From the IMG/VR virus record IMGVR_UViG_3300020390_000002, positions 1 through 64,000 of that record: a stretch of DNA of 64,000 bases, one strand, 5' to 3'. This document shows, piece by piece, positions 1 through 64,000 of this stretch; positions within the stretch are counted from its first letter, which is position 1; every line of letters begins with the position of its first letter. Source of the stretch: a virus. The notes beneath the pieces are model-generated. The model was given only the letters and a program-made list of their open reading frames with translations, was not told the origin of the DNA and made no database searches. Made by a program: the position numbers and the translations under genes.

Positions 1-133
1 TTACCGGGGGCGTCGCCGGCGGCGGGGCCGGGGGTTCAGGATTGGGAGCACCGCCGCTACCCTGTCCAGGGTCGCCGGCGTCGGTCGCTGTGTTCATCGG
101 CCCGTACTTGAGCCATTGGTTCCGGATAAGCAT
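1..133 (-). CDS. Probable head scaffolding protein, N-terminal part (runs off window start)
   Basis: ATG at 133 with GAGGA RBS; MLIRNQWLKYGPMNTATDAGDPGQGSGGAPNPEPPAPPP is a G/P-rich N-terminus; lies directly downstream of portal. Confidence 0.6.
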   Translation of the reverse strand, partial: MLIRNQWLKYGPMNTATDAGDPGQGSGGAPNPEPPAPPPATPPV

Positions 134-201
134 CTACAGTCCTCTGGCCAGTCTCTCGGCCGTCGTGGTTGGGGTGACCTGTCTCTCGGTCGGTTCTGGG
201 C

Positions 202-1713
202 CTATTCCGCCGTCGCGGTTTGGGCTCCGGGTTGGTCGGCTGAATTGCCGGCCGGGTCTTGTTCGGCCGGGTCTGTCGGCCAGTCATTGATCTGTTGCTT
301 CAGGCGCGCTTTCAGGTCGCGCGACATCTGCGGGAACAACTTGCGAGCAACGACATCCATCTGGCTCTGCTGGAGCGCCTGCGGCGCGTTGAGCAGCGAC
401 AGGCGCGAAGCGATCTCGATGTCGTCGAACAGCCCGCGGACGTCGAAGTCCTTCGGGTAGGTGACCGGCTCGAATCGGTCCAGGTCGCGGCTGCGCGGCT
501 TGCCGGTCCACAGATCGACCAGCTGAGCCAGTCGATTCTCGGCGCGGTTGAGGGTCGCGGCCTTGGAGGCCAGCAGCGAGTTCACCCGCTCGAAGTCGTA
601 GGCTTTGGCTACGCCTGAGCTGTTGTCGATGCCGACCGCGTTGTCCTGCTTGGTGCGCTCACCCGCCATGCCGACGGTGTGATAAATCTCGTTGATGATC
701 GTCTTGATCACCGTGATGATCAGCTCGGCCTGGGTCGGGTCTGGCGACAGGTAGTGCGGCTTGTTGCCACCCTCACCGCCGTCGTAGACGAAGATGCGCT
801 TGGTGCCCAGCTCCAGCAGCTTCTTGTAGGTGTCGTCCTGCGCCGAGATGTTCTGCGCCGGCATGGCCAGCTGCGAGAACGTCTGGTCCTGGATGATCGC
901 GTCGAGGTTGCTCAGGTAGTTGGCAACCGCGCGGTCCAGGTAGGCGATGTCATTGATCAGCGACGGGCTGTGATACAGGTCTTCCGAGACGCCCATATGG
1001 TCGACCGGGAAGCCCGGCACCACGCCGAGTCCGTGAACGCCGGAGGCGACCTGAACGATCGGCCCGTCGTGTTCGTCCCCGGACGCCTGAAATAGCATCC
1101 ACTCGTTGCGCGTCCAGAGCCGATACTGCTCGATCACGTCGCCGGTGCAGTTCAGCGGGTCGGTGTCGTCGCGGTCGTGCTCGAGAAACAGCACCCAGAG
1201 CGGCACACCCATGCGGTCATAGCCGACATCCAGCACGTTCTGGGGGCGCACGATGTAGGCGTAGATCCGCGCATCCTGCTCACGCTGGTCGGCCAGGTTC
1301 TTCGTGCCGCCGGTGGCGGTCGAATCGGTCATCACCCAGATGCGGCCGAACGTGGACGACTTGGTGTCGACCAGACGCATGAACTGGGAGATGTCCTGCC
1401 CGTCGCGGGTGGCGCAGTGCCAGAAGTCGCGGAGCACTTCGCTCGCGCCTTCGTCGTTGCGCAGGATCTCGCCTTTGAAAATGTACTTCGACACGAGATT
1501 GACCACCTCGCGCGAATGGTTGAACCGATAGGCCCGGTTCACACGGGCGCGGTATTCGCCGCGACCTTCCTTGTGATACTTGAAGACGTTGTCCTTGAAC
1601 CACGCCCGGCCGCCGCGATACGTGGATTCGACGAAGTCCCAGTGGGGCTTCATCGCGTCGTAATCGGGGTGACGGCGCTTGACTAGCTTGTCCAGTGCAG
1701 TTTCTTGGGGCAA
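202..1713 (-). CDS. Portal protein
   Basis: 503 aa immediately after terminase; TTG start with GAGGA RBS; HPDY...W start and SGVAKAYDF motif typical of siphovirus portals. Confidence 0.85.
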   Translation of the reverse strand: MPQETALDKLVKRRHPDYDAMKPHWDFVESTYRGGRAWFKDNVFKYHKEGRGEYRARVNRAYRFNHSREVVNLVSKYIFKGEILRNDEGASEVLRDFWHCATRDGQDISQFMRLVDTKSSTFGRIWVMTDSTATGGTKNLADQREQDARIYAYIVRPQNVLDVGYDRMGVPLWVLFLEHDRDDTDPLNCTGDVIEQYRLWTRNEWMLFQASGDEHDGPIVQVASGVHGLGVVPGFPVDHMGVSEDLYHSPSLINDIAYLDRAVANYLSNLDAIIQDQTFSQLAMPAQNISAQDDTYKKLLELGTKRIFVYDGGEGGNKPHYLSPDPTQAELIITVIKTIINEIYHTVGMAGERTKQDNAVGIDNSSGVAKAYDFERVNSLLASKAATLNRAENRLAQLVDLWTGKPRSRDLDRFEPVTYPKDFDVRGLFDDIEIASRLSLLNAPQALQQSQMDVVARKLFPQMSRDLKARLKQQINDWPTDPAEQDPAGNSADQPGAQTATAE

Positions 1714-1784
1714 GGACAGTCCTCGGTGTAAGGTGCAATTATCTCAACAAAGGCGCTGGCGATCAAGTCAGCGCTGACTTATTT

Positions 1785-3023
1785 TTACAGCGAAATACCG
1801 GCCAGCGTGTGCTTGATGATCGGGAACTCGAACTCGAGCGGGTAACCCAGCGCGTCGGTCGCGTGTTCGGCGCCCGCCTGCTTGTCGATGTCGCGCGACC
1901 CCGGCTTGTAGATCGTCTGTTCGAGCGACTTGATGGTGTTCTTGCAGGACTCGTCGATATGCAGGCGCACCACACCGGAGGCGGTCTCCAGCAGCGAGTT
2001 GACCGCGTTCACGCGGTCGGCGATCGGCGGGTGCTTCTTGCGGTGCTTGATCTTCCTGAAGCCGGCCTGGCGGAACACGTCCAGATCGGACTCACCGCGC
2101 CCGGACTGTCGATAGCTGCCGGCCGGATCGGGGTAGATCGTGACGGCGTCCTGCCAGCGCCAGAACTTGCGATCGAGCGCCGCACAGACGTCGGCCGTGT
2201 TCGAACTCGGCAGATATATCTCGTCGACCACCCACAGCTCGCCGGAGGGCTGCGGCTGGATGATCACGCTCGACATCGGGTCGATGTTGAAGTCCTGCCC
2301 GACCCAGATCGGCAGACCCGGGTTGAAGGGGAACTTGCCGACGTGCTTGGTGCGATCGAACGGGTAGTAGACGCGCCCGGCCATCGACTCGAAGCTCGCC
2401 TCGTACTCCTGACGGAACGTCTTGGGGTCCAGCTCGTTGCGCGCGGCCTCGATCTCCTCCGGCGGCACGAACGGCGACTGTGACGTCGGGAACTGCCAGG
2501 ACTTCCACACGCCCGCCTGCTGGTAATCGCCGCGCTGGCCCATGCGGTAGTGGTCGTAGAGGATGTTGAAGCCCTTGGGCGTGCCCTGAATCAGCGCGCC
2601 GCCGCGGGTGGCCGACAGGGTCGGTCGGATGACCTTGCCCCAGACGTCGGGCTTCATGTCCTGGGCCTCGTCGAGGACCACGTAGTGCAGACCCACGCCG
2701 CGCAGGGTGTCAGGCTTGTCCGCGCCCTTGAGCTCGATCACCGAGCCGTTGATGAGCAGGATGCGCAGGCGCGTGTCGTTGATCTTCTTGATCCAGCGCC
2801 GCGGGATCGCGTCCTTGAGCTCTTCCCACATGATGTCGCGCGCCATCTGATAGGTCGGCGCGACATACCAGATGCGCTGCTTTTTCTTCTTGCCCGCCTT
2901 GTCGATCATGATCACGCGGGCCAAAAACGTCTTGCCGGATCGGCGCCCCGCCACCATCGTCTTGAATCGGTGCGGCGCAGAGTAGACCTCGAGCTGCTTG
3001 GGGTGCAGCGGCAGCGCAGGCAT
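1785..3023 (-). CDS. terL: Terminase large subunit
   Basis: Walker A AGRRSGKT, Walker B VVLDEAQD, coupling motif GTPKG, nuclease motifs GQDFNIDP and HATDALGY. Confidence 0.95.
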   Translation of the reverse strand: MPALPLHPKQLEVYSAPHRFKTMVAGRRSGKTFLARVIMIDKAGKKKKQRIWYVAPTYQMARDIMWEELKDAIPRRWIKKINDTRLRILLINGSVIELKGADKPDTLRGVGLHYVVLDEAQDMKPDVWGKVIRPTLSATRGGALIQGTPKGFNILYDHYRMGQRGDYQQAGVWKSWQFPTSQSPFVPPEEIEAARNELDPKTFRQEYEASFESMAGRVYYPFDRTKHVGKFPFNPGLPIWVGQDFNIDPMSSVIIQPQPSGELWVVDEIYLPSSNTADVCAALDRKFWRWQDAVTIYPDPAGSYRQSGRGESDLDVFRQAGFRKIKHRKKHPPIADRVNAVNSLLETASGVVRLHIDESCKNTIKSLEQTIYKPGSRDIDKQAGAEHATDALGYPLEFEFPIIKHTLAGISL

Positions 3024-3688
3024 TATCCGGAGATGTCCGCGCCATCCAGGTCGGATTCGCTCAGGTCGTCGAGATCCTCGGCGAGCTTGTCGTCGCTGTA
3101 GTTCTGCAGGTGCTCGGCCAGTTCGTCGTCGTTCTGGATCACGTGCAGGCGCGCGATCTCCTCGGCGGTCAGGCCGCGGATGATCAGCTCCGGCAGCTCC
3201 TCGTCCAGGCCGACATCCTTGTCGAGGCCCAGCAGCGTCCAGCGCTCCTCACGCGCGATCTTGCAGATTTCGATCGCCACCTTGATCGCCTTGAGGTTGG
3301 CCATCGCGGTGGCCATCGGGTTGCCCTTATTTCGGGCCGCGGCCAGCTCGGCCATGCCCAGGCGCGCGAGCATCTGCGCCCACTTGTAGTGCTCTTCCTT
3401 GGTCTCGCGAATCTTGATCAGCAGCTCGGCGCCGTCGTTGGCACCGGCTTCAGCGATACTGTCGCGAACCGCGGTGGCCACATCCTTGGAGCCCTTGACG
3501 ACGCCGCGCTTGGTGAAGCGACGGGACAGCGTCTCGTGACGCACGCCGAAGCGTTCGGCCAGCTGCTTGAGGGTGAACTCGCCGGAGGCCCACAGGGCTT
3601 CGGCTTCTCCCCACTGGGTGGGCGTCAGACGATTCGACTTGGGGGTAGCGATGCGTGCAGCCAGATCATCGCGCTTGGACTTGGCCAT
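3023..3688 (-). CDS. terS: Terminase small subunit (N-terminal HTH)
   Basis: HTH TLKQLAERFGVRHETLSRRF; acidic tail; abuts terL start. Confidence 0.75.
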   Translation of the reverse strand: MAKSKRDDLAARIATPKSNRLTPTQWGEAEALWASGEFTLKQLAERFGVRHETLSRRFTKRGVVKGSKDVATAVRDSIAEAGANDGAELLIKIRETKEEHYKWAQMLARLGMAELAAARNKGNPMATAMANLKAIKVAIEICKIAREERWTLLGLDKDVGLDEELPELIIRGLTAEEIARLHVIQNDDELAEHLQNYSDDKLAEDLDDLSESDLDGADISG

Positions 3689-4310
3689 TGGATTCCCAGA
3701 AAGCGGGGTCCATGCGGACCCCGAATACCCAGCGGAGGAGGAGAACGGACAACGGCTAACCGAAGCATTGTCCGGGCGGATTATATCGCGGAAGCGTGTT
3801 TACGTTCAATCAGCGCTGACTTACTTTGACAGCAGGGCGCTCCTGGCCGGTGCTCACGCTTCGATCGTCACGTGGGCCGTGTCCTCGTATCCCCTGCCCT
3901 CTGATCTACGCTCCTAGCGCTTCCTAGAGCGTCAAACGTCATCTGAATCCAGTGATTACACAATTTCCGTTTATGTGTGTCTTTTTTATTGTGTTTTCGC
4001 TATTGTTTATTGGTTCTGATTTCTGATGGCTGTTGTTATAAGATAGGGATCGGGTGTTATGAATTAAAAATCGCGAATTTCCTTTTAAAATCAACTGGCC
4101 AACGCAATTTACGGATTTTCATAACGGCAGTTTTCAAGGCATGTGCCTCAGAGCTCAGAAAGAGATCGATGAGACTCGCGGAATGGTGATCCAAACTGCC
4201 CCGACGCCGCGCGATAGTTTTTAGCTATCGTCATCATTACCCCGATCTATCACCCTCGCGGAGCGCGCTTCAGCACCCGCTGATGCCTGCGGCGTGCCGC
4301 GCGGCAAACC

Positions 4311-4634
4311 TCACTGATCGCTGATGCTCGCGTCCGTTTTCTCTTGATGCGGGCCGGGTGCGCGCCCCACGTGCTTATAGAGATCGCGCCCCATGACCTG
4401 CATGCCGAGCACGGTGGCTGCGATCACGCGCCGGTTGCGCTCCCTGCGGGTCTCGCAGTCGAGCTTGGTGAGCAGCCCCTTCTTGACCAGAAACCGAATC
4501 GAGCACTGCAGCGCCTGGCGCTTGCACTCGTAGGACAGGCGCTCGTGGATCTGCCCCATGTCCAGCCACTGCCCCGCCCCGTCGCCGCGGGAGACGATGT
4601 TGAGGATTTCGATCTGCTTGGCAGTCAGTCGCAT
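4311..4634 (-). CDS. Winged-helix DNA-binding protein
   Basis: LTAKQIEIL...SIRFLVKKGLLTK...RRVIAATVLG, MarR/wHTH-like pattern. Confidence 0.65.
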   Translation of the reverse strand: MRLTAKQIEILNIVSRGDGAGQWLDMGQIHERLSYECKRQALQCSIRFLVKKGLLTKLDCETRRERNRRVIAATVLGMQVMGRDLYKHVGRAPGPHQEKTDASISDQ

Positions 4635-4825
4635 GGCTTGTCGCGCTCCATCGCGTCCAGATAGGCGGCCCGCTCAGGCGTCCAGGGCAGCGCCATGTCG
4701 AGCCCCTCGTGGCTGTAGAACTCCAGCCGGCAGCGCTGGCACACAATGCGCGCGCAGTGCGCGTTGTAGCGGTGCGCGACATGCAGATCGTGACCCTTGA
4801 AGATGCAGAGCAGGGATTGCCACAT
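4625..4825 (-). CDS. Hypothetical Cys/His protein
   Basis: MWQSLLCIFKGHD...CQRC; coupled to neighbours. Confidence 0.55.
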   Translation of the reverse strand: MWQSLLCIFKGHDLHVAHRYNAHCARIVCQRCRLEFYSHEGLDMALPWTPERAAYLDAMERDKPCD

Positions 4826-4827
4826 CG

Positions 4828-5085
4828 CTAGTCCTCGATCAGTTGATTGGCATGGGTGGAGATACGCGGGCCGAACGGCTCTTCGCCCAGGCGCGTGAAG
4901 TCCCAGCGCCCGAACAGATCCTTGTCGCAGTCGGCGCATCGATAGCCCACATGCCAGCCGTGATCGATGCGCAGCAGCGTCGGGTGCTTGCAGGTGTTCT
5001 GATGCCACCAGCGCACCAGCCGACGAGCCCAGCGCGCCAGCGCCTGCTTGAACCGCTCCACCGCGAGCCGGATTTTCTCGATCAT
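4828..5085 (-). CDS. Hypothetical zinc-finger-like protein
   Basis: CKH...CADC; start overlaps upstream stop. Confidence 0.55.
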   Translation of the reverse strand: MIEKIRLAVERFKQALARWARRLVRWWHQNTCKHPTLLRIDHGWHVGYRCADCDKDLFGRWDFTRLGEEPFGPRISTHANQLIED

Positions 5086-5306
5086 GAGTCGCTGACCTCG
5101 CCCTGATCCTCGACCGACTCGAACCAGACATCGAAGGCCGGGTCGCCGCGCTCGATGCTGTAGCCGAAGGCGCCGTAGGAATCGCGAGTCAGGCCCAGCG
5201 ATGCCTCGTAGCTGTCGTGATGGAAGGTGCGGACGGTGCCGTCCATCGGATACAGCACGGTGCCGGCCGGAATGACCACGTCGTGCTTCAGACGAATTGC
5301 CCTCAT
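5082..5306 (-). CDS. Hypothetical protein
   Basis: ATG with GGAGA RBS; phage-like codon use. Confidence 0.6.
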   Translation of the reverse strand: MRAIRLKHDVVIPAGTVLYPMDGTVRTFHHDSYEASLGLTRDSYGAFGYSIERGDPAFDVWFESVEDQGEVSDS

Positions 5307-5366
5307 GGGGTCTCCTTTCGTGATTCGCGAACTGGAATGGTGGGCGGGACCGGGCACTCCCGATCG

Positions 5367-5600
5367 TCAGTCGTTGCCGACCTCCCCTTGCGGGCCGCCC
5401 GTTGATTTTTCGAACACAGCGATCCGATCGCCCAGCACGACGCTGAGCGAGCACATCAGGCAGTGCTGGCGCCGCAGCAGCCTCCGCTCATCCGGGGCGA
5501 GATCGGCGAACTGATAGGTGCCCAGGAAATAGCCCAGATTGGCTCTTCGCCTATCGAGATCGGCCTTCTCTTCGACGACGCGCTGCTGAAGCGGTGTCAT
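5367..5600 (-). CDS. Small helical phage protein (crAss001_48-like)
   Basis: QQRVVEEKADLD...F..L...ERRLL..Q...M......L..RI pattern. Confidence 0.6.
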   Translation of the reverse strand: MTPLQQRVVEEKADLDRRRANLGYFLGTYQFADLAPDERRLLRRQHCLMCSLSVVLGDRIAVFEKSTGGPQGEVGND

Positions 5601-6499
5601 GCAGATTCCCCCTGAAGGTTGGTGAGTCGCGACAGATCCAGCGGCTGGTCGTGGCGCTGCCAGTCGAACGCCGACAGCGGCAACCGGGCCGGCAGCTCGC
5701 GGCCGGCATCGGGGTTGGTGTAGCAGCCGTACATCGGCGAGCTGAATACCAGCTGATTGATGTTCTTGAGCAGCTCCGGGGTCGCCATGCCGGCGACATG
5801 CTCGACGCCGTCGTTGTTCTTGCGCCCGGTCTTCTCGGTCGCCGAGTGCTTGTAGTAGAACGCCTTGAGGTCGCGGATCGCCTTCTTGCGCAGCCCCGAC
5901 GGCATGGTCTCGATCTCTTCCAGGATCGCCTCGGAGTCCGCCGGGTGGGCGTCGAAATACCGCGCCATGAGCACGATGCCCTGGTCGTACATCTTCGCCA
6001 GGGTCGGCTCGTTGAACACGAAGCCGGCGCGCATGGCGAAGGGGTTGAACTTGCTCATCGAGGAGGCCAGCTCGGTGTAGCGCTTGCCTTCCATACGACA
6101 GGCCAGGTTGAGCATCCGATAGCTCACGCCGACGCTGCGATAGAGCGTATCGACGACGGTGCGGCTGCAGGTGTTGAAGTTCCGGTTGATGAACTTCGCC
6201 CGGTAGACGTTGGTGACCTTGGTCTCGACGCCCGGCTTGAGCTTGGGGAACATGATGTGGCGCTGGGCGAGCAGCAGACGCGGCACGCACAGAACGACCA
6301 CACCCACCAGCTGCGGGCCATGCTCGGTCTCGAGCATGCAGCGCCAGTAATGCGGGCCGACCAGATTGCCTTCCGCCTTGTAGTGGAAGCGATGCAGTCG
6401 GTCCCAGTCGGCGGTCACGCCGCGCTCGACATACATCCGGTCGAGCAGGGAAAACGGCTGGGCGTCGCCGGAGCGGCGCTCGATGGTGACGTCACGCAT
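5597..6499 (-). CDS. GNAT-fold acetyltransferase-like protein, putative DNA-modification enzyme
   Basis: SRTVVDTLYRSVGVSYRML resembles GNAT acyl-CoA motif A; MSKFNPFAMRAGF C-terminal motif; next to ABC ATPase and ParB genes. Confidence 0.7.
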   Translation of the reverse strand: MRDVTIERRSGDAQPFSLLDRMYVERGVTADWDRLHRFHYKAEGNLVGPHYWRCMLETEHGPQLVGVVVLCVPRLLLAQRHIMFPKLKPGVETKVTNVYRAKFINRNFNTCSRTVVDTLYRSVGVSYRMLNLACRMEGKRYTELASSMSKFNPFAMRAGFVFNEPTLAKMYDQGIVLMARYFDAHPADSEAILEEIETMPSGLRKKAIRDLKAFYYKHSATEKTGRKNNDGVEHVAGMATPELLKNINQLVFSSPMYGCYTNPDAGRELPARLPLSAFDWQRHDQPLDLSRLTNLQGESA

Positions 6500-6806
6500 C
6501 GGCAGCGATCAGCTGCGCCAGGGTGCGCAACTGGCGCTGCCCGTCGATCATCACCGCCAGCAGCACGGTGTCCCGGGCCTTGTAGATCGGATTGCGGCGA
6601 TAACCGTCGGTGAGCACCACGCCCGAATAGAGCATGCCGCGGGTGTGCATTTCGTCCCACCCGTAGACCAGCGGCGTATGCAGCTTGTCCTCGGCCGTCT
6701 CCGCGCTGCTGCGCTCGTGGCAGTAGCCTCGGAACAGGTTGACGTTGCCGGCGAGCACGAGGATCGGCTTCGGCCGGCGCCACTTCTTCTTCGGGGTGTT
6801 GATCAC
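6492..6806 (-). CDS. Hypothetical protein
   Basis: Overlaps both neighbours in the operon. Confidence 0.55.
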   Translation of the reverse strand: MINTPKKKWRRPKPILVLAGNVNLFRGYCHERSSAETAEDKLHTPLVYGWDEMHTRGMLYSGVVLTDGYRRNPIYKARDTVLLAVMIDGQRQLRTLAQLIAADA

Positions 6807-7456
6807 GAGCGGCGCTCCGGGTAGGTGGATACAGCGACCCGGTTCTCGTAGTGCTTGGTCACCACGAGGGTCGGGTTGAGATCGAATTCGAGATCGCTGT
6901 GGGTAGTGGCCACCAGCACGGTTGCGCCAGCCTCGCGCGCCATCTTCTGCAGGCAGAAGGCCACGACCTTGGCGGTGTCGCGATCCAGGGTCGCGCCGAA
7001 CTCGTCAGCGACCCAGACGGTCGCGCCGGACTCGATGACCTTGGCGAGCTTGAAGCGATACTTCTGCCCGTCGGAGAGCTGACTCGGCGAGCGCACGAAC
7101 AGATAGGCGTCGTTGAGCCCGGCCATCGACAGCAGACGCACGGCGTCCGCCATGTTCTCGCCCACCTGGTCGATCAGGGGGCGCTCGTCGTATTGCACCT
7201 CGTCGAGCGAGGCGACGCGCAGCCACTCCTGGGTGCGCATCTGACGATGCAGTTCCTTGAGCAGCTGCGACTTGCCCGAGCCGGACTGGCCGGTGATATA
7301 GACCACGTCGCCCTGCAGCACCTCGAGCTTCAGCCCCTCGTAGAGCACGAACTCCTTGTTCGCCAGGCCGATGCCGAAGGCTTCGGCGCACTCGAGCACT
7401 CGCGGGGTGCGATCGACACGCGAGGAGAACGACTTGCTGATGACGTATTCGGTCAT
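6803..7456 (-). CDS. Soluble ABC-type ATPase
   Basis: GQSGSGKS, signature LSDGQ, Walker B WVADEF, H-loop ATTH; no permease nearby. Confidence 0.9.
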   Translation of the reverse strand: MTEYVISKSFSSRVDRTPRVLECAEAFGIGLANKEFVLYEGLKLEVLQGDVVYITGQSGSGKSQLLKELHRQMRTQEWLRVASLDEVQYDERPLIDQVGENMADAVRLLSMAGLNDAYLFVRSPSQLSDGQKYRFKLAKVIESGATVWVADEFGATLDRDTAKVVAFCLQKMAREAGATVLVATTHSDLEFDLNPTLVVTKHYENRVAVSTYPERRS

Positions 7457-8115
7457 GCCGGCAGCCCGCTGTGCTTCTCGGCGTACATCAGGAAGGCATC
7501 CAGCCCCTCGGCTTCGGTCTCCTCCTCGATGCGCCCGATGAAGGCGGCCACGATCTTCTGCATGGTCGCGGGGACCCTCTTGAACCCCAGCAGGTCGGTG
7601 ATCGCCACGTCGCCCTTCTTGGCGTTCTCGATCGCGGCTTCCTGGGTGCGGGTCTGGGCATCCACGGAGGCGCCCAGATCGATGACCACCTTCTCGTCGC
7701 TGAAGTCGCCGAGATCGGCGGTCAGAAAGTCCAGCTCGCGCGCGTCGAAGCCGGTGTTGAGCAGGTCGTCGGTCATCGCCAGCGCGGCCAGCTCGGCCTG
7801 CAGCAGCTCGGTGTCGTAATCGGTCGAGGAGACGCGGTTGTCGGCCAGGCGAGCCGCCTTGACCTGGTCGGGGGTGAGATCGTCACGCACGATCACCGGC
7901 ACCTGGGTCATGCCCAGCTTGAGCGCCGCCAGGCGCCGGCCGTGCCCCTTGATGATCACGCCGTCGGCGTCGACCACGATCGGCTGATCCCAGCCGTGCT
8001 CGCTGATCTGCTGGGCGAGCTTCGTGACCTGCAGCTCGTCGTGGATCTTGGCGTTCTTTTCGTAGGGCAGGATGGTCTCGATGTCCCGCGCGACGATCTT
8101 GAGCTTGTCGGTCAT
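7453..8115 (-). CDS. ParB/Srx N-terminal domain protein
   Basis: PYEKNAKIH...GWDQPIVVD...IIKGHGRRLAA...RLADNR. Confidence 0.9.
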   Translation of the reverse strand: MTDKLKIVARDIETILPYEKNAKIHDELQVTKLAQQISEHGWDQPIVVDADGVIIKGHGRRLAALKLGMTQVPVIVRDDLTPDQVKAARLADNRVSSTDYDTELLQAELAALAMTDDLLNTGFDARELDFLTADLGDFSDEKVVIDLGASVDAQTRTQEAAIENAKKGDVAITDLLGFKRVPATMQKIVAAFIGRIEEETEAEGLDAFLMYAEKHSGLPA

Positions 8116-8262
8116 TTACCAGCCCTCGCTGAAATCAAGCGGCTCGCGCTCGTCGACGGGCTCGTATTGCTCGCCGGCCGGGCACTCGTCACAGACGTCG
8201 GAGTTGCAGTCCTCGAAGTTCACGCAGGAAAGGCACTCCGGGAAACGGATTCGGTCATTCAT
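8116..8262 (-). CDS. 48-aa Cys-rich protein (not in ORF track)
   Basis: MNDRIRFPECLSCVNFEDCNSDVCDECPAGEQYEPVDEREPLDFSEGW fills the gap between the two ParB genes. Confidence 0.7.
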   Translation of the reverse strand: MNDRIRFPECLSCVNFEDCNSDVCDECPAGEQYEPVDEREPLDFSEGW

Positions 8263-8950
8263 GGCTTGGCCCCTTCCCCTGGGCCGAATGGGTGATGAGA
8301 TGGAGTAGCGCGTTGCCGGCGTTGATCTCGGCGAGGTCGTCGGTGAACGACTGCGTGCGCATGATCTTTTCGATGACGTCGGTGACCACGTGGGCGTCCT
8401 TGACGGGCACGCGGAACTTGATCGTCTGATGGGTGGGCGGTGCCGTGGGCTCCAGCGGCGCGGTCGTCACCGTGGTGGGCTCATCGGGGAAGCCGATGCT
8501 GTCCAGATCGATGTCGGTGGCGGCGAAGATCGCGTCCACATCGGTCATCTCGATCGGCAGCAGTTCCACCAGGGTGTCGGCGCCCAGCTCACGGAAGATG
8601 TCGGCAAGCAGCAGGCTGTCGTCGGTGCCGTAGCGGCCGTTGTCGATCAGCCCGATCTCCTTCGCCTGTGCGTCGTCGATCGGCCCCAGGTTGATGACCG
8701 GCACGCTGGCCAGACCCATGCGCTCGGCGACCTTGACGCGGTGCGCGCCGCCCAGGATTTCGAGCTGGCCGTCGGCACGCTCGCGCACCAGCACGGGCTT
8801 GAACATGCCGTTGCGACGGATGGACGCCTCGATCTTCACCTCGTTCTCGGGACCGACCACGTTCGGGTTCCACGGATTCGGGTGCAGCCGAGACGGATCG
8901 ATCTTGAGGATTTCGTGTGCGTCCAAAAAAGATTCTCCCAGGGGTTGCAT
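8255..8950 (-). CDS. ParB/Srx N-terminal domain protein
   Basis: LHPNPWNPN...GMFKPVLVRE...EILGGAHRVK; exact start uncertain. Confidence 0.88.
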   Translation of the reverse strand: MQPLGESFLDAHEILKIDPSRLHPNPWNPNVVGPENEVKIEASIRRNGMFKPVLVRERADGQLEILGGAHRVKVAERMGLASVPVINLGPIDDAQAKEIGLIDNGRYGTDDSLLLADIFRELGADTLVELLPIEMTDVDAIFAATDIDLDSIGFPDEPTTVTTAPLEPTAPPTHQTIKFRVPVKDAHVVTDVIEKIMRTQSFTDDLAEINAGNALLHLITHSAQGKGPSHE

Positions 8951-8973
8951 TTAAGTCAGTGCTGACTTACTAT
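8937..8973 (+). promoter_or_regulatory. Sigma70-like promoter with palindromic operator in spacer
   Basis: CCC-N5-TTGCAT-N17-TACTAT; TAAGTCAGTGCTGACTTA at 8952-8969, between divergent operons. Confidence 0.75.
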
Positions 8974-10696
8974 GACTGCACGTTTTATCACGAATGAGGC
9001 GCCACAGGCAACAGAAACCGTGAGCAGGATCATCCAAATAGCCCATAATGCGGTCAACGCGATGCTGGTTAAGCCAGACGAGGCCGTACAGCTAGAGGCT
9101 CAGCAGATGCTGAGCTATATGGTTGAGGGTGCAGAGCGTTCCGCGGCCTATCAGGCTGCCGAATGGGATGGTCGGTCGACGTTCTTCGACTTCCGCAACA
9201 ACGGTTTCCCCACTGGCTTCGTCGAGCTGGTCAAGCGTCGTCTGACCAAGCTCGGCTACGAGGTCAAGATCGTGCGCAAGCCCCTGCCGGCCGCGCTCGG
9301 CCCGACCCATCCGGTCGTTGACACGTTTGCGGTCGATCCCCGTTACGAGTATCAGCCGCGCACCGTGGATCTGCTGATCAAGCACGGCATGATGATCGCC
9401 CAGGTCGCCACCGGCGGCGGCAAGTCGCGCATCGCCAACCTGGCCACCGCGCGGATCAAGCGCCCCACCCTGTTCATCACCACCCGCTCGGTGCTCATGC
9501 ACCAGATGAAGGACGCCTTCGCGGCAGCCCTGAAGGTGCGGGCCGAGAACGGCGAGCCGGATCTGCGCAATGCCGAAGTTGGGGTCATGGGCGACAAGGA
9601 ATGGCGCCCGCGCGGCTATATCAACGTCGCGACCGTGCAGACCCTGGCCGCGCGGCTGCGCGAGCCCAATTTCGTGATCTCTTCGAAGAAGAAGGGCAAG
9701 GACGGCAAGCCGTTGAGCTCCGAAGAGCGCGAAGCCCTGGGCGTGGCGCAATACCGGCGCATGAAAAAGCGTCGCGAGGAGACCCTGCGGCTGCTGAGCC
9801 TGTTCCAGTTCGTGATCGCCGAGGAAGCCCATGAGGCCGGCGGCGACACCTTCTTCCAGATCATGCGCCACTGCACCCGCGCCCACTACCGGCTGGCGCT
9901 GACCGCGACGCCGTTCATGCGCGCGGACGCAGAATCGAACATGCGCCTGATGGCCTCCTGCGGGCCGATCGGCATCCGGATCACCGAGAAGCTGCTTATC
10001 GATCGCGGCATCCTCGCGACCCCGAGCTTTCGCACCATCGTGACCGGCTACGCGCCCGACAAGGACGCCCTCGCCCTCTACGAGAAACCCAAGCCCGGCA
10101 AGACGCGCATCTCGACGGTGCTGGGCAACACGTCCTCCTACCAGCGGGCCACCAAGCTCGGCATCGATTTCAACCTGGCGCGCAACCGCGCGATCGTCGG
10201 CGAGTGCGTGCGCGCGCGCCGCTACGGCCTGCCCGTGATCGTGCTCGTGAACCACACGGTCCACGGCAAGATCGTGCTGGCGATGCTGGAAGCGGCCGGC
10301 CTGAACGCGCAGTTCATCTGGGGCGACGACGACAGCGCTGCGCGCCGGGCTGCCCTGCTGGGCCTGGCCGGCGGCATGCTCGATGTCGTGATCGGCTCCA
10401 CGATCCTCGACGTGGGCGTCGATGTGCCCAGTGTCGGGATGATCATTCTGGCCGGCGGCGGCAAGGCTGAAGTGGCCCTGCGTCAGCGCATCGGCCGCGC
10501 GCTGCGCGAGAAGAAGGACGGCCGCCCCAATCGCGCCTTCATCGTCGACTTCGCCGACGACTTCAATATCCACCTGCGCCGGCACGCCATGACCCGACGC
10601 GCAATCGTCGCGGACACCCCCGGCTTCGTCGAGAACCAACTGCCTGTCGGGGCGGACTTCGACTTCACCGGCTTCGAATTACAGGAGATCGCATGA
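8972..10696 (+). CDS. SF2 DEAD/DEAH-like helicase
   Basis: ATGGGKS, variant motif II AEEAH, LTATP, DVGVDVP, QRIGRALR; true start may be GTG 9020. Confidence 0.92.
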   Translation: MTARFITNEAPQATETVSRIIQIAHNAVNAMLVKPDEAVQLEAQQMLSYMVEGAERSAAYQAAEWDGRSTFFDFRNNGFPTGFVELVKRRLTKLGYEVKIVRKPLPAALGPTHPVVDTFAVDPRYEYQPRTVDLLIKHGMMIAQVATGGGKSRIANLATARIKRPTLFITTRSVLMHQMKDAFAAALKVRAENGEPDLRNAEVGVMGDKEWRPRGYINVATVQTLAARLREPNFVISSKKKGKDGKPLSSEEREALGVAQYRRMKKRREETLRLLSLFQFVIAEEAHEAGGDTFFQIMRHCTRAHYRLALTATPFMRADAESNMRLMASCGPIGIRITEKLLIDRGILATPSFRTIVTGYAPDKDALALYEKPKPGKTRISTVLGNTSSYQRATKLGIDFNLARNRAIVGECVRARRYGLPVIVLVNHTVHGKIVLAMLEAAGLNAQFIWGDDDSAARRAALLGLAGGMLDVVIGSTILDVGVDVPSVGMIILAGGGKAEVALRQRIGRALREKKDGRPNRAFIVDFADDFNIHLRRHAMTRRAIVADTPGFVENQLPVGADFDFTGFELQEIA

Positions 10697-11232
10697 ACCT
10701 TGAGCCCATCGTGAAGACGTCGGCCGTCGCCGCGGCAAAGCGTCACAGCATCCCGTCCCCGCTGGTGCTGGCCATGATCGTGGTCGAGTCCGCCGGCAAC
10801 ACCTTCGCCACCCGCTTCGAGTCGCATTACCGCTACTGCTGGAACATGCGCTCGAATCAGCCGTTCACCGCCCGCGGCGTCGATGCCAGCGGCTCCACCG
10901 CGCCGTCCGGCTTCCCGGGCTTCGGCGGCATGTCCGCCAACACCGAGTGGGTCTTCCAGAAGACCAGCTGGGGCCTGCTGCAGCTCATGGGTGCCAACGC
11001 GCGCGCCTACGGCTTCCGCGAAGAGATGCCGCGGCTGTGCAAGATCGACCTGGGTCTGGAATACGGCTGTCTGCATCTGGCGCGCTGCCGCGACCGCTGG
11101 CTGAAGAGCAACGGCTGGGCCGGCGTGCTTGACGCCTACAACGACGGCAACGGCGCCATCGAATACAAGCGCGACTACCCACACAAGGTGGCGGAGGTGT
11201 CGATCGACGCCCGCGAGATTCTCGGCCTCTAG
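10693..11232 (+). CDS. SLT-family lytic transglycosylase / endolysin
   Basis: AMIVVESAGN catalytic Glu, SWGLLQLM, AYNDG. Confidence 0.85.
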   Translation: MNLEPIVKTSAVAAAKRHSIPSPLVLAMIVVESAGNTFATRFESHYRYCWNMRSNQPFTARGVDASGSTAPSGFPGFGGMSANTEWVFQKTSWGLLQLMGANARAYGFREEMPRLCKIDLGLEYGCLHLARCRDRWLKSNGWAGVLDAYNDGNGAIEYKRDYPHKVAEVSIDAREILGL

Positions 11233-11271
11233 TTCATCCACGCGCGCGAGCGCACAACCCAAGGAGACGAT

Positions 11272-11406
11272 ATGAAGAAAGCCCTGTCCGTCCTGGCCCT
11301 GATCGCAGTTCTGGCCCTGGCCGCCTGCAGCCAGCCGACCGAGGAAGACCTGAAGGACAACAACTTCGGCCAGATCCAGTCGGAAGAAACCGTCGTTATC
11401 TGCTGA
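11272..11406 (+). CDS. 44-aa lipoprotein (not in ORF track)
   Basis: AAGGAG RBS; MKKALSVLALIAVLALAAC lipobox. Confidence 0.75.
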   Translation: MKKALSVLALIAVLALAACSQPTEEDLKDNNFGQIQSEETVVIC

Positions 11407-12323
11407 TGAAAAAAGCACCCCTGGTCATTTACCACCACCCTTGCGCCGACGGCATGGCCGCGGCGTGGGCGGTTCGGCTTGCGCTGCCGAACGCCGAGTT
11501 CGTGCCCTCTCATTACGGCACGAACCCGCCCGACGTCACCGGACGTGACGTCATCCTCGTGGACTTCTCCTACAGCGCCGATGTGCTGCGCGAGATGAGC
11601 GCGACCGCGAACACCATCCTGGTGATCGACCACCACGAGTCGGCGGCGAATGACCTGGGGGCGCTTCGGCGCCCGCCCAAGGGCGCCTACCGCCCGGACA
11701 GCTGGAGCTGGAACGTGGTCGAACCGACCCACTGCCCGGTCTTCGCGATCTTCGACATGACGCACTCCGGCTGCGTGCTGGCGTTCCACTACTTCAACCC
11801 GCTGCTGATTCCGCCGCTGCTGCTTCTGCACCTCGAGGATCGAGACCTCTGGCGCTTTCACATGCACGGCACGGAAGAAATCCAGGCTGCGGTCTTCTCC
11901 CATCCCTTCGACATCGACGTCTACGACCGGCTGATGGCGATGGACGTCGAAAAGCTCTACCGCGACGGCAAGCCGATCCTGCGCAAGTATCACCGCGACA
12001 TCGACGAGATCCTGTCCGCCCAGGTTCGTCTGATGACGATCGCCGGGCACGAGGTGCCGGTGGTCAACTGCTCGAAGGTGTTCGGCTCGGACGCGGCCAA
12101 CGAACTGTGCAAGCGCAACCCCGATGCGCCGTTCACGGCCTACTACTATGACCGCGCGGACTGTCGCGAAATCTCGCTGCGCACCATTCGGGACGACGTG
12201 AACGTCGCCGAGATCGCCGAGACCTATGGCGGTGGCGGGCACCGCAAGGCAGCCGGATTCATCACGGCCCTGGACTGGAACGGCGACATCACCATCAAGG
12301 AGGTCACATGCGCGGCGTGCTGA
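11406..12323 (+). CDS. DHH/DHHA1 phosphoesterase
   Basis: YHHPCADG, LVDFS, IDHH, GGGHRKAAG. Confidence 0.9.
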   Translation: MKKAPLVIYHHPCADGMAAAWAVRLALPNAEFVPSHYGTNPPDVTGRDVILVDFSYSADVLREMSATANTILVIDHHESAANDLGALRRPPKGAYRPDSWSWNVVEPTHCPVFAIFDMTHSGCVLAFHYFNPLLIPPLLLLHLEDRDLWRFHMHGTEEIQAAVFSHPFDIDVYDRLMAMDVEKLYRDGKPILRKYHRDIDEILSAQVRLMTIAGHEVPVVNCSKVFGSDAANELCKRNPDAPFTAYYYDRADCREISLRTIRDDVNVAEIAETYGGGGHRKAAGFITALDWNGDITIKEVTCAAC

Positions 12324-12586
12324 TTCTGAATGCAATGATCCTGGTGGCGGTTCTGGTGGGCGTGGCGACCGGGCACCCGGAAGCGCTGCTCGGCGCGCTG
12401 ATGCTGATCCCGATGCCGCACCCCGACATCACCTACCTCACCGAAGAGGCAGGCGTCGATGACGATTACCAGGTGACCGACGCCACCGGCTTCATCGGCT
12501 TCATCGACACCAACGATTACGAGGACGACTGGGAGGAAGACGACATAACCCAGCCGAATGTTGCGCGAGACACTGCACTACTATAA
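12308..12586 (+). CDS. Small membrane protein with acidic tail
   Basis: Two hydrophobic segments followed by D/E-rich tail. Confidence 0.55.
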   Translation: MRGVLILNAMILVAVLVGVATGHPEALLGALMLIPMPHPDITYLTEEAGVDDDYQVTDATGFIGFIDTNDYEDDWEEDDITQPNVARDTALL

Positions 12587-12589
12587 AAT
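12553..12589 (+). promoter_or_regulatory. Sigma70-like promoter
   Basis: GCC-N5-TTGCGC-N17-TAAAAT. Confidence 0.7.
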
Positions 12590-12629
12590 TAGTTCAGTTT
12601 CGAAAGCACAACAACGCAAGGAGTTCACA

Positions 12630-12899
12630 ATGGAAAAGAAGCGTATCAGCGTCACCTTCACCGAGGAAAGCCATGCCCGGATGAAGGAGATCAAGAAGGC
12701 CGCCGGCCTGTCCAGCCAGGACGCCGCGATCTCGATGATCATCGAGCATATCCCGCTGGATCAGGTCCGCGAGATGGGCGACAAGCATCGCGCCGAAGTC
12801 GAAGCTGACAAGCAGCGTCGCACCGATGCCCGGGCGCGATTCAACCAGCTGCCCGTCGAAGAGATGGAACGGCTGATGGCCCAGGCCGAAAGCAATTAA
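12630..12899 (+). CDS. Ribbon-helix-helix-like protein
   Basis: AAGGAG RBS; KRISVTFTEESHARMKEIKKAAGLSSQDAAISMII. Confidence 0.65.
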   Translation: MEKKRISVTFTEESHARMKEIKKAAGLSSQDAAISMIIEHIPLDQVREMGDKHRAEVEADKQRRTDARARFNQLPVEEMERLMAQAESN

Positions 12900-12907
12900 C
12901 CCACGCA

Positions 12908-12928
12908 CTATCCGGCCCCGCCGGATAG
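12908..12928 (+). terminator. Hairpin after RHH gene
   Basis: CTATCCGGC/GCCGGATAG inverted repeat. Confidence 0.5.
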
Positions 12929-12964
12929 TTGCGCCCAGAAACTACAGTCAGGAGTGACTTATCT

Positions 12965-13408
12965 ATGAGCGACGACGAATTCGACCGTCAAGCCCCGACC
13001 GACCCGAGTCAGATCGTCGTCGGCTCGATCGTGCGCGCAGCCTTCACGGTGCGCGACGACCTGCGCAACACCGGCCCCGTGAAGGGCGAGCTCGGCGTCT
13101 GCCTCGCGGTCCTGCCGCGGCCCCACGGGCAGCAGACCCGCATCGTGCTGTTCCATTCCGGCCCCCTGATGACCTTCACGCTGGAGGGCGTCGAACGCCA
13201 TTTGTGGCCCGAGGGTCGCGTGGTCGAGGGCCTGACCAGCTACCAGCTCAACCTGGAAGACGAATATCAGAGCGTCATGAAGCAGTGGAGCCAGGGCTAT
13301 TTCAACGAAGCCTGGACATTCCGCGCGCCGCGGCTTGTGGCCTCGAATCCCGAAAAGCGTTCGACCGCGAGCGCCGACACCAAGACCACCCCCAACGGAG
13401 CCGCCTGA
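12965..13408 (+). CDS. Hypothetical protein
   Basis: ATG with AGGAG RBS. Confidence 0.65.
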   Translation: MSDDEFDRQAPTDPSQIVVGSIVRAAFTVRDDLRNTGPVKGELGVCLAVLPRPHGQQTRIVLFHSGPLMTFTLEGVERHLWPEGRVVEGLTSYQLNLEDEYQSVMKQWSQGYFNEAWTFRAPRLVASNPEKRSTASADTKTTPNGAA

Positions 13409-13677
13409 TGATTACCCTGATCTGCACGCGCGGCAATGTCGAGCGCATCGTGTCGACCACCGGCCCGGTCGACAAGGCCACCGCCACCGACGTCGTGACC
13501 TTCGTGGCCGATGGCCAGCATTACTGCGTGTCGTCCGCCGCCCGTGACGGCGCCGAAGGGCATTACGAGTCGATTCAGGTGTTTGGCGCGTCGGGCGCTC
13601 ACCTGCAGACCGTCTCCATCGCGCAGCGGCCGGCTGTCGAGCCCCCTCAAGAAGAAGAAGGCCAGGCCGATGGGTAA
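13408..13677 (+). CDS. Hypothetical protein
   Basis: TGATG coupling. Confidence 0.6.
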   Translation: MITLICTRGNVERIVSTTGPVDKATATDVVTFVADGQHYCVSSAARDGAEGHYESIQVFGASGAHLQTVSIAQRPAVEPPQEEEGQADG

Positions 13678-13828
13678 GCGCTACGACGTGGTGCTGGTCG
13701 ACTACCTTGAAGACGGCACGATCTACGACTACGCGACCTTCCCCGACTGCGGGCTGCTGCGTCGCTGCGTGCTGACTTTTGCGGCAATGACGCTCGGCTA
13801 CGAGGTCGAGTTCCATCCCACGAAATAA
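13670..13828 (+). CDS. Hypothetical protein
   Basis: MGKRYDVVLVDY; overlaps upstream stop. Confidence 0.55.
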   Translation: MGKRYDVVLVDYLEDGTIYDYATFPDCGLLRRCVLTFAAMTLGYEVEFHPTK

Positions 13829-14032
13829 TCCATCCCCAGCACTGGATTTATCTTCACATTGCGCGATAATAGCTCAGTATTGAGCGAATAAATCCGATCG
13901 CGCGTCCTTATAGACGTTCGTATTAGATTCCTTCAATCAGCAAGTTATGGACGCTCGGTAAGCTCAATTTTAATTGTGTTAAAGCTGAAACTGCACACTT
14001 TCCGATAAATCACTAATAATGCAGGAGAACTG

Positions 14033-14470
14033 ATGTATACCGAGCTACACCTCACCGCCATGTTATCCGCTGACACGCCCACGGACGTGATCGACACGAT
14101 CAAGCGCATGACTGGCCAGTCCAACGATCCGATCCGCAAGCCGGACCATGCCCTGTTCCAGATTCCGGGCTGGGATTCGATGCTTCAGTCGGATTCGGCC
14201 CTGTTTGCTGGCATTACCTACAGCCGTATCGAGCAGCGCAACGCCAGCGGACGCTACGCCCTGTCGGTGCATTGCAATTTCCGCACCGAAGAGAAGTTGC
14301 CCGCCTTCCTGGAATGGATCTGGCAATACATCGACAGCGCGCCGGGCCGCTTCATCGGCTATCACCGCCGCGAGGGCGAGGCGGACCCCACCCTGATCTA
14401 CGTCCCCAAACCCGAAATGCTCGAGCCCAGCGAGGCGCTCGTCGAAGTGGACATGGCGGGCTACGAATGA
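14033..14470 (+). CDS. Hypothetical phage protein
   Basis: AGGAG RBS; MYTELHL...FLEWI..YI. Confidence 0.7.
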   Translation: MYTELHLTAMLSADTPTDVIDTIKRMTGQSNDPIRKPDHALFQIPGWDSMLQSDSALFAGITYSRIEQRNASGRYALSVHCNFRTEEKLPAFLEWIWQYIDSAPGRFIGYHRREGEADPTLIYVPKPEMLEPSEALVEVDMAGYE

Positions 14471-15690
14471 GCACCCAGCACTACATCTACGACGGCAGCG
14501 CCCGTCACCCGATCAAGGGCTGGACCAACGGCGTCGTCGTCGAACACGAGGCGCAGCAGCAGCTGCGCAACATCGCCAACCTGCCCTTCATCCATAAGCA
14601 CGTCGCGGTCATGCCCGACGTCCACTTCGGCAAGGGCGCGACGGTCGGCTCGGTGATCCCGACCCGCAAGGCGATCGTGCCGGCGGCGGTGGGTGTCGAC
14701 ATCGGCTGCGGCATGTGCGCCGTGCGCACCTCGCTGTCGGCCGCCGACCTGCCCGAGTCCATGCGGGCCGTGCGTGCCGAGATCGAGCACGCCATTCCGC
14801 ACGGCGGCCCGGGCGTCAAGGGCTCCTGGAAGGAAGCCGGGCGCTACGGCACGCCCAACAGCGTGGCCCGGCTCTGGCGCGATCGTTTCGAGCAGCCCTA
14901 CAAGGCGCTGCTCGACAAGCACCGGCATGCGTCGTCGAAGGCGACCGCGGATCAGCTGGGCACGCTCGGCGGCGGCAACCACTTCATCGAGGTCTGTCTC
15001 GACGAGGACGACCGCGTCTGGGTGATGCTGCATTCCGGCTCGCGCGGCCTGGGCAATCGCATCGGCAGCTACTTCATCGACCAGGCCAAGGAGCTGATGG
15101 CGCAGATGCACATCGAGCTGCCCGATCGCGATCTGGCCTATCTGCCGGAGGGCGTCCCGCTGTTCGCGGACTACTGGAGCGCGCTGCAGCTCGCGCAGGA
15201 CTTCGCGCGTGCATCGCGTGACGTCATGCTCGATCGCACGCTGGAAGCGCTGCGCAAGCACTTGCCGCCCTTCGTGCTCACGGAGCAAGCAATAAATTGC
15301 CACCACAATTACGTCGCGCTGGAGAACCACTACGGCGAGAACGTCTATGTGACCCGCAAGGGCGCCGTGCGCGCTCGGGAGAACGACCTGGGGATCATCC
15401 CTGGTTCGATGGGCACCGGCAGCTTCATCGTGCGTGGCAAGGGCAACCCCGAGAGCTTCTGCAGCTGCTCGCACGGCGCCGGCCGCGCGATGAGTCGCGG
15501 TGCTGCCAAGCGCGCGATCTCGCTCGAGGACCACGCGAAGGCGATGACCGGCATCGAGGCCCGGCTGGATGCCGGCGTGCTCGACGAATCGCCCGCCGCC
15601 TACAAGGACATCAATGCGGTCATGGCCGCGCAATCAGACCTGATCGAAGTCGTCTATCGGCTGCGTCAGATCGTCAACGTGAAGGGGTAG
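14467..15690 (+). CDS. rtcB: RtcB RNA ligase
   Basis: MPDVHFGKG, GVDIGCG, GTLGGGNHF, HSGSRG, HHNY, PGSMG, SHGAGR. Confidence 0.97.
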   Translation: MSTQHYIYDGSARHPIKGWTNGVVVEHEAQQQLRNIANLPFIHKHVAVMPDVHFGKGATVGSVIPTRKAIVPAAVGVDIGCGMCAVRTSLSAADLPESMRAVRAEIEHAIPHGGPGVKGSWKEAGRYGTPNSVARLWRDRFEQPYKALLDKHRHASSKATADQLGTLGGGNHFIEVCLDEDDRVWVMLHSGSRGLGNRIGSYFIDQAKELMAQMHIELPDRDLAYLPEGVPLFADYWSALQLAQDFARASRDVMLDRTLEALRKHLPPFVLTEQAINCHHNYVALENHYGENVYVTRKGAVRARENDLGIIPGSMGTGSFIVRGKGNPESFCSCSHGAGRAMSRGAAKRAISLEDHAKAMTGIEARLDAGVLDESPAAYKDINAVMAAQSDLIEVVYRLRQIVNVKG

Positions 15691-15693
15691 CCA

Positions 15694-16017
15694 ATGGAAA
15701 AGATTCTCGATGAAATCCGCGCCGAGCGCGAAAAGCAGATCGCCAAGTTCGGCGGCGTCGAGCGCGACGCGCGCGACGCGCGCTACGTCAATGCCGAACT
15801 GGCGCGTGGCGCGGGCGCCTACATCATGGCCGGCGTCGGTCAGCAGCAGCTTTCGCCGCTCTCCCCGCGTGCGCTCAAGGCTCTGTGGCCCTTCCCGATC
15901 GAGACCCTGAAGCTCGAGGACGCGCGGCGGAACCTGATCAAGGGCATCGCTATGGCGGTGGCCCAGGTCGAGGCGTGGGACGCGGATCAGAACGCGACCT
16001 TCGACAGCGCCCAATGA
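15694..16017 (+). CDS. Hypothetical phage protein
   Basis: EIRAEREKQ...ELA...WPF...RRNLIKGIA. Confidence 0.7.
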   Translation: MEKILDEIRAEREKQIAKFGGVERDARDARYVNAELARGAGAYIMAGVGQQQLSPLSPRALKALWPFPIETLKLEDARRNLIKGIAMAVAQVEAWDADQNATFDSAQ

Positions 16018-16310
16018 GCGCCATTTACGCGCGGCTCAAGATCCGCCCCATCACGGTGCCCAACTACGTCACCCTGATCTCGGGCGACGAAGATCGCGGC
16101 GACAGCATGCGCGGCGACGAAAAGATCCCGGTGCGCGACCTGGACGTCCAGGCGATCGAAGCCCTGGCCGCCCAGTTTCGACGCGACCTGTTCGAGCGCG
16201 CGGGCAAGCAGCCCACGACGAGCCCGCTTGAGCAGGCAATCAAGCGCAATGTCGGCACTGTCTTGCGTGACGAAATGCGCTCACGCAGCAAAACGGGTGC
16301 CCGCTCATGA
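16014..16310 (+). CDS. Hypothetical protein
   Basis: ATGA coupling. Confidence 0.6.
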   Translation: MSAIYARLKIRPITVPNYVTLISGDEDRGDSMRGDEKIPVRDLDVQAIEALAAQFRRDLFERAGKQPTTSPLEQAIKRNVGTVLRDEMRSRSKTGARS

Positions 16311-16792
16311 GCGAAACCCAAGAATCCATCTGCCAGTGGGCACAGGACAGCTTCGGCACCGCCAAATCGCTGTTTCGCATCCTCACGCGGGCGAACGAGG
16401 AGATGACCGAGCTGCTGGTCGCGATCGAGCTGAACCCCGACAAGGCGCCCGAGGAGGCCGCGGACATCGCGATCATCCTGTGCCGCGCGGCAAAGCGCCT
16501 CGACCTGGAAGTCCGTTTTGGCGCCGGCAAGGGCTCGATCTACTTCGGGCTTACCCCGATTCGGTTGGCAGTGCTCGCCAACAGCGCCCTAAGTGACGCG
16601 ATCAAAAGCGTCGTCAACGATCGCCCGGAGACCGCACGGGTCGAGATCGACGTGTGTGTCGACTGGCTGATTGACCTTGAGCTGCACTACGGCACCACGC
16701 TCCAGGCCGAGATCGACAAGAAAATGGCCATCAACCGGGCACGCACCTGGGACCTCGACGGTTCCGGGCACGGCTATCACTGTGGAGCCTGA
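16307..16792 (+). CDS. MazG-like dATP/dGTP pyrophosphohydrolase (DUF550-like)
   Basis: WAQDSFG, EEMTEL, EEAADIAI, KMAINRARTW. Confidence 0.7.
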   Translation: MSETQESICQWAQDSFGTAKSLFRILTRANEEMTELLVAIELNPDKAPEEAADIAIILCRAAKRLDLEVRFGAGKGSIYFGLTPIRLAVLANSALSDAIKSVVNDRPETARVEIDVCVDWLIDLELHYGTTLQAEIDKKMAINRARTWDLDGSGHGYHCGA

Positions 16793-16793
16793 G

Positions 16794-16997
16794 ATGCGCG
16801 CCTACTTCAACGCCGCTCTGCTGCGTATCGAGAACCGCATCGACCTGCTGCGCATGCAGGCCAACCAGCTCTGCCTGCTGCGCAGCGAGCAGGCCCGCAT
16901 GAAGGCTTTGGTCCAGCGCGAGCTCGCCCTCGAACTCGAGCAGGACCTGGCCCATGTGCGCGCCCTGCTGGAGGACGGTCAACGTGTGCAGCGCTGA
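16794..16997 (+). CDS. Hypothetical coiled-coil protein
   Basis: GGAG RBS. Confidence 0.55.
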   Translation: MRAYFNAALLRIENRIDLLRMQANQLCLLRSEQARMKALVQRELALELEQDLAHVRALLEDGQRVQR

Positions 16998-17478
16998 GAC
17001 CGTCACCGTCGAGGAGCTCCGCGGCGCGGGCTTCGCCGACGGCAACCACTTCATCACCTGCGCCTGCGGAAGCGTGTTCACCGGCGACAAGCGCGCGCTG
17101 CGCTGTCGAACCTGCGCCGAAACCGAAGCCCTGCGCCTGCGCCCGATCCTCGCCCACCGCGAGCGCGTGCTGCACACCTACCCGGACTGGATGCCCGAAG
17201 ACCAGCGCCCCCAGCGCCGCGTCGTATGTGCCGCCTGTCGCAGCGACAAGGGGCGTCTGATCGTCGGCCCGCGTCACTTCGACCCGATCATGAAGGCCCA
17301 GATCGACACGATGAACTATGCCGGCGACGACGTCGGCCTGTTCGAAGAGCAGGGCTTCATCGATCAGTGGGGCCAGTTCCTCACCCGCGAGGACGCCTGG
17401 ATCGTGGCTAAGGCCGCGCACCAGATCATTCGCCACGTGGAGCGCCCCGGCACGCTCTACTCCGAGAATCTCTACTAG
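16984..17478 (+). CDS. Hypothetical protein (zinc ribbon plus EQGFIDQWGQFLTREDA domain)
   Basis: GTG with GGAGG RBS; ends LYSENLY. Confidence 0.65.
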   Translation: MCSAETVTVEELRGAGFADGNHFITCACGSVFTGDKRALRCRTCAETEALRLRPILAHRERVLHTYPDWMPEDQRPQRRVVCAACRSDKGRLIVGPRHFDPIMKAQIDTMNYAGDDVGLFEEQGFIDQWGQFLTREDAWIVAKAAHQIIRHVERPGTLYSENLY

Positions 17479-17492
17479 GGGGAGCCCATCGA

Positions 17493-18011
17493 ATGGCCAC
17501 AAGCAAAACACTCACAGCGCCCCAGGCCCATATCCTGAATTTCCTCGACGTGCATGCCGGCTTCTGGCGGCTGCGCGACATCATGAGCGACACCGGGCGC
17601 CACTTCACGTCCGGCGCCAGTGCAATCTGGCATCTGCGCACGCATCGCTGGGTCGTGCGCGAGCAAAAGCGCCGCGTCACCGACCCCAACCGCTATGCCA
17701 TCACCGACCGCGGACGCACGATCCTGGCCCAGGGCGTCGCCCGCTCGGCAGTCAACCCCGATCTCGAGGGCGGGCTGACGATCACCGACCTGATCACCCA
17801 GCTGCAGCGGGTGCGCGCCGAACAGGGCGATCTGCGCGTGGTCACGCCCGGTCACTCCGTCTCGCGCTTCAACGACGTCGAGGTGGCCCGTCCGCGCTGG
17901 ATCAGCGTGCGCGCCGCCGCCTCCGGCGTGGCCAAGCACCGCGAGACGCCTGCCCGCACTGCCGGCGCCCAGAAATGTCTCGTGCTCGACTTCAAGGGCA
18001 AACGCACATGA
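17493..18011 (+). CDS. Hypothetical protein with N-terminal wHTH-like region
   Basis: LTAPQAHIL...YAITDRGR. Confidence 0.55.
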   Translation: MATSKTLTAPQAHILNFLDVHAGFWRLRDIMSDTGRHFTSGASAIWHLRTHRWVVREQKRRVTDPNRYAITDRGRTILAQGVARSAVNPDLEGGLTITDLITQLQRVRAEQGDLRVVTPGHSVSRFNDVEVARPRWISVRAAASGVAKHRETPARTAGAQKCLVLDFKGKRT

Positions 18012-18199
18012 GCCGTCTCTTCCCGATGATCCTGTACGCGCTCGGCGCGCTGTCGCTGATCGGATTCGCTGCGATCGCGATCCTGGCCCATCATCGCGGC
18101 CTCGAGCTGCCCCTGAGCGTCGTGGTCGGCTGCTGGGGCCTGGCCTGGGTGCTGTCGACGGCTGGCGTCATCCTCGATTCGCGTCGGGGCTACCAATGA
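18008..18199 (+). CDS. Two-TM membrane protein
   Basis: Hydrophobic; ATGA coupled. Confidence 0.6.
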   Translation: MSRLFPMILYALGALSLIGFAAIAILAHHRGLELPLSVVVGCWGLAWVLSTAGVILDSRRGYQ

Positions 18200-18285
18200 A
18201 CGGCATTATCGTGTGGGCCATCCTTTCCCTGATCGTGGTCGCCGTCTTCTATCTCGGGCGCGATGGTCGCGGCAGCAACCGATGA
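18196..18285 (+). CDS. 29-aa single-TM protein
   Basis: MNGIIVWAILSLIVVAVFYLGRDGRGSNR; coupled on both sides. Confidence 0.55.
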   Translation: MNGIIVWAILSLIVVAVFYLGRDGRGSNR

Positions 18286-18488
18286 GCTTCGTCATACTGC
18301 TGGTTACGGCGCTGATCGTGCTCGGGATGTGGCTCGGGCGGCCCGATCGCGTCTGGACCGACGCCAACGGTGTCGAGCATCACCCCGACGGCAGCGCCCG
18401 GCTGCCCCGGGCCACCCTGCTCGCCAGCCCGAAGGTCCAGGCCGACCTCGCCAAGATCCGCGAGCTGCGCCGCCAGGGCAAAATCTGA
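18282..18488 (+). CDS. Single-TM protein
   Basis: MSFVILLVTALIVLGMW. Confidence 0.6.
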   Translation: MSFVILLVTALIVLGMWLGRPDRVWTDANGVEHHPDGSARLPRATLLASPKVQADLAKIRELRRQGKI

Positions 18489-18676
18489 TGCCCGAGATCC
18501 AGCAGCCGGTGCCGGCAGTGCGCGTGGACTTCACCTGCGACGACTGCGGGCGGGGCCACTACCGGCCCACCGGCATGCTGGGTCTGACCGTGCCGCCCCG
18601 GCACCAGCACAAGTGCGATTACTGCGGGCACGAGCAGTTCCTGCCCAAACGCTACCCCTTCCTCAAGCGCGCCTGA
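18488..18676 (+). CDS. Zinc-ribbon protein
   Basis: CDDC...CDYC. Confidence 0.65.
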   Translation: MPEIQQPVPAVRVDFTCDDCGRGHYRPTGMLGLTVPPRHQHKCDYCGHEQFLPKRYPFLKRA

Positions 18677-18886
18677 CTTTACGCTACCGATCGCACGTCG
18701 CTATGCTGGGCACGTGGGCGCCTTCCTTCCTTCGCATCCCTCGAACCAGGTGGCGCTCACGCCTTGCCAGCGGGGCGCCGCCAGGCGCCCCTGCTGGTCT
18801 TCTCGGCGGTCTGCGCTATCCCTGTACGGCCTGGGTCGAGATCGCGTTCCCTGACCCTCTTCCCGCTCGGATTTTCGGGCAATAGA

Positions 18887-19043
18887 CCCCTACCCCTCGA
18901 CCCCGTCACCCCTAGACCCTCAGCGAGTACGTTCTACGGGCTCAGGGCTGGGTGCTGGGGCGTGGGCGTGGGCGGTGGTGCAAGGCTGTGGGTGCTGGGG
19001 GCTGGGTGCTGGGGGCTGGGTGCTGGGTGCTGGGTGCTGGGGG
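18887..19043. repeat. C-run tract followed by (GCTGGGT/GCTGGGGG)n G-run repeat
   Basis: CCCC runs at 18887-18919; more than 10 GGG runs at 18945-19043. Confidence 0.9.
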
Positions 19044-19099
19044 CGTGCCTGTGCAAGGCTTGTCTCCGGGGTCCGCCGCTCCTGTGCAAGGCTGGTCTC
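18978..19099 (+). repeat. Three direct repeats with core GTGCAAGGCT
   Basis: 18978-18987, 19048-19066, 19081-19099; last two are CCTGTGCAAGGCT(T/G)GTCTC. Confidence 0.85.
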
Positions 19100-19241
19100 A
19101 CCCCTGGAAAAATACGGCGGCTGGGCGTAGCGATAGATGTATGCTACATCTAAGACTTTGCTTGTATGCTACACACAGTCATCCATCTGTATGTAGCGCG
19201 CATTCATGTGCTTGTGTGTTACATGCAGGAATGCAGTGCAC

Positions 19242-19275
19242 AAAAAAAGCGCGCTAGTCGTGAGACTAGCACGCT
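19242..19275 (-). terminator. Rho-independent terminator
   Basis: AGCGTGCTAGTC-TCAC-GACTAGCGCGC followed by T7 on minus strand. Confidence 0.85.
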
Positions 19276-19293
19276 GTGTGCTGCGCTCTACTA

Positions 19294-19560
19294 CTAGAGC
19301 GCTTCTAGTTCGAGCATGAGCATCTTGTGTGCACGGATCGCGCGCTGAGCGCGCTGGATCGCGTCCATGCTCATGCGATGCGTGCGCTTGTTCATGTAGC
19401 GAATCGAGCGCTTGCATGCGTCGATGAACGCGCGATCATCTGCGCGTCGCGATTCGCTGGATCGATTCGCGGAAAGCTTCAGATAAACGCGCATCGCGTC
19501 CACGTCCGCGCTATCGAATGCTTTATGTATTGCTTGCGGATTCATGCTGATTAGTTTCAT
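19294..19560 (-). CDS. Hypothetical basic protein with no Gly
   Basis: 88 aa; own promoter and terminator. Confidence 0.7.
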   Translation of the reverse strand: MKLISMNPQAIHKAFDSADVDAMRVYLKLSANRSSESRRADDRAFIDACKRSIRYMNKRTHRMSMDAIQRAQRAIRAHKMLMLELEAL

Positions 19561-19601
19561 TGTGCTGATTGTTTTAGTGTCATGCGATATTGCACGATTT
19601 A

Positions 19602-19638
19602 ATATTAGCACACTGTTTATGCTTGTGCGCATCTTGGC
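19602..19638 (-). promoter_or_regulatory. Promoter of the 88-aa gene
   Basis: GCC...TGnTAATAT; shares G(C/T)GCACAAGC...AGTGTG with the promoter at 20315-20342. Confidence 0.65.
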
Positions 19639-19653
19639 AAACTTTTTTTGCAC

Positions 19654-19682
19654 AAAAAAGCGCGCTCAAATGAGCGCGCTTT
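19654..19682 (-). terminator. Rho-independent terminator
   Basis: AGCGCGCTCA/TGAGCGCGCT hairpin plus T-run. Confidence 0.85.
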
Positions 19683-19698
19683 GTGACTCAGCGCTGAT

Positions 19699-20268
19699 TT
19701 ACTTATACAGCGCGACTAGAGCGACGATGAACGGATGCTTTCTGTCGAGCGTCCACGTGCGACGCTTCGCGTCTTTGTCCGTTTTCTGTTCCGTGACGCA
19801 TCCGAGCAGCTTCAGCATATTCATAAAGTAGATCGCTTGCGTGTCCGTCACGTGATTCATCTGCGCTTGAATCTCGCGATTGCTGAACGTTTTCTGACTA
19901 TGCTTCGCTTTGATATAGTGCAGTGCAGCGTCTGCTGCGTTGTCCTTCACGCTCGCGAGCGTCGCATTGACAGACAACGCTGTCATCATGCTTGTGAAGC
20001 GCTTCAGAAACTCGCGTGATTGACGCGCGACATGCGTCGGATTGATCGCGAAAGTCTCCATTGTCGCGAGCGCTTCATCGCTGCACTTTTCCATGCGTGC
20101 GATATACTGAGCATGCGTATCCGCAGTCTTTGCGAGCGCGTTGTCCTCCGGAGTCTGGAGCGCTGCATGCTTGTCGCGCGTCGCTTCGAACTCAGCGCGG
20201 ACACTTGCGAATGCTTCGCGAGCGTTCGAGACAAAAACGTTCGTGCTGTTGTTGTTCGTGCTATCCAT
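19699..20268 (-). CDS. Hypothetical protein, paralog of 30794-31357, putative C-terminal wHTH
   Basis: AAGGAAG RBS; shared ED..L.....THA, P..V...SREF.KR and H.T.TQA.Y......LG.V motifs. Confidence 0.8.
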   Translation of the reverse strand: MDSTNNNSTNVFVSNAREAFASVRAEFEATRDKHAALQTPEDNALAKTADTHAQYIARMEKCSDEALATMETFAINPTHVARQSREFLKRFTSMMTALSVNATLASVKDNAADAALHYIKAKHSQKTFSNREIQAQMNHVTDTQAIYFMNMLKLLGCVTEQKTDKDAKRRTWTLDRKHPFIVALVALYK

Positions 20269-20754
20269 GATCGTGCTTCCTTTGTAGTGTGCGTGGATGC
20301 TTTCCACAATTCAAACTATACACACTTTTTGCGCTTGTGCACGTTTTTCTGAAAAATATTTTGCATTGTTTTCTATCGTCGTTCGAAAAACGATAGTGCA
20401 AAACTATCGCTGTTCTATTCCTTCAAACACGCGCGAGCGCGCGCGAGTAGCACACTTTTCAAGATAGTGTCAATTTATTTTTGTAAATATTTTTCTTGCA
20501 CAATCCTGCAAAGCATGATCCAGATTCCTGCGCGCGTGCTCATAGTCCGCGCGCGGCGTCAACGATCGGCAGTGATTTATTTTCGCTGCGTGATACAGCG
20601 ATTTTCGTGTAGGATGCACGCATAATAGTTGTACTATACATGCACAATAGCTGCACTATGCAGACGATTTTCGGCGGCACGGCGGATGGCACGGCCTGGC
20701 GTGCGGCGAACGGCAGGCGCCGCGGCACGGCCCTTGGCCACAGCGCCGCGGGCA

Positions 20755-20780
20755 TGATCTGAGCCGCCTTATACCTATGG
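20755..20780 (+). repeat. 26-bp repeat, copy 1 (copy 2 at 22698-22723)
   Basis: TGATCTGAGCCGCCTTATA(C/T)CTATGG. Confidence 0.85.
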
Positions 20781-20911
20781 GCCGCCGCGGTGCCATAGGG
20801 GCCGCCTTATATGTATAGGCCGAGCCGATCCCTATAGGGGCCGCGGCAAGCCATAGGGCCGCGGCTGGGACGGCGACAAAAGAACGCTGCGGGGCGCGCA
20901 GCGTCCTGGGG

Positions 20912-21196
20912 TTATGGGTGCATGAACTCCTTGAACACGCGATCCAGAAAAGCGTGCGCTGCGCGCTCCTCATTGTCGTCCTGGTCGTCGGTGAGCGCGT
21001 CCTGAATCATCGGGGTCGCGATCAGCGAAACGAATCGCGCTTCCGCTTCGCTGCGCGTCCGACATGGCCGCGTCTGATGCAGCGCGCCATCTCTGTGACA
21101 GTCCACGCGGAATTGCGTCTGTCCGTCCTGAGACTGCTCGATCAGCATGATCGATTCGCTCGATTCGGTGAATTGCGCAATGATGTTTTCACTCAT
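20912..21196 (-). CDS. Hypothetical acidic protein
   Basis: Own promoter (21239-21275) and hairpin near 20885-20904. Confidence 0.7.
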   Translation of the reverse strand: MSENIIAQFTESSESIMLIEQSQDGQTQFRVDCHRDGALHQTRPCRTRSEAEARFVSLIATPMIQDALTDDQDDNEERAAHAFLDRVFKEFMHP

Positions 21197-21288
21197 GGGT
21201 TTTCTCGTTGTGCGTCAGTCCTAGCGCTGACGTAGATCATTATCGAATCCAGCACACGGCACTCCAACGATCGGCGATCATTCACCAC

Positions 21289-21350
21289 ACACGCGCGTGG
21301 CCGGGGTTAGGCGAACCGTACACGCGCGTGGCCGGGGTTAGGCGAACCGT
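21289..21350 (+). repeat. Perfect 2x31-bp tandem repeat
   Basis: ACACGCGCGTGGCCGGGGTTAGGCGAACCGT twice, then 10-bp GCCRTGGGTC repeats to 21380. Confidence 0.95.
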
Positions 21351-21651
21351 GTTGCCATGGGTCGCCGTGGGTCGCCGTGGCTAGGACACAACACAAAAGC
21401 GCAGCGGTGATCCGCTGCGCTCAATCGCTAGACTCCGATGCGTGTCAGTTCGATCAATCGCATGAGCGCTCGCTATCTGCGCGCTATGCTCGCGGCTCAA
21501 TGCGATTCGTGCCTTGGGCAGTTCAACCACATGGACTTGAGAAACGCTGAAGCCAGTCTTTTGGCAGGGTTGGTGCCGGGCCATCAGATTAGCGAAATAC
21601 GGATTTGCACCAACTGTCAGTCGAGGCTTGCGCATTAGGCTTTGAGTTGAA

Positions 21652-21993
21652 TCAACAAAACTCATAGCGCGCTCGGAATCTACCGTATGGACCGTCCCAC
21701 CATTGATCGACTGCATCTTCGTCTTCTGGCCATCCGCGCATATAGTCGCGATCAGGGTCACCAAACGCCTCAATAATCAGCAGCCCCATCGGGCCGTTCG
21801 GATCGGTGTAGTTGCTGTAATCGGGGTGCACATAACCCGGCCGGTTAGGGTCTTCCCCTTCAAATTCCGCGTCGCATCCACGCCACGGCTCGCAAATCTT
21901 GTCGAGCAGGTATAGCGCCTTTTGATCTGTCCGCATTTCTAAAGCCATCTCTGTGGCTTTGCCCATTGCTAGACCTGCCGTGTGATTTCCCAT
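21652..21993 (-). CDS. Hypothetical protein
   Basis: GGAG RBS; MGNHTAGLAMG. Confidence 0.65.
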   Translation of the reverse strand: MGNHTAGLAMGKATEMALEMRTDQKALYLLDKICEPWRGCDAEFEGEDPNRPGYVHPDYSNYTDPNGPMGLLIIEAFGDPDRDYMRGWPEDEDAVDQWWDGPYGRFRARYEFC

Positions 21994-22048
21994 TTCAAAC
22001 TCCTTTTTTGAGAGTGCATTCCACACTCAGCCAGATCTCTCTTAATGC

Positions 22049-22357
22049 TCATTCCCACACGCTTTTCCGAATAGCCCCTGCGTCGAAGTCTGCATAGAGC
22101 GCGACGTGCGTGAATTCGCGCAGTTCGACGTCGAGCGCGAGCAGTTCGACAGAGAACTGTCCGTTGATGATGCCAACGAATGGATCGCTGAGCGCTCCGT
22201 GGTCGTAACTGAACGCTTTGTCTTCGCTGTCTTCGCTGATCGTGAAAGATTGCGTTGCGTCCTTGAGCGTGTCCGTGATCTGCGCATAGATGCTGTCGTT
22301 GAATGCGCTGTAGTGCTCGATGATGCTTTTGTCGCGTGCTGTGTTTTGTGTGTTCAT
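22049..22357 (-). CDS. Hypothetical acidic protein (GGB-poor gene)
   Basis: Promoter and operator at 22398-22434. Confidence 0.7.
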   Translation of the reverse strand: MNTQNTARDKSIIEHYSAFNDSIYAQITDTLKDATQSFTISEDSEDKAFSYDHGALSDPFVGIINGQFSVELLALDVELREFTHVALYADFDAGAIRKSVWE

Positions 22358-22792
22358 AGCTCTTTTCGTTGTTATCAGCGATTGTGCTGACAACTGAATA
22401 ATAGCTCAGCGCTGACTTAATGCACAGCAACGGCGAAAATTATTTTCGATTCACCAGGAGCGTGCAGTCGTATCCAGCCATGGCTGTGTCCAGCGTGCCG
22501 CGGCAGCACGGCACTTCGACACACGGCACGCGGCACTTTTGCTTCCCCGAAACAGTCGAAAACGGCTGTATTGGCACAAAACAGCCATGGGGAGCGAGCC
22601 ATGGCTGCCCGGTCGTCATGGGGAGTAAGCCATGGTCAGCCATGGCGTGCCGCACCCGTATCTGCCATGGCGACCCGGTCGCCACGGGGCTCGGTCTTGA
22701 TCTGAGCCGCCTTATATCTATGGCCGTGGTGAAACGCCAAGGCGGCTGCCTTATATAAATAGGCCCCGTCGTTCACCAACGGGGCCTGGGGC

Positions 22793-23158
22793 TTATTCGA
22801 TGGGCTCGAGGCGGTCGTCGAGACCGAAGGCTTGGCGAGCTTTTTCGAGCGCCTGACGGCGAATCTGGAGATGCTGTGCCATTTGCTCGTCGGTCATGCC
22901 GTAACTACCAATGATCAGCGCCTGCTTGTCCAGCATCAGCACCGCGCACTCCAGGGCTGCCCGCAGATCCACCAGGCTGATCTCCTGCCCGTTGAACTTG
23001 ATCTGGGCATGATCGTCGATCGGCTGCTTGACCAGGCGTCTGAAGTCTGCGCCCCAGGCTTGAACGTCATCGTAATCGGGATCGTCCGGCAGACCGTCGA
23101 AGGCGATCTCGTCGGCAGCAGCAAGGCTGATCTGGAGCTTCTGGGCTTGTTCGTTCAT
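22793..23158 (-). CDS. Hypothetical protein
   Basis: AGGA RBS; hairpin at 22761-22787. Confidence 0.65.
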   Translation of the reverse strand: MNEQAQKLQISLAAADEIAFDGLPDDPDYDDVQAWGADFRRLVKQPIDDHAQIKFNGQEISLVDLRAALECAVLMLDKQALIIGSYGMTDEQMAQHLQIRRQALEKARQAFGLDDRLEPIE

Positions 23159-23281
23159 GGCAGTGTCCTGTTGAGTCGTCGCTGTTTGCGACAGTTCTAT
23201 TGTTGTGCAGGCTCCGCGGCACGCAAACACTCGGGGCACGGCTTATGCGCGTGCCCCTGTGGCCGGGAATCGAGGAACCGT

Positions 23282-23470
23282 CTAGGTGGTGATCTCCTTG
23301 AGCAGGCGGCGCAGGGCAACGATCGCGGCATCCTCTCGGTGGCGCACAATCGGACCCAGGTCGCCAATCATGCGTCGGTGCGCGACCAGCTTCGCCTTGT
23401 GGTGGGCAATCCGCTCTTCGATCTCATTCACGATCTCGTCCGCGGTGAGCGTGGCTTTGGGGCTGCTCAT
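23282..23470 (-). CDS. Hypothetical protein
   Basis: Coupled to upstream gene. Confidence 0.55.
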   Translation of the reverse strand: MSSPKATLTADEIVNEIEERIAHHKAKLVAHRRMIGDLGPIVRHREDAAIVALRRLLKEITT

Positions 23471-24075
23471 GCGTCCCCCGTCAGCACAGCCAGGGCGCGC
23501 TTCTCGTCACTGTTGAGGGTGCTCCAACCCATGATCCGGCGACCGATCTCACGGGCCTCTACCACGCTCATGGGGTCGGGGTCGAAATCCTGGGCGACCA
23601 GGTAGCGCCCCTCGATCCTGATCGCCTCGTAAGCCGCATGAGAGGCGGTCTCCGGGATCATCGGGCGCAGGCGACCGAAGAGCGACTTGGACAGCTCGCC
23701 CCGTGCATGCCCGAGCAGCCCCGTGATCAGCGCCAGCTCCTTGAGCGTCAGCTGCACGGTGTAGTCCGTCGGCACGGTCTGCGGGGCGTCATCGACTGCC
23801 CGGCGGGCCTCGATCAGGGCGTGCCAGGCATCGGTGTCGCCGGCGTGGCTAAAAATGCGCGAGTTGAAGCCGTGATCGACCGCTTGCCCCTGATACAGCG
23901 CCAGGGCACGAAGTCCCTTGTGGTAGTTGCCGTAAAGCTGACCCAGAACGCAGCGGCTTTCGTCTCTCTGGTCCAGTGCCTCCAGGTCGATCTTGTGCCA
24001 CCAGCCGGGCTTCTTCTTGTCGAGCAGGTCCGCGCCATCGAGGATGCGCGGGTCGATGTTCTGGTCGTCTTTCAT
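23467..24075 (-). CDS. Hypothetical protein
   Basis: GAGG RBS; GADLLD...PGW...CVLGQLYG. Confidence 0.7.
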   Translation of the reverse strand: MKDDQNIDPRILDGADLLDKKKPGWWHKIDLEALDQRDESRCVLGQLYGNYHKGLRALALYQGQAVDHGFNSRIFSHAGDTDAWHALIEARRAVDDAPQTVPTDYTVQLTLKELALITGLLGHARGELSKSLFGRLRPMIPETASHAAYEAIRIEGRYLVAQDFDPDPMSVVEAREIGRRIMGWSTLNSDEKRALAVLTGDA

Positions 24076-24544
24076 GTATTCGTCCTCGTTTTGGAGATTC
24101 CATTATTTGTCAGGCTTCCTGGCGCATAAACACTCGGCAGCAGGCGTTTTCTCAAGCCCCGAAAAATCCGACCCGGGGAAAAAGACGCTCGAAGGCGCAG
24201 ATAACTGCCGTGGCGTCCCCGCCGCGGCTTTATCCCACAAGGCATCCGCCGCGGTCGTACAACAAAGCCCGTGGTTCGATCCCGTGGGGCGCCTGCCGTG
24301 GCAGTTCCTTCACCGTTGCCGTTGCTTTCAACGCCGTCTGCCGTGCGATAAGATGAATCGAGCGTATTTGGACCCTGACCGAGCGCTCGCCACCCTGCCC
24401 CGTCCATCCCCGCCTCGAGCCACCCTTTGATAACCCTGGCCGTATCCCTTTGACCCGTGGCCCCGTATCCCGTGGGGTTGCCGCGGCGCTCTATCCACAA
24501 AAGACAGGCCCGGCATGGTGTCCGGGCCTGTGGCGCTATACGTT

Positions 24545-24769
24545 CTAGTGCCCGGAGTAGAAAGCGGACACGCCGTCCTGAAGCTGGTGGCGCGCGGACT
24601 GGGCACGCAGGGCATTGCGCTGAGCGCGGAATGCACGGCCATTGGTGCGTTCGGCAGTGCGCGCGGTCTGACGCACGGGGCTGGTGGTCAGGCGCTGAGC
24701 CCGTGCCGGTGCCTGCTCGGAGATGAACTGCATGATCTGGTCGTTGGCGCTGGGGGTCTTGTTCTTCAT
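24545..24769 (-). CDS. Hypothetical basic protein
   Basis: AAGGA RBS; promoter TTGCGC-N17-CATAAT and operator upstream. Confidence 0.6.
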   Translation of the reverse strand: MKNKTPSANDQIMQFISEQAPARAQRLTTSPVRQTARTAERTNGRAFRAQRNALRAQSARHQLQDGVSAFYSGH

Positions 24770-25462
24770 GGCTTGGTCCTTTGGAGTTAAGTCAGTGCTG
24801 AGTGAAGTTTGATTATGCAGAAGGCGAATCAGGCGCGCAAGCGCTGGGAGCGGGGTTTTTGCCCAAGGGTTTCCGGGGCGCCGGAAATATATGCCGTGGC
24901 AGCACGCTGTAACCTAGCGGCACGGTCCTTTCCCCTTCACCCAGCGCTAAGCCCCACGACCCTAGCCCTATGCGCCAAGCGTTAGGAACCTACACTCAGC
25001 GCTGAGCAATCCGGGGACGGTCTCCTTTATGCCTGTACTCGAGGGACCTATGGCCTATGGGGGAGTAACCGTGTCTGTTTGTGCTATGGGAGTGACGCGC
25101 TGAGAGCGTCTCTAAGACACGGGAGTGCTTATCCTGTATGCGTGTACGTCTCTATGGACGATCGCAGCGGGAAGGAGCGCTGGATGCGCTGGAATGACGT
25201 GGTTCGTGGATGCTATATCGCTGTTTGCATCGCGCATAGGTCAGAGCGTGCTGCTTTGCGTATCGATCCGGGGGTTTGTCAACGATCCGGGCCTGGGCTT
25301 TCTGTGTGTCTTTCGCTTGGCGTTTGCGGGATTTTGTGCGTTGACGGGTGGTTGGGTTTTGTGGCGCTTGTTTGCGGGTTCGCGTGATCTGGATTTGACC
25401 GGGATTCAATCGTTTAGCATTTTGCGGTTATAACGTGCGGTATAAGGCTGGGGCTGTGGGGG

Positions 25463-26286
25463 TCAACTCGGGTCATACGGGGCTTCGATCAGCAGCAGCG
25501 CGGGGCTACGGGGTTTGGCCTGGAGCTGGCGCAGTTCGCGGTTGTAGCGCTCGATCCGGTCGCGGATTTCGCGATGGCGGTGGCGAAGGATTTCAGCCTG
25601 GGCGAGGTCGAGGGTGGTGCGCATGATGATACCGCGGTGGGTTGCCGCTGCATCATAGCGAAAGCGGGCTACGGTGTCTTGATGGCCGGGAAGGCAACCA
25701 TGAAGTGATCGCGACTGATCCAGCCGCGATTGAGTAGCCAGACCTGGAACGGGTGGTCGCTCATGACCTGACCCGCCGGCCGAGCGGCTGGTATCGCTGG
25801 TCGAGGACGGCGCCGGCGATCGTGATACAGATGATGCCGCCGATCTCGCGCAGCCCGATGGGTTGCCAGTCGATCAGCATGCCGATGCCGATGATGAACA
25901 GGGCGTAGCCGCCGATCGTGAGCAGCATGGTGCGCATCAGTAGTCGCCGTCCTCGTAGATGGCCTCGATCAGCTCGGTCAGCTGCGTGCGCAGGGCCGCC
26001 CAGTCGACGCCGGTGTATTGCTCGCTGGCGTTGCCGCCCTGCTGGAGGACCAGATATACGGTTGTGGTGCTCATGCGCCTGGCCCTTCGATAAACGCAGG
26101 GCACTGCTCGTGCTTTCCGAACGGACGGCGCTGGCACAGCAGCTCGCCGTCGTCTGTCTCGTAGAGCGCGACCGGGTGACCCTGGGCGAACTCGTTGATC
26201 GAGACGCGGCGGTTCAGGTGCGCGGCGTCGGTCGCGCTGTGCGGCACGATCTCGATGTCGTCGGTGAAGAATTTGATGGGCTTCAT
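25463..26286 (-). CDS. Run of small hypothetical ORFs: 25463-25624, 25761-25937 (membrane), 25937-26074, 26071-26286
   Basis: Coupled start/stop codons downstream of promoter 26317-26353. Confidence 0.5.
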
Positions 26287-26320
26287 GTGCTGAGTCCGTG
26301 TTGTTTTCGAGATTCCAGTA

Positions 26321-26692
26321 TCAGTCCGGGTCCGCGGGGCTTCCAGCAACGGCGCGCGGCTTGACGAAGAGCACCTGCGCGAACCCCTGCATGCGAAACT
26401 CGCTCAGGTCGATACCGAGCGCCTTGGATTCCAGCTCACCCGGCCAGAAGCCGCTCCAGCGCGAGAAGGCGGGGTCGTGATCCTCGCAGGCACACTGCAG
26501 CCGCTGATCGCCACAGGAGGAGCACCGCTCAATGTCGCAGCCGTCTTGATGCGGTTGGCCGGCGGACACGCCGCAGTCGTAGCAGTTCGGGAGCTCGGTG
26601 CCCTGCTCTTCCTCGCACAGGCATTCCGATTCGTATTCGCCGCAGAACTCGCAGTGGTTCTCGACGTAGGAACCGTCGTATTCGCCGCTCAT
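26321..26692 (-). CDS. Cys-rich zinc-binding hypothetical protein
   Basis: Multiple CxxC; CYDCGV..GQPH..GCDIERC. Confidence 0.7.
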
Positions 26693-26880
26693 GGGTCGAT
26701 TCCGATTTCGTGGCCCAGCGGCACGATCACTTCGTTTTCGACGCAGCGCTCGGCTTCCGCCTCTTCTTTCGAGCGAAACTTCCGAGCCCGCGCGACGTTG
26801 TTGGTGTAGCTGCTTTTGGAACCAGGCTCGGCGACATAGCCGCCGCCCTGATCAGTGCGCTTGAGAACGTAGTGGCTCAT
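26689..26880 (-). CDS. Hypothetical protein
   Basis: GGAG RBS; [10 protein letters not shown]. Confidence 0.6.
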
Positions 26881-26964
26881 CAATATCTCCGAAATTTGTC
26901 GCGCCGCAACGTGCGCGAGCGGGTGTCTGTGTCCGACGATGGCGATACACTTGTCGCTCACCGC

Positions 26965-27180
26965 TTACTCCGTCAGGTCCAGCCGGCGTTCGATCCGGTC
27001 GATACGACGTGCCATTGCGCGCATCGCTTCGCGATCGTCACCGGCGCCCGCATAGATGTGGCCTACGGTGTGCTCGATCGACGAGAGCCGCGTTTCGATC
27101 CGGTCCAAACGGTTCGCCGCATCCTGCTGATCGGCACGGATCGCCTTGAGGTGTTCGAGTATCAGATTGTCGTCAGCCAT
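26965..27180 (-). CDS. Small coiled-coil protein
   Basis: GAGG RBS; NLILEHLKAIRA...RIERRLDL. Confidence 0.65.
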   Translation of the reverse strand: MADDNLILEHLKAIRADQQDAANRLDRIETRLSSIEHTVGHIYAGAGDDREAMRAMARRIDRIERRLDLTE

Positions 27181-27206
27181 GAACGTGTCCTCGTGTTGTC
27201 CATGTC

Positions 27207-27425
27207 TTATTGTCGAACAGACTCCGCGGCGAATCGAGTGTCGGGCAGATAGAACTTCGTATCGCCATGTCGTTTCCCGTCCACAGCCTTTCCGCACACG
27301 CGCCCATCCGGCAGCTTGTAAAGCGACACGTAAGGGAAGTTGCCGGTCGGGTAAGGCGTCACGTTCTGTGGCCCGATCTCGCGGTAGAACTCGTCCTTGG
27401 TGACTTCGCGCCACTGATCGCTCAT
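27207..27425 (-). CDS. Hypothetical protein
   Basis: Coupled ORF. Confidence 0.6.
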   Translation of the reverse strand: MSDQWREVTKDEFYREIGPQNVTPYPTGNFPYVSLYKLPDGRVCGKAVDGKRHGDTKFYLPDTRFAAESVRQ

Positions 27426-27847
27426 GAGTTGCCTCCGGAAGCGGCGATGACCTGCTCGAAGTCGTCGCGGGTGATGAGGGTGCTCGGGTCCGCCAGGTCC
27501 ACCGGCTTGGAGATGAACATGCCGTTCGCCTTTGCATGCTGGGTGGTCATCGTGCCGCTGTAGAACTCGGCTATGCAGAAGCTCTCGATGCCGTCGTTCG
27601 TGCGCCAGCGCATCGGCGGCAACACATTGAGCGCGTAGTCGAAGCGCTCCTCGTTACTGGCTACCGCCGGACCCAGGAAGGCGTCGCGCTCCCACTGCGT
27701 CTTGAACGCCAGATACTCGTCCCATTCCATGAGCACGGGCTCGACGTATTCGGGATTGGCGCGATACTTCACGGGGATCTGGTCGTCGAGCACGACGGTC
27801 AGGATCGAGCCGCGGAAGTTGCCCTTGTCGATTACTACCTTCTCCAT
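27422..27847 (-). CDS. Hypothetical protein
   Basis: EERFDYALNVLPPMRW motif. Confidence 0.7.
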   Translation of the reverse strand: MEKVVIDKGNFRGSILTVVLDDQIPVKYRANPEYVEPVLMEWDEYLAFKTQWERDAFLGPAVASNEERFDYALNVLPPMRWRTNDGIESFCIAEFYSGTMTTQHAKANGMFISKPVDLADPSTLITRDDFEQVIAASGGNS

Positions 27848-27876
27848 TGCAGTCCCTTGTTATTGCTGTAGTTTTA

Positions 27877-30126
27877 TTATCCGCAACGCTGCGCGGGGCT
27901 GCGAGCGATGGCAGCGGGGATCGTCGGATCAGCCGCGCGCGCTTGCCGCAGCAGCGCCAGCGCTTTGCGGCGGACGTATTCCGGCAGCGGGTGCTTCGCC
28001 CGGGTGGTGACCTCGCCGAGCCTGTCCACGGTGTAGGTGTCCACGCGGGTGATGTCGGCGGGACCGAAGTAGCCGCAGCGCAGGAACTGGACGATCACCC
28101 GCTCGGATGTGACGGCCGATGCCTGCCAGTGGCTCGCTTTGTTGGCGCCCAGGATCAGCGCGCTCATCCGATCTCACCCAGCAAACTCAGCGGCATCCGC
28201 AGGCGTTTCGCATAGTTGATCCGGCCGCACAACGACTGGAACAGCAGCGACACCAGGTCTGCGTTGCCTCGCGCATGAATGTCCAGAAACCATTGGCCGC
28301 TCAATAGCCCGACCAACTCCGCCAACGTGACCAGCTGCAACCCGCCAGCGAGTTCAGCCAGCCGTTGGACGACCTGGCCCAGATGCACATCTTCGAGGTC
28401 GCATTCGAGCTTTTCTGCCCAGACCTTCATGGCGCTGGATTCACGCTCACTCGCCGCCATCGCGGTGCAGGCGAGCTGTAGCAGCCTGACATCGTGGTCG
28501 TCGAGCGTGACCGAATGCTCACACAGGTCGGTGAAGGTGCGAGTACGACTCATGGCTACTGCACCGCCTCGAGCGCGGCATCGAAGATGCGGTCGCTCGA
28601 GCCGTCGGGGCGGACGCCGTAATCGCTGATCGCGTCTTCGCCGTTGCCCAGGATGAAGCAGGCCCACAAATGGTCGCCAGACTTGTTGCGGAATCGGATC
28701 GTCGCCATGTCGACCGCATCCACGGCCTCCACCATCTCGGTTCGAGTCGGCGTCCGGACAATCTCGTCGTCGCCGTAGTCTACCTCGAGAGGCGCGAAAC
28801 CTTCCTTGTCGGCCTCTTCGATATAGGCATTGAGCAGCGTGCGTTCGATGAAGTTCATGGCTACACCTCGATGTAGTGGATGGATTCTTCCCAGGGCGTA
28901 GCCACGTTCGGGATATAGTTCGTGCCGCCCCGGCTGTGCGGATAGACCGTGCCGTCTTCGGCAATCTCGACCAGATCCCCAGGCTCGTAGATTTCGGGCA
29001 CGGTCTCCTGGTGATAGGGGCGCGGCTCGAAGCGCTCGTTGTATTGCGCTAGCGCTTCGTCGAGCCACTTGCGATAGGCGATCATGAAGGCGCGGTTCAT
29101 GACTGTGCCGCCAGTTCTGGGTCACGCTCGAAGTGTTTTGCACCGTTGAACGTGCCGGGTGGGAATTGATCGCGTCTCGCCAGCAGCAGCACGGTCATCA
29201 GGGCCGCATACCAGCTCTCGTCGTGCGGCTTGTCCTGCTTGGGCAGCGCCGGATAGAAGCGATAGGGGTTGGTGTAGTCGATCATCGTGGCGATCGACGC
29301 CAGTGCGTGTTCATCCACGATCTTCGCCAGGCGCGACACGACATACATGCGGCGCACGTCCTCGACCGGCATGCCACAGCGCTCAGCCCAGAGCTTTCTG
29401 GCATAGGGCCAGCTGTCGCCGACATCGGACTTCGCCAGCATGATCAGGCGCACGTCCCATTGGTCCAGGGGCGGCGTGAAACGAGCCGGCCCGATCGTGG
29501 ATGACCAGAGTTTCATGCCGCTCATGAGTTTGACTCCCGCTGTGCCTTGACCCAATCCACGTAGCCGCGCCGCGTGTCGTTGTTCGTGACTTCGAGCTGC
29601 CAGTCCTCGACCGAGAACTCCGGGTCCTCGCCCCAGGGGTTGACCTCCGGCTCCGGCTCGATCTCGTAGGTGTCGTAGGGGTCACCCACCGCCTCGTGCG
29701 TTTCGCTCGGCGGGCAGGACTTGAGGTCGCGCAGGCGCGCCTCGAGTCCGTTGAGAATCGCTCGCGCTGAGGCGGTCTTGGGGTCCAGACTCTCGACCGA
29801 GAAGCCGATCTGATAGGCGTGGTTGTATTTCTTCATGGCTACTCTTCCTCCGCGGGGTCATTTGTCATATACACCGCTTCCACTTCGTCGTTGTCGCGGG
29901 CTTTTTGCGTGACCACGTAGCCCACGCAATTGACCCAGTGATAGCGGGGCACCGCATATAGGGAGCCGTCGTCCGTGCCGTCGACGACGGTCCAGACTCG
30001 GTCGATCGGGTAGGTTTCGACGAGCGCCCGATCGTTGGTGCATAGATCGCCGCCAACCTCTATCGGCTGATAGTCATCCCAGAATTCGTCTTCGGTAATA
30101 AGCGTTGGTTCGGGGAGGGTCTTCAT
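27877..30126 (-). CDS. Operon of hypothetical ORFs: 27877-28167, 28164-28553, 28556-28858, 28861-29100, 29097-29525, 29522-29836, 29839-30126
   Basis: Tightly coupled with RBSs; promoter and operator at 30157-30193. Confidence 0.65.
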
Positions 30127-30199
30127 GTGCTGAGTCCGTTTTGTTGATCTGCTTAAAGCATGTCAGCGCTGACTTGGCTTTGCGCGCGAAGGTGCGCGG

Positions 30200-30652
30200 C
30201 TAAAGTCCGATCGCCTCGAGCCTATCCGCCAGCTGGTTCATGTCGTCGCGGAAAGCGCCCGGATCATCCTTGTGAGGGGTCACTTCGACACACACCAGAT
30301 TGTGCGACTTGAGCTGGTCGTAAGAATCCGAGAATGTATCCTTGTCGGGATCAGAAAGAAGGAGGACCGTCTGGAGCACTTCGCCCCTGCGCAGTTCGTC
30401 CAGAGCTTTGAGCGCCAGGCGATCTTCGCCGAAATCCTGCGGGACAGCATTCACGTGAAACGGCCAATTCAGCGTGCGCGCCATCACTGCCCCTGCGAAA
30501 CAAACCGTGCATGTGCCCGGGAATTCCCAGTCGGTGTTCTGGTGGTAATAGTCGTCCATGCTGACGATGTAGCGATGGTCCTCCTCGACCTCACCCAGGT
30601 CAGCCAACGCCACGCGGATCAGTTCGGACGGAATGTTCGGCAGTTTTTTCAT
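30200..30652 (-). CDS. Hypothetical protein, paralog of 33743-34165
   Basis: LPNIPSELIRVALADL...CTVCFAGAVMARTL. Confidence 0.75.
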   Translation of the reverse strand: MKKLPNIPSELIRVALADLGEVEEDHRYIVSMDDYYHQNTDWEFPGTCTVCFAGAVMARTLNWPFHVNAVPQDFGEDRLALKALDELRRGEVLQTVLLLSDPDKDTFSDSYDQLKSHNLVCVEVTPHKDDPGAFRDDMNQLADRLEAIGL

Positions 30653-30684
30653 ACGCTGAGCCTCTGTTGTTGTTGTCTGCGTTG

Positions 30685-30721
30685 ATTATGTCAGCGCTGA
30701 CTTATGCCTGCAATAGCTGGC
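30685..30721 (-). promoter_or_regulatory. Promoter with operator in spacer
   Basis: GCC-N5-TTGCAG-N17-CATAAT; palindrome at 30687-30704. Confidence 0.8.
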
Positions 30722-30793
30722 GGCGGCTATTTCGTGCTCGCCGCGGCGTCTGCCTGGACGAAAGAAAGGGGCGCCGAAGCGCCCCTTGTTGGG

Positions 30794-31357
30794 TCAGGCG
30801 GCGACTGCCTCCTTGCCCTTCTCGGCGATCGAAGCCATCGCCGGATTGTCGTAGTCGAAGGTCATCGTGGTCTCGATACCCTGGCCCCGGACGCTGGAGA
30901 CGCCGCCGAGTTCCATGAAGAAGGTCTTGATGTAGTTCGCCTGGGTCGCCGTCTTGTGCCCGGTGACGCGCATGATCTTGGCGTAGTCCAGCGTCGCCGG
31001 CTTCTTCGCCTCGATCAGCTCGATCACTGCGCGCAGCGGCTTGTCCGCCACCGCCTGCCGGAGACCCTTCGCGAACGCCACGATCGCCAAGCGCTTCTTG
31101 AACTCGCGCGAACCGGCTTCGACCTTCACCGGGTCGAGGTTGTTGCTCTCGCACCAGCCGATCGCATCGTCCGGCAGCTTGAACAGCACCTCCGCCATCT
31201 TCGCGTGGGTCTTGCTGGCGGATACGAGCTTCGCATCCTCCATGTCGCCGTGCGCCTCGAAGCGCGCCTGGGCTTCCTTCGCCGTGTTCAGACGACTCTT
31301 GATGGCGTCCTTCATGACCTTGCGGAACTTGGTGGTGTATTCATTCTTCTGCGTCAT
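30794..31357 (-). CDS. Hypothetical protein, paralog of 19699-20268
   Basis: GAGG RBS; terminator hairpin at 30766-30787. Confidence 0.8.
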   Translation of the reverse strand: MTQKNEYTTKFRKVMKDAIKSRLNTAKEAQARFEAHGDMEDAKLVSASKTHAKMAEVLFKLPDDAIGWCESNNLDPVKVEAGSREFKKRLAIVAFAKGLRQAVADKPLRAVIELIEAKKPATLDYAKIMRVTGHKTATQANYIKTFFMELGGVSSVRGQGIETTMTFDYDNPAMASIAEKGKEAVAA

Positions 31358-31674
31358 GGTGTTACCTCTCATGCTGTGTGTGAATTGACACTTTCGTGCC
31401 TGTTTTTCTATGTCGCTTATTTCCCTGCGACAACTATAGTTTCGTGGAGGCGACGCGGCTGCGCAATAGATTTTTACGGCTAATTTCAACGCCTTGCGAT
31501 TTCACCACAAGAAAGGCAAAGCGAGGCGTTGCGTCGAATCCAGCGCTCCATGCTCGGATATGTCTTATCTTTTGCCGTCGCTTAGAAGCGCTCACACGCG
31601 CTCGCCCTGCGAAGACGATACGACGCGCTCAGTGCATCCGCGCATCGGACAGAACCGCGGCTGAAGCCGGATAC

Positions 31675-31700
31675 AAAAAACCCCGCGCGAGGCGGGGTTT
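31675..31700 (-). terminator. Rho-independent terminator
   Basis: CCCCGC-GCGAG-GCGGGG with A6 on plus strand. Confidence 0.75.
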
Positions 31701-31703
31701 GGT

Positions 31704-31889
31704 TCAGCGGTCGTATCGTCCGGGTCGTCCGATCAGCGGGTGACGATGCTCGCGTCTGCGGCGATCTTCGAATTTCAGGCGACGCTCGCGACAGCGGCAG
31801 TCGCGGAACTCTTCGGCAAGGAGCGCTGCGGCCATGAAGGCGAGTATCACCACCGCGACCCAGAAGAACCAGGGTAGTAAGTCAGCCAT
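31704..31889 (-). CDS. Small membrane protein
   Basis: N-terminal TM; GGAGG RBS. Confidence 0.6.
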   Translation of the reverse strand: MADLLPWFFWVAVVILAFMAAALLAEEFRDCRCRERRLKFEDRRRREHRHPLIGRPGRYDR

Positions 31890-31892
31890 GAG

Positions 31893-32072
31893 TCAGACCT
31901 CCGCGTAATAGTTGGCCCAGTCGGCGTCGTCCGACAGGGGTGCGCCGCTGCCGAGATCGTCGGCGTCGTCGTGCTCGGGAAAGAGCGTGTCCATATCCTC
32001 GTCCGAGAAATAGTAGCGGCCGTTGCTGCTTTCGCTCGGGCTCAGGTCAAGATCGAAGTGCTGAAGTGCCAT
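31893..32072 (-). CDS. 59-aa highly acidic protein (not in ORF track)
   Basis: MALQHFDLDLSPSESSNGRYYFSDEDMDTLFPEHDDADDLGSGAPLSDDADWANYYAEV; GAGG RBS; own promoter and operator. Confidence 0.7.
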   Translation of the reverse strand: MALQHFDLDLSPSESSNGRYYFSDEDMDTLFPEHDDADDLGSGAPLSDDADWANYYAEV

Positions 32073-32238
32073 GTCGTCCTCTCGTTGTTTTAGCGACGAT
32101 TAAAGTATGTCAGCGCTGACTTACTACCTGCAACACTTTTTTACGGCTTACGCGAGATCGCCAGGCGCTCCAGAAAACTGATCGCAATCCAGGCGACACC
32201 CGCGAGGCAGACGGCGAGGACGATGATGCCGATGACGC

Positions 32239-32421
32239 TCATGTGCCCTGCTCCATCGTGTCGAAAGGCGCGCCGAGATTGGTCAGCAGTTCGGTGTCGT
32301 TGCTCTTGTCGAGCCAGTCCCGAATCGCTTGGCGCGCCTCGTCTGCGGTGATCTCGCCCTCTTTGCTGCCATTGACCAGCTCGAAGGCGAGCGTGAATGC
32401 GTGGTTGTATCGCTTGCTCAT
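32239..32421 (-). CDS. Hypothetical protein, paralog of 29522-29836 N-terminus
   Basis: KRYNHAFTLAF...GAPFDT vs KKYNHAYQIGF...GDPYDT. Confidence 0.65.
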   Translation of the reverse strand: MSKRYNHAFTLAFELVNGSKEGEITADEARQAIRDWLDKSNDTELLTNLGAPFDTMEQGT

Positions 32422-32780
32422 GCCAGCGGCTCCCCTTTTGCGTCGCAGCCGAAGGCGCGCACCGCGATCTCCGCAGCTTCGGCGACGGCGTCCAGATCGA
32501 ACTCGTCGCCATGTCGCCCTTCCGTATAGGCGCGCGCCAGTGCCCGTGCAGCTTCGAGGGCATCCGCCAGGCTCTGCAGCCCATAGGTGGCGGTGATGTT
32601 GCCGTCGATGTCGGTGTTCTCGAGAACCGTCTCGCGGATCGGGCGACGGATCATGTTGTCGAAGTCGTTGGCGATAGCCTGGGCATTGGGGTAGTCAGCG
32701 CCCTCGAACGTGACCGCTCTTGCCGTATCCAGCGCCACGATCATGGCGTCGTGCCGGCTCTTCTGATTGGTGTCGCTCAT
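32418..32780 (-). CDS. Hypothetical protein, tandem paralog
   Basis: FEGADYP...AFGCDAKGEPLA. Confidence 0.75.
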   Translation of the reverse strand: MSDTNQKSRHDAMIVALDTARAVTFEGADYPNAQAIANDFDNMIRRPIRETVLENTDIDGNITATYGLQSLADALEAARALARAYTEGRHGDEFDLDAVAEAAEIAVRAFGCDAKGEPLA

Positions 32781-33142
32781 GCCAGCGGCTCCCCTTCGGT
32801 GTTGCAGCCGAACGCTTCGCAGGCGATTTCACCCGCCCTGCACACCCAGTCGGTGTCGATGTGCTGGGTGTGGCGGGCGTCCAGATACAGCGCCAGCAGC
32901 GTTTCGCAGGCGCTGATCGCAGCCTGGAGATTGCACAGCTTGAGGTCGTGCATGCGCTCGTCGTCCTCGTCCCGCACTTCCACGCTGGCTTTCTCGATCG
33001 GCTTGCGGATCATGCCGCGGAAGTTCTCCGCGATGATCGGTGCGCCGGGCCAGTCGGCGCCCTCGAATGCGATTTCGCTCGCCGTGCCCAGCGCTTCGAG
33101 CATGGCTTCGCGCGAGGGGTTGTTGACTTGAATCTCGTTCAT
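32777..33142 (-). CDS. Hypothetical protein, tandem paralog
   Basis: FEGADWP...AFGCNTEGEPLA. Confidence 0.75.
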   Translation of the reverse strand: MNEIQVNNPSREAMLEALGTASEIAFEGADWPGAPIIAENFRGMIRKPIEKASVEVRDEDDERMHDLKLCNLQAAISACETLLALYLDARHTQHIDTDWVCRAGEIACEAFGCNTEGEPLA

Positions 33143-33226
33143 GGTGTTATTCCGTTGTCGTCGCGATTTGCGACAGGATCAGTACTGAGTCGGGGCGTGG
33201 CGTTGATAGCGATGGCAATCCGTCGC

Positions 33227-33676
33227 CTAGCAGTGCGCCTCGATGAAGTCCGCTATCTGGGTGAACTTCAAGCCGCTATCGTTCATCCTTGTCAGGCACG
33301 TCACGTCGTCGTCTCTGCCCAGGAAGTGGAACATCGTGATGGCCGCTCGTCTCTGATCTTCGTTGAGTGCGCCCGCAAGGTGGAAGTCCGGGTCATCTCG
33401 GAACTCCGCTATCTTCCGGTCGGCATCTTCGAGAACCATCGTCTCGCTCGCGACCGATTCGGGCAGCAGGGTCTCGCCGTCCAGGTAATTGATGCCGTCC
33501 CAGGTATTTCCGGTTTTCTGTGCATGGAGATCGCACAGGACACCCAGGCAGCAATAGCCCATAACCTCTGTGCGGTCGTCAGGGTCGAATCGGCGCAGCT
33601 GCCCGTCGATCTGCTCGTAGGCGCCGCTGCGGAGAGCGGCGACGAGCTCGGTTTTGTAGGGTTCGATCAACTTCAT
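33227..33676 (-). CDS. Hypothetical phage protein
   Basis: ALRSGAYEQ...YCCLGVLCDL...MNDSGLKFTQIADFIE. Confidence 0.75.
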   Translation of the reverse strand: MKLIEPYKTELVAALRSGAYEQIDGQLRRFDPDDRTEVMGYCCLGVLCDLHAQKTGNTWDGINYLDGETLLPESVASETMVLEDADRKIAEFRDDPDFHLAGALNEDQRRAAITMFHFLGRDDDVTCLTRMNDSGLKFTQIADFIEAHC

Positions 33677-33742
33677 GGCGTGCTCCTTTGTTCTTGATCG
33701 GATCATTATTGGATCGGGTCCGCGGCACTTATAGCGATGGCG

Positions 33743-34165
33743 CTAGAAGCCCTTCGCCCGCAGTCTTTTCGCCAGGTCTCGCATATCTGCCTTGAATTCT
33801 TCGGGGTCTACCGCGTAAGGGGTTGGGCGGAAATCCCACTCACTGGCTAGCTCGGGCGTCCACTCCACGCCGAAATTCATCAGCCCGTCAGCGACCTCGC
33901 CGCATCGAAAGTCATCCAGCGCCCCCAGGCGCTTAGCAGTGCGGCCCGAGAAATTACCGGGATGCTTGTCGCTACCCACTGGGGACTTGAGGGTCTTGGC
34001 CATGACGGCGCCGGCGAAGCAGACCGCGCAGTGGTTTCCACTCAAGGGCTCGTGCCAGGTGCTCATGTCGATCCGATAACGAGGATCGGCCTCGACGAAC
34101 TCAAGATCGGCCAGTGCGACTTCGATCACGTCAGAGGGCAGGTTGGGCAGTAAGCGCTTGGGCAT
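33743..34165 (-). CDS. Hypothetical protein, paralog of 30200-30652
   Basis: LPNLPSDVIEVALADL...CAVCFAGAVMAKTL. Confidence 0.75.
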   Translation of the reverse strand: MPKRLLPNLPSDVIEVALADLEFVEADPRYRIDMSTWHEPLSGNHCAVCFAGAVMAKTLKSPVGSDKHPGNFSGRTAKRLGALDDFRCGEVADGLMNFGVEWTPELASEWDFRPTPYAVDPEEFKADMRDLAKRLRAKGF

Positions 34166-34182
34166 AAATCCTCCTTGAACGG

Positions 34183-34422
34183 CTACCAGCCGTTGGTGTC
34201 TCGGCAGTGGTTGTGGCAGGGGCAGGTGTCGTCCTCGATGCGGAACTGGGCCTGCCAGAACGTGTGCTTGCCGCCGACCCAGGTGAAGGCGTCCTGCTGC
34301 TGTCCACAACGGCGGCAGTAGCGGCGATAAGGGTTGCGCTTGTCGTAGGCGAACAGCGGCTTGCGGGTGAGCCACCACAGCATCACCAGCGCGATCGCCA
34401 GCAGAACGATCAGGCGAATCAC
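34183..34422 (-). CDS. Membrane-anchored zinc-finger protein
   Basis: GTG start; TM then CRRC...CPCH. Confidence 0.55.
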   Translation of the reverse strand: MIRLIVLLAIALVMLWWLTRKPLFAYDKRNPYRRYCRRCGQQQDAFTWVGGKHTFWQAQFRIEDDTCPCHNHCRDTNGW

Positions 34423-34769
34423 TTCTGATACCCGATATGACCCGCACAGCGCATGGCGCGATGCAGCACCTGAGTCAACGAGGGATCGAGGTCCGGGCGC
34501 AGCGCCCATTGCCCGACGAGCTGGCACCCTTCGACGAGCCAGTCTTCGATACTGCTGGCCATTTCATAGGCCATGACAAAGCGGGCGATGTCGTCGTCGG
34601 GCATGTGGTCGCTCATGTCCGTGTAATGCCAGGCGACACATTGGGCCGCCGCGATCTTGATCAGGTGAGCGACATCGCCCGCCTTTGGCATCGCTTCGAT
34701 ATAGAAGCCGTAGCCCAGCGGATAGCGGCGCCCGGTGTGTTCCATGCAGTCCTTTGCGGTGATACTCAT
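34419..34769 (-). CDS. Hypothetical protein, tandem paralog
   Basis: TGRRYPLGYGF. Confidence 0.7.
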   Translation of the reverse strand: MSITAKDCMEHTGRRYPLGYGFYIEAMPKAGDVAHLIKIAAAQCVAWHYTDMSDHMPDDDIARFVMAYEMASSIEDWLVEGCQLVGQWALRPDLDPSLTQVLHRAMRCAGHIGYQK

Positions 34770-34779
34770 GAGGTCTCCT

Positions 34780-35250
34780 TCAGGCGCTCTTGGCGAGCGG
34801 CGATTTCTTGAATCGAGGGTCGTCCGGATACATGCGCAAGCTGCTGCGCGTGCGCAGCCCGGCGAGCCCCGGCAGGCTCGGACTCGGGGTGTAGTTGCTG
34901 AGAAAATCGGGGTGCCCGCATCTGCCGAGCATCGACTTGATCTGGTGCGCGATGTTCCAGTCAGCCTTGCCCTGCTCGATGCGGCTGTAGATCAGCTGGC
35001 AGCATTCGATCATCCACCCGTAATCGTCCTTGGCGGTCTCGGAGGCGACGACGAATCGAGCCACGTCGAGATCCCCTGGCTGAGTCATGTCGTTGAAGAA
35101 CTGCTTGGCGACAACCCCGAAGGCGTCGCGCTGGAGCAGGTAGCGGTTCTCCCAGGCGCCGGGCATCTGATCGATGGCGAAGCCGTAGCCCGGCGGGTAT
35201 TTCCGTCCGGTCCTGGCAATGCAATCGGCGCTGGTGACGATTTCACTCAT
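34780..35250 (-). CDS. Hypothetical protein, tandem paralog
   Basis: TGRKYPPGYGF. Confidence 0.7.
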   Translation of the reverse strand: MSEIVTSADCIARTGRKYPPGYGFAIDQMPGAWENRYLLQRDAFGVVAKQFFNDMTQPGDLDVARFVVASETAKDDYGWMIECCQLIYSRIEQGKADWNIAHQIKSMLGRCGHPDFLSNYTPSPSLPGLAGLRTRSSLRMYPDDPRFKKSPLAKSA

Positions 35251-35321
35251 GTGGGTGTCCTGTTGTTTCGATAATTCATTGTCGCGCTAAGTCAGCGGTG
35301 ACTACAGAATCGGCGCGCGGC

Positions 35322-36881
35322 TTATCCGTGCGCCGGGCGGATGCCGTGATCCGACAAAGCCTTTTGCGCCTCTTCGACCGACTGCATATAGCTGTCGTAC
35401 TCGCCGATCTCGTCGATCGTGGCGAACGAATACCACCAGCGGCCGTCGTCTCGACGCTGGGCATGACACAGCACGCCGTATTGATTGATCACGCCGATCT
35501 TCACGCCGACTCTGTTGTAGAGGTTGATCGAGCGCTTGAACGCCCGATAGGAGCCGACCACCTTCGGGTCGATGACATCGGCATCCTTCGGCTTGACCTG
35601 GTTGTAGAACCGCTTGCCGTTGAGTTCGATCATGCTCGCACCTCCACTTCGTCGATCCAGCTCAGGGGTATGCGGAAGGCGCCGGTGATGACGTGCGCCT
35701 CCGCGCCCTTGCCCTTGACGCCTTCGCTGATGTAACCGCTGAACAGATAGCCCTGCGGGTCGCGGTAGCGGATCAGCGCGCGCGAACCCGCGACATAGGC
35801 TGCGTTGAACTTGGCCAGCGTCATGCTGGCCGCTCGAAGCGATCAACGACACTAGCCTGCAACCCTTGCCCTCTCGCCAGCTCGCGCAGTTTCTGTGGCC
35901 ATTCGCAAACTTCACTGGCGTCGTGAACCATTTGCAGGCGGTGAATCAGCGAGGCGTGCTGAGTTGGCACGCGACCTTGAGCATGCAGCGTGGGCCAGAC
36001 CTTGCCCTCTTGAATCTGACACAACTCGCTGTCGGCGACGAAGCAGCCCGCCGCGCAGGCCAGTCCGTCGAGCGTCCGGTATCGGCAAAGATTGTGTCCC
36101 GCCCCGTCCGATTCTCGGCTCTTGGCGTTCTGGGTGAGGAGGTGCTCCGCTGCCTGGTCGAAGACCGCCTGAGCGGTGGCCTGGGGCAGCGTAGCGAGGG
36201 TGATTTTTTCGGCCATGACGGTCTCCTAGTAGAGAGCTTCGAGAAAATCCCCGAAGCCCAGGAAGTCGAGAGCAAGGATGGTGAGTGCGATGAAAACGAC
36301 GAATACCTTCATGCCGGATCGATCGCCTCCGGCGTGCGGATGCCGCCTTTCAAGCCATAGATTTCGTTCACCAGGTTGATCGCCTGCTTCCACTCGCTCC
36401 AGTCGCCATCCGATCTGATCGTCCAGCAGCCGGGTGCCTCGTTCTCGCAGACCAGCAGCAGCGCGCAGACCAGCAGGTCGTAGGGCTTGCGTGCGGTCTT
36501 GCAGAAGTTGAAGATCCCCTCGCCCGACTTGAAGGCGTCCTCCTGCCAGTCTTCCGGCGTGCAGGTGCGCTCCAAGAGCATCGTTTCGTGGCCGAGATCG
36601 GCTTCACCGCCGCCGTCGGCAGGTTCGCAGCCGTTGAATAGAATCATCGACTCGGTGCTCACGAAGGTGTGCTCTATCGTGCTGTTCTTCGACGCCACTT
36701 TGAACACGCCTTCGGTTTCGCCTTGAGCGTCGATAGCCAGCGGGTCCTCCTCGTGATAGCCGCCCGCCGTGCCGGTGAACTCGGGTGCGCGATGAGCGCA
36801 TTGCAGGAACTTGGCCCGGATCGCGTCCCACTGCTCGTCGGTGGGCGCCTTGTGCCATCTGAAGTAGTGCGTGTAGCCCAT
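35322..36881 (-). CDS. Operon of hypothetical ORFs: 35322-35633, 35630-35824, 35821-36216, 36226-36312, 36309-36881
   Basis: Coupled ORFs; promoter and operator at 36900-36953. Confidence 0.65.
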
Positions 36882-36945
36882 ATTGTTGTAACCTCCTGTT
36901 AAGTCAGCGTTTACTTATTATTTCAGACGCAAAGCGGCTGTTCGA

Positions 36946-37350
36946 CTACAGGTCCTGGGACGCCATTATCGTGACCACTACCTCGCCCTCGTCGCCGGGG
37001 CCGACGTTCACGAACACGCGGTTAAGCTCAATCTCCTGGTCCGGATACCTCAGCGCCGGAACCTCGAACTCCAGGTCGCCTGAAACCGGCTTGTCCCTGG
37101 TCGCAAGCATGTGGCGCATGGCCTCATGCAGCAGTATGTATTCGCGCGCGGTCTCGTAGCCCAGGCGTTCCATCGGCTCCTCGCTCGGCCAGGCGACGTT
37201 CTCGTTCCAGCAGTTGATGGCGATTGCCACCGGCACCTTGAAGCCCATCGCAGCGGCGCCATCGGTGACGTCTTTCAGGACGCCATCCTCGAGGGCTTGC
37301 GCCCTAGAGTAGGTGAAGATCGGCTCGCCGAAGATGTCGTCCATGCTCAT
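36946..37350 (-). CDS. Hypothetical protein (DUF6573-like)
   Basis: YSRAQALEDGVL.DV...GPGDEGE.VVTIM. Confidence 0.7.
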   Translation of the reverse strand: MSMDDIFGEPIFTYSRAQALEDGVLKDVTDGAAAMGFKVPVAIAINCWNENVAWPSEEPMERLGYETAREYILLHEAMRHMLATRDKPVSGDLEFEVPALRYPDQEIELNRVFVNVGPGDEGEVVVTIMASQDL

Positions 37351-38105
37351 GCCGCCACCTTCTGCGACAGCTTCTGGGTCAGCGGGTGATCGCGCTCGAT
37401 AGTGAACTCGCCCCGGACGCCGGTCGGCTTGAGCATGCCCACCGTCACGAGCAGCCCCTTGAGCTGACCCGCCTGGGCATTCGCGGTGCCGGGCCGATAG
37501 CCGTTGTCCGCATAGACCTGCTTGAGGTCGACCATGTGGACGATGCCGCTGTCCTTCGCGAGCGCGGTGTCGATGGCGAGCTCGGTGTAGCGCGAGAGCT
37601 TCGCGCCGGACACCAGGTGCTGCACGAGATTGACCGCCTTGTCCTGGGTCTTCTTCGGCAGATCGCTGAGCCGGTCGAGCAAGATGGCGGTGCGCTCCTG
37701 GCGGCCCGCATCATCCAGCGCCGTGAGGTCCAACACGCCCTCGCCTGCCAACGGCGGCCCCACAAGCGTGAGCTGACCGTCCTTGACGAGTTCGCCGACA
37801 CGCGCGCTGACGGTCGCACCCGGCGCGCGGGGCGCGCGCTTCGCCTTCGGCGCAGCAGCCGCTTCCGACTTGACGGCGACTTCGGTGAGTGCGTCCGGGT
37901 TGTCTTCGAGCTGCTTGGCGTAGACCTCGTGGCGCATTTCGTCGCTGGCGATCGCCTTCTCGAGGGTCTGCATGTTCTCGCTGGAATCGGCGAGCATGGC
38001 TTCGATCTCGTCGGCGATGTCGCCACGAGCGTCTTCCGCGGCGTCGATTTCGCTGAGCGCCGCGTCCAGATCGAAGTTGTCGTCGAGGCTGATTTCTTCT
38101 TTCAT
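37347..38105 (-). CDS. Acidic N-terminus plus putative wHTH C-terminus
   Basis: GGAGG RBS; GTANAQAGQL..LL..VGML...FTIERDHP. Confidence 0.75.
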   Translation of the reverse strand: MKEEISLDDNFDLDAALSEIDAAEDARGDIADEIEAMLADSSENMQTLEKAIASDEMRHEVYAKQLEDNPDALTEVAVKSEAAAAPKAKRAPRAPGATVSARVGELVKDGQLTLVGPPLAGEGVLDLTALDDAGRQERTAILLDRLSDLPKKTQDKAVNLVQHLVSGAKLSRYTELAIDTALAKDSGIVHMVDLKQVYADNGYRPGTANAQAGQLKGLLVTVGMLKPTGVRGEFTIERDHPLTQKLSQKVAA

Positions 38106-38151
38106 TTTACCTCCTGCGTGTAAGTCAGTGCTGAGTCATTACTCGAATCGA

Positions 38152-38188
38152 ATTATGTGCGATCCGATACGGCATGACAATAGCTGGG
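38152..38188 (-). promoter_or_regulatory. Promoter with downstream operator (38121-38138)
   Basis: CCC-N5-TTGTCA-N17-CATAAT. Confidence 0.8.
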
Positions 38189-38195
38189 AGCGGCT

Positions 38196-38693
38196 TTAGT
38201 AACGCTCGGTCTTGCTCCACAGGCCCCAGGCCAGCAGCTGCCCGGCGCAGGCATCATTGGCGCGCTCGTGCAGTTCGTCGGAGCGGATCGGACGCGGCAG
38301 CGTGAACACGGCGCGCGTCATGTTTTCCCGCATCTCGAGGTTCTTGGCGCTGGCCCGCTCGATGCCCGGCACGGTCTTGTAATACTCGCGTATCTCGGCC
38401 TCGCTCATGCCGCCGTTGATGAAGCCTGCGACCTCTTCGGCGTGCTCGCTGAACACGCGGCAGACGTAGAGATTCTCGGCGCCGGAGAAGTATGGGTGGT
38501 CGTAGTCGGCCAGCAGCGGCTGGGGTGCGTCGGGTGACGGCTGGTCAAAGGCGACGGCTTGAACCGACGGCTGCTCTTTGACATCGCTGGCCGTATCCAC
38601 GGCCTCGCCCTGGGTCACGGCATAGGCGGTCAGCGCGCTGCCGCAGATGATGCCGGCACTCAGCGCGCCAGTGATCAGGATGGTTTTCTTCAT
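38196..38693 (-). CDS. Secreted/periplasmic hypothetical protein
   Basis: Signal-peptide-like N-terminus. Confidence 0.65.
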   Translation of the reverse strand: MKKTILITGALSAGIICGSALTAYAVTQGEAVDTASDVKEQPSVQAVAFDQPSPDAPQPLLADYDHPYFSGAENLYVCRVFSEHAEEVAGFINGGMSEAEIREYYKTVPGIERASAKNLEMRENMTRAVFTLPRPIRSDELHERANDACAGQLLAWGLWSKTERY

Positions 38694-38849
38694 GTGGCCC
38701 CCTATGCTGTGAATGGACGATTTATTAGATAACGTCCGCAGCGGCGCGTCTATATTCGGCAGAGGCCAGGCATAAAAAAGCCGGCCCCATAAGGGCCGGC
38801 AATCACACTACTCAGCACGAGTAGAGAATAGCCGCTGTCAGCGTGCGCT

Positions 38850-39413
38850 TCAAGCGGCCTGGTGGTCCTCAGATTCTTGATTCGGCAGCGCAAAGAACCC
38901 CATGTCGATCCCCCGGAAGAGACACTCCATCATCACCCTGACGTCGTACTCCGCAGCGTGGGCCTGCTCGGTGTCATAGTCGACGCCGAGCGCGAACGCC
39001 AGCTCCATGAGCTTCGGCTTCTTGCCGTCCGGCGTCGCCCACCGCGAGTCCAGGGTGTCGACCACACTCAGGTGCGTCGGCACCGGCTGCTTCACCCGAT
39101 TCAGCTCGGCTGCGAGGAACGGCACGTCGAACGACATGGCGTTATGGGCCACCAGCACATTGCACTTCGCCAGAATCTTGTTGACCTGCTCGGCCATCTG
39201 CTCGAACGTCGGGCAGCCTTCGAGGTCTTCGAGCGCGATGCGATGCACGGCCTGCGCCTTCGGGTCGATGCTGCGCCCCGGATAGATGCGCCGGGTGAAG
39301 TTCAGCAGCTCGCGCCGCGATGGCCAGTGATAGAGGATCAGCGAAATCTCGATGATCCGATGGTCGTTGAAGTCCAGCCCCGTCGTTTCGAGGTCGAATC
39401 CACCCAGGATCAT
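38850..39413 (-). CDS. DEDDh 3'-5' exonuclease (DnaQ/epsilon-like)
   Basis: FDLETTG, AHNAMSFD, HAAEYDV. Confidence 0.92.
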   Translation of the reverse strand: MILGGFDLETTGLDFNDHRIIEISLILYHWPSRRELLNFTRRIYPGRSIDPKAQAVHRIALEDLEGCPTFEQMAEQVNKILAKCNVLVAHNAMSFDVPFLAAELNRVKQPVPTHLSVVDTLDSRWATPDGKKPKLMELAFALGVDYDTEQAHAAEYDVRVMMECLFRGIDMGFFALPNQESEDHQAA

Positions 39414-39850
39414 AGCTTGACCCAGCCGGTGCGGCCGACGATCTCGGCGATGAACTTGCGATAACCTTGCTCCGCTTCGAGATACGGTTGTTCTTCGGCC
39501 GAAAAATCCTTCTGCCGGTGCTCGCCGTCGATCGTGTAGCGGAACACCTCGTCTCCGGGCATCCAGTAGGCCGTGATGTAGTGGCCAGACTTGGAAAAGA
39601 CCTGCATGCCGATGAGCTCTTCGGGCATCCGGCTGGCTGTGTCGGCCGCCTGCTCAAGTATCCGGCGCACCTTGTCCGAACACAGGCCGCTGACGCTCGA
39701 CCATACGACCTGAACGCCACAGACCACCTCTTCGCGCGAAATGCGTCGCAGCTTGTGGTCGGTGAACAGGCGCTTGAGCGTATCAATCGCCTTGCGATCC
39801 AACTCTTCCTCGAAACTCGGGAAGTCCATCGACTCCGCGGTTGCACTCAT
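39410..39850 (-). CDS. Hypothetical protein
   Basis: PSFEEELDRK; ATGA coupled. Confidence 0.7.
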   Translation of the reverse strand: MSATAESMDFPSFEEELDRKAIDTLKRLFTDHKLRRISREEVVCGVQVVWSSVSGLCSDKVRRILEQAADTASRMPEELIGMQVFSKSGHYITAYWMPGDEVFRYTIDGEHRQKDFSAEEQPYLEAEQGYRKFIAEIVGRTGWVKL

Positions 39851-40057
39851 TCGGATTCTTCCTCGTTGGTGCCGGGCCGGTGCCTTTTGAGCGAGCCCAG
39901 GCGATTGATGATGTCGTCGATCACGTCTGAGGTGGTTTCTCGGGTGCCGCCGATACAGATCGAAGCCAGGCGCACGCACCCATCCATTAGGATTTGATGC
40001 GCCTGGCTGGGAGACGGCCCTCTCATTCGGATTCTTCCTCGTTGGTGCCGGGCCGGT
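39846..40057. repeat. 36-bp direct repeats flanking a 59-aa ORF (39847-40026)
   Basis: CTCATTCGGATTCTTCCTCGTTGGTGCCGGGCCGGT at 39846-39881 and 40022-40057. Confidence 0.9.
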
Positions 40058-40304
40058 AACTCGGCCCGATTTGGGTTGCGATACGGGCGATCGTGTCGTC
40101 GACCAACAGGCGAACGTCAGCCGGGATGCCGGCATCGTTCATCGCCGCGAGACGCGCAAACGCCTCGGAGAGAATGTCGCGATGCTTTTCCAGGCGCTCG
40201 ATCTCGCGCTCGGCGCGCATCATGTCGGCGATGACGTTCTCGAGGGTGCGCTTGGCACCCTCGACCTCACGTCGCGAGAGCTGCTGCTTGCGGATCGTAT
40301 TCAT
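40023..40304 (-). CDS. Hypothetical coiled-coil protein
   Basis: ATGA coupled. Confidence 0.65.
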   Translation of the reverse strand: MNTIRKQQLSRREVEGAKRTLENVIADMMRAEREIERLEKHRDILSEAFARLAAMNDAGIPADVRLLVDDTIARIATQIGPSYRPGTNEEESE

Positions 40305-40885
40305 GCGGCCTTGTTGGTGATGCCGAGCATCGCGTTGATGTCGATCACCTTCATCGGCAGATTGACCGTCGGCGGGGCGTCCTCCGGCGGCATGAAGCGC
40401 TCTGCTTCCGGCCACAGGGCCAGGAGCTGGCTCGTCGTCTTGACGGCGTGAAGCAGGTCGTAGAGCCCGCGATCGATCTGTTCGATCTGCTTTTTGCATT
40501 CAACCAACCGTCCGACAGCCTTCGAATAGGCTTCGAATGCCCGCTGCTGCTTGGCGGTTTTCAGGGTCTCGCCGTCACCGCCCTCGGACCTCAGCCAGGC
40601 GGCGGGAAGACGCAGCCGCTTGCCGTCCATCCTGACGTAGGTGCCCTCACGGTCGCTGCTGGTGAGAAAGACGCGGAAGCCGTCGTGGCTCACGAAGAAA
40701 TCCTCGGGCACCGATCTGAAGGCGTCCAGCCGGTCGTCAAGCAAGATGTCGCGAAGGGCGATTACCGCCTTGTTCACGTCGCGGCCGGCTTTCTCCCGCT
40801 CTTTCGTGGCGGGCGCATCCTGCAGCGCCGCGCGCTTGATGGAACTGCGCAGGTTATCGCTGAGATTCTTGGATTTACGGGCCAT
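40301..40885 (-). CDS. Nmad5-like (nucleotide modification-associated domain 5) protein
   Basis: C-terminal VKTTSQLLALWPEA..FMP...NLP.....INAMLG. Confidence 0.7.
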   Translation of the reverse strand: MARKSKNLSDNLRSSIKRAALQDAPATKEREKAGRDVNKAVIALRDILLDDRLDAFRSVPEDFFVSHDGFRVFLTSSDREGTYVRMDGKRLRLPAAWLRSEGGDGETLKTAKQQRAFEAYSKAVGRLVECKKQIEQIDRGLYDLLHAVKTTSQLLALWPEAERFMPPEDAPPTVNLPMKVIDINAMLGITNKAA

Positions 40886-40958
40886 ATTTTTCTCCTTTGT
40901 GCTGTGTAGTAGACTGATTTTGTTGGATTAGAAGCGGCTGATCACGCTTAGGTGACGG

Positions 40959-41564
40959 TCAGTGCGTCCCTGCCACCTTCGCCAGCTCCATGTCGTCCTG
41001 CTGCAGGCTGTGCCGCATGGTGTCGAGCATTTCGACCCGCTGATCGAGCGCCGTTACCGACGGCCGGCAGAGCATCGCTCGGCATCTATTCAGATCGAAT
41101 GCGACGCCACGCACGATAGCGTTGAACTGCGCCATGTAGGCCGTGTTGGGCTCGGCCTTGCCCTCTTCGGCAGCGATCGGTATGCCCGGCTGCAGGATCA
41201 AGACGCCGCCGAAATAACGGTCGGTCAGGTTCAGACAGGCGGTGACGTATTTCGACACGATCACTTCCATGACGCCGGACGTGCAGTTGCGGGCGTCCGC
41301 GAGCGTGTACGCGATCAGGTCGAGCGGCGTGCGGTCGCTGATGAACACGCCGCCGGCCTCTTTGAACAGCTCAGTGAAGTGCGCCAGCAACGCCTGTTGC
41401 AGCAACATTCGAGATGCGAACGGGATCGGCCGATCGACAGGAATCCCCATGACTTGCGCGATGGCGCCGACATTGGTTTCGATGAACGGGATGTCTGCCA
41501 GCTCCGCGTAAGCCCTGGCGAGTGTGGTTTTGCCCGTGCGGTGGGCGCCGGTGAGTCCGAGCAT
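40959..41564 (-). CDS. P-loop nucleotide kinase-like protein (AAA_28)
   Basis: GLTGAHRTGKTT, SDRTPLD. Confidence 0.8.
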   Translation of the reverse strand: MLGLTGAHRTGKTTLARAYAELADIPFIETNVGAIAQVMGIPVDRPIPFASRMLLQQALLAHFTELFKEAGGVFISDRTPLDLIAYTLADARNCTSGVMEVIVSKYVTACLNLTDRYFGGVLILQPGIPIAAEEGKAEPNTAYMAQFNAIVRGVAFDLNRCRAMLCRPSVTALDQRVEMLDTMRHSLQQDDMELAKVAGTH

Positions 41565-41654
41565 GTATTCCCTCCTTGAGGTCAGCGCTGAACCCCTATT
41601 GACTCAGCGCTGACTTATCATTTTAGACGAAAGCAAACGGTTTGCAAGCCCTGG

Positions 41655-42050
41655 CTAGTAGCTGCCGCTGGCACCACCACCGCCGAAGTCGCCACCGCCG
41701 CCGGAGAAGCTGCTGCCGCCCGCATCGTGGCCGCCCCAGCCGAAGCCATCGCCACCCATGCCGAAGCCCATGCCGGCCCCGTACAGGCTGGCTGAGCGCA
41801 TCTCCTCGTCTTCATCGTCGAGCCGCCGGCGGCGCGCTCGTTCGGCCTCGCGGTGCCGGCGCTCCGATTCCTCGACGATGCGCCGCGCCGTCCAGCCATC
41901 GGTGATGCTGTCCTCGTCGTCGGCTTCGTCCAGCTCCGGGGTGTCGGTATAGCGCGCGTGAACTTCGTCCAGGCGGTCGTCCATGAAGGCCGCCAGCCGC
42001 TCTTCCCGACGCCGCGCGTAGAGTGCTTTGATCCGGGCGATTATGCCCAT
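41655..42050 (-). CDS. Hypothetical protein with Gly-rich tail
   Basis: FSGGGGDFGGGGASGSY. Confidence 0.7.
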   Translation of the reverse strand: MGIIARIKALYARRREERLAAFMDDRLDEVHARYTDTPELDEADDEDSITDGWTARRIVEESERRHREAERARRRRLDDEDEEMRSASLYGAGMGFGMGGDGFGWGGHDAGGSSFSGGGGDFGGGGASGSY

Positions 42051-42082
42051 AGTTATCTCCTTTTGAGTCAGTGGTGAATTAT

Positions 42083-42490
42083 CTATGCGGTCGCGTGGGA
42101 GCCGCCCGTGTGGACGGCATCACAGCCGGAGCCGCCCGTGTGGGCGGGGATGTAGCCGAAGTCCTGGCGCTGACGCACTACGCGCAGGGGCTCATTGCCC
42201 GAGTCGAGGCGGGTGCAGATCGTCAGCTCCGCTTTCGGCAGATTCCACCGCGCGACCTCGTTGCCGGCGTGGAAGAACAGGCCGAACATGCCGTTGTTGC
42301 GATCGGTGACGACCATCGACTGATCGAACCGCACGCCGAGCGCCTCGAGCGCGAGCTGGCCGAAGTTGATGCCTTCGATCGTGACGCCGCCGCAGACACT
42401 GCGCCGCAGGCCACGTGCGCCGTGCTTGTTGCGCAGGTCATCCATGCGATGACCGACCTGGGCCAGAATTACGTCTTGCTTGGTTTCCAT
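42083..42490 (-). CDS. Hypothetical protein
   Basis: TGATG coupled to thyA. Confidence 0.5.
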   Translation of the reverse strand: METKQDVILAQVGHRMDDLRNKHGARGLRRSVCGGVTIEGINFGQLALEALGVRFDQSMVVTDRNNGMFGLFFHAGNEVARWNLPKAELTICTRLDSGNEPLRVVRQRQDFGYIPAHTGGSGCDAVHTGGSHATA

Positions 42491-43977
42491 CAGATTGCTA
42501 CCTCCGCAGAGATTTTCGGGTGTGAGTTGTAGCCCTGGAGATCGAAGTCGTCGTAGACGAACTCGTCGATGGTGGCGCGCGGTGCGATCACCATTCGGGG
42601 CGGCAGCCGGGGCTCACGGCTGAGCTGTTCTTGCACCTGCTCGAGGTGATTCGAATAGATATGGGCGTCGCCGATGGTGTGGACGAAGGTCTGCGGCACG
42701 TGGCCGGTCACCCGCGCGACCATCATGGTCAGCAGCGCATACGAGGCGATGTTGAACGGCACGCCCAGGAACAGGTCGGCGCTGCGCTGATAGAGCTGGC
42801 AAGAGAGTCCGCGGCGCGGGATGTTGGCGCGGTCCATCGCGTCATGCCCGCCCCAGCCGCCCTTCGGCTCGCCCCACTGCTGGCGATACAGCTCGCAGCG
42901 GTGACCCAGGGTCAGCGGCTGGGAGTAGAACTGGAACAGCAGATGGCACGGCGGCAGCGCCATCAGCTCCACTTGCCCCGGATTCCATGCGGAAACGATA
43001 TGCCGGCGACCATCGGGGTTAGTCTTGAGACCCTCGATCACGTTGGCGAGCTGATCCACCCCATCATTGAGGTTTTCTACGGATACCAGCTCGAACCCGT
43101 ATCGTTTTTTACCGAGCTTCGGGTCGACCCAGAGATCTGACAGGTTTCGACCATCAACGGCACGGCCGTCTGCATTCATGCGCTCGCAGAAAGCCGCTAT
43201 GTTGGTGAACTGATACGACCTGTTTTCATCCTTGATCGTGTAGAGCTTGTTCGCGCCAAAGCCCGCGTTCGCTTCGTCGGTCACCCAAACACAATGTTCA
43301 GGGGCATAGACGAAGCCGTTACCCGCGGAGTCCTTATCGAGAACGTATCGTCGATCAGACTTTACCTTGTCCGAGTATCCCGGCAGCCGCTCGGCGTCCG
43401 CCGCGAATGCGGCGAACTCCAACCAGCGGTTGCAAACCGAAACGCCGCGCGCGCCATATCTCGCGTAGCTAGGCGAGTGAATGTCATAGCAGCGCGCGAC
43501 CATCCCTTCCCATGTTTTACCCAGAGCGTGCTTGGACTTGCCGGCGCCATTAGCTACGCCGAGATAGGTAGCGGCAACACCCTCCCGCAGTTTGGGCGTC
43601 GGCTGCGGCACACTTTCCGGCCGCTTGCCGTAGCGTCGCCAGGACCAGCCGTACACCGGCCCCAGATCCCCGTTCTCGTCGGCCCACTCGTCCCATATCC
43701 GCACGCCGTTTTCTTTCAGGTAGCGGATATTGGTGTCGCCGCGGATGAACCACAGCAGCTCATGGATCACCGACTTCAGGTGAACCTTCTTGGTGGTCAG
43801 CAGCGGGAAGCCGCGCGCCAGGTTGAAGCGCATCTGGGCGCCGAAGTAGCTGATCGTGCCGGTGCCGGTGCGATCGTCCTTCTCGACGCCATGCAGCAAC
43901 ACCCGGGTGAGCAGGTTCAGATATTCCGCCTCGTTGGCTACGCTGGCGGCGAACAGTGCGTTGTGGGGGCTACTCAT
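42490..43977 (-). CDS. thyA: Thymidylate synthase with in-frame HNH-type insertion
   Basis: [59 protein letters not shown]. Confidence 0.95.
43063..43629 (-). mobile_element. HNH homing-endonuclease-like domain inside thyA
   Basis: W..M..RC......Y..YG.RGV.VC.RW..F..F..D and LDKD...Y.PEHCVW; lower-GC codons. Confidence 0.8.
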
Positions 43978-44338
43978 CGGCGCCGCGCTCCTTCATGGCT
44001 TGCGCCAGGTAGAGGTCGAAATCCCTGGTCTTTGCGCTAGCCGAATGCTCCATGACATCGGCGTAGTCGCTTTCCAAGTCGGGATGGATCACGTGGACCA
44101 GCTCTTTCGGGTCCGTGCCGTCGGTGTCGTAGTCGAGGATCGTGACCTGCACCGGCAGGTTCGATTCGATGCCCTGCGCGACGCCGCCGCGAACGTGAAT
44201 GATCACGTGGGCTTCGGGGTCGGCGCAGCGACAGCGCATGACGCTTTTCGGGATACTGCCGAAATACGGCGGCGCGGGCGGCGGAGCTGGGCGTTGGGCG
44301 CCCTCCGGCGGGTTGGGATTGGAGCCTTTCTTACTCAT
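43970..44338 (-). CDS. Hypothetical protein
   Basis: AGGAG RBS; promoter 44367-44403. Confidence 0.65.
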   Translation of the reverse strand: MSKKGSNPNPPEGAQRPAPPPAPPYFGSIPKSVMRCRCADPEAHVIIHVRGGVAQGIESNLPVQVTILDYDTDGTDPKELVHVIHPDLESDYADVMEHSASAKTRDFDLYLAQAMKERGADE

Positions 44339-44420
44339 TTCGTCTCCTGCGTGTTGCGTTGGAGTTATTGTTGAATCGGGCAGACGGGCACGCACGCATC
44401 GGCGCACGTGCCCCTTGCTG

Positions 44421-44810
44421 TTAGCCGCTGATGCTCGTTTCCAGATCGATATTCGGGATGATCGATTGAGGCTTGAAGATCACGCGGTAGTGGAAGGTGC
44501 TGGCCTTCGTAGAATCGAGCTGCTCCGAGAAGTAGGTCACGTTGTCGCTCAGCCCCAGGTGATGCTTCTTGAGTTCGCCGTTTTCCGTCATGCAGAGCAC
44601 GCGCAAAACGCTGGAGCCGATGTCGATCGAGCAGCGCCCCTCGATTACCAGCATGTATTTGTCGGTGATGCCGTTGTAGAAGACGATCCGGCGGTTCAGC
44701 TCGAACTCGTCGCCGGCCTTGGACAGGTTTCGGGATGCAACGGTGGCAGCCGTATCGCAGCCGGCCAGGAGCGGCAGAGCCAGGCAGGCCGCAATGATGA
44801 GTTTTTTCAT
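44421..44810 (-). CDS. Phage lipoprotein
   Basis: LLAGC lipobox; RRIVFYNGITD. Confidence 0.8.
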   Translation of the reverse strand: MKKLIIAACLALPLLAGCDTAATVASRNLSKAGDEFELNRRIVFYNGITDKYMLVIEGRCSIDIGSSVLRVLCMTENGELKKHHLGLSDNVTYFSEQLDSTKASTFHYRVIFKPQSIIPNIDLETSISG

Positions 44811-44820
44811 GGGCACCCCC

Positions 44821-45339
44821 CTATGCCGCGGACGCGGCTGCGTTTTTGGCAGCCTCGATCGCCATGTCCGAGAAGTCGGCTTCGGCGTAGTCCGGCCCCT
44901 TCACCCACTTGTGGTTGTCGCGGCGCTTGCAGATCGCCTTGCCGGGGATCGGGGTCGGCTCGAAGTAGACCTCGTCCACCGTGAGCTCGTGGGTGGCCAG
45001 ATGGTCGACGATCTGCTCGTCGGTCATGCCGCCCGGCCAGAGCTTGCTGAGATTCGCCTCGTGAATGCGGGCGGTCACGATCTTGCCGTTGACGCCGGCC
45101 TCGACGAACGTGCCGTCGACGAAATACTTGATGTCGCCCAGCGCATCGACGAACTGGGCGAAGTCGCCGGCCTCGATAGCCTGAAACAGCTCCACCAATT
45201 CCGACTTGATGTAGTCGGCGCGCTGGGTCATGCGAAGCTCGGTCATGAGCGTCGGGCGGTTGGCGATCGGGTGCCCGGCGATCTCGTGCATTTCACGCAC
45301 CATCGTCTGCGATCCCACCAGGGTGTAGTCCTTGGACAT
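44821..45339 (-). CDS. MazG/PRA-PH-like NTP pyrophosphohydrolase
   Basis: SELVEL, DALGDIKYF, HEANLSK, KWVKGPDY. Confidence 0.8.
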   Translation of the reverse strand: MSKDYTLVGSQTMVREMHEIAGHPIANRPTLMTELRMTQRADYIKSELVELFQAIEAGDFAQFVDALGDIKYFVDGTFVEAGVNGKIVTARIHEANLSKLWPGGMTDEQIVDHLATHELTVDEVYFEPTPIPGKAICKRRDNHKWVKGPDYAEADFSDMAIEAAKNAAASAA

Positions 45340-45404
45340 CGGTTCTCCTTGCGTTGACGGGCGCGGCCGTATGCCGCGCCCTGTGTGGTTGGTCCTGTGG
45401 CCGG

Positions 45405-46415
45405 TTAGACGTGACAATCGATCGCGGTCAGGATCGTGTCGTCGTCCAGAGCGTCGAGCACGGCCCATGCCTTGTCGTGCCATTCATCGGCGCCCTGTTC
45501 GTTGCTCACGCAGCCGAACCAGCCCATTTCGCCCTGCTCCATCCACTCGCCGTCGACCAGCAGGGCGAAGGGAGTGATGGCCTTCTTGCGGGCGCGCTCG
45601 ATGAAGGCGTCGCGATCGCCTGCGCAGAAGTGCTTGCGCAAAGACCCGGCGACCCAGATCAGGTCCTGGTCCAGTTCTTTCAGGGCTATGATCGCCGGGT
45701 GCTTGTTGTGCTCGTCCCGTGCGGTATCGATGTCGCCGCCGGTCTCGTTGTGCCGATCGCGGATTTCGTCCCAGCAGGGCAGCTGGCTGAGGTCGGTGAT
45801 GGCGGCGGCGCGATCGAACTCAGCGGCAGCCTTTTCGCCGGCTTTGGTCATCATCGCCTCGAAGTCGATGTCACCCTTGCGCAGGCTGTCGGCGCGGCCT
45901 TCCTCGGCCGGCTCGGTCATAAGTCCGGGGCGGCCGATCTTGCCGCTCTGCACGCCGGGCTTGGTCTTGAAGTAGCCGGTCCAGCGACCGCCGACGAGAT
46001 ACCAATCCCACTTTGCGTTCGGATTCTCGAAGTAGCCGAAGCGGGGTTCGTCGTAGCCATCGATCTGACGAGGGTCGAAACCGTGATACTCATGGGCGAA
46101 CTCTTCGAGCGAGCCGTAGATTTCCTTGTTCGGCTTCTCGATCTCGGTCGCGCCTTCGGGCAGGACCAGCTCGCGACGTGCGAAGAGCGTATCGTCGACC
46201 GGCTTGTAGACCTCGTCGCTGTAGCGCGGGATCTCGCGGCCGTCGGGCATGCGCACCATTGACCGGGTGCCGTTCTCGTAACCATCGACGACATCATCGG
46301 TCTCATCGTGGAACTTCAGGTATTCCGCAGGGCAGTCACCCATGTTGTTTTCCTGAAACGGCGCGAGCGCGGCGTCCACGTCTTCTCCGGCCACGATTAC
46401 TACGAAATGACTCAT
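45405..46415 (-). CDS. Hypothetical phage protein
   Basis: MSHF.V.V, NPNAKWDWY..GGRW, GEMGWFG, DCHV. Confidence 0.8.
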   Translation of the reverse strand: MSHFVVIVAGEDVDAALAPFQENNMGDCPAEYLKFHDETDDVVDGYENGTRSMVRMPDGREIPRYSDEVYKPVDDTLFARRELVLPEGATEIEKPNKEIYGSLEEFAHEYHGFDPRQIDGYDEPRFGYFENPNAKWDWYLVGGRWTGYFKTKPGVQSGKIGRPGLMTEPAEEGRADSLRKGDIDFEAMMTKAGEKAAAEFDRAAAITDLSQLPCWDEIRDRHNETGGDIDTARDEHNKHPAIIALKELDQDLIWVAGSLRKHFCAGDRDAFIERARKKAITPFALLVDGEWMEQGEMGWFGCVSNEQGADEWHDKAWAVLDALDDDTILTAIDCHV

Positions 46416-46575
46416 AGGCTGTTCTCCTTGTTATGTCAGTGCTGAGTTATCTTTGGGAGCGCGGCTTTGCGCTCGTTTCGTTTCAGAGCGCTTATGATGC
46501 GCAAAAAAATGCGAGTTGTAAATCAGTGGTGACTTACAACCCGCATAGTATTTTCCTATCGTCGGACGACGGTCG

Positions 46576-47586
46576 CTACCAATCGAGCGCGCCGCTCAGG
46601 TAGCCGGTGACCTTCCCTTCGAAGAAATTCTCCGACGTGCCGTCGACGCGGCTGTAGTCGTCAAACCAGGCCACCGGGCTCCGCGTGCCGTAGAGTGTGC
46701 CCAGGCCGATCGAATTGGCGCGCAGGTCGGCCAGATTCTCGACATGGGCACGGCAGACGCGGTCATTCATGCCGGGCACGCCGCCCTGCACGAAGTAGGC
46801 GCCCCACTCGGCTTCCATATCGACGGCATTGCGCAGGATCTGGCGCGCGTCCTCCAGCAGCTCGGCCGTGAACAGCTCCGGGCGCTCGCGCTGGATCGCA
46901 TACCAGATGTTCACGAACAGCTCGAGGTGGGTCACCTCGTCGCGCTGGATGAACTTCACCATCTTGGCGCTGCCCTGCATCTTGCCCATGCGAGCCAGGG
47001 TGTAGAACAGCAGGAAGCCGTTGTAGAAGTAGATGCCTTCCAGCGCGATGTTGGCCACGACCGCGCGCACGAAGTTCGCCGCGGAGTAGTCCTCGCCCAG
47101 GATGCGCGACTGCTTGAGGATCGCCGCGTTCTTGGCAGCCAGCATGCCGTCGCGCTCGAACATGAAATAGACCTCGGTGGGCTCGAAACCCATCGACTCG
47201 ATCATGTGCGCGTAGGACTCGACGTGCATCGCCTCTTCCCACGCCTGGCGCACGAGGCACTGATTGATCTCCGGCGACGTGATGTGCTGGTTGATGTTGT
47301 TCGTGAGGTTGTTGAGCTGGATGCCGTCGAGGTTGCTCAGCGCGGCCAGGACGCACTTGTAGGCGCGCTGCTCACCTTCGGACAGGTCGCCGTTGATCCA
47401 TTGCTTCTGATCTTCGCCGAGCGGCGCTTCTTCCTCGGTCCAGTGGTTGTTGCGCATCTTCTTGAGCATGTCGCGGGCGAACTGATGGCGCACCGGACGC
47501 ACGCACATGAGCTCAGACCGTTCGCCCTCAATCACGCGCCGCGCGTTGATCACTTCGGCCGGCGTTGGGATTCTTCCTTCTGTCAT
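46576..47586 (-). CDS. nrdB: Ribonucleotide reductase class Ia beta subunit
   Basis: EEAMHVESY, LEGIYFYNGF, RDEVTH, NFFE. Confidence 0.95.
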   Translation of the reverse strand: MTEGRIPTPAEVINARRVIEGERSELMCVRPVRHQFARDMLKKMRNNHWTEEEAPLGEDQKQWINGDLSEGEQRAYKCVLAALSNLDGIQLNNLTNNINQHITSPEINQCLVRQAWEEAMHVESYAHMIESMGFEPTEVYFMFERDGMLAAKNAAILKQSRILGEDYSAANFVRAVVANIALEGIYFYNGFLLFYTLARMGKMQGSAKMVKFIQRDEVTHLELFVNIWYAIQRERPELFTAELLEDARQILRNAVDMEAEWGAYFVQGGVPGMNDRVCRAHVENLADLRANSIGLGTLYGTRSPVAWFDDYSRVDGTSENFFEGKVTGYLSGALDW

Positions 47587-48242
47587 TGATTGAACCTTCC
47601 TTTGTTGGTTAGATGTTTATGCAGGGGCTCCGTGACTGCCCTCTCTTCGGTCCAGCCCTTCTTGAGCCGACTACGGATTGTTTCCGGCTTAACGCCCAGG
47701 CGCTCAGCCCATTGATTGATCGAAAGGGATAGGTCTCCACAGGCGATCAGGGCCGGGATTCTCCCGTTGCGACGTCGATTGTTCGCCTGCTCCTTGTATG
47801 TCGCCCATCGACAGTTTCCGGGTTCGTAATTGCCCTCGTTATTGGATCGCTCGATCGTTAGTCCGGGTGGCCTTTCGCCCATGTCGGCTAGAAAGTTTTC
47901 GAACGAGTGCCACCGCTCGCACACTCGAATCCCACGCCCTCCATAGCGGCAAAAACTCTTGTTCTTCGGGTTCCGACAGCGTTCGAGCATCCCGAACCAG
48001 ATCGTGTACGTGGAAGTGCCGTAGTAGCCGTGCTTCGTTGCCTTCTCCCTCGAGACGTCGCCGCGCAGGCAGCCGCACGATTGAGTCTCTCCGGATCGCA
48101 GCCTTTTACCCTCGACCTTTGCGGTCGAGCCGCAATCACAGCGACACAGCCAAAGCGCCTTACCGTCGCTCGTGCTGCCGGAGCGTTCGGCCACCAAGAG
48201 GCGGCCGAAGCGCTCGCCAGTAATATCTATCGTGCGGGACAG
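47583..48242 (-). CDS. Free-standing HNH homing endonuclease
   Basis: DITGERFGRLLV...WLCRCDCG...SCGC...YGGRGIRVCERW...ER.NN.GNYEPGNCRWAT; probable CTG start at 48242. Confidence 0.88.
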   Translation of the reverse strand: MSRTIDITGERFGRLLVAERSGSTSDGKALWLCRCDCGSTAKVEGKRLRSGETQSCGCLRGDVSREKATKHGYYGTSTYTIWFGMLERCRNPKNKSFCRYGGRGIRVCERWHSFENFLADMGERPPGLTIERSNNEGNYEPGNCRWATYKEQANNRRRNGRIPALIACGDLSLSINQWAERLGVKPETIRSRLKKGWTEERAVTEPLHKHLTNKGRFNQ

Positions 48243-48244
48243 GG

Positions 48245-48754
48245 TTAGGCGTCCTCTTCCTCGGGATACGCAGCCTTCTCGGCGGCTTCCGGATCGAAGT
48301 CGGCGAGCTTGCCTTCGTAGAGCACGCGGTCGTCGCCGGAATAGCCGACCTTTTCGACGCGCAGCATCAGCGGGCCGTAGGTGGCGAAGAATCCTTCACC
48401 CTCGCCCTCACCCGGATAGAGGCGATAGATGTAGTCCTCGCCGCAGTCCGAGCTACCGGCCGGATACACGTAGACATTGCCGACGCTCGGCGAGGCGGGG
48501 TTGTTCTTGTAGTCGGAGTCGTGCATGCCGCCGAACTTGAGAAAGGCGATCAGCTGCGCGGCCAGACAGCCCATGCCGTTGGCCACAGGGTTGTCCGAGA
48601 TGCCGAAGCCGTTGACGATCTCGTGCTTGCCGAAGCTGTCGAGCAGTTCCTGCCCGTGTCCGGTCGGGTAGCCATCGAACTGTCGATAGATAGTGACGAG
48701 CGGCCGATTGTCGCCCTTCTGTTCGTAGACGTGCGTGAGTGATCGTGTGCCCAT
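48245..48754 (-). CDS. Hypothetical phage protein
   Basis: MGTRS...YRQFDGYP.G.G. Confidence 0.75.
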   Translation of the reverse strand: MGTRSLTHVYEQKGDNRPLVTIYRQFDGYPTGHGQELLDSFGKHEIVNGFGISDNPVANGMGCLAAQLIAFLKFGGMHDSDYKNNPASPSVGNVYVYPAGSSDCGEDYIYRLYPGEGEGEGFFATYGPLMLRVEKVGYSGDDRVLYEGKLADFDPEAAEKAAYPEEEDA

Positions 48755-48939
48755 ACTGATGTCCTCCTGTGTTTTGCGTGCTCTTATAGTATGTAAGTCA
48801 CTGTTGACTTAGCATCTTTCGGCGGATATTCGCCTGAACTGAAAAGGAGGGGCGCCGTAGCGCCCCTAATGGTTGAATCTCGCTGTGCCCTTTGATCCAG
48901 CGTTAAGTCAATACTGACTTACTTTCTGGAAGAAAGCAA

Positions 48940-51285
48940 TCACTGGCAAGAGGTGCAGTCCGGGCCGTTTTCGATCGAACAGACCAGCGCGTCGAGCGGT
49001 TCGGAGCTGTTGTTGACGACGCTGACCGTAACCGGCGCGACGCCCTGCTCGTCGACCTTCACGCGGTAATCGCTAGCAGCGAGCCCAGCGGGGGCCATCA
49101 CCTCGACGACCGGCTTGATCTCGCCGATGACCTTGTGGTCCACGTCGTTGATCTGATTGCGCAGGTAGTAAGTCGTCTTGACGCCGAGACGCCAGGCAGT
49201 GCGATACCAATCGTCCAGCTCGCGCCCGAGGGTGCCGAACTTGGCGAACAGGTTCAGGCTCTGGGCCTGGTCGATCCACTTCTGACGCACGGCCGCGGCA
49301 CGGATCAGCCACTTCTGGTCGATCTCGAACACCGTCTTGATCTGGTCGGCAGACAGATACTTGAACGTGGGGTCGAGCACCTTGAACAGGCCGGAGGTCT
49401 GCTCGAAGTTGCCTACCCGCTCGAACGCCGGCTCGATGCAGGGGCTGCAGCCGGTGATGTGGCTGATCGTGGCGGTCGGGGCGATCGCCATGACGTTGGA
49501 GTTGCGCATGCCGTGGCGCTTGATGCGCTCACGCAGGCCGTCCCAGTCCACGCGACCGCCGCGCCCTGACCAGGCCGCCGGCAGCTTGCGGGCCGTATCG
49601 ATAGGCAGCAGTCCCCGATCCCACTTCGAGCCGTCGTAGCTCTCGTAGGTGCCGCGGTCGGCTGCCAGATCGCAGCTGGCGCTGATCGCCCAGTAGCTCC
49701 ACTGCTCGAAGAACTCGTCGGTCAGGCGCAGATGCTCCTCGCTCTCCCAGTCCACGCCCATGCGGGCCACGTATTCGTTCCATCCCATCAGGCCCAGGCC
49801 GATCGGGCGATGGCGCATATTGGAGTAGCGCGCCTTTTCGGACGGGTAGAAGTTCAGGTCGATCACGTTGTCGAGCATGCGCACCGCAACGGTGATGACG
49901 CGGCGCAGCTGGGCCGGGCCGATGCGGCCCACGTTCACGCTACCCAGGTTGCAGACTGCGGTTTCGTCGTCGGAGGTGTTGAGGGTGATCTCGGTGCAGA
50001 GGTTGGAGTTGTGGACCGTGCCGACGTGGTCCTGCGGGCTGCGGCGGTTGCACTCGTCCTTGAAGGTGATCCAGGGCGCGCCGGATTCCGCGAGCGAGGT
50101 GATGATCTTGCGCCACAGCGTGTTCGCATCAACCTTGCGGACAGCCCCACCCTCTGCTTCGGCGGCCTCGTAGGCGGCCTTGAACTCGTCGCCGTACAGC
50201 TCGTGCAGCTCGGGGTATTCGGCGGACGAGAACAGCGACCACTCGCCGCCGGCCTCGAGGCGCTCCATGAACAAGTCGTTCATCCACAGGGCCGGGAAGA
50301 TTTCGCGGGCACGCATGCGGTCGTCGCCGGCGTTCTTCTTGAGGTCGATGAACGCCTCGACGTCGGCATGCCAGGGCTCAAGGTAGGCCGCGAAGGCGCC
50401 GTTGCGCTTGCCGCCCTGATTGACGGCCACGGCCGTATCGTTGAACACCTTCAGGTAGGGCACCACGCCGGACGACTTGCCGCGCGTGCCCTGGATCAGA
50501 TCCCCGGACGGGCGAACGCGCGTCCAGTCCGTGCCGATGCCGCCCGCCCACTTCGACAGGTGCGCGCACTCGGTGATCGTGCCGTAGATCCCCTCGATCG
50601 AGTCGTCGACCGTATTCAGGTAGCAGCTCGACATCTGGCTGTGGTTTGTGCCGCTGTTGAACAGCGTCGGCGTGGAGCTGACGAACTCGAACTGGGACAG
50701 CACGTCATAGAACTGAATGGCCCAGAAGGTGCGCGCGGACTCATGTTCGTTGAGCGCCAGGCCGAGCGCGACGCGCATCCAGAAGTGCTGCGGCATCTCC
50801 ATCACGGTGCCCTTGGAGCCGCGCTTGCCCTCGCGACGGATCAGGTAGCGGTCATAGACCGTCTGCATGCCGCGGTAGTCGAACAGCATGTCGCGGTCGG
50901 GATCGATCGCCTTGTCGATCGCCTCGAGATCGAAGCTGAGCAGGTCGTAGTTCAGCGCCCCCTGAGCCACGCCCTCTTCGATGTATTCACGCAGCGGCCG
51001 GTAGCTGACTTCGCCGCCGGTGGCCTCCTTGTAGGTGCGCTGCATGAGCAGGCGCGCGGCCACGAACGTGTAGTCGGGGTTGTTGACGGTGACCGCTTCC
51101 GCCGCGGCCTTGATCAGAAGATCCTGCATCTGTTGGGTCGACACGCCGTCGTAGAAGGCGATGCCGCTGTTGTCGATGACCAGCTGGGGGTTCACGTCGA
51201 GTCCGGCGCACGCCCAGCGCACGCACTTCTCGATCTTTTCGGGACAAAGGGGCTCTTTCGAGCCATCACGCTTGATGACTTCCAT
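48940..51285 (-). CDS. nrdA: Ribonucleotide reductase class Ia alpha subunit with ATP cone
   Basis: VIKRDG, STPTLFN, SSCY, SNLCTEI, CNLGS, APTAT, KTTYYLR, terminal CTSCQ. Confidence 0.97.
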   Translation of the reverse strand: MEVIKRDGSKEPLCPEKIEKCVRWACAGLDVNPQLVIDNSGIAFYDGVSTQQMQDLLIKAAAEAVTVNNPDYTFVAARLLMQRTYKEATGGEVSYRPLREYIEEGVAQGALNYDLLSFDLEAIDKAIDPDRDMLFDYRGMQTVYDRYLIRREGKRGSKGTVMEMPQHFWMRVALGLALNEHESARTFWAIQFYDVLSQFEFVSSTPTLFNSGTNHSQMSSCYLNTVDDSIEGIYGTITECAHLSKWAGGIGTDWTRVRPSGDLIQGTRGKSSGVVPYLKVFNDTAVAVNQGGKRNGAFAAYLEPWHADVEAFIDLKKNAGDDRMRAREIFPALWMNDLFMERLEAGGEWSLFSSAEYPELHELYGDEFKAAYEAAEAEGGAVRKVDANTLWRKIITSLAESGAPWITFKDECNRRSPQDHVGTVHNSNLCTEITLNTSDDETAVCNLGSVNVGRIGPAQLRRVITVAVRMLDNVIDLNFYPSEKARYSNMRHRPIGLGLMGWNEYVARMGVDWESEEHLRLTDEFFEQWSYWAISASCDLAADRGTYESYDGSKWDRGLLPIDTARKLPAAWSGRGGRVDWDGLRERIKRHGMRNSNVMAIAPTATISHITGCSPCIEPAFERVGNFEQTSGLFKVLDPTFKYLSADQIKTVFEIDQKWLIRAAAVRQKWIDQAQSLNLFAKFGTLGRELDDWYRTAWRLGVKTTYYLRNQINDVDHKVIGEIKPVVEVMAPAGLAASDYRVKVDEQGVAPVTVSVVNNSSEPLDALVCSIENGPDCTSCQ

Positions 51286-51362
51286 TGGGTCTCCTGTGTG
51301 GGATTAGGGGGTTCGAATCCGGCGGGGCCGGGATTATAGCATAGTCAGCGCTGACTTATTTT

Positions 51363-51782
51363 CTACCAACTTCCGCGCAGCGGATCGTCGGCGGGCGCCG
51401 CTTCCACGCCCAGCTCCTCGTCGAGGGTCAGCTCACGCTCGGGTGGCACGTTGATCTTGCGGGGCGGTATGCGCTCTGCAGGCAGCAGCAAGCTGGGTAT
51501 TTCGCGGGCCGTGTAGACGCAGCCCTGCTTCGGCGATCGGGTGCAGCTGTTTCGCATGCTGAAGACGCGGTCGAAGGTCGCGTTGCCTTCCTCCTCGAAC
51601 CGGATCGACCGATACGGGCACCCTGCGCACGACGGGTGCATCTCGGCCTCGCAGCCGCGAGTCAGCTCCTCCTGAGCCCACGCCTCTATGCGCCCGGTGG
51701 GCATCATTTCAGCCATGTGGCGGTCGAGGGAGATGTAGTTCTTCATGACCCGGCCGATCAGCTGCTCGCGAATGTCACTCAT
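51363..51782 (-). CDS. Hypothetical protein with C-terminal RGSW
   Basis: ATG overlaps ruvC stop. Confidence 0.65.
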   Translation of the reverse strand: MSDIREQLIGRVMKNYISLDRHMAEMMPTGRIEAWAQEELTRGCEAEMHPSCAGCPYRSIRFEEEGNATFDRVFSMRNSCTRSPKQGCVYTAREIPSLLLPAERIPPRKINVPPERELTLDEELGVEAAPADDPLRGSW

Positions 51783-52366
51783 GCGTTGACAGCCACCGCA
51801 CGGATCATGCTGCGCATCATGGCGACGGCCTGGGCATACTGGGCAGTCCGGATGCCGGCATAGATCACCGCGACCGCATCGGCCAGGTGCTCGTTGTCGT
51901 TCATCAGCACCTGCTTGCCTTTGAGCTTGCGCACCAGCCAGGGGGCCGACGGGTGCAGTTCGGTCGCCCAGCTGATCATCTCCTCCTTGCTGGCGGTCTT
52001 TTTGCCGACGGAAGCCAGCTTGACCTCTTTCTGATCGACCTCGATCAGCGGGATCGGCAACGTGGCCAGCAGCCCGGTCGCGATGCCGAAGGCGCGCGCG
52101 GTCGAAGCGCTCTGGCCGCCGGTAGGCACTTCCGCGATCGCCAGGTGACACTGGGCGCAAGCAGCATTGAGCGCGCCGTGTATCTGTCGAGCGCGCTGCA
52201 GGTTGTCCGACGACGCCCGCACCTGCTTGCTCTTGGTCTTTGCGGTCTTCACCAGATCCATCTGACGGATCACGACCGCACCGTCATGCAGATCGACGTC
52301 GGCGAACACGAGACCCACGTTGGCCAGTGCCATGTCGATGCCGACCACCTTTATGATTTCGCTCAT
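51779..52366 (-). CDS. RuvC-like Holliday junction resolvase
   Basis: VGIDMA, IAEVP, ASKEEM, EHLADAV. Confidence 0.85.
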   Translation of the reverse strand: MSEIIKVVGIDMALANVGLVFADVDLHDGAVVIRQMDLVKTAKTKSKQVRASSDNLQRARQIHGALNAACAQCHLAIAEVPTGGQSASTARAFGIATGLLATLPIPLIEVDQKEVKLASVGKKTASKEEMISWATELHPSAPWLVRKLKGKQVLMNDNEHLADAVAVIYAGIRTAQYAQAVAMMRSMIRAVAVNA

Positions 52367-52374
52367 GTTTACTC

Positions 52375-52719
52375 CTAGTTCCAGCTGCCGCGCAGCGTGT
52401 CCGTTTCGCTCAGGTCGGCGTCTATCGTCGTCAGCTCCATGACCCGCGCCTCGAGCGCCTCGAGTGCTTCAAGGCGTCGCTCCAGGCGCTCCAGGCGCTG
52501 GGCGATACCGGGGATCTCGCCGTCGAACTCGACCCTGTCCAGACGGCGCTCGATCATTTCGCGGCGCGTGGTTTCGGCCGAGAGGTCCCCGGACAGCAGG
52601 CTGCTATCGCAAATCAGCCGGTCGACCTCGATACGCATCTGGCCCGAGTTGTGTTCCCAGTCGGTGAGGCGCGTGTTGATCGCGATCACCGCGTCACGTA
52701 ATTCATCGAAGTTGTTCAT
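52375..52719 (-). CDS. Hypothetical coiled-coil protein ending RGSWN
   Basis: GGAG RBS. Confidence 0.65.
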   Translation of the reverse strand: MNNFDELRDAVIAINTRLTDWEHNSGQMRIEVDRLICDSSLLSGDLSAETTRREMIERRLDRVEFDGEIPGIAQRLERLERRLEALEALEARVMELTTIDADLSETDTLRGSWN

Positions 52720-53129
52720 GACCAGCTCCCCCACAGTTGGGCGGGGCTTTCTTCCTCGATGCCCAGCTCCTCGTCGAGGGTCAGCTCGCGACCTGCCGGC
52801 GCGTCGACCTCGTCGCGCGCCACCAGGTTGGGCTCCAGACCCCGGATGAGTGGCTCCAGAACAGCGGCACTCAAAAGGCTCTTCTCTGCCCGTCTCGCCG
52901 GGAGCCGGGCGGCCATCTCTTCCGCGAGCCGAGAGGTCATCCCTTCCGCTTCGCGCGCCTCGATTTCACTCGCAGTAAAGCTCTTGGGTTCAATCAGGCT
53001 CGAGCGGAGGCGCGGAGTGCCGGTGAGCAGGCTTCCGGTGGACACTGGCGTGTTGTATTCCCGTGCCCAATCGATCCAGACCCGTGATGCCGATTCCCGG
53101 ATGATGCTGTCGTATTCTTCGTTGTCCAT
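52716..53129 (-). CDS. Hypothetical protein ending WGSWS
   Basis: TAATG coupled. Confidence 0.6.
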   Translation of the reverse strand: MDNEEYDSIIRESASRVWIDWAREYNTPVSTGSLLTGTPRLRSSLIEPKSFTASEIEAREAEGMTSRLAEEMAARLPARRAEKSLLSAAVLEPLIRGLEPNLVARDEVDAPAGRELTLDEELGIEEESPAQLWGSWS

Positions 53130-53536
53130 TACCAGCTCGCCCACAGGGGATTCCTGGCCACTCGATCAGCCATTGCTGCATTCGCGGTTGCGTCGATCGG
53201 CGGCACGTTCGAGTTGCCCTCGAGGTCCGCCTCCTCGATCACGGCCAGATAGTCGGCAAACCCTTTCAGCAAGCCCCTGGCGACGTCCAGCGTCATTTCC
53301 ATGTGCCGACGCCCCGGGTCATCGCTGTGCGAAAAGATGAAAACTAGACCGCCGCGCTTGCCGACGTAGCACTCGGTCAGCGTGAAGCGATCACCGCGAA
53401 CCATCGACACCTTGAGGAACTTGCCGTTTATCTTGGCGGTGACCTTCGCGGTCGTATTCAGCTGCCAGGAAGGCGCAGCGCCGCCATTCTCTTCGAACAT
53501 GCGCCGTCTCAGGCGCGTGGCATAGGCTTGATCCAT
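53129..53536 (-). CDS. Hypothetical protein ending WASW
   Basis: TGATG coupled to sbcC. Confidence 0.7.
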   Translation of the reverse strand: MDQAYATRLRRRMFEENGGAAPSWQLNTTAKVTAKINGKFLKVSMVRGDRFTLTECYVGKRGGLVFIFSHSDDPGRRHMEMTLDVARGLLKGFADYLAVIEEADLEGNSNVPPIDATANAAMADRVARNPLWASW

Positions 53537-55470
53537 CAGGCAGCGTCCTCCACCAGGGTCGAATAGCCGCCCTCTTTCACCAGCGTCATCGACGTGCGAA
53601 TCCAGTCGCGCAACGGGTTGTGTGACACCACGATCACCGTGCCCTTCTCGCGCGCCTTCTCCTCCAGCACCGCCATCAGGCGCTCGAGGCCCGCCGCGTC
53701 CAGTGCGTCGTCGATCTCGTCGGCGATATACAGGCCGATCGGCTTCTCGGCGCGCGAGGCCACGAGGTCCTGCAGGGCCATTGACGTGGCCAGCCGGACC
53801 TTGCGCTTCTCGCCGCCCGACAGGCTGCGGAAGGACTCCGCGGCCGTCGTGGAGGTGGCCGCGATATGGAACTTCTCGCGCGCCTCACCCTTCGACGTCT
53901 CGCCGATGGTCGACCACACGGCTGACAGATTGCCGTCGGACAGCACGCCCAGGTAATGCGCAGTGCGGTCATTCAAAAACGGGGTGACCTCGTCGAGAAT
54001 GTAGCCGCGCACACCCGCCGGCGAGAACACGTCGCAGGCGGCCTCCATCGGCTTCATAGCCTGCTTCTGATCGATAAGCCGGCGCGTGACGGCCACCAGC
54101 TCGCTCTTCGCTCCATCGGCGCGCTCACGTGCTTTGACCAGCATGGCCGTATACGGGTTGACCTCGTCCTGCGCGGTGGCCAGATTGGCCTCGCAGGTAT
54201 CCTTGATCTCGCCGGCGCGCGTGATGCGATTGCCGGCATCGCGGTGCTTCTGAATCTCGGCGTCGACGCGGTCGCGCGCATCGAGCATCTTGCTGATGTC
54301 CGTCATGGAAGACTCGTAATCGGTGACGCGCTGCGCTGCGATCTGAGCGCGTTTCTCCGCTTCCGAATACGCTGATAGCGCTTTGTCCGCGTTCTCCTGC
54401 TCACGCGCGAGCTGCGCGCTGATGCGGGCCTTTTGATCGGCCACATCATCCTCGCAATACAGCTTTCCGCACTCACCGCAGGGCTTGCCGGGGATCTGTT
54501 CGACCCGGTCGAGCGCACCCTGACTGGCCTTGACGGCATTGCGCGCAGTGTTCAGCGCGTTCAGCGCCGTGTTCTGCTGGTTGATCAGATTGCCCTGCTC
54601 GGCCAGCAGTCGATTGTGTTCGACCTTCTCGCCCGACACGCCGTTGATTCTGTCGCCCACCTTCGCCCGCATGTCGTTGAGCTTGGTAAGCGGGGTCAGG
54701 CGCCCGGCGTCGGCCTGGGCGGCCTTGAGTGAAGCGACGGCCTCGTCCAGCGCCTTCTGCGCCGTCTCGATCTTGGTCGCCTGGGTGCCGCCCCAGCCGG
54801 CCTCGTTGGTGGTCAGCTCGTCTACGCGGCGCTTGGCGTCGTCGAAAACCTGGCGCTTGGCATCCTGGTCACGCACCAGCGATTCGATCTCCTTTTCCAG
54901 CGCGCCGCGCCGGGTGCGCGCCTCGACATAGGCACGCTCGAGCACGGTCACGCCCGCCGCTTCCTCGACAATCGCCTTTAGTTCGCGATCGGTCATGCCC
55001 GGCAGGTCCGGCATCTTCTCCTGGCCGGAGTAGATCGCGGCATTGAATACGTCCACCGGCGCGCCGATCAGCCGCTCGACCATTTCCTGGGTGAGCTTGT
55101 TCGTGCCCTTCGTGACGTCGACGCCGTTGTGATAGACCCACAGCTTGGACTTGAGGGTCTTGTGCTTGCGTCCGCGGCTCACGACCCAGTCGCTGCCATC
55201 CGCAGGATCGGTCAGGCCGATGGTCACGGAGCAGCCCTTGCCGGCAGTGCGATTGATGACCTCGTCGCCGGAGTCGCCTTTGGCCGTGATGCCGTAGAGG
55301 CACCAGGACAGCGCGTCCGGCAGGCTGGACTTGCCGGCACCGTTGGAATCGGCCGAGCTGTCGTCCAGATTCTTGCCCTGCAGCAGCAGCAGCCCGAGCG
55401 AATCGAGGCTGTTCAGGTTGGCCCGGCCGATCGCGCCGAAGTTTTCAAGATGAATGGACTGGAACTTCAT
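53536..55470 (-). CDS. sbcC: SbcC/Rad50-like ATPase
   Basis: NGAGKS, CGECG zinc hook, LSGGEK, ADEID, VSH. Confidence 0.93.
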   Translation of the reverse strand: MKFQSIHLENFGAIGRANLNSLDSLGLLLLQGKNLDDSSADSNGAGKSSLPDALSWCLYGITAKGDSGDEVINRTAGKGCSVTIGLTDPADGSDWVVSRGRKHKTLKSKLWVYHNGVDVTKGTNKLTQEMVERLIGAPVDVFNAAIYSGQEKMPDLPGMTDRELKAIVEEAAGVTVLERAYVEARTRRGALEKEIESLVRDQDAKRQVFDDAKRRVDELTTNEAGWGGTQATKIETAQKALDEAVASLKAAQADAGRLTPLTKLNDMRAKVGDRINGVSGEKVEHNRLLAEQGNLINQQNTALNALNTARNAVKASQGALDRVEQIPGKPCGECGKLYCEDDVADQKARISAQLAREQENADKALSAYSEAEKRAQIAAQRVTDYESSMTDISKMLDARDRVDAEIQKHRDAGNRITRAGEIKDTCEANLATAQDEVNPYTAMLVKARERADGAKSELVAVTRRLIDQKQAMKPMEAACDVFSPAGVRGYILDEVTPFLNDRTAHYLGVLSDGNLSAVWSTIGETSKGEAREKFHIAATSTTAAESFRSLSGGEKRKVRLATSMALQDLVASRAEKPIGLYIADEIDDALDAAGLERLMAVLEEKAREKGTVIVVSHNPLRDWIRTSMTLVKEGGYSTLVEDAA

Positions 55471-56558
55471 TCGACGGCCTCCACGGTGGTCAAAATGTCG
55501 TCGCAGACCGTCTTGACGGCCTCCGGATCGTCGTATCCCTTCTCGTCGATGTACGCCGCAGTCGAGCCACGCAGCGTCTTGCCGGCGGTGACCGCCGCGC
55601 TACGGGTTGCAGCAGCCTTGCGGATGGGGATGACCGTGACGCCCAGCGCGCCGGCCTCCTTGAGCTGATTGCGCACGGTCTCGACGTCGGATTCGTTCTC
55701 GATCTCGACCTTCACGCGCACGAAGTGGCCATCGACCATCAGCTCGATGTCGTTGGGGTCGGTGTCGACCGTGATGTCCACGAACTGCGGCGCCTGGGTG
55801 CAGCGCCACTCGACCTTCTCCGGGTAGACCAGCAGGTGGCCCGCCTTCGTGTTCGGGTCGTTCCAGGTCTGGTGCGTGACCGCGCCGATGGAGTAGACGC
55901 CGTTACCGAAGTCGACATGATTGTGGTAGTGGCCGGCGAACACGCGCTTGAAGCCCAGTGCGGCCAGCTCGTCGGCCTCGAGACCGGAGTCCGGCAGGCC
56001 CTTGATCACGCCGTTGACCGGCGCATGGATGACGGCGTCGACTTGAGCGCAGTCACCGCCGCGTTCCGACAAGCCCTGCAGCCATTCCTGCATCGTCTTC
56101 ATAAGCTGCTGATGTGAACCATGCCAGGGGAAGAGCGCCACGTTCTGGTCGCAGTCGAGCTTGAAGCTGTTGCCGGCAGGATCGTTGACCATCGTCACAC
56201 CCACGCGCGTGAGCGCTTCGGCGGAATTGCTCAGCCGGAACGTGTCGTTGGTTTCCAGATCGTGGTTGCCGGGGATCGCGTAGATGTTCAGGTCGAACTG
56301 AGTTTTCAGTTCGGCGAACAGGTCGAGCGTGACGTTGAGCACCATCGGCGAGACCGAGCCGCGCACGTGAAAGATGTCGCCGCCGATCACCACGTCCCGG
56401 CCGCCGCGATCGATCAGCTCGCGACAGGCAAGCCGGATGTTTTCGCGGATACTCCACAGGCGCGAGTTGACGCCGTTCTCGTTGATGGTCGAGAACGCGG
56501 ACCACTCGTGCATGTGCAGGTCCGAGATCAGCAGATAGGGAACGCTACTTGCCGGCAT
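55467..56558 (-). CDS. sbcD: SbcD/Mre11-like nuclease
   Basis: SDLH, GDIFH, PGNHD, GHYH. Confidence 0.93.
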   Translation of the reverse strand: MPASSVPYLLISDLHMHEWSAFSTINENGVNSRLWSIRENIRLACRELIDRGGRDVVIGGDIFHVRGSVSPMVLNVTLDLFAELKTQFDLNIYAIPGNHDLETNDTFRLSNSAEALTRVGVTMVNDPAGNSFKLDCDQNVALFPWHGSHQQLMKTMQEWLQGLSERGGDCAQVDAVIHAPVNGVIKGLPDSGLEADELAALGFKRVFAGHYHNHVDFGNGVYSIGAVTHQTWNDPNTKAGHLLVYPEKVEWRCTQAPQFVDITVDTDPNDIELMVDGHFVRVKVEIENESDVETVRNQLKEAGALGVTVIPIRKAAATRSAAVTAGKTLRGSTAAYIDEKGYDDPEAVKTVCDDILTTVEAVE

Positions 56559-56793
56559 TCTTGGCCTCGTCAAGCTGGGCCTCGAGGTCTGCATCGGCGT
56601 TCTTGATGAGGTTCGACATCACCATGAAGCCCGTCGCGAGCATCGAGTTCCAGATCAGCAGGCAGATCGCGAGGATCGTGAACAGCCAGTTGGTGCCGAC
56701 CGCGAGCGCGGCGATCAGGGCGACCGACAGGACGAAGTGTCCGAGCGTGAGCAGTGGGTTGAGGGTGCATTTGACGCCTTTGAAATGGTGCAT
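56545..56793 (-). CDS. Two-TM membrane protein
   Basis: GAGGA RBS; hydrophobic. Confidence 0.65.
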   Translation of the reverse strand: MHHFKGVKCTLNPLLTLGHFVLSVALIAALAVGTNWLFTILAICLLIWNSMLATGFMVMSNLIKNADADLEAQLDEAKNAGK

Positions 56794-56828
56794 GTTCTGT
56801 CCTCTTGTTGTGTGCTGAGTCTCTGCTT

Positions 56829-56864
56829 ATGATAAGTCAGCGCTGAGTTATGTCAATAGACGGC
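56829..56864 (-). promoter_or_regulatory. Promoter with operator filling the spacer
   Basis: GCC-N5-TTGACA-N16-TATCAT; palindrome at 56833-56850. Confidence 0.85.
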
Positions 56865-57295
56865 TAGATTTTTATTTCGCCCTGCAGCAGCCGGAAGTGG
56901 ATCAGCGGCAGATACTTCTGATTCGCGCCGCCGCGACGCGAGTAGTCCGCGGACTTCACCTTGTGCGGATCATAGTAGTTGCTGATGTGGGTGAACCATT
57001 TGTCGCGACTGTTGCGCACCAGCACCACGATCCACTCGACGCCGCGCGCTCGTGCCATGCCGAGCGTCGAGACATCGAGCGCCCAGGTGGCGGTGCCCGC
57101 GCGCATGGCATCCGAGAGCGTCTTGCAGTCCGACCCCGCGCGGAAGATTTCGCGCGTGCTGCGATAGGCCACGTAGACCTGGCGGCCGGAGGGATGGAAG
57201 GTCACGAACGCACCGTAGAGCTTGCCCTTGTGCTTGAGCGGCTCGACCGTGCGGTCAGCGTTGGATTTCAGCATCGTGTATCGGCTCGGGGCCAT
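56864..57295 (-). CDS. Hypothetical protein
   Basis: GAGG RBS; basic. Confidence 0.7.
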   Translation of the reverse strand: MAPSRYTMLKSNADRTVEPLKHKGKLYGAFVTFHPSGRQVYVAYRSTREIFRAGSDCKTLSDAMRAGTATWALDVSTLGMARARGVEWIVVLVRNSRDKWFTHISNYYDPHKVKSADYSRRGGANQKYLPLIHFRLLQGEIKI

Positions 57296-57839
57296 CCTCG
57301 TAAGGGGTGAGATAAAGCGCCTGCAGCTGCAGGTCCTCCTTGTTCATGAACGCGCCGTAGGCTTTGCGCAGCACCGCATCGACATGGGCGACGGGATCTT
57401 CGGGCTTGTCGTGGAGCGCGCAGTGATTGAACTTCGCGTGCGCCAGCAGAATGGCGTTGTAGCCGCCGGCGAATACCTGCCGGGTGCGGGCGTAGCCGAA
57501 GATGTTGTCCGCCACGCTGTCGTAGAGCGCAACGGTGGTGCCCGTGCTCAGGCGCTCGGTCCAGGCGCGGCCAAGCCGCATCGTGTTGAAGGTCGTCTCC
57601 ATGCCGATCAGCGGCGGCCGGAAGGCCACCAGCGGTATGAACTTCTCGCACCAGCGCGTGCGTATCTGGACGAACGACGGTGCCGCTGCGAGCCTGCCGA
57701 CCGCGCACAGGGCAGCGCGCCCACAGCAGTCGCAGAGGTTCACGTCGCGCGCCTGCTCGGGCTGCGTCTCGATCGTGAATGCCCCGTTGGGGTGACGCTT
57801 GACCCGCTGGCTGAGCTTGTTGTCGAGGCCGGAGCTCAC
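57255..57839 (-). CDS. Hypothetical protein
   Basis: GTGA coupled; CDCC...FNTMRLG. Confidence 0.7.
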   Translation of the reverse strand: MSSGLDNKLSQRVKRHPNGAFTIETQPEQARDVNLCDCCGRAALCAVGRLAAAPSFVQIRTRWCEKFIPLVAFRPPLIGMETTFNTMRLGRAWTERLSTGTTVALYDSVADNIFGYARTRQVFAGGYNAILLAHAKFNHCALHDKPEDPVAHVDAVLRKAYGAFMNKEDLQLQALYLTPYEDGPEPIHDAEIQR

Positions 57840-58117
57840 GCCTCGTCTTCCTCGGCCGCGCACTTCTGACAGAGCCAGGTCTCGTCGTCGTCGTCGAGCG
57901 TCGCTTCTTCGGTCGGCACGTCGTCGTAACAGTCACCACAGACCTTGTGGTCCGCCGTGTTGATGTCTTCGAAGCTGACCCACTCCCAGGTCTGGACGTA
58001 AGCGCCGTACTCACACCCGAACGAGACGACGGCGTCCGCATCGGCTCCGGACGCGCATGCGTCGCGAACGCGCTCAACTATTTTCTTTTGATTTTCATCG
58101 TACTCGACGTCAGGCAT
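57836..58117 (-). CDS. Acidic zinc-finger protein
   Basis: GAYVQTWEWV, CGDC...CQKC. Confidence 0.7.
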   Translation of the reverse strand: MPDVEYDENQKKIVERVRDACASGADADAVVSFGCEYGAYVQTWEWVSFEDINTADHKVCGDCYDDVPTEEATLDDDDETWLCQKCAAEEDEA

Positions 58118-58254
58118 GCGTGTTCTCCATGTTTTCTGATATGAAAATGATATGCGCACAGAAGCGGCGAAGCACGCAATGGCGAAATGCCACGAGGAGA
58201 TTCGCCGCTGTCGCGCGGATAAACTCCGCTCAGGGTAAAAATCGAGGGAAAAAA

Positions 58255-58488
58255 ATGACGTTGGACGGAATAAAGGAGCGACTCGCATTCGCTCGGGTCG
58301 CAACGGGCCTGATTGTAGTGACGGACGCTTCAATAATTGGCGTGACCTTCAACTCCTGGGGCAACCCGGCGCGCGAGATCACGATCGCCTGGGGCGCGAC
58401 GAGCGCCATTGTCTTAACGGCGATGGCCGTGTGCGCTATCATCTACGCAACGCACCTGATTCGCCGCATGGAGGAAGATCATGCTTGA
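58255..58488 (+). CDS. Two-TM membrane protein on the opposite strand
   Basis: GAGG RBS; hydrophobic. Confidence 0.6.
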   Translation: MTLDGIKERLAFARVATGLIVVTDASIIGVTFNSWGNPAREITIAWGATSAIVLTAMAVCAIIYATHLIRRMEEDHA

Positions 58489-58573
58489 GCTATTCAACAA
58501 CGTAATGGTCCCCCTGTCGGCGGTGTCCTTTGTCGCCATGCTGGGCTGGGCGATCTACTACATCACCCACTAG
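58481..58573 (+). CDS. 30-aa single-TM protein
   Basis: MLELFNNVMVPLSAVSFVAMLGWAIYYITH; GGAGG RBS. Confidence 0.55.
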   Translation: MLELFNNVMVPLSAVSFVAMLGWAIYYITH

Positions 58574-58587
58574 ATCGGACAGTGCAT

Positions 58588-58616
58588 AAAAAGCGGGCCA
58601 TCGGCCCGCTTTTTTT
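58588..58616. terminator. Bidirectional terminator
   Basis: AAAAAGCGGGCC-ATC-GGCCCGCTTTTTT. Confidence 0.9.
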
Positions 58617-58637
58617 ATGCCTGCGATCCGCGAGCGG

Positions 58638-59660
58638 TCAGGCGGATTCGGGGAACAGCTCCAGCAACTTGGCGGTCTCGTCATTGGCCGCAATACGTTC
58701 GATCAGCGTCGAGCGGGGGAATTTCTTGCCGTCCCATTCGATGTTGTTGCCCGCCTTCTCGAGCCGACCCATTTCCAGCAGCGCGTCGATGCTCGAGCCG
58801 ATCACGTCGAACTTGCCGGTGCCGTCCTCCTGGTAGAGGAAGTCCCATTCGCACTTGCCGAACGGGCGATAGACCTTGTTCTTGATGATCTCGGCGCCGA
58901 TGCGCTGACCGATCCGAACCTTCGCACCGCCGACCGTCTTCGTGAGCTGGCTGCGACCGAGCTTCACACGCACCGACGCATAGAACTCGGGCGCGTTGCC
59001 ACCCGGGGTCGTCGTCGGATCGCCGAACATGACGCCGATCTTGGTGCGCGCCTGATTCAGGAACAGCGCCAGCATTTCATACTGCTCGCACCACTGCGCC
59101 AGTGCCGGGAAGCTGGCAGAGGTCGCACGTGCCAGCGCAGTGTTGTCGGACATATTCAGCGCAGCGACACCCTTGTCCTCGATGTTGTTGAACTTCGATT
59201 GCGGCACCATAGAGGCAAGCGAGTCGAACACGCAGACGATCGGGGCGTCCGGGTCGATCAGGCTCTTCTCGCGGATCACCTTCGCCATGTTCATGGCGGT
59301 AGCGATCGACTCCTCGAACGTCTTGGGCGCCTTGTAGACCCACTGGCCCGGATCGACATTCAGGCCGAGCGCGACGCCCTGTCCCACGTCGAAGCTGCGC
59401 TCGTGGTCGAAGAAGGCGGCGACGCCGCCGTTACGCTGTGCGGTCGCCATCGCGCAGGTCGCGATCGCGGTCTTGCCGGAGGACGGCGGGCCGAACATTT
59501 CGACGATACGGCCCAGGGGAAAACCGCCGCCGTGATAGTGGCCGGAGATTTCGTAGTCGAGCTTGGGGTAGCCGGTCGACAGGAACATGCGGACTTCCTG
59601 CCGCGGATCGTTGATGCCGATCGCGGCCTCCAGCTCAGCAGCCAGGTCCTTTACACTCAT
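58638..59660 (-). CDS. recA: RecA-like recombinase
   Basis: GRIVEMFGPPSSGKT, DSLASM, NQARTKIGVMFGDPTTTPGGNA.EFYASVR. Confidence 0.95.
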   Translation of the reverse strand: MSVKDLAAELEAAIGINDPRQEVRMFLSTGYPKLDYEISGHYHGGGFPLGRIVEMFGPPSSGKTAIATCAMATAQRNGGVAAFFDHERSFDVGQGVALGLNVDPGQWVYKAPKTFEESIATAMNMAKVIREKSLIDPDAPIVCVFDSLASMVPQSKFNNIEDKGVAALNMSDNTALARATSASFPALAQWCEQYEMLALFLNQARTKIGVMFGDPTTTPGGNAPEFYASVRVKLGRSQLTKTVGGAKVRIGQRIGAEIIKNKVYRPFGKCEWDFLYQEDGTGKFDVIGSSIDALLEMGRLEKAGNNIEWDGKKFPRSTLIERIAANDETAKLLELFPESA

Positions 59661-59669
59661 GGTGCCTCC

Positions 59670-60602
59670 TTATCGGGAAAAGCGTTCGGCCCAGAGGTCG
59701 AACTTTTGGAGAATCGATTGGAAATTCAGCTCACGACACAGGCGCTCGAAGGCGTCCATGTCGGGCTTGGGGTTGCCCACCTGCAGCTGTAGCCCGGTCG
59801 GGTCCGTTTGCAGGTTCATCAGCTTGAAGTTGCGCTTGAACACGTCCAGGCGCCCGACATGCTCATGCTTCGGACAGGGCTTGTTCTCGGCGAGGTCGCG
59901 GTAGGGCTTGGGAATCTTCTGGCCAGCCAGTTCGCCGCCGTTGTACGCCTTCACGAAGGCCGGCACCGAGCCAAACTCCGCCAGGAGCTCCGCGGCCTTC
60001 TGCTCACCGAGCATGCCGACCGGATGAATGTTGTCCGAGTTGTCACCCTGCAGCGCCTTGCCCTGCAGGAAGGCAGCCGGCGTGGCGTATCCGGTGAGAT
60101 CGAGAAAGGTCTCGTGGTGGACGAACTTGTAGTTGTCGTCGCGGGCATTCATCCAGGCGCAATTCGGGCGCACCAGCTGAATCCAGTCGCGGTCGCCGGT
60201 GACCAGGATCACGCCATTGTTCGGCTTGGCCAGCAGTCGCCGCGCGAGCACGCCGGCGAGATCGTCGGCCTCCTGGCCCGGATCGTAGATGGCGCCGACA
60301 CCCAGCGTCTCGCAGACGCGCTTGATGTCGTCCTTCTGGTCACGGAATGCGGCCCGCATCTTGGCGATCTTCGGGTCCATCTCCCGCTTTTCCTTGTATT
60401 GCGGGTAGAGGTCGTAGCGCCACTGGCTATGCCCGTCCCAGAGAACGATGATGCGTGCGTGGGGCTTTTCGCCGATCAGGAAGTTCAGCTTCTTGGCGAA
60501 GCCGAAGATCGCCTGCACCTCGCGATTGCCGACCGTCAGTCGGGCTGACTGCTGTGCGGCGTATCCGACCGAGTGCGCGTCGATAAGGTATGTCGTTTTC
60601 AT
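59670..60602 (-). CDS. 5'-3' exonuclease (Pol I N-terminal / RNase H type)
   Basis: LIDA, WDG, YK..R, EADD, TGDRDW.QL, GDNSDNI. Confidence 0.92.
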   Translation of the reverse strand: MKTTYLIDAHSVGYAAQQSARLTVGNREVQAIFGFAKKLNFLIGEKPHARIIVLWDGHSQWRYDLYPQYKEKREMDPKIAKMRAAFRDQKDDIKRVCETLGVGAIYDPGQEADDLAGVLARRLLAKPNNGVILVTGDRDWIQLVRPNCAWMNARDDNYKFVHHETFLDLTGYATPAAFLQGKALQGDNSDNIHPVGMLGEQKAAELLAEFGSVPAFVKAYNGGELAGQKIPKPYRDLAENKPCPKHEHVGRLDVFKRNFKLMNLQTDPTGLQLQVGNPKPDMDAFERLCRELNFQSILQKFDLWAERFSR

Positions 60603-60672
60603 TCTTGCCCCTCTAGGAAGCAGGGCCGGATTAACCGGCCCTGCGGGTTGCGCCTTGTGTCCGCGACCGGGC

Positions 60673-61659
60673 TTACGAGCCCAGCGCGTCCAGCTCGGCC
60701 ATCAGGGCATCCACGTCCTCGTCGTCCGAGCTGGCCGCAGCCTGGACCGGGTTCGCGGCCGGAGCAGCAGCCGGAGCAGCAGCCGGAGCAGCAGCCGGAG
60801 CCGGGGCAGCAGCCGGGGCCGGAGCCGGGGCAGCAGCGGCCGGAGCGGCGGGCTCCGACTCGGTGAAGTCGGCATCGCTGACGTCACTGAGGTCTTCGTC
60901 GAGGCTGATTTCACTCAGACTCGGCGCCTTCGCAGCGGCAGGAGCGTGCGTCAGAGCGCCCGCGCCCGTCGAAGCCGTCACCAGACCGCGCGTTGCGTTG
61001 ACCACGCCCAGCGCCTTCTGCAGACCCGCCTCGTATTCCTGATCGACGTACTCGTCGAGGTTGGTCACCTTGTCCATGATCGACGGATCGATCGCGGTGG
61101 ACTTGACGGCCACGTTGACGGTGTATTTCGTGCTCAGGCCGGTGCCGTCGCGTTCGATCATCACGTCATAGCCTTCGGCGAAGTCGAAGATATTGACGCC
61201 TTCGTCGTAGTAGTTCTTGGCGACGTTGCAGAACTGCTCGAACACGGTCATCGGCATTTCCAGCACGACCGGCGTGTTCGGCTCGGAACCATCACGACGC
61301 AGCGCGTTGACCAGCATGCGCGGGGTGGCCTTGCTCGCTTCCAGCGCCTTGATCGTGGCGTCGTCGTGCGCGTCACGGATGCCCTCGCTGATCAGCTCGC
61401 ACACCCGGCACGGACGGCCATAGGTGGCCTCTGCGCAGATGTAGACGGCCTTGACCTCGTCGCTGCCCGGCGCCTTCAGGAAGTGAACGCCGTAGCCGTG
61501 GAAGAACGGCTGCTCTTCACCATTCGGGCCTTTCGGGCGCCAGGACGGAAGCACGCGATAGCGCGACTTGCCCGGCGTGATCTTGGCCGTGCGCTCACGG
61601 CGGCCCGAGCGGGCCTGCGCCTGCTTCTGCGCGGCATTAAGAATGTCCAACATGCTCAT
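60673..61659 (-). CDS. gp32-like single-stranded DNA-binding protein
   Basis: RVLPSW, HF, C...YGRPC.VC, R.GTGL.TKY; (PAAA)n linker at about 60759-60845; acidic tail. Confidence 0.8.
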   Translation of the reverse strand: MSMLDILNAAQKQAQARSGRRERTAKITPGKSRYRVLPSWRPKGPNGEEQPFFHGYGVHFLKAPGSDEVKAVYICAEATYGRPCRVCELISEGIRDAHDDATIKALEASKATPRMLVNALRRDGSEPNTPVVLEMPMTVFEQFCNVAKNYYDEGVNIFDFAEGYDVMIERDGTGLSTKYTVNVAVKSTAIDPSIMDKVTNLDEYVDQEYEAGLQKALGVVNATRGLVTASTGAGALTHAPAAAKAPSLSEISLDEDLSDVSDADFTESEPAAPAAAAPAPAPAAAPAPAAAPAAAPAAAPAANPVQAAASSDDEDVDALMAELDALGS

Positions 61660-61722
61660 AGATAGGTTCCTCTTAGTTGTGCAGTCGTAAATGTAAGTCA
61701 GTGGTGATTTATTACTGCGATG

Positions 61723-62235
61723 TTAATGTTCTCGTCCAACCTGGCCTGCGATTCGGGTTGCCTCGTCACGAGCCGAGCCGCCTGAACCCGTTGTTCCGCT
61801 AACGGTGACACGGGCCTGGCCCTTCATTTCTTCGAGCTGACGCTTACCGACCTGCACGAGCATGTCGCGACGCTGCTTGAAGGCTTCGAGCGCGTTACGG
61901 GCCATTTCCGCGATCATGCGCGAGTCATTGGCCAGCTTCGCTGCCTGGATATAGTCGGGGTGCAGGATGATCCGCTCCTCGACCATGTTCTCCGTCACTT
62001 TCTTGCCGCCCTCCGCGGCATCCTCGCGCACCGCATGGGCGACACGCGCGCGCACGTGGGTCATGTGCGTCTTGAACCGATCCGCCTGATGCTGCGCCTG
62101 CGCGTAAATGTTCCCGTAGTAGGAATACAGCGACGCCTGCTGCATCATGGCCGTGTCGATGTCCACGTCCGAAAAAGCGACCTGCTCCTTGAGCTTCGCA
62201 GGGTCGATGAACTTCTTGAAAACAGGAGCGGTCAT
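61723..62235 (-). CDS. UvsY-like recombination mediator
   Basis: Helical; KVTENMVEE.I..HPDY...EAFKQRRDML. Confidence 0.6.
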   Translation of the reverse strand: MTAPVFKKFIDPAKLKEQVAFSDVDIDTAMMQQASLYSYYGNIYAQAQHQADRFKTHMTHVRARVAHAVREDAAEGGKKVTENMVEERIILHPDYIQAAKLANDSRMIAEMARNALEAFKQRRDMLVQVGKRQLEEMKGQARVTVSGTTGSGGSARDEATRIAGQVGREH

Positions 62236-62263
62236 AGAATTTTGTCCTCTTTCTGATGAATGA

Positions 62264-62306
62264 ACTATAGTCGTCGCTGAGTAGAAAGTCAATCAGCGGT
62301 GACTTA
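62264..62306 (-). promoter_or_regulatory. Promoter with overlapping operator
   Basis: ACC-N5-TTGACT-N17-TATAGT; palindrome at 62289-62306. Confidence 0.8.
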
Positions 62307-62310
62307 CTTT

Positions 62311-63489
62311 TTACACCGCTTCAGCGGCCTTCACGAACACTTCGTCCAGAAGGTTCTGGCGATCCGGCTCGAACGAGATCATCCCCGGATTGAGGCCGAA
62401 GATGATCGTGGCGTCGCGGCGCGTGTCGTACACGGCCTGCCCGCACAGTGCCTCCCAGCCGCCTTTGGCCTCCGGCACGAGGTGGCGTATCGACTTCGAG
62501 CCCAGCGCGATGATGACCGGCGGCTTCAGCAGCTCGATCTCCCGATCCAGGTAGCCGCTGCAGGCGTTGATCATAGCGTTGGTGATGCCGTCCTCGCCCT
62601 TGATCGACTTCACCAGCGTCGTGAAGTAGCCGTCCGAGACCTTGAGCCCGGCGTTCTTGAGCGCGGTCACAAGGAAGTTGGACGCCTTACCCTCGATCAG
62701 CTTGCCGGCCTGGTCCTCCGACCAATTCGGGCAATCGGAAACGACCATGAACTTCGGCTTGCTGCCCAGGCGCGGCAGCGGGTGAACACCGCCGGCGAGC
62801 GGGCACTTGTCGCAGACGCGGGTCTCGTTGATCAGGTGGATGATCTTCGCCTTCACGAACTTGTCGACCACCACCTGCCGATCCGCCTTGACCACCTGAT
62901 TGATCAGGCCGGGCAGCAGCTCGATCTGATCGCGCAGACGATCCGGGTGGCGGGCGTCGATCGACCCCGCTTCGATGGTCGCGAACGCGCCCACGCGGCG
63001 CAGACGATCCTGCACCAGCGAATTGCAGGCGCGCAGGCTCACGTTCTCGATCAGGTCGGTGATCGACTCGAACTTCCCGCCGGACTTGTCGCGCGCCTTC
63101 ATGATCGCCTGGCTGCCCTTGTCGGACACCCCCTTGACTGCAGAGAACGGCATCACGATCGTGGGCTTGGCGCGGCCCGTGTCCCAGGCGATCTCGAAGC
63201 GGTCGGTCGACTCGTTGATATGCGGCGGCATGACCAGGATGCCCTCAGCCTCGATCGCGCTCACCAGCGACGGCCGGCGGTCCTCGTCGGCCATGTCCAG
63301 CGATGCCGCGAAGAACTCGGCCGCGTAGTAGGTCTTGAGATACATGGACCAATAACTGATGACGCTGTATTCGCACGAATGTGACTTGTTGAAGGCGTAA
63401 CCGGCGAACTTCTCGATGCGCGAAAACAGCGCGTGCGCGGCGGTCTCCTCCATGCCAGGGTCGGCAACACTTACGCTCTTAATTTTCAT
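62311..63489 (-). CDS. dnaE: DNA polymerase III alpha C-terminal fragment fused to a UDG-like domain
   Basis: FAGYAFNKSHS..Y..ISY...YLK..Y..EF; PPHINES; VKGV; then CDKC...C..YLDREIELLKP..IIALG. Confidence 0.9.
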   Translation of the reverse strand: MKIKSVSVADPGMEETAAHALFSRIEKFAGYAFNKSHSCEYSVISYWSMYLKTYYAAEFFAASLDMADEDRRPSLVSAIEAEGILVMPPHINESTDRFEIAWDTGRAKPTIVMPFSAVKGVSDKGSQAIMKARDKSGGKFESITDLIENVSLRACNSLVQDRLRRVGAFATIEAGSIDARHPDRLRDQIELLPGLINQVVKADRQVVVDKFVKAKIIHLINETRVCDKCPLAGGVHPLPRLGSKPKFMVVSDCPNWSEDQAGKLIEGKASNFLVTALKNAGLKVSDGYFTTLVKSIKGEDGITNAMINACSGYLDREIELLKPPVIIALGSKSIRHLVPEAKGGWEALCGQAVYDTRRDATIIFGLNPGMISFEPDRQNLLDEVFVKAAEAV

Positions 63490-64000
63490 TTTGCCTCCGC
63501 CAGCTTTCGCTGAATTTGTGTTCTTGAAAAGCCCAGTTCGCCAGCAATCTGATGAAGCGTTAAGCCCCGACCCTTCAGGTTCAGCGCTTGACTTACGTCA
63601 GCCGCAGTCATCCTTCGGAGCTTGCGTTTCTTGTCGGCTAGTGGCCCCGCTACGTGTTTGTATTTTTGCCCCGAGCAAACACGCCAGACGTAGGGCGCGG
63701 TCAACCCAGTTGATCGCGCTATTTCGTCATAAGTAGCTCCCCCCTCGCGTAGATTGCGAATCGTCACCACCTGGTCCGGGCGCAACTTCGACCAGCTCAA
63801 GTCGATGTCGCTCGGCTGCGTCCCGTGAACCAGCTTGTCGGCGCAGTTTTCAGAGGGTGTGCCGTAGCGGAGGTTTTCGATCCCGTCATTACCCGGCACG
63901 TTGTCACCGTGCAGAACGTAATAGCCGGCGGGACACTCGCCGAGGAATGCCTCCGCGACGAGCCTATGTCGAAACTCCCAGTGTCTAACGCCGTACAGGC
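63486..64000 (-). mobile_element. HNH endonuclease ORF with two C-terminal HTHs (partial) interrupting dnaE
   Basis: Frame open to window end: HRLVAEAFLGECP...VLHGD....ND..ENLRYGT.SEN; stop overlaps dnaE-C ATG. Confidence 0.88.

Follow-up and report, generated by a model that had tools for sequence, protein, structure and literature searches.

The window analysed here is the whole stretch of 64,000 nucleotides at positions 1–64,000 of the IMG/VR virus record IMGVR_UViG_3300020390_000002; this source record is a phage genome fragment of 91,335 bp that is 83% complete. At 19125–20554 lies a block of 1430 bp in which the three-letter word GGB (GGC, GGG or GGT) and its complement VCC are nearly absent. 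We observed a single site, a GGC at 19636, compared to about 132 sites expected from the block's own base composition, whereas GGA/TCC is used freely (35 copies, GGA 12 and TCC 23, compared to 44 expected). A first-pass annotation had described this difference for 19128–20554, and we confirm it for 19125–20554. No GGG, CCC, ACC, GCC or GGT is present, and the ban spans both strands, every reading frame and the non-coding parts of the block, with GGA being spared. G and C are equally frequent (355 each among 1427 bases counted), and the GC content is 50% compared to 62% for the phage; CG and GC steps are over-used, which keeps the GC content at 50%. Outside the block, GGB/VCC is abundant (about 120 sites per kb), and it is not depleted genome-wide. 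The two longest GGB-free gaps of the 91,335-bp record, 919 and 512 bp, are those of the block, and the next longest measures 231 bp.

The predicted elements of the block show it to be a self-contained cassette on the minus strand, composed of tandem sigma70-like promoters, a winged-helix gene, an 88-aa ORF and hairpin terminators. The tandem promoter elements (20315–20510, minus strand) include GTGCAC (20342–20337) and TATAGT (20320–20315), with a further TTGACA and an A/T-rich tract upstream. A promoter-like element of the 88-aa ORF (19602–19638, minus strand) has TGCGCA (19631–19626) 18 nt upstream of TAATAT (19607–19602), which is preceded by TG, and two more promoter-like elements (19137–19216, minus strand), with an ACAAGC motif and ATACAT or TACATA, are directed into the repeat array on the left. 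Several of these putative elements have a common motif and an A/T-rich tract upstream; a scan with a strict promoter consensus gave zero matches inside the block. An intrinsic-terminator-like hairpin lies 3' of the 88-aa ORF (19248–19275, minus strand), and the GC hairpin that separates both genes (19657–19682), seen as an inverted self-match and accompanied by A and T runs, is terminator-like in both directions. The earlier suggestion that the first-transcribed genes avoid GGB agrees with this arrangement, as the predicted promoters make the cassette look like a first-expressed unit.

The winged-helix gene (19699–20268, minus strand) encodes 189 aa in a frame that is open to 20307 (202 aa), and was assigned from a structural model, Foldseek and a family alignment. 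In the AlphaFold2 model (pLDDT 94.3), a long N-terminal helical hairpin is followed by a C-terminal winged helix, whose order of elements fits the helix-strand-helix-helix-strand-strand fold. The top Foldseek matches are MepR, SarA, MarR, CadC and HlyU (probability 0.96–1.0, E about 0.06–0.1), and no Pfam or PHROG family was matched. The protein forms a phage-specific family of its own, with 24 representatives among 1.84 billion proteins and the motifs S-R-E..K.R and H.T.TQA.Y. The 88-aa basic ORF (19294–19560, minus strand; ATG at 19560, longest frame to 19653, 119 aa) contains no Gly, no Trp and one Pro, and has no match in Pfam, PHROG or phage proteins. In the cassette, GGA doubles as ribosome-binding site and Gly codon; for instance, the Shine-Dalgarno sequence of the winged-helix gene, AAGGAAG, is built on this tolerated word.

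Selection on the word in the cassette, its neighbours and its relatives

When the winged-helix gene was recoded synonymously, 57.5 ± 5.9 GGB/VCC sites were obtained (minimum 38 in 2000 trials), compared to 0 observed. The same genome provides an internal control from the same gene family: a paralogue outside the block (30794–31489, minus strand; 28% identity, E 5e-8) contains 11 Gly and 7 Pro, and its word use is normal, with 71 GGB/VCC sites compared to 84 on recoding. Because recoding restores the sites and the paralogue keeps them, we conclude from these sequence counts that the ban is kept by selection and not by composition. Across the members of the winged-helix family, the content of Gly, Pro and Trp ranges from zero up to 10%.

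In the neighbouring genes the depletion is graded. A 94-aa gene (20912–21196, minus strand) is partly depleted, with 11 GGB/VCC sites compared to 27.7 on recoding and normal GGA. A 114-aa gene (22049–22393, minus strand), which overlaps the 231-bp GGB-free gap (22201–22432), is strongly depleted (6 sites compared to 28.9). Arrays packed with banned words separate the depleted units. The gradient argues for a per-site cost acting in cis.

Nickievirus-like phages with genomes of about 110 kb carry the cassette in synteny; cultured relatives exist among the Nickieviruses of Pseudomonas syringae, and nickie, ZY21, hairong and psageB1 are such cultured phages. GG/CC-free blocks of 0.66–1.5 kb surround the homologous gene in four Nickievirus isolates and in seven of nine IMG/VR relatives. 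Within this single protein family, the banned word is GGN in the Nickieviruses, GGB in the phage studied here and one IMG/VR relative, and GGV in a metagenome relative, and other copies carry no ban. GGC and GGG are banned in every ban-bearing lineage, and in the GGN lineages the ribosome-binding sites also lack GG. The GC content of the lineages ranges from 45 to 62%. The ban is retained across 28–54% amino-acid divergence and three word types, with the protein family being under purifying selection.

Flanking arrays, the "-42" position and the ParB-ABC-GNAT-like cluster

The non-coding blocks on both sides are dense in GGB, as had been proposed: we counted 54 GGB/VCC sites in 18901–19100 and 46 in 20701–20900, compared to a genome mean of about 24 per 200 bp. 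These flanks, with about twice the usual density, are made of tandem and boxed repeats. On the outer left, TRF detected a C-rich 8-nt tandem repeat, TAGACCCC, in about 5 copies (18883–18919, plus strand), followed by a G-rich 7/14-nt array of GCTGGGT in about 14 copies (18945–19044, plus strand), which contains GGG, GGC and GGT and zero GGA; the minus-strand promoters would transcribe this array as C-rich RNA. Two 19-nt boxes, CCTGTGCAAGGCT.GTCTC (19048–19099, plus strand; third core copy at 18978–18985), correspond to threefold CCCTTACAC-type boxes that nickie, L019 and L025 have 3' of the cassette. In the right flank (20673–20870), a 38-bp repeat and palindromic CCATAGGG / CCCTATAGGG boxes form part of an array rich in GGC/GCC; nickie and L019 have comparable boxes upstream of their cassettes, and 22692–22786 carries a second copy. 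A repeat search also detected a GGB-dense spacer composed of two 31-bp tandem repeats (21284–21345). Dense flanks are conserved among the relatives. In the two GGB-type lineages the flanks are furthermore poor in the tolerated GGA (6% compared to 17%, P 8e-4; 8% compared to 32%, combined flanks P 2e-5), where the statistics rest largely on tandem repeats and the sites are non-independent. No such GGA shortage was found in the flanks of the GGN lineages, and the L025 flanks show no depletion of GGT, the word tolerated there.

The lone exception in the block occupies a promoter position, as the first-pass annotation had noted, with VCC at 19636–19638 lying 5 nt upstream of the weak -35-like TGCGCA. 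The same spacing had been claimed for about 19 promoters; some enrichment is indeed present, but at only about 5–6 sites. Among 19 intergenic candidates of the form TTGNNN-N15-19-TANNNT, in four VCC precedes the first hexamer by exactly 5 nt, compared to about one expected and 0–2 at other offsets, and the addition of 30689 and 19636 gives about 5–6 sites with this "-42" element. The enrichment corresponds to about P 0.03 before correcting for the choice of offset. In 21 palindrome-type promoter regions and in generic intergenic DNA, we found no GGB-specific depletion relative to GGA.

The first-pass annotation had also assigned ParB, ABC and GNAT genes to 5597–8950 and a terminase to 8972–10696. 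The latter encodes a DEAD/UvsW-type helicase instead, and the large terminase lies at 1785–3023 (minus strand). The cluster beside the packaging genes (5597–8950, minus strand) contains a GNAT-like gene (5597–6499), a 104-aa ORF, an ABC-type ATPase gene (6803–7456; PF00005, E 1.3e-11; phrog_293, E 4e-41; no permease gene adjacent), a ParB-N gene (7453–8115; PF02195, E 4e-6; phrog_930, E 1e-80), a 48-aa ORF and another ParB-N gene (8255–8950; PF02195, E 4e-11). The two ParB-N proteins and the ATPase are hence as predicted, and the GNAT-like protein is only probable: 5597–6499 has no Pfam match at E 0.01 and no PDB sequence match, and the lead comes from the ESM Atlas, where neighbours carry PF00583 in 16–47% of members and fused ABC_tran+GNAT clusters match structurally (TM 0.68).

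An ABC-GNAT module has been predicted to acylate DNA bases (PMC7824862). Phage enzymes are known to modify DNA after replication at two- to three-letter words, some of them in a ParB-dependent manner (PMC13229309). A scan of the ~40 larger ORFs revealed no known DNA-modifying enzyme such as a methyltransferase or TGT/DpdA, and the ParB-ParB-ABC-GNAT-like cluster is the sole candidate writer of a mark that we saw; that it is the writer appears rather improbable. It had been asked whether the block occurs only with the cluster. The complete block-bearing relatives all have the GNAT-like gene, and no block lacking the cluster turned up among them (the L019 record is incomplete), but Stenotrophomonas phage BUCTxx99 has orthologues of all four cluster proteins (39–58% identity) and no block: in its complete 109-kb genome, stretches free of GG or GGB never exceed 136 bp, and the gaps between copies of every 2- or 3-letter word are unremarkable. 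The proposed link of the ParB/ABC/GNAT genes to the block is not supported.

Possible readers of the word

From the ban it follows that the infected cell contains a factor that reads the word on double-stranded DNA, and a DNA-level reader of GGB would be the simplest explanation. Since the ban is local, graded and strand-symmetric, each site would carry a cost in cis on the expression of the cassette, whereas a cost to the survival of the whole genome would not fit. The third letter varies among lineages, which suggests a fast-evolving reader with three-letter specificity; the likeliest such reader would be encoded by the phage lineage itself. Our best explanation, which we put forward tentatively as a possible one, is that double-stranded DNA carries a mark, or a bound factor, specific to the phage lineage, and that this hinders expression in cis. 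The host RNA polymerase would be hindered at GG words, either by a chemical modification of the virion DNA or by a factor bound tightly there. Incoming DNA would then offer the cassette, being word-free, as its only immediately readable unit; a gene would be read earlier the fewer sites it has, and dense arrays would be barriers.

Several observations count for a mark or bound factor: the size of the ban, the recoding, the synteny, the lineage word types, the neighbour gradient, the conserved flanks and their GGA-poverty in GGB lineages, the promoters and terminators, the known ParB-dependent modifiers and the GNAT-like gene in complete block-bearing relatives. Against a mark, other promoters and intergenic DNA avoid GGB no more than GGA, whereas a mark that blocks initiation predicts avoidance. 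BUCTxx99 has the cluster without the block, no known modifying enzyme is present among the ~40 larger ORFs, and the flanks of L025 keep GGT. Expression of the marked remaining genome is unaccounted for.

The reader might instead be a DNA-binding protein, either the cassette's winged-helix protein or a ParB-like one, that loads on the flank arrays and boxes and occupies GG-rich DNA, with the cassette being site-free as self-avoidance. This is unlikely, although the winged-helix fold of the encoded protein is predicted with confidence (pLDDT 94; MarR/SarA/ArsR-type matches, probability ~0.99), palindromic CCATAGGG / CCCTATAGGG and threefold CCCTT-type boxes flank the cassette in all lineages examined, and the flanks are enriched for banned words, with the tolerated word being scarce there in two lineages. 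The recognition-helix motif H.T.TQA.Y is (near-)invariant across GGN-type, GGB-type and unbanned copies, thus the winged-helix protein does not explain the variable third letter. Furthermore, its paralogues reside in normal DNA (in this phage and L019), a winged helix usually reads 4–6 bp rather than a three-letter word, and a protein coat over all GG-rich DNA would silence the remaining phage genes too. We also doubt that the reader is a host factor, whether a silencing protein, a nuclease or nickase of a defence system, or a CRISPR complex recognising its PAM (CC for type I-F, NGG for Cas9), with the cassette being purged of the word so that it can work before phage counter-measures are in place, perhaps with staged entry as in T5. 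The cassette does look immediate-early, with predicted promoters that are strong, host-type and independent of phage factors; common CRISPR systems of Pseudomonas use CC/GG as PAM; the third letter differs among lineages that probably have different hosts (GC 45–62%); and the repeat arrays beside the cassette are reminiscent of the T5 injection-stop region. However, any cut by a host nuclease kills the genome, and a local purge would be useful only with staged entry. The ends of the published Nickievirus records are arbitrary (PMC8537276). In addition, TCC is freely used, so that a plain CC PAM is not avoided, arrays of banned words adjoining the cassette are senseless for nuclease evasion, and GGB is not depleted across the genome.

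Reading at the RNA level, for instance through a ribonuclease, Rho or ribosomes pausing at Shine-Dalgarno-like GG runs, with early messages purged to stay intact, is very unlikely. The cassette presumably yields short, highly expressed messages, and the GG-less ribosome-binding sites of the GGN lineages would suit such a reader, but GGB and VCC are both missing from one strand, and promoters and spacers are also covered. UC and UCC are plentiful in the cassette and fit the preference of Rho for YC, and GGA, the Shine-Dalgarno core, is the tolerated word here. Lastly, we give next to no weight to the ban having no function and reflecting chance composition, a recent foreign segment or context-specific mutation. 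The lower GC content of the block is in its favour; however, the Poisson expectation of 132 sites compared to 1 observed rules out chance, the over-used CG and GC steps hold GC at 50%, the ban persists in a family under purifying selection over the divergence and word types given above, and APOBEC3G-type deamination would remove TCC as well.

Comparison with known systems

Selection also deletes short words, down to synonymous codons, where phages avoid restriction sites or CRISPR PAMs. Such avoidance is genome-wide, partial and directed at 4–8-bp sites or a fixed PAM, whereas here it is local (1.4 kb), near-absolute and directed at a three-letter word; unlike known cases, the ban alters protein composition, varies in the third letter and adjoins word-enriched arrays. 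With 23 copies of TCC, which contains CC, and abundant GGB/VCC elsewhere, the block does not fit PAM or restriction avoidance. The pre-early (first-step-transfer) DNA of T5 has few first-expressed genes, strong host-type promoters and repeat-rich bounds, which our cassette recalls with its putative early expression, its promoter-like elements and its repeat-rich flanks, and T5 pre-early DNA has been reported to be without certain restriction sites. However, the T5 region spans ~10 kb compared to ~1.4 kb, the word avoided here is far shorter than a restriction site, and we found no evidence of a T5-like terminal position or two-step entry in this phage. The frequent cutters and methyltransferases of Chlorella viruses, e.g. 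Nt.CviPII at CCD, read two- to four-letter words with CC. They differ in the word (CCD compared to VCC) and in methylating the whole genome where we observe a word-free island, and no nuclease or methyltransferase of this type was found among the larger ORFs scanned in this phage. ABC-GNAT acylation (PMC7824862) and the ParB-dependent thymine dioxygenases at NTC/NTG (PMC13229309) involve terminase-adjacent modules, ParB-like proteins and known or predicted post-replication marks at very short words; this phage encodes an ABC-type ATPase, a probable GNAT-like protein and two ParB-N proteins but, unlike the dioxygenase modules, no dioxygenase.

The cassette thus carries a total, local, selection-kept ban on a three-letter word, whose strength suffices to eliminate or recode glycine, proline and tryptophan, and literature searches found no description of such a three-letter-word reader. 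A high-GC lineage whose ban is restricted to GGB and spares GGA indicates that the word is three letters long and that the specificity of its reader evolves. In a more specific form of the mark, which we consider improbable, virion DNA would be chemically marked at a three-letter GG word with an evolving third letter, and the mark would stop the host RNA polymerase. The unmarked cassette would be the ignition key, few-site genes would follow, arrays would be barriers and word density would set the timing, for incoming compared to replicated DNA, with ParB-ABC-GNAT perhaps as the writer. If true, timing by word density through a virion mark would represent a novel type of epigenetic programme for bacterial viruses.

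The GGB-free block and its flanks

The block at 19125-20554 contains one GGB/VCC site (GG followed by C, G or T, or the complement), at 19636; going by its own base composition, about 132 would be expected. Genome-wide, such sites average about 120 per kb. GGA (12) and TCC (23) occur at normal levels (44 expected), and the GC content of the block is held at 50% via a surplus of GC and CG steps. No GGB-free gap elsewhere in the record is as long as the two in the block, 919 and 512 bp. Gap scores scaled by site frequency are 48-55 for GGC/GCC, GGT/ACC and GGG/CCC in the block; in a related genome that is complete, the best-scoring words reach about 17-22. The flanks have about twice the average GGB density and are built of repeats, including an array of about 14 copies of GCTGGGT beside the block, CCTGTGCAAGG boxes, and a further array composed of CCATAGGG and CCCTATAGGG boxes. 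We thus confirm that GGB is essentially absent from the block with free use of GGA/TCC and that the flanks are dense, as described in the first-pass annotation. A search of the block region against a phage collection for near-identical DNA gave no match. A weak fourth GGB-depleted spot (7 observed, 20 expected; GGA normal with 11 compared to 8) lies at 13761-14040, in the AT-rich spacer preceding RtcB.

As a null expectation, we recoded the winged-helix gene of the block (19699-20268, minus strand, 189-aa product) with this phage's codon usage in 2000 trials. The recoded gene contains 57.5 +/- 5.9 banned words (minimum 38) compared to none observed. For a paralogue outside the block (30794-31489, minus strand, 28% identity), 71 words were observed compared to 84 by recoding, with normal Gly/Pro content. 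Two neighbour genes, separated from the cassette by GGB-dense spacers, are partly depleted with normal GGA: 22049-22393 has 6 words compared to 28.9 by recoding, and 20912-21196 has 11 compared to 27.7. We conclude that selection, not composition, is behind the ban in the block. A codon- or tRNA-level cause is ruled out, as the ban is frame-independent and includes non-coding DNA, and so is APOBEC-like mutation, given the retained TCC and the conserved proteins. A foreign origin of the block is likewise rejected, since the ban is kept across diverged relatives.

All features of the block lie on the minus strand. Several related promoter-like elements, recognized from a shared sequence motif (CACAAGC ... 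AGTGTG ... TAnnnT, with an A/T-rich tract upstream), precede the gene for the 189-aa protein, which has the ribosome-binding site AAGGAAG. A GC hairpin and a second promoter-like element lie 3' of this gene; next come an 88-aa basic ORF and a terminator-like hairpin. Two further promoter-like elements point at the left array, which would thus give C-rich RNA. A strict sigma70 consensus scan of the block found no promoter. The earlier claim of a GGB 5 nt in front of the -35 box at about 19 promoters stood only in part: VCC occurs exactly there in four of the 19 intergenic sigma70-like candidates (other offsets, 0-2), and two more sites, including 19636, were found by eye. Three of the sites with VCC at this offset share TAGCC and resemble copies of one promoter type. 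Avoidance of GGB at promoters genome-wide was rejected, as avoidance of GGB does not exceed that of GGA: observed/expected ratios for the two words are 0.86 and 0.78, respectively, in intergenic DNA, 0.77 and 0.71 in coding DNA, and 0.54-0.69 and 0.68-0.75 near 21 palindrome-type promoter sites.

The 18-bp palindrome TAAGTCAGCGCTGACTTA, with CG or TG/CA at its centre, occurs at about 22 intergenic sites, for example at 1766, 8954, 30689, 41602 and 56835, and past the window at 68222, 76006 and 81110 of the record. Copies either occupy the spacer that separates a -35-like from a -10-like hexamer or immediately precede the ribosome-binding site; the palindrome probably serves one regulon, as an operator or as a 5'-UTR hairpin. 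One degenerate copy (19686) falls within the word-free block.

Banned words differ between lineages of one protein family

The 189-aa protein belongs to no Pfam or PHROG family, and its own family comprises 24 representatives among 1.84 billion proteins, with the conserved motifs S-R-E..K.R and H.T.TQA.Y. In its AlphaFold2 model (pLDDT 94), a winged helix comes after a long helical hairpin, and the closest structural matches are MarR, SarA and ArsR-type regulators. The product is thus predicted to be a DNA-binding protein that carries no enzyme domain. Gly, Pro and Trp are essentially nil in eight of the 24 representatives (entirely absent from seven; the eighth has one Pro) and make up 6-10% in the others; hence the fold itself does not require their absence. 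Most members come from Logan assemblies, where the ban type was only guessed from this content. The 231-aa paralogue at 30794-31489 lies among small minus-strand genes and has its own palindrome-type promoter (30689).

In the phages nickie, hairong, ZY21 and Nican01, the homologous gene lies within a 1.08-1.14-kb block without any GG or CC, also bordered by dense DNA with similar boxes. When viral contigs of IMG/VR were searched with a family alignment, GG/CC-free blocks of 0.66-1.5 kb were found in seven of nine relatives; genome contigs yielded no relatives. Three types of banned word can be distinguished. Nickievirus-like phages ban GGN, and the GG words surviving at their block edges are mostly GGA or GGT. 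The phage studied here bans GGB and leaves GGA free, and the same pattern occurs in the relative L019 (5522-6287 of IMGVR_UViG_3300028388_003330), where the block copy of the gene has 30 GGA and four other GG words in 764 bp. As L019 has 49% GC, high GC does not account for the GGB ban with free GGA. L019 likewise carries two copies of the winged-helix gene, one in its block and one outside. The third type, GGV, was found in L025 (2619-3551 of metagenome contig Ga0208014_1000682, about 60% GC), with 11 GGT and one GGC in 930 bp; GGT is the sole tolerated word and GGA and GGG are missing, mirroring the ban in the window. No ban affects the relative L024, the second copy in L019 or the paralogue in this phage. 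From these comparisons, the core of the ban is GGC and GGG, with a third letter A or T negotiable.

The flanking arrays may mirror the ban by a low content of tolerated GGA in the two GGB lineages, where the GGA share is 6% versus 17% (this phage) and 8% versus 32% (L019); as the arrays consist of repeats, this effect is suggestive only. In GGN lineages, the arrays are not poor in GGA. A general rule that the arrays reflect the banned word was rejected, as L025 is a counterexample: its flanks show no depletion of GGT, its tolerated word. L025 has a GCGGTTGAGGA-type tandem repeat upstream of its block and CCTTGGA boxes downstream.

Gene content and the proposed writer

The window spans the first 64 kb of a 91,335-bp record (62% GC, estimated completeness 83%) whose genes are those of a large siphovirus in the SSU5/Nickievirus supergroup. 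The gene order is that of Pseudomonas phage nickie in reversed orientation. The large terminase (1785-3023, minus strand) is accompanied by a probable portal and an HTH protein; the ORF previously read as terminase (8972-10696, plus strand) is a UvsW-type helicase. It is followed by SLT, DHH and RtcB genes. The DHH/DHHA1 phosphoesterase (11406-12323, plus strand) and the RtcB RNA ligase (14272-15690, plus strand, Pfam E 4e-127), both between helicase and cassette, could be a tRNA or RNA repair kit. ARAGORN found no tRNA genes in the window, in contrast to nickie and BUCTxx99, and no Rfam families were found in the block region or the window. The window further contains ThyA, ribonucleotide reductase, SbcCD, RecA-like, FEN and gp32-like genes. 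The thymidylate synthase ORF (42490-43977, minus strand, 495 aa) has two separate Pfam ThyA matches and is thus interrupted by a large insert, labelled an HNH domain in the first-pass annotation. The later part of the record encodes Pol III alpha, CobS/CobT-like proteins, ligase, primase, DnaB, PhoH, a tail tip protein and a tyrosine integrase with an arm-binding domain and HTH (71842-73371 of the record, plus strand; 7842-9371 of L007, the part beyond the window). The integrase suggests that this phage, though related to the lytic Nickieviruses, may be temperate.

A cluster at 5597-8950 (minus strand) encodes two ParB-N proteins, an ABC-type ATPase and a 300-aa protein (5597-6499) that is GNAT-like by an ESM Atlas lead only; Pfam and PDB sequence searches with the latter found nothing. 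For an ABC-GNAT module, acylation of a DNA base has been predicted (PMC7824862), and ParB-dependent phage dioxygenases acting on two- or three-letter words are known (PMC13229309). By analogy, the idea that the cluster writes a mark at GGB is reasonable in kind. As to the proposed tie between block and cluster, the refuting case named in the first-pass annotation, a block without the cluster, was not found, but the opposite case was: Stenotrophomonas phage BUCTxx99 (complete, 109,117 bp) has orthologues of all four cluster proteins (39-58% identity) and no block. Its GG- or GGB-free stretches are all <=136 bp, no two- or three-letter word has an outlier gap, and the winged-helix family is absent. 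The GNAT-like gene is present in every complete block-bearing relative; as it belongs to a conserved packaging-side module, this says little.

Possible readers of the banned word

The ban is strand-symmetric, frame-independent and extends over promoters and spacers, which points to a reader acting on double-stranded DNA rather than on codons or a single message; a reader at the RNA level is accordingly very improbable. That the ban serves no function is scarcely conceivable. As it is local and graded, each site seems to impose a cost borne by the cassette's own function, and the shift of the third letter between lineages of one phage family suggests a reader that is specific and fast-evolving. 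One candidate reader is a DNA-binding protein, for example the winged-helix product of the cassette itself, for which the CCATAGGG and CCTTGCACAGG boxes are candidate targets; however, the recognition helix is invariant across ban types, which argues against this protein as the variable reader, and we consider such an explanation unlikely. A reader from the host, combined with staged DNA entry, is equally doubtful. Since a cut anywhere would kill the phage, a nuclease would fit only with staged entry, and the free use of TCC speaks against a plain CC PAM.

Our search of the literature found no description of such a word ban. Four points are new: a high-GC lineage has the GGB variant, for which GGA serves as a built-in control; the paralogue gives a control inside one genome; neighbour genes show graded depletion; and three ban types occur within a single protein family. 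Tentatively, and at less than even odds, we favour a mark or tightly bound factor on virion DNA, encoded by the phage lineage, that would impede the host RNA polymerase. In that case, the cassette alone would be immediately readable, with the dense arrays serving as barriers.

What the first reader, a model, noticed from the sequence alone, without database searches (positions are those of the whole stretch)
5597..8950. ParB-CysRich-ParB-ABC ATPase-ORF-GNAT operon upstream of terminase: candidate DNA-modification writer
A tightly coupled operon co-oriented with terS/terL/portal. The ABC ATPase has no permease, the ParB proteins have no adjacent ParA, and the GNAT has a degenerate acyl-CoA motif (YRSVGVS). 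No methyltransferase is present in the operon. The chemistry and target cannot be read from sequence; the composition anomaly predicts GG[CGT].
Basis: partly seen in the sequence, partly recalled or inferred. Interest (0 to 1): 0.75.

Follow-up and report, generated by a model that had tools for sequence, protein, structure and literature searches.

The report
Phage ParB–ABC ATPase–acetyltransferase module beside terminase
The operon is real and is one more copy of a very widespread, never-tested phage gene set (two ParB-like switches, a soluble ATPase and an acetyltransferase-fold enzyme next to the DNA-packaging genes) that was already predicted in the literature to acylate a DNA base; the proposed GG[CGT] target is not supported by comparison with related phages.

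Summary
Observation confirmed. On the minus strand, 8950-5597, six genes overlap start-to-stop: ParB1, a 48-aa Cys-rich ORF, ParB2, an ABC ATPase, ORF104 and a 300-aa GNAT-fold protein. A seventh small ORF, a wHTH gene, terS, terL and portal follow.

Only ParB1, ParB2, ABC and GNAT (plus the wHTH) are conserved. The small ORFs sit in variable slots.

ABC and GNAT are one polypeptide in many other phages (phrog_11143, COG2401 type). There too a ParB_N gene precedes them and the terminase follows.

The GNAT motif is not degenerate: R121-x-x-G124-x-S, with R and G invariant.

Iyer/Aravind (2013, restated in PMC7824862) already predicted that a GNAT coupled to an ABC ATPase makes an uncharacterised acyl modification of a DNA base. 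This scan has noted the module 98 times in 83 genomes. It is therefore a new member of a known, untested kind.

The GG[CGT]-free block (19124-20555) is real: 1 site against about 132 expected. Syntenic GG-free islands occur in nickie, RHEph10 and several metagenomic relatives. However, 23 of 38 classifiable module-bearing relatives, and five unrelated module-bearing phages, have none. The link to this operon is unproven.

The parts
8255..8950 (-). ParB1: a ParB/Srx N-terminal NTP-binding fold, then an acidic linker and a small C-terminal domain; no HTH was called
   Evidence: PF02195 4.3e-11; phrog_723 1.5e-58. Orthologues in nickie, SSU5, RHEph10 and BUCTxx99 at 35-44% identity. The GGAHR and IDNGR motifs are read from the sequence.
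8116..8262 (-). 48-aa acidic ORF with 5 Cys (zinc-knuckle-like); variable accessory gene
   Evidence: No family match. Its only homologue among five relatives is RHEph10 gp084 (44% over 32 aa, E 4e-6). Nickie has an unrelated ORF in this slot, and SSU5 and BUCTxx99 have none.
7453..8115 (-). ParB2: ParB CTPase-fold domain with the GHGRR P-motif, an acidic linker and a C-terminal helical domain
   Evidence: phrog_930 9.7e-81. It is nearest to the ParB domain of ParB-methyltransferase fusions (phrog_498 4e-38; PADLOC MTase_II 8e-25). AF2 model pLDDT 82; Foldseek matches Noc and ParB bound to CDP/CTPgS at E 5e-7. G57, H58, G59 and R60 are invariant.
6803..7456 (-). Soluble ABC-type ATPase (nucleotide-binding domain only)
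   Evidence: PF00005 1.3e-11; phrog_293 3.9e-41; phrog_11143 (the fused ABC-GNAT family) 3.6e-23. Walker A, signature, Walker B and H-loop are intact. PDB sequence matches are ABC NBDs and UvrA. More than 2,100 close homologues.
6492..6806 (-). ORF104: basic orphan protein in a variable slot between ABC and GNAT
   Evidence: No Pfam, PHROG, NCBIfam or PADLOC hit. No homologue in five syntenic phages. The Atlas gave no usable hit. The slot holds unrelated genes in relatives: DUF2829 in RHEph10 and nothing in BUCTxx99.
5597..6499 (-). GNAT-fold acyltransferase with a helical insert of about 90 aa (phrog_886)
   Evidence: phrog_886 2.1e-114. AF2 model pLDDT 85.7. Foldseek gives probability 1.0 to many GNATs. 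VIA-align gives Z 10-11, with 120 chains at Z>=8, all GNAT in the 50 rows shown. H39, Y40, K41, R80, H81, R121, G124, N152 and other residues are invariant.
5370..5600 (-). ORF77: seventh translationally coupled small ORF (ATGA overlap with the GNAT stop); orphan
   Evidence: Read from the sequence. No homologue in relatives.
4311..4634 (-). Small winged-helix DNA-binding protein, a conserved companion of the module
   Evidence: tblastn 41% over 79 aa to SSU5_130 and 37% over 86 aa to the BUCTxx99 ORF that directly follows the GNAT gene.
202..3688 (-). terS (3688-3023), terL (3023-1785) and portal (1713-202), co-oriented downstream
   Evidence: phrog_867 7e-50; Terminase_6N and phrog_2 3e-53. 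The same order holds in nickie, SSU5, RHEph10, BUCTxx99 and JGB6.
8972..10696 (+). Divergent UvsW-like SF2 helicase, strictly syntenic with the module
   Evidence: ResIII, Helicase_C, UvsW_N; phrog_16 3e-83. In 80 IMG/VR loci found with this helicase, every locus with enough flank carries the module.
9029..9057 (-). Promoter-like site upstream of ParB1 (TTGACC-17-GATGAT)
   Evidence: Consensus scan only. No minus-strand terminator-like site lies inside the operon.
19124..20555 (.).
   Evidence: 1 site against about 132 expected, with 35 GGA/TCC. Site-free gaps of 512 and 919 bp against a mean spacing of 8.3 bp.

Best explanation
This is the split, two-ParB form of a very widespread phage module.

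Components:
- Two ParB/Srx-fold nucleotide-switch proteins.
- A soluble ABC-type ATPase.
- A GNAT-fold acyltransferase.
- A small winged-helix protein.

The module is co-oriented with, and directly upstream of, terS, terL and portal, which have a promoter-like site of their own. The ATPase and the acyltransferase work as one enzyme, because they are a single polypeptide in many other phages.

Proposed mechanism:
1. Late in infection the ParB proteins bring or hold this enzyme on replicated double-stranded phage DNA.
2. ATP-driven closing of the ABC heads clamps or opens the duplex.
3. The GNAT domain transfers an acyl group to an exocyclic amine of a base. The donor could be acetyl-CoA or, as in Mom, an aminoacyl-tRNA.
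4. The DNA that is packaged is therefore chemically marked, presumably against host nucleases.

Shown here: the genes, their coupling, the folds and motifs, the ABC-GNAT fusion in relatives, and the recurrent ParB-before and terminase-after layout.

Inferred: DNA as the substrate, the donor and the base, the timing, and the protective purpose.
For: - Gene coupling and domains.
- GNAT fold with invariant R-x-x-G and an HYK motif.
- Intact ABC catalytic motifs and no membrane partner.
- Rosetta-stone fusions. A profile search gave 906 hits, many of 450-560 aa with ABC at the N-terminus and the GNAT family at the C-terminus. Others are PolB-ABC-GNAT (1260 aa) or carry TFIIB repeats.
- The fused phrog_11143 type (366-409 aa, ABC_tran plus Acetyltransf) sits after a ParB_N gene in Leptospira LE3, Pasteurella Pmp13 and Gordonia BiggityBass, where the terminase follows, and in Arthrobacter EastWest.
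- In metagenomic relative L094 a fused phrog_11143 gene replaces ABC+ORF+GNAT in the same slot, between ParB2 and the wHTH gene.
- The four-gene core is syntenic in nickie, SSU5, RHEph10, BUCTxx99 and JGB6, and in all 60 IMG/VR loci with enough flank.
- ParB2 has a ParB CTPase fold plus a C-terminal helical domain, and no DNA-binding domain was called. The same NBD+CTD build is reported for ParBs that activate a phage thymine dioxygenase on dsDNA (PMC13229309).
- A GNAT acting on dsDNA has a precedent in Mom (PMC13219725).
[quoted passage not shown] The pT24 genes are phrog_11143.
Against: - No experiment or read-level data show a modified base in any phage with this module.
- GNATs mostly act on proteins and small molecules.
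- The fold match to Mom (Z 9.9) is no better than to dozens of other GNATs, and there is no sequence match to Mom.
- ParB-fold proteins also act as nucleases, kinases and partition clamps.
- The position next to the terminase would fit a packaging role as well.
- The 2013 paper that made the prediction could not be read here.
Confidence: 0.45

Rival explanations
1. The enzyme is DNA-associated but its substrate is a protein. ParB and the ABC heads place the GNAT on DNA, where it acetylates a DNA-bound protein. Candidates are terS, portal, a nucleoid protein or the host RNA polymerase. The purpose would be to switch packaging or host functions.
For: Most characterised GNATs, and most top structural matches (NatA, RimI, Naa50/60/80), are protein acetyltransferases. 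A phage GNAT that acetylates RNA polymerase is cited in PMC7824862. The module abuts terS/terL.
Against: Structural ties among GNATs carry no information on substrate. Fusion to DNA polymerase B and obligatory ParB partners fit a nucleic-acid substrate more simply. The candidate protein targets differ widely between the phages that share the module.
Confidence: 0.2
2. The module is a DNA-handling device for packaging or genome maintenance, for example marking or condensing concatemers or recognising the pac region. ParB clamps and an SMC/Rad50-like ABC ATPase do the work, and the GNAT-fold part serves as a binding or regulatory domain rather than as a transferase.
For: The module is constantly adjacent to terS/terL in unrelated phages. 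A wHTH gene and a helicase are fixed neighbours. Streptococcus phage Javan530 has ParB_N plus ABC with only a weak GNAT-like ORF behind it.
Against: The acyl-donor motif and many polar residues of the GNAT are invariant. This argues for catalysis. The ABC protein lacks any coiled-coil or DNA-binding insertion. The module also occurs away from terminases, for example at PolB fusions and in pT24.
Confidence: 0.15
3. One reading: the module writes a mark at GG[CGT] (GG in some relatives), and the GG[CGT]-free 1.4-kb block is a mark-free immediate-early region.
For: - The block is real: 1 site against about 132 expected.
- Syntenic islands exist in nickie (1137 bp with zero GG/CC) and RHEph10 (973 bp with one site).
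- Islands also occur in IMG/VR relatives, in two flavours: GG-free and GGB-free. L108 has 1289 bp and L094 has 472 bp.
- The island ORF of this phage is homologous to nickie gp019, which lies inside nickie's island.
- Carriers span 41-62% GC and different hosts. This favours a phage-intrinsic cause.
- No methyltransferase or TGT was found in the 91-kb record.
Against: - 23 of 38 classifiable module-bearing genomes or loci have no island of 350 bp or more within reach. SSU5 and BUCTxx99 have none genome-wide.
- Five unrelated phages with the fused module show no di- or trinucleotide-free island.
- Island presence and flavour are scattered on both the helicase and the GNAT trees, so nothing links them to the enzyme.
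- No operon-free relatives were available as a control.
- Avoidance of a nuclease or of a CRISPR PAM (type I-F uses CC, from my own knowledge) would explain an island without any writer.
Confidence: 0.1
4. The ATPase-acyltransferase acts on RNA or a small molecule, for example on tRNA or aminoacyl-tRNA as GNAT toxins do, on cytidine in RNA as TmcA/NAT10 does, or on a defence signalling nucleotide. It would then serve as a host-takeover or anti-defence function.
For: TmcA/NAT10 couple an ATPase to a GNAT to acetylate RNA cytidine, and NAT10 appears among weak Foldseek rows. tRNA-acetylating toxins (AtaT, TacT) are in the same tie group. The slot between ABC and GNAT collects accessory genes such as DUF2829 in RHEph10.
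Against: The NAT10 alignments have rmsd 15-16 A and are not meaningful. The ATPase here is ABC-type, not helicase-type. ParB partners, PolB fusions and terminase linkage are unexplained by an RNA or metabolite target.
Confidence: 0.08

Closest known systems
GNAT + ABC ATPase DNA-modification system predicted by Iyer, Zhang, Burroughs & Aravind (NAR 2013), restated in Iyer et al., Viruses 2021 (PMC7824862; example Tenacibaculum phage pT24)
   Same: It has the same two catalytic domains. The pT24 genes belong to phrog_11143, the fused ABC-GNAT family. That family matches this ABC protein (3.6e-23) and replaces the split genes in the syntenic relative L094.
   Different: Here the enzyme is split into two genes with an orphan ORF between them and is preceded by two ParB paralogues. 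The 2013 text could not be read, so whether it describes the ParB and terminase linkage is unknown. The function has not been tested anywhere to my knowledge.
COG2401 / 'MK0520': ABC-type ATPase fused to a predicted acetyltransferase domain
   Same: JGI and GenBank annotators give this name to homologues of both the ABC and the GNAT protein. The fused forms found here have ABC at the N-terminus and GNAT at the C-terminus.
   Different: This is a COG label without a known function. The phage form is split and embedded in a ParB/terminase context.
Mom of phage Mu (GNAT-fold enzyme that modifies adenine in dsDNA using Gly-tRNA; PDB 8bv8; PMC13219725)
   Same: GNAT fold (Z 9.9, 142 residues aligned), phage-encoded, and expressed late. 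It shows that a GNAT can acylate a base in dsDNA.
   Different: No sequence similarity was detectable. Mom works alone, without an ATPase or ParB. The structural match is no better than to unrelated GNATs.
ParB-dependent phage thymine dioxygenases (5mYOX + ParB; PMC13229309)
   Same: A short ParB with a nucleotide-binding domain and a C-terminal domain, but no evident DNA-binding domain, is encoded next to a DNA-modifying enzyme upstream of the terminase. That ParB is needed for activity on dsDNA. ParB2 here has the same build.
   Different: The partner enzyme here is an ABC-GNAT, not a Fe/2OG dioxygenase. There are two ParB paralogues. No activation has been shown.
Phage ParB_N-DNA methyltransferase fusions (phrog_498; PADLOC MTase_II; PMC12704722)
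   Same: ParB2 is most similar to the ParB domain of these fusions (4e-38 and 8e-25). They have the same late, terminase-proximal position.
   Different: No methyltransferase domain is present here. RefSeq labels of 'DNA methyltransferase' on the orthologues in nickie and RHEph10 are PHROG carry-over.
TmcA / NAT10 (ATP-dependent RNA cytidine N4-acetyltransferases)
   Same: The working principle of an NTPase coupled to a GNAT that acetylates an exocyclic amine of a base in a nucleic acid.
   Different: Their ATPase is helicase-type, not ABC, and their substrate is RNA. Only poor structural alignments were found.

Membership tests
Phage ParB-ABC ATPase-GNAT module (split: phrog_293 + phrog_886; fused: phrog_11143 / COG2401 type) | Soluble ABC-type ATPase with intact Walker A, signature, Walker B and H-loop, and no membrane domain | tested here: met
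   PF00005 1.3e-11; phrog_293 3.9e-41. The motifs GQSGSGKS, LSDGQ, VWVADE and TTH are conserved in 32 homologues.
Phage ParB-ABC ATPase-GNAT module (split: phrog_293 + phrog_886; fused: phrog_11143 / COG2401 type) | GNAT-fold domain with acyl-donor motif R/Q-x-x-G-x-G/A | tested here: met
   phrog_886 2e-114. Model pLDDT 85.7. GNAT matches at Z 10-11. R121-S-V-G124-V-S, with R and G invariant.
Phage ParB-ABC ATPase-GNAT module (split: phrog_293 + phrog_886; fused: phrog_11143 / COG2401 type) | ABC and GNAT are one polypeptide in relatives (Rosetta stone) | tested here: met
   Profile hits of 450-560 aa with ABC N-terminal and this family C-terminal. Fused 359-409-aa proteins in LE3, Pmp13, BiggityBass, EastWest and L094.
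Phage ParB-ABC ATPase-GNAT module (split: phrog_293 + phrog_886; fused: phrog_11143 / COG2401 type) | ParB_N protein encoded directly upstream, with the terminase genes downstream | tested here: met
   In this window. In nickie, SSU5, RHEph10, BUCTxx99 and JGB6. In BiggityBass, LE3, Pmp13 and Javan530.
Phage ParB-ABC ATPase-GNAT module (split: phrog_293 + phrog_886; fused: phrog_11143 / COG2401 type) | Acylation of a DNA base (the predicted activity) | not testable with these tools
   This is only a published prediction (PMC7824862).
Mom-type DNA adenine-modifying GNATs | Sequence relationship to Mu Mom | tested here: not met
   phmmer against all PDB sequences, which include 8bv8, found no match at E<=10 apart from an unrelated 37-aa peptide.
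Mom-type DNA adenine-modifying GNATs | Structural similarity above that to other GNATs, and equivalents of Mom R111/S124 | tested here: inconclusive
   8bv8 scores Z 9.9, tied with dozens of unrelated GNATs. Residue equivalence was not examined.
ParABS partition system | ParA partner ATPase | tested here: not met
   No PF13614 match in the 91-kb record, and none in the operon. The record is 83% complete.
ParABS partition system | Full-length ParB (TIGR00180 above cut-off, with an HTH DNA-binding domain) | tested here: not met
   TIGR00180 scores 38.6 and 32.3 bits against a cut-off of 58.45. Only the N-terminal domain matches. The ParB2 model shows an NBD, an acidic linker and a small helical C-terminal domain.
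ABC transporter | Membrane permease partner or fused transmembrane domain | tested here: not met
   No such domain occurs in any of the operon's proteins or neighbours. The partner in fusions is a GNAT.
ParB-dependent 5mYOX thymine dioxygenase systems | Fe(II)/2OG TET/JBP dioxygenase next to ParB | tested here: not met
   No such domain was found among the operon's proteins by Pfam, PHROGs or NCBIfam.

The most novel reading that the evidence does not exclude
In this group of roughly 100-kb phages, the ParB-ABC-GNAT enzyme writes a bulky acyl mark on G or C within GG (GG[CGT] in this phage) on the DNA that is packaged. The 0.5-1.4-kb GG-free islands a few kb beyond the helicase would then be mark-free cassettes. 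They could be read or used immediately after injection, before replication dilutes the mark. The two island flavours (GG-free and GGB-free) would report differences in enzyme specificity.
Probability: 0.1. Interest if true: 0.85.

Novelty: new member of a known kind. Interest (0 to 1): 0.42.

Why it matters
The module is one of the commonest unstudied gene sets next to phage terminases. More than 2,100 close ABC homologues and more than 900 profile hits for the GNAT part were found. It occurs in SSU5-type phage-plasmids of enterobacteria and in phages of Pseudomonas, Rhizobium, Stenotrophomonas, Gordonia, Leptospira and Pasteurella.

Databases label it 'ABC transporter', 'partition protein' or 'DNA methyltransferase'. 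All three labels fail the tests run here.

If the module acylates DNA, it would be the second GNAT-based DNA modification after Mom and the first that needs an ATPase and ParB. It could also yield a new tool enzyme.

Cultured carriers exist (nickie, SSU5, RHEph10), so the question can be tested directly. For this particular window the operon adds nothing new beyond another member. The unusual item is the GG-free island, whose tie to the operon is not supported so far.

Tried and rejected
The genomic contexts of the PolB-ABC-GNAT and TFIIB fusions could not be read.
No test of ParB2 binding to ABC/GNAT was run; alignments A1-A3 had been prepared for it.
There are no expression or read-level data.
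- The 2013 NAR paper is not held. Literature searches for COG2401, for 'ABC-type ATPase fused to', and for SSU5+ParB+ABC found nothing.
- A narrow HMM of the 300-aa family did not reach the fused phage proteins. The link was made through P0162, Pfam and phrog_11143 instead.
- ORF104 had no homologue or fold lead.
- A search for genes whose presence matches the islands (in this phage, nickie and RHEph10 but not in SSU5, BUCTxx99 or JGB6) gave only wrong-frame shadows.
- Partition and transporter readings were rejected (see the membership tests).
- The apparent lack of ABC/GNAT in L094 came from sequence divergence. That locus holds a fused phrog_11143 gene.

Full report
**The observation**

The window is 62% GC. 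It is the first 64 kb of a 91-kb viral record that CheckV puts at 83% complete. Identical proteins occur on a 109.5-kb contig.

On the minus strand, six ORFs run from 8950 to 5597. Their junctions are ATGAATGA, TAAATG, ATGA, GTGA and ATGCGTGA.

Pfam and PHROGs identify them as follows:
- ParB1: PF02195, phrog_723.
- A 48-aa ORF with five Cys: no family.
- ParB2: PF02195, phrog_930.
- An ABC-type ATPase: PF00005, phrog_293.
- ORF104: no family.
- A 300-aa protein: phrog_886, which is mislabelled 'ABC transporter ATP-binding subunit'.

A seventh ORF (5600-5370) overlaps the last stop by ATGA. A winged-helix gene (4634-4311), terS, terL and portal follow on the same strand. A UvsW-like helicase diverges from ParB1.

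A promoter-like site lies upstream of ParB1 and another lies before terS. No minus-strand terminator-like site lies inside the operon.

**The 300-aa protein is a GNAT**

An alignment of 34 homologues (47-59% identity) shows an invariant HYK and R80-H81. It also shows R121-x-x-G124-x-S, which is GNAT motif A with Ser at the last place, and an SMSKFNPF..AGF block.

The AlphaFold model (pLDDT 85.7) matches many GNATs. Foldseek gives probability 1.0. VIA-align gives Z 10-11, with 120 chains at Z>=8.

The core is formed by residues of about 20-165 plus strands at 257-274. A helical insert of about 90 residues lies between them.

Mu Mom (8bv8) is in the tie group at Z 9.9. It does not stand out, and there is no sequence match to it.

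**ABC and GNAT are one enzyme**

A profile search of 1.8 billion representatives gave 906 hits. Many are 450-560 aa, with this family at residues of about 200-480. Pfam shows an ABC_tran domain at their N-terminus. Some are fused further to DNA polymerase B (P0194, P0210) or to TFIIB repeats (P0165).

Annotators call both halves 'ABC-type ATPase with predicted acetyltransferase domain', the COG2401/MK0520 label.

The ATPase keeps all catalytic motifs and has no membrane partner.

**Synteny**

One layout holds in Pseudomonas phage nickie, Salmonella phage SSU5, Rhizobium phage RHEph10, Stenotrophomonas phage BUCTxx99 and Xanthomonas phage JGB6. It reads: helicase (divergent), then ParB1, ParB2, ABC, GNAT, wHTH, terS, terL and portal.

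Pairwise comparison shows that only ParB1, ParB2, ABC and GNAT (plus the wHTH) are conserved.
- The Cys-rich ORF is shared only with RHEph10.
- ORF104 and ORF77 are orphans.
- The slot between ABC and GNAT holds unrelated genes, such as DUF2829 in RHEph10, or nothing.

In 80 IMG/VR loci retrieved through the helicase, all 60 with enough upstream flank carry the four genes. The one apparent exception, L094, carries a fused 359-aa phrog_11143 gene in the same slot.

Outside this phage group, fused ABC-GNAT proteins of 366-409 aa (phrog_11143; Pfam ABC_tran plus Acetyltransf) follow a ParB_N gene in Gordonia BiggityBass, Leptospira LE3, Pasteurella Pmp13 and Arthrobacter EastWest. In the first three the terminase lies downstream. 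Streptococcus Javan530 has a ParB_N gene and an ABC gene before terL.

**The ParBs**

Both keep the arginine P-motif (GGAHR in ParB1, GHGRR in ParB2) and a DN..R motif.

The ParB2 model (pLDDT 82) has three parts: a ParB CTPase fold that matches Noc and ParB bound to CDP or CTPgS, an acidic low-confidence linker, and a confident C-terminal helical domain.

Neither ParB reaches the TIGR00180 cut-off. The record holds no ParA.

ParB2 is closest to the ParB domain of phage ParB-methyltransferase fusions.

**What is known**

Iyer et al. [quoted passage not shown] They cite their 2013 NAR paper and name phage pT24. The pT24 genes are phrog_11143.

The 2013 paper itself is not held.

Mom is described in April 2026 as adding dsDNA to the targets of the GNAT superfamily, with Gly-tRNA as donor (PMC13219725). 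This implies that the ABC-GNAT system remains untested.

A phage ParB made of an NBD and a CTD activates a thymine dioxygenase specifically on dsDNA (PMC13229309). ParB-fold fusions to methyltransferases and acetyltransferases are catalogued in PMC12704722.

This scan has already noted the module 98 times in 83 genomes, with follow-ups reaching the same reading.

**The GG[CGT] claim**

The block 19128-20554 (49.8% GC) has 1 GG[CGT]/[ACG]CC against about 132 expected, and 35 GGA/TCC. The genome mean is 120 +/- 19 per kb.

Comparable islands lie at syntenic places:
- nickie: 1137 bp without any GG/CC.
- RHEph10: 973 bp with one site.
- JGB6: a 254-bp stretch.

The island ORF 19699-20307 is homologous to nickie gp019, which lies inside nickie's island.

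Among the helicase-centred IMG/VR loci, islands of 350 bp or more occur in two flavours. The GG-free flavour is seen in L056-62, L083, L087 and L119. The GGB-free flavour is seen in L094 and L108, the latter spanning 1289 bp.

The island is therefore a real, recurrent feature of this phage group. The evidence against a link to the operon is as follows:
- 23 of 38 classifiable module-bearing genomes or loci lack an island within reach, and SSU5 and BUCTxx99 lack one genome-wide.
- Five unrelated module-bearing phages have no di- or trinucleotide-free island.
- Presence and flavour are scattered on both the helicase and the GNAT trees.
- No gene shares the island's phyletic pattern.
- No module-free relatives were available as controls.

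The operon does not predict the island. The link is an untested idea, not a finding.

**Other candidate writers**

No N6/N4 methylase, C5 methylase or TGT family matches the 91-kb record.

The conserved core otherwise consists of replication and nucleotide-metabolism genes. These include a ThyA gene with an HNH insert and a weak thymidylate-kinase-like P-loop protein.

**Verdict**

The operon is a genuine new member of a known, computationally predicted but experimentally untested phage system. DNA acylation around packaging is the most likely function (about 0.45). A protein target, a packaging role and an RNA or small-molecule target remain open. The specific GG[CGT] reading is kept only as the novel case (about 0.1).

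Noticed in passing
window 19124-20555; nickie (NC_042091.1) 103937-105074; RHEph10 (NC_034248.1) 99009-99982; L108 14898-16187; L094 17356-17828; L083 6957-7806; L087 13148-13828: GG/CC-free or GG[CGT]-free islands of 0.5-1.4 kb recur a few kb beyond the helicase in this group of roughly 100-kb phages. Gaps are 60-150 times the mean spacing. There are two flavours: all GG/CC avoided, or GGA/TCC tolerated. Carriers range from 41 to 62% GC. No explanation was found, and the islands are absent from many close relatives.
   Followed up: partly
window 19699-20307 (-), 30794-31489 (-), 37347-38105 (-): The larger ORF inside the island is homologous to nickie gp019, which lies inside nickie's own GG-free island. 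It has paralogues elsewhere in this genome that are not GG-free.
   Followed up: partly
L094 7437-8516 (-): In one metagenomic relative the split ABC + ORF + GNAT is replaced, in the same slot between ParB2 and the wHTH gene, by a single fused 359-aa phrog_11143 protein. This is a natural swap between the split and fused forms.
   Followed up: yes
L005 (RHEph10) 5393-5695: The variable slot between ABC and GNAT holds a DUF2829 gene in Rhizobium phages. From my own knowledge, DUF2829 is the Tad2 anti-Thoeris family, so the slot may collect anti-defence passengers. This phage's ORF104 is an orphan in the same slot.
   Followed up: no
L004 (Tenacibaculum phage pT24) 4854-5615 and 5685-6026: The pT24 ABC-GNAT (phrog_11143) is annotated as two ORFs that cover profile positions 1-244 and 266-353. 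This could be a frameshift or programmed slippage, as another finding of this scan (e1-3445088) reports for a different phage.
   Followed up: no
window 42490-43977 (-) and 40959-41564 (-): A thymidylate synthase carries an HNH endonuclease domain inserted at residues of about 143-271 (phrog_160 plus phrog_2081). A weak thymidylate-kinase-like P-loop gene lies nearby. Both are conserved in all five relatives. Whether the synthase is a true ThyA or a hydroxymethylase was not tested.
   Followed up: partly
window 4640-5600 (-): Relative to SSU5 and BUCTxx99, where the wHTH gene directly follows the GNAT gene, this phage has two or three extra small ORFs inserted between them, including 5600-5370 and 5357-5082.
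   Followed up: no
L007 (Xanthomonas phage JGB6): ParB1, helicase, terminase, capsid and the GNAT gene are each annotated in several pieces, and stops lie inside the GNAT match. This is probably sequencing or assembly error in that record.
   Followed up: no

Follow-up and report, generated by a model that had tools for sequence, protein, structure and literature searches.

The stretch of DNA analysed here (the window) comprises 64,000 nt, positions 1 to 64,000 of the IMG/VR virus record IMGVR_UViG_3300020390_000002, an uncultured phage of the 110-kb class whose whole contig measures 91 kb; the genome is 83% complete, with 17% missing. Core genes and gene order are common to this phage, nickie, RHEph10 and SSU5, and four contigs on record encode the protein of 30794-31357, the longest of them 109,498 bp. 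For footprinting, we looked for close relatives by scanning viral contigs with protein seeds and with an exact 32-mer, by searching viral and metagenome contigs for the exact palindrome, and with TerL in species genomes; none above ~72% nucleotide identity in conserved genes was found. Among the members of the large SSU5/nickie/RHEph10 group are phage-plasmids by which resistance genes spread in enterobacteria. We know of no description of a transcription programme for this group, and factor-dependent phage promoters are, to our knowledge, known from a handful of model phages; our literature search found no paper on the motifs described below or on promoters of this phage group.

The initial annotation had grouped 21 promoter-like sites into one class, defined by VCC ([ACG]CC) at a fixed distance upstream of the -35 and -10 hexamers. 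All 21 start with [ACG]CC and end in a -10-like hexamer on the strand given, and they lie upstream of called genes, mostly with the base at -7 placed 27-47 nt before the start codon (Table 1). The -10 assignments, and with them the promoter identity that we infer for these sites, rest on sequence and on the constant distance to start codons. Over the whole 91-kb contig, VCC occupies -43 to -41 in 27 of 34 recognisable promoters; at 20315, 31433, 32104 and 51333 it is absent, as had been noted. The idea of a single class did not hold, since the box also stands on near-consensus -35/-10 promoters whose spacer contains an operator, as well as on one of the two promoters of an early block otherwise free of VCC. 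Three types could be distinguished. Type A promoters are consensus-like, their spacer contains an 18-bp palindromic operator, and six of eight carry the distal box. Type B promoters combine a weak -35 with a second GCC box; the distal box is found in all 17 and a proximal VCC at -28 to -26 in 15 of the 17. In type C, the palindrome of type A is centred at -41.5 and precedes structural genes (portal, terminase and tail; sites 1738, 3780 and 84866), with no VCC.

Table 1. Putative promoters of the window and the state of the VCC box at -43 to -41
Position	Strand	Type	Remarks
1738..1774	-	C	ahead of portal gene; palindrome at -41.5, no VCC
3780..3815	-	C	ahead of small and large terminase genes; palindrome at -41.5, no VCC
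8937..8973	+	A	VCC at -43..-41
12553..12589	+		promoter-like, VCC; inside 3' end of upstream gene; absent from EM input
13834..13870	+		promoter-like, VCC
19602..19638	-		in VCC/GGB-free block; its GCC is the sole such site in 19124-20555
20315..20350	-		second promoter of VCC-free block, no VCC; spacer dyad in common with 19602-19638
21239..21275	-	B	VCC at -43..-41 and -28..-26
22398..22434	-	A	VCC, followed by 231 nt without VCC/GGB
23199..23235	-	B	
24102..24138	-	B	not listed initially; added by EM
24812..24848	-	B	proximal box shifted by one base
26317..26353	-	B	outside EM input (gap <40 nt)
27876..27912	-	B	outside EM input
30157..30193	-	A	VCC
30685..30721	-	A	VCC
32104..32140	-	A	A-tract instead of VCC
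33181..33216	-	B	16-nt spacer
33705..33741	-	B	
35278..35314	-	B	not listed initially; added by EM
36917..36953	-	B	VCC within last codons of upstream gene
38152..38188	-	B	also found by generic sigma-70 scan
38724..38760	-	B	3' of intrinsic terminator
40917..40953	-	B	
41620..41655	-	B	16-nt spacer; VCC overlaps upstream stop codon; not listed initially; added by EM
44367..44403	-	B	
48786..48822	-	A	no VCC at the fixed place
51333..51369	-		palindrome-adjacent, no VCC
56829..56864	-	A	16-nt spacer; VCC overlaps upstream stop codon
58147..58183	-	B	not listed initially; added by EM
62264..62300	-	C	ACC belongs to a palindrome variant with its centre at -40.5

The distal box is real and non-random. 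EM motif discovery on 55 strand-aware upstream regions, with the dominant palindrome masked and the earlier alignment unused, returned the same layout: CC at -42/-41, five bases, TTG at -35 to -33, a second GCC(G) box at -28 to -25 and ATAAT at -11 to -7. It recovered 12 of the sites already listed and added, besides those marked in Table 1, two sites outside the window (68216-68252 and 76024-76059). A second EM run (33 sites) left the upstream columns out of scoring and still showed C at -42 in 24 sites (P=5.9e-8) and at -41 in 18 (P=7e-4), with T at -43 in a single one. We also anchored the count on every intergenic, gene-oriented ANAAT (n=33), with coding ANAAT (n=138) for comparison. CC formed a sharp peak at -42 (11/33 against 13/138 in coding DNA, Fisher P=1.2e-3) and was likewise enriched at -27 (11/33 against 9/138, P=1.4e-4); at -47 to -45 and at -40 it was counted once or never, which argues for a positioned box and against a step in composition. 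Hence the proposal of a fixed, selected box at -43 to -41 was borne out by tests that are independent of its alignment, and in most of the putative promoters the two C stand precisely at -42 and -41 relative to the expected transcription start. Conservation is specific to position: C is found at -42 in 27/29 and at -41 in 26/29 (1.3-1.5 bits per C), T at -43 in 0/29 and a purine at -40 in 25/29.

Outside the conserved columns identity among the promoters is 28%, close to the ~26% expected at random, and 12 of 16 similarity clusters consist entirely of VCC promoters (P<=1.3e-7). The promoters with the box are not recent copies, and duplication of this kind was rejected as its source, as was a composition step, given the peaked offset profile. 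A link to the upstream stop codon or to translation was also discarded: the distance from box to stop ranges from -34 to +775 nt, and where box and upstream gene overlap, at its stop codon or in its last codons, the box persists all the same. DNA folds of -62 to -21 gave a mean z of -0.76 with inconsistent pairing of the box, which does not suggest a hairpin or terminator. When the box was compared by eye with a degenerate palindrome half-site, the coincidence was limited to G and C at -43/-42 and to the TTG.

The remaining elements are those of a modular promoter. The -10 is of sigma-70 type, with A at -11 in 31/33 and T at -7 in 28/33 EM sites. At the -35, T at -35 (22/29) and G at -33 (21/29) are retained and the rest of the hexamer is uninformative; in agreement with the poor -35 boxes described initially, a generic sigma-70 consensus scan of 19-39 kb found only 4 sites, against 6.1 in shuffled sequence. 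The shared GCCGCG-like element that had been pointed out was confirmed and placed at -28 to -25. Together with the poor -35, this second element is the architecture that would be expected of factor-dependent promoters. The distal box keeps its five-base distance to the TTG where the spacer has 16 instead of 17 nt, and thus belongs to the -35-side module. Two weak elements lie further upstream, a GCCG box near -50 and an A-rich tract that spans about -57 to -50; at two promoters an A-tract takes the place of the box.

We then compared these promoters with those of related phages. In Pseudomonas phage nickie, de novo motif discovery and an ANAAT-anchored profile placed GCC boxes at -38/-37 and -28/-27, and in the relatives G001 and G004 a GCTATAA -10 is preceded by a CCCG box at -28 to -25. 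Both this phage and nickie combine a normal -10 with two upstream VCC boxes; the proximal GCC is co-positioned at -28 to -26, and the distal box of either phage has a purine and GC after it. They differ in the position of the distal box, which in nickie forms a 10-bp repeat without TTG, whereas here it forms a 15-bp repeat flanking the residual -35 TTG and, unlike in nickie, also stands alone on operator-controlled promoters. None of the five nearest relatives has the distal box, which leaves no phylogenetic footprint for it, and a weight matrix of the promoter type gave 0-5 matches per relative genome, most of them within coding sequence. No account of CC-box promoters in Pseudomonas syringae Nickievirus phages came up in the literature searched. 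As judged from these comparisons, the proximal GCC is the element common to the phage family and the distal box is specific to the lineage.

The reading that we favour, at a probability of about 0.5, is that VCC at -43 to -41 is the lineage's distal box in a promoter type of the phage family, read by a DNA-binding factor that aids host RNA polymerase. It would be a functional upstream box of early and middle promoters, which would use a host sigma-70-type -10 (ATAAT) and be built from modules: the A-rich tract, GCCG near -50, the distal VCC with its purine, five bases and TTG, followed either by the proximal GCC(G) where the -35 is weak or by the 18-bp operator over the spacer and the -10. Since the box is shifted in the related Pseudomonas phages, it is probably read by a putative protein, and co-positioning of the proximal box in nickie and the nearest relatives points to a phage-encoded factor common to the group. 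This factor would bind the GCC boxes and help host polymerase where a good -35 is absent, and the distal box would be this lineage's version of a second contact, 15 bp from the proximal one rather than 10. In the 83%-complete genome sigma region 2 had no match, and a six-frame search at E<=1 found neither MotCF nor AsiA; the weak matches to region 4 fell within HNH homing endonucleases and were rejected. Host polymerase with an additional factor is therefore the economical model, and the missing 17% of the genome leaves room for a phage sigma factor. Weak candidates for the box reader are the early paralogues at 19699-20268 and 30794-31357, which have a homologue in nickie and a predicted C-terminal helix-strand-helix-helix-strand-strand topology. 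A structure search with one of them gave no match at E<=0.001; its best neighbours were winged-helix regulators, at non-significant scores (Foldseek E >0.2, model mean pLDDT 70).

Some observations sit less easily with a phage-encoded activator. The box is also found on promoters with good -35 and -10 hexamers, and on a promoter in a block seemingly designed for first expression, before any phage protein; both fit a host factor or polymerase better. Furthermore, with a repeat of 15 bp the two boxes face opposite sides of the helix, an unusual arrangement for tandem binding.

It is conceivable, if doubtful, that the host itself reads the box, through an extended -35 or unusual upstream contact of its RNA polymerase or through a constitutive DNA-binding protein. 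Besides its occurrence on near-consensus promoters (the six of eight with the operator in the spacer) and within the block that may be expressed first, this would account for the constant distance to the TTG and for the two promoters where an A-tract resembling a proximal UP subsite holds the place of the box. However, related phages of other alphaproteobacteria (G001, G004 and G002) have no such box, and GCC boxes do occur in a Pseudomonas phage of the same group, so that the trait follows phage lineage and not host class. A G/C trinucleotide is also unlike the known alpha-CTD sites; the alpha-CTD contact suggested in the initial annotation would call for a UP-element subsite, and an A-tract is there at only two promoters.

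We consider it improbable that the box binds a non-activating regulator, which might repress, insulate closely packed transcription units from one another, or act as a timing switch that closes early and middle promoters late in infection. Its presence on early and middle promoters, its absence ahead of portal, terminase and tail genes and its frequent location within a few bases of the upstream stop codon would suit such a role; yet all 17 two-box promoters have a weak -35, which is better explained by compensation than by repression, and a far stronger separate operator, the palindrome, already overlaps these promoters.

The 1.4-kb block 19124-20555 would be expected to hold ~85 VCC/GGB and retains only the promoter box of 19602-19638, a coincidence with a chance of ~1e-3. 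Within it 23/23 CC are TCC and 12/13 GG are GGA, and relatives also have CC/GG-free blocks. It could be imagined that VCC/GGB is where a sequence-specific modification of the DNA is placed and that promoter activity depends on a mark at -42/-41, as one trinucleotide class defines both the box, with T never at -43 (0/29), and the avoidance. Such dependence on a mark had been suggested initially, and nothing that we found speaks for it: in the operon at 5.4-8.9 kb no modification enzyme was recognisable, only ParB_N and ABC-ATPase domains being matched, and with VCC/GGB occurring ~11,000 times in 91 kb the mark would amount to bulk hypermodification. In addition, a host nuclease to be evaded or a mutational process could explain the avoidance just as well, and the second promoter in the block is without the box; we regard this explanation as very unlikely. 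Just as far-fetched is a broader variant in which a phage or host system would read VCC/GGB on double-stranded DNA, as a base modification or through a VCC-reading protein or nuclease, so that first-expressed genes would be purged of it, promoters would keep one copy at -43 to -41, and the box would act as a switch, dependent on a mark or a reader, that tells incoming virion DNA from replicated DNA. Finally, a box without function, inherited with duplicated promoter cassettes or left where GC-rich coding DNA gives way to an AT-richer core, would agree with promoters visibly related in pairs (23199 with 24102, 41620 with 76024, 26317 with 33705) and with the many boxes that abut the upstream gene, but it is already disfavoured by random-level identity outside the conserved columns, enrichment that survives clustering, a sharp CC peak with empty flanks, the lack of a consistent hairpin, and the shared layout of 26317 and 27876, independent instances since they were never in the EM input.

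Returning to a factor that reads the GCC boxes, a conserved proximal GCC with a movable distal box would provide a concrete, testable promoter grammar for the group and a way to look for the box-reading protein. The lone VCC/GGB tolerated in the 1.4-kb block links promoter function to an unexplained avoidance of sequence.

Among known promoter systems, several share part of this architecture. UP elements provide alpha-CTD sites at -38 to -59, with A/T tracts as subsites; the location upstream of the -35 and the weak A-rich tract recall them, but the box itself is G/C. T4 middle promoters join a MotA box at -30 to a sigma-70 -10 and depend on sigma appropriation by MotA/AsiA. Like the present promoters they pair a host -10 with a -35 that is weak or missing and place a phage-specific box in the spacer/-35 zone; they differ in having one box, of other sequence and position, where we found two, with the TTG partly retained and no homologue of the MotA C-terminal domain or AsiA. 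At PhoB/OmpR-type promoters, direct repeats replace the -35 and winged-helix activators touch sigma region 4. Here too direct repeats lie upstream of a good -10 and the early proteins may be winged-helix, an assignment that is weak; Pho boxes, however, repeat every 11 bp on one helix face, against 15 bp here, and no receiver domain was found. The lambda CII promoters, in which TTGC-N6-TTGC straddles the -35, likewise have short repeated boxes on both sides of a poor -35, though with other boxes and another spacing, and no CII-like protein was identified in this phage. Class II promoters of the CRP/FNR type carry a dimer site centred at -41.5, and their activators occupy the region -43 to -41. 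The VCC region shows no dyad symmetry about -41.5, CC not being self-complementary, and is thus not a site of this type; the dyad is found instead in the 18-bp palindrome centred there at 1738, 3780 and 84866.

On sequence grounds, the VCC box ([ACG]CC at -43 to -41, numbered from the expected transcription start) is most readily interpreted as the distal member, specific to this lineage, of a factor-dependent promoter type with two boxes that is found across the phage group, the proximal box being GCC(G) at -28 to -25. The viral contig (91,335 bp, GC 62%, estimated to be 83% complete, with the window as its first 64 kb) has a large terminase that shares 58-64% identity with its counterparts in Salmonella phage SSU5, Klebsiella phage-plasmids, Pseudomonas phage nickie and Rhizobium phage RHEph10, and about 40 proteins are common to the contig and nickie, RHEph10 and SSU5, with their order kept. 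Genes were called with a self-trained codon model, and they encode a portal, the terminase, ribonucleotide reductase, thymidylate synthase, an SbcCD-like nuclease, RtcB, a tyrosine recombinase and two ParB_N proteins; from 19 to 91 kb the minus strand carries the majority of genes. Codon-usage gene calling overlooked two free-standing genes for HNH homing endonucleases that have helix-turn-helix tails; the second of these genes adjoins DnaE-like genes.

All 21 coordinate pairs that the initial annotation had assigned to the layout VCC-N5-(-35)-N17-(-10), two of them as one base shorter, read as described when checked against the sequence. They sit in short intervals 5' of genes, and at nearly all of them the end of the -10-like hexamer lies 27-47 nt from the start codon, as expected of real promoters with short leaders. 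The top motif in 55 strand-aware upstream regions was an 18-bp palindrome preceded on its 5' side by an A-rich stretch; with this palindrome masked, a 45-column EM search returned the annotated layout independently, as CC, four weak positions, cTTG, four weak positions, gcCGc and AtAAT. Placing the T of the -10 at -7 puts CC at -42/-41, TTG at -35 to -33 and CCG at -27 to -25. When columns upstream of -36 were left unscored, 24/33 sites still had C at -42 and 18/33 had it at -41, and a single one of the 33 had T at -43. Model-free anchoring on all intergenic gene-oriented ANAAT sequences gave CC peaks at -42 and -27 (11/33 each, compared with 9% and 6.5% for the coding controls) and a smaller one at -49/-48, while offsets between the peaks were almost empty.

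Across the whole contig, a -35-anchored table places VCC at -43 to -41 in 27/34 predicted promoters. Once the group with the palindrome upstream of -35 is set aside, C occupies -42 in 27/29 and -41 in 26/29 promoters, -43 is never T (17 G, 6 A and 6 C) and a purine follows the box at -40 in 25/29. Where the spacer measures 16 nt (n = 4), five bases still separate box and TTG, which indicates that the box belongs to the -35 side. Beyond the part of the contig initially annotated, ACC stands where predicted at 68216-68252, as does GCC at 76024-76059, where the spacer is 16 nt. At 31433-31480 and 32104-32140 the upstream AGCCG box is kept and five or six consecutive A, resembling a proximal UP subsite, replace the GC-rich stretch ending in VCC.

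Features of the contig and occurrence of the VCC box by promoter group
Feature	Coordinates	VCC at -43 to -41
Promoters with weak -35 and proximal box		17/17
Promoters with palindrome in spacer, overlapping -10		6/8
Promoters of the VCC-free block	19602-19638, 20315-20350	1/2
Plus-strand sites		2/2
Promoters with palindrome upstream of -35		1/5
Palindrome copies	window 1764-62306, contig to 84909; e.g. 8952-8969, 30687-30704, 56833-56850	
HNH homing endonuclease genes	47583-48197, 63486-63899	
Plus-strand island	contig 70380-73371 (sequence piece L247, 6380-9371)	

The block at 19124-20555 contains exactly one VCC/GGB trinucleotide against about 85 expected, and this one is the GCC at -43 to -41 of the first of its two promoters; the second has no box. 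The remaining CC in the block are all TCC and the remaining GG all GGA, matching the missing T at -43 of the promoter boxes. About 50% GC and almost no CC/GG are common to this block and to stretches of two related contigs, G004 (8250-9000, L123) and G001 (94.9-97.0 kb, L115); that of G004 holds a gene of about 206 codons with zero CC or GG, which encodes a protein lacking Gly, Pro and Trp. Both promoters of the block at 19124-20555 have a spacer dyad (GCACA, 11 bases, TGTGC) that differs from the genome-wide palindrome, suggesting that the earliest genes have an operator of their own.

The predicted two-box promoter type is overlaid on a distinct control system that uses the palindrome. At no more than five mismatches the palindrome has 33 copies, 32 of them outside called genes and the other inside a doubtful ORF of 24 codons. 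It is placed within the spacer so as to overlap the -10 (centre about -17 to -20), directly downstream of the -10 and 5' of the ribosome site, or centred at -41.5 in the promoters that precede the portal gene (1738), the terminase genes (3780) and the tail genes (84866), and these three geometries would fit one dimeric regulator repressing early units and activating late ones. Its central asymmetric variant nearly always has one orientation relative to the gene. Several palindrome copies also lie in the plus-strand island, together with genes for a tyrosine recombinase of 509 aa and for a conserved 133-aa protein not assigned to any family; this island may be a lysogeny or plasmid-maintenance control region. 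Several copies of the palindrome (AGTCAG..CTGACT) occur in bacterial contigs with a related terminase (a Methylocystis MAG, L235; Chitinibacter, L234; Faunimonas, L236), and the operator system thus appears to reach elements carried by genomes of alpha- and betaproteobacteria. The cultured phage RHEph10 (L258-L263) has an analogous dispersed palindrome of its own, whose GTCAAT|ATTGAC core is present at no fewer than 29 intergenic sites, but without the GCGC-centred form.

As to what reads the box, the available 83% of the genome has no gene for a sigma factor, MotA or AsiA. Two early paralogues (19699-20268 and 30794-31357) with a predicted C-terminal winged-helix-like topology, for which structural matches were not significant, are candidate readers, to be taken as a lead only; the former lies inside the VCC-free block and has a homologue in nickie. 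A 109-kb contig encodes a 187-aa protein identical to the product of the latter. Other possible DNA-binding candidates are the early gene at 37347-38105 and two conserved genes of no assigned function, 51779-52366 and 61723-62235. A reader encoded by the host is a serious rival, since the box is also found on consensus-like promoters and on one promoter of the VCC-free block, whose make-up suggests that it is expressed first. The annotated layout is real and the initial interpretation partly right: a factor-dependent type is the favoured reading, but the box is not confined to a single class, given those consensus-like promoters. Gene context does not account for the box, which is found at very different distances from the preceding stop codon; it overlaps a TAG stop codon in three cases and at other sites falls within the final codons of the gene before it, which argues for selection on the box itself. 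Shared ancestry (28% identity among promoters in non-conserved columns, with enrichment persisting after clustering) and structure (no hairpin common to the promoters) were likewise rejected.

Five related contigs (G001-G005) were found via the palindrome, with conserved genes only about 70% identical. A PWM of the promoter type has 28 matches in the contig (23 intergenic) versus 0-5 per relative, mostly in coding DNA. G002 (L117-L122) displays a different regulatory grammar, with tandem 8-bp AATTCGC/AATTAGC-type repeats immediately 5' of many start codons. The main promoter motif of G001 (L111-L116) and G004 (L123-L126) combines an A-rich CCCGA box with GCTATAA across a gap of eight bases, the CCCG-containing box lying at -28 to -25; this -10 agrees with the Caulobacter-type consensus, and GCTATA has 15 intergenic gene-oriented sites in G001 versus 3 in coding DNA. 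The same pipeline applied to nickie, a phage of P. syringae (de novo EM and ANAAT-anchored profile) gave GCC boxes at -38/-37 and -28/-27. Thus nickie, G001, G004 and this genome have the proximal GCC at a common position, whereas the distal box shifts or is absent.
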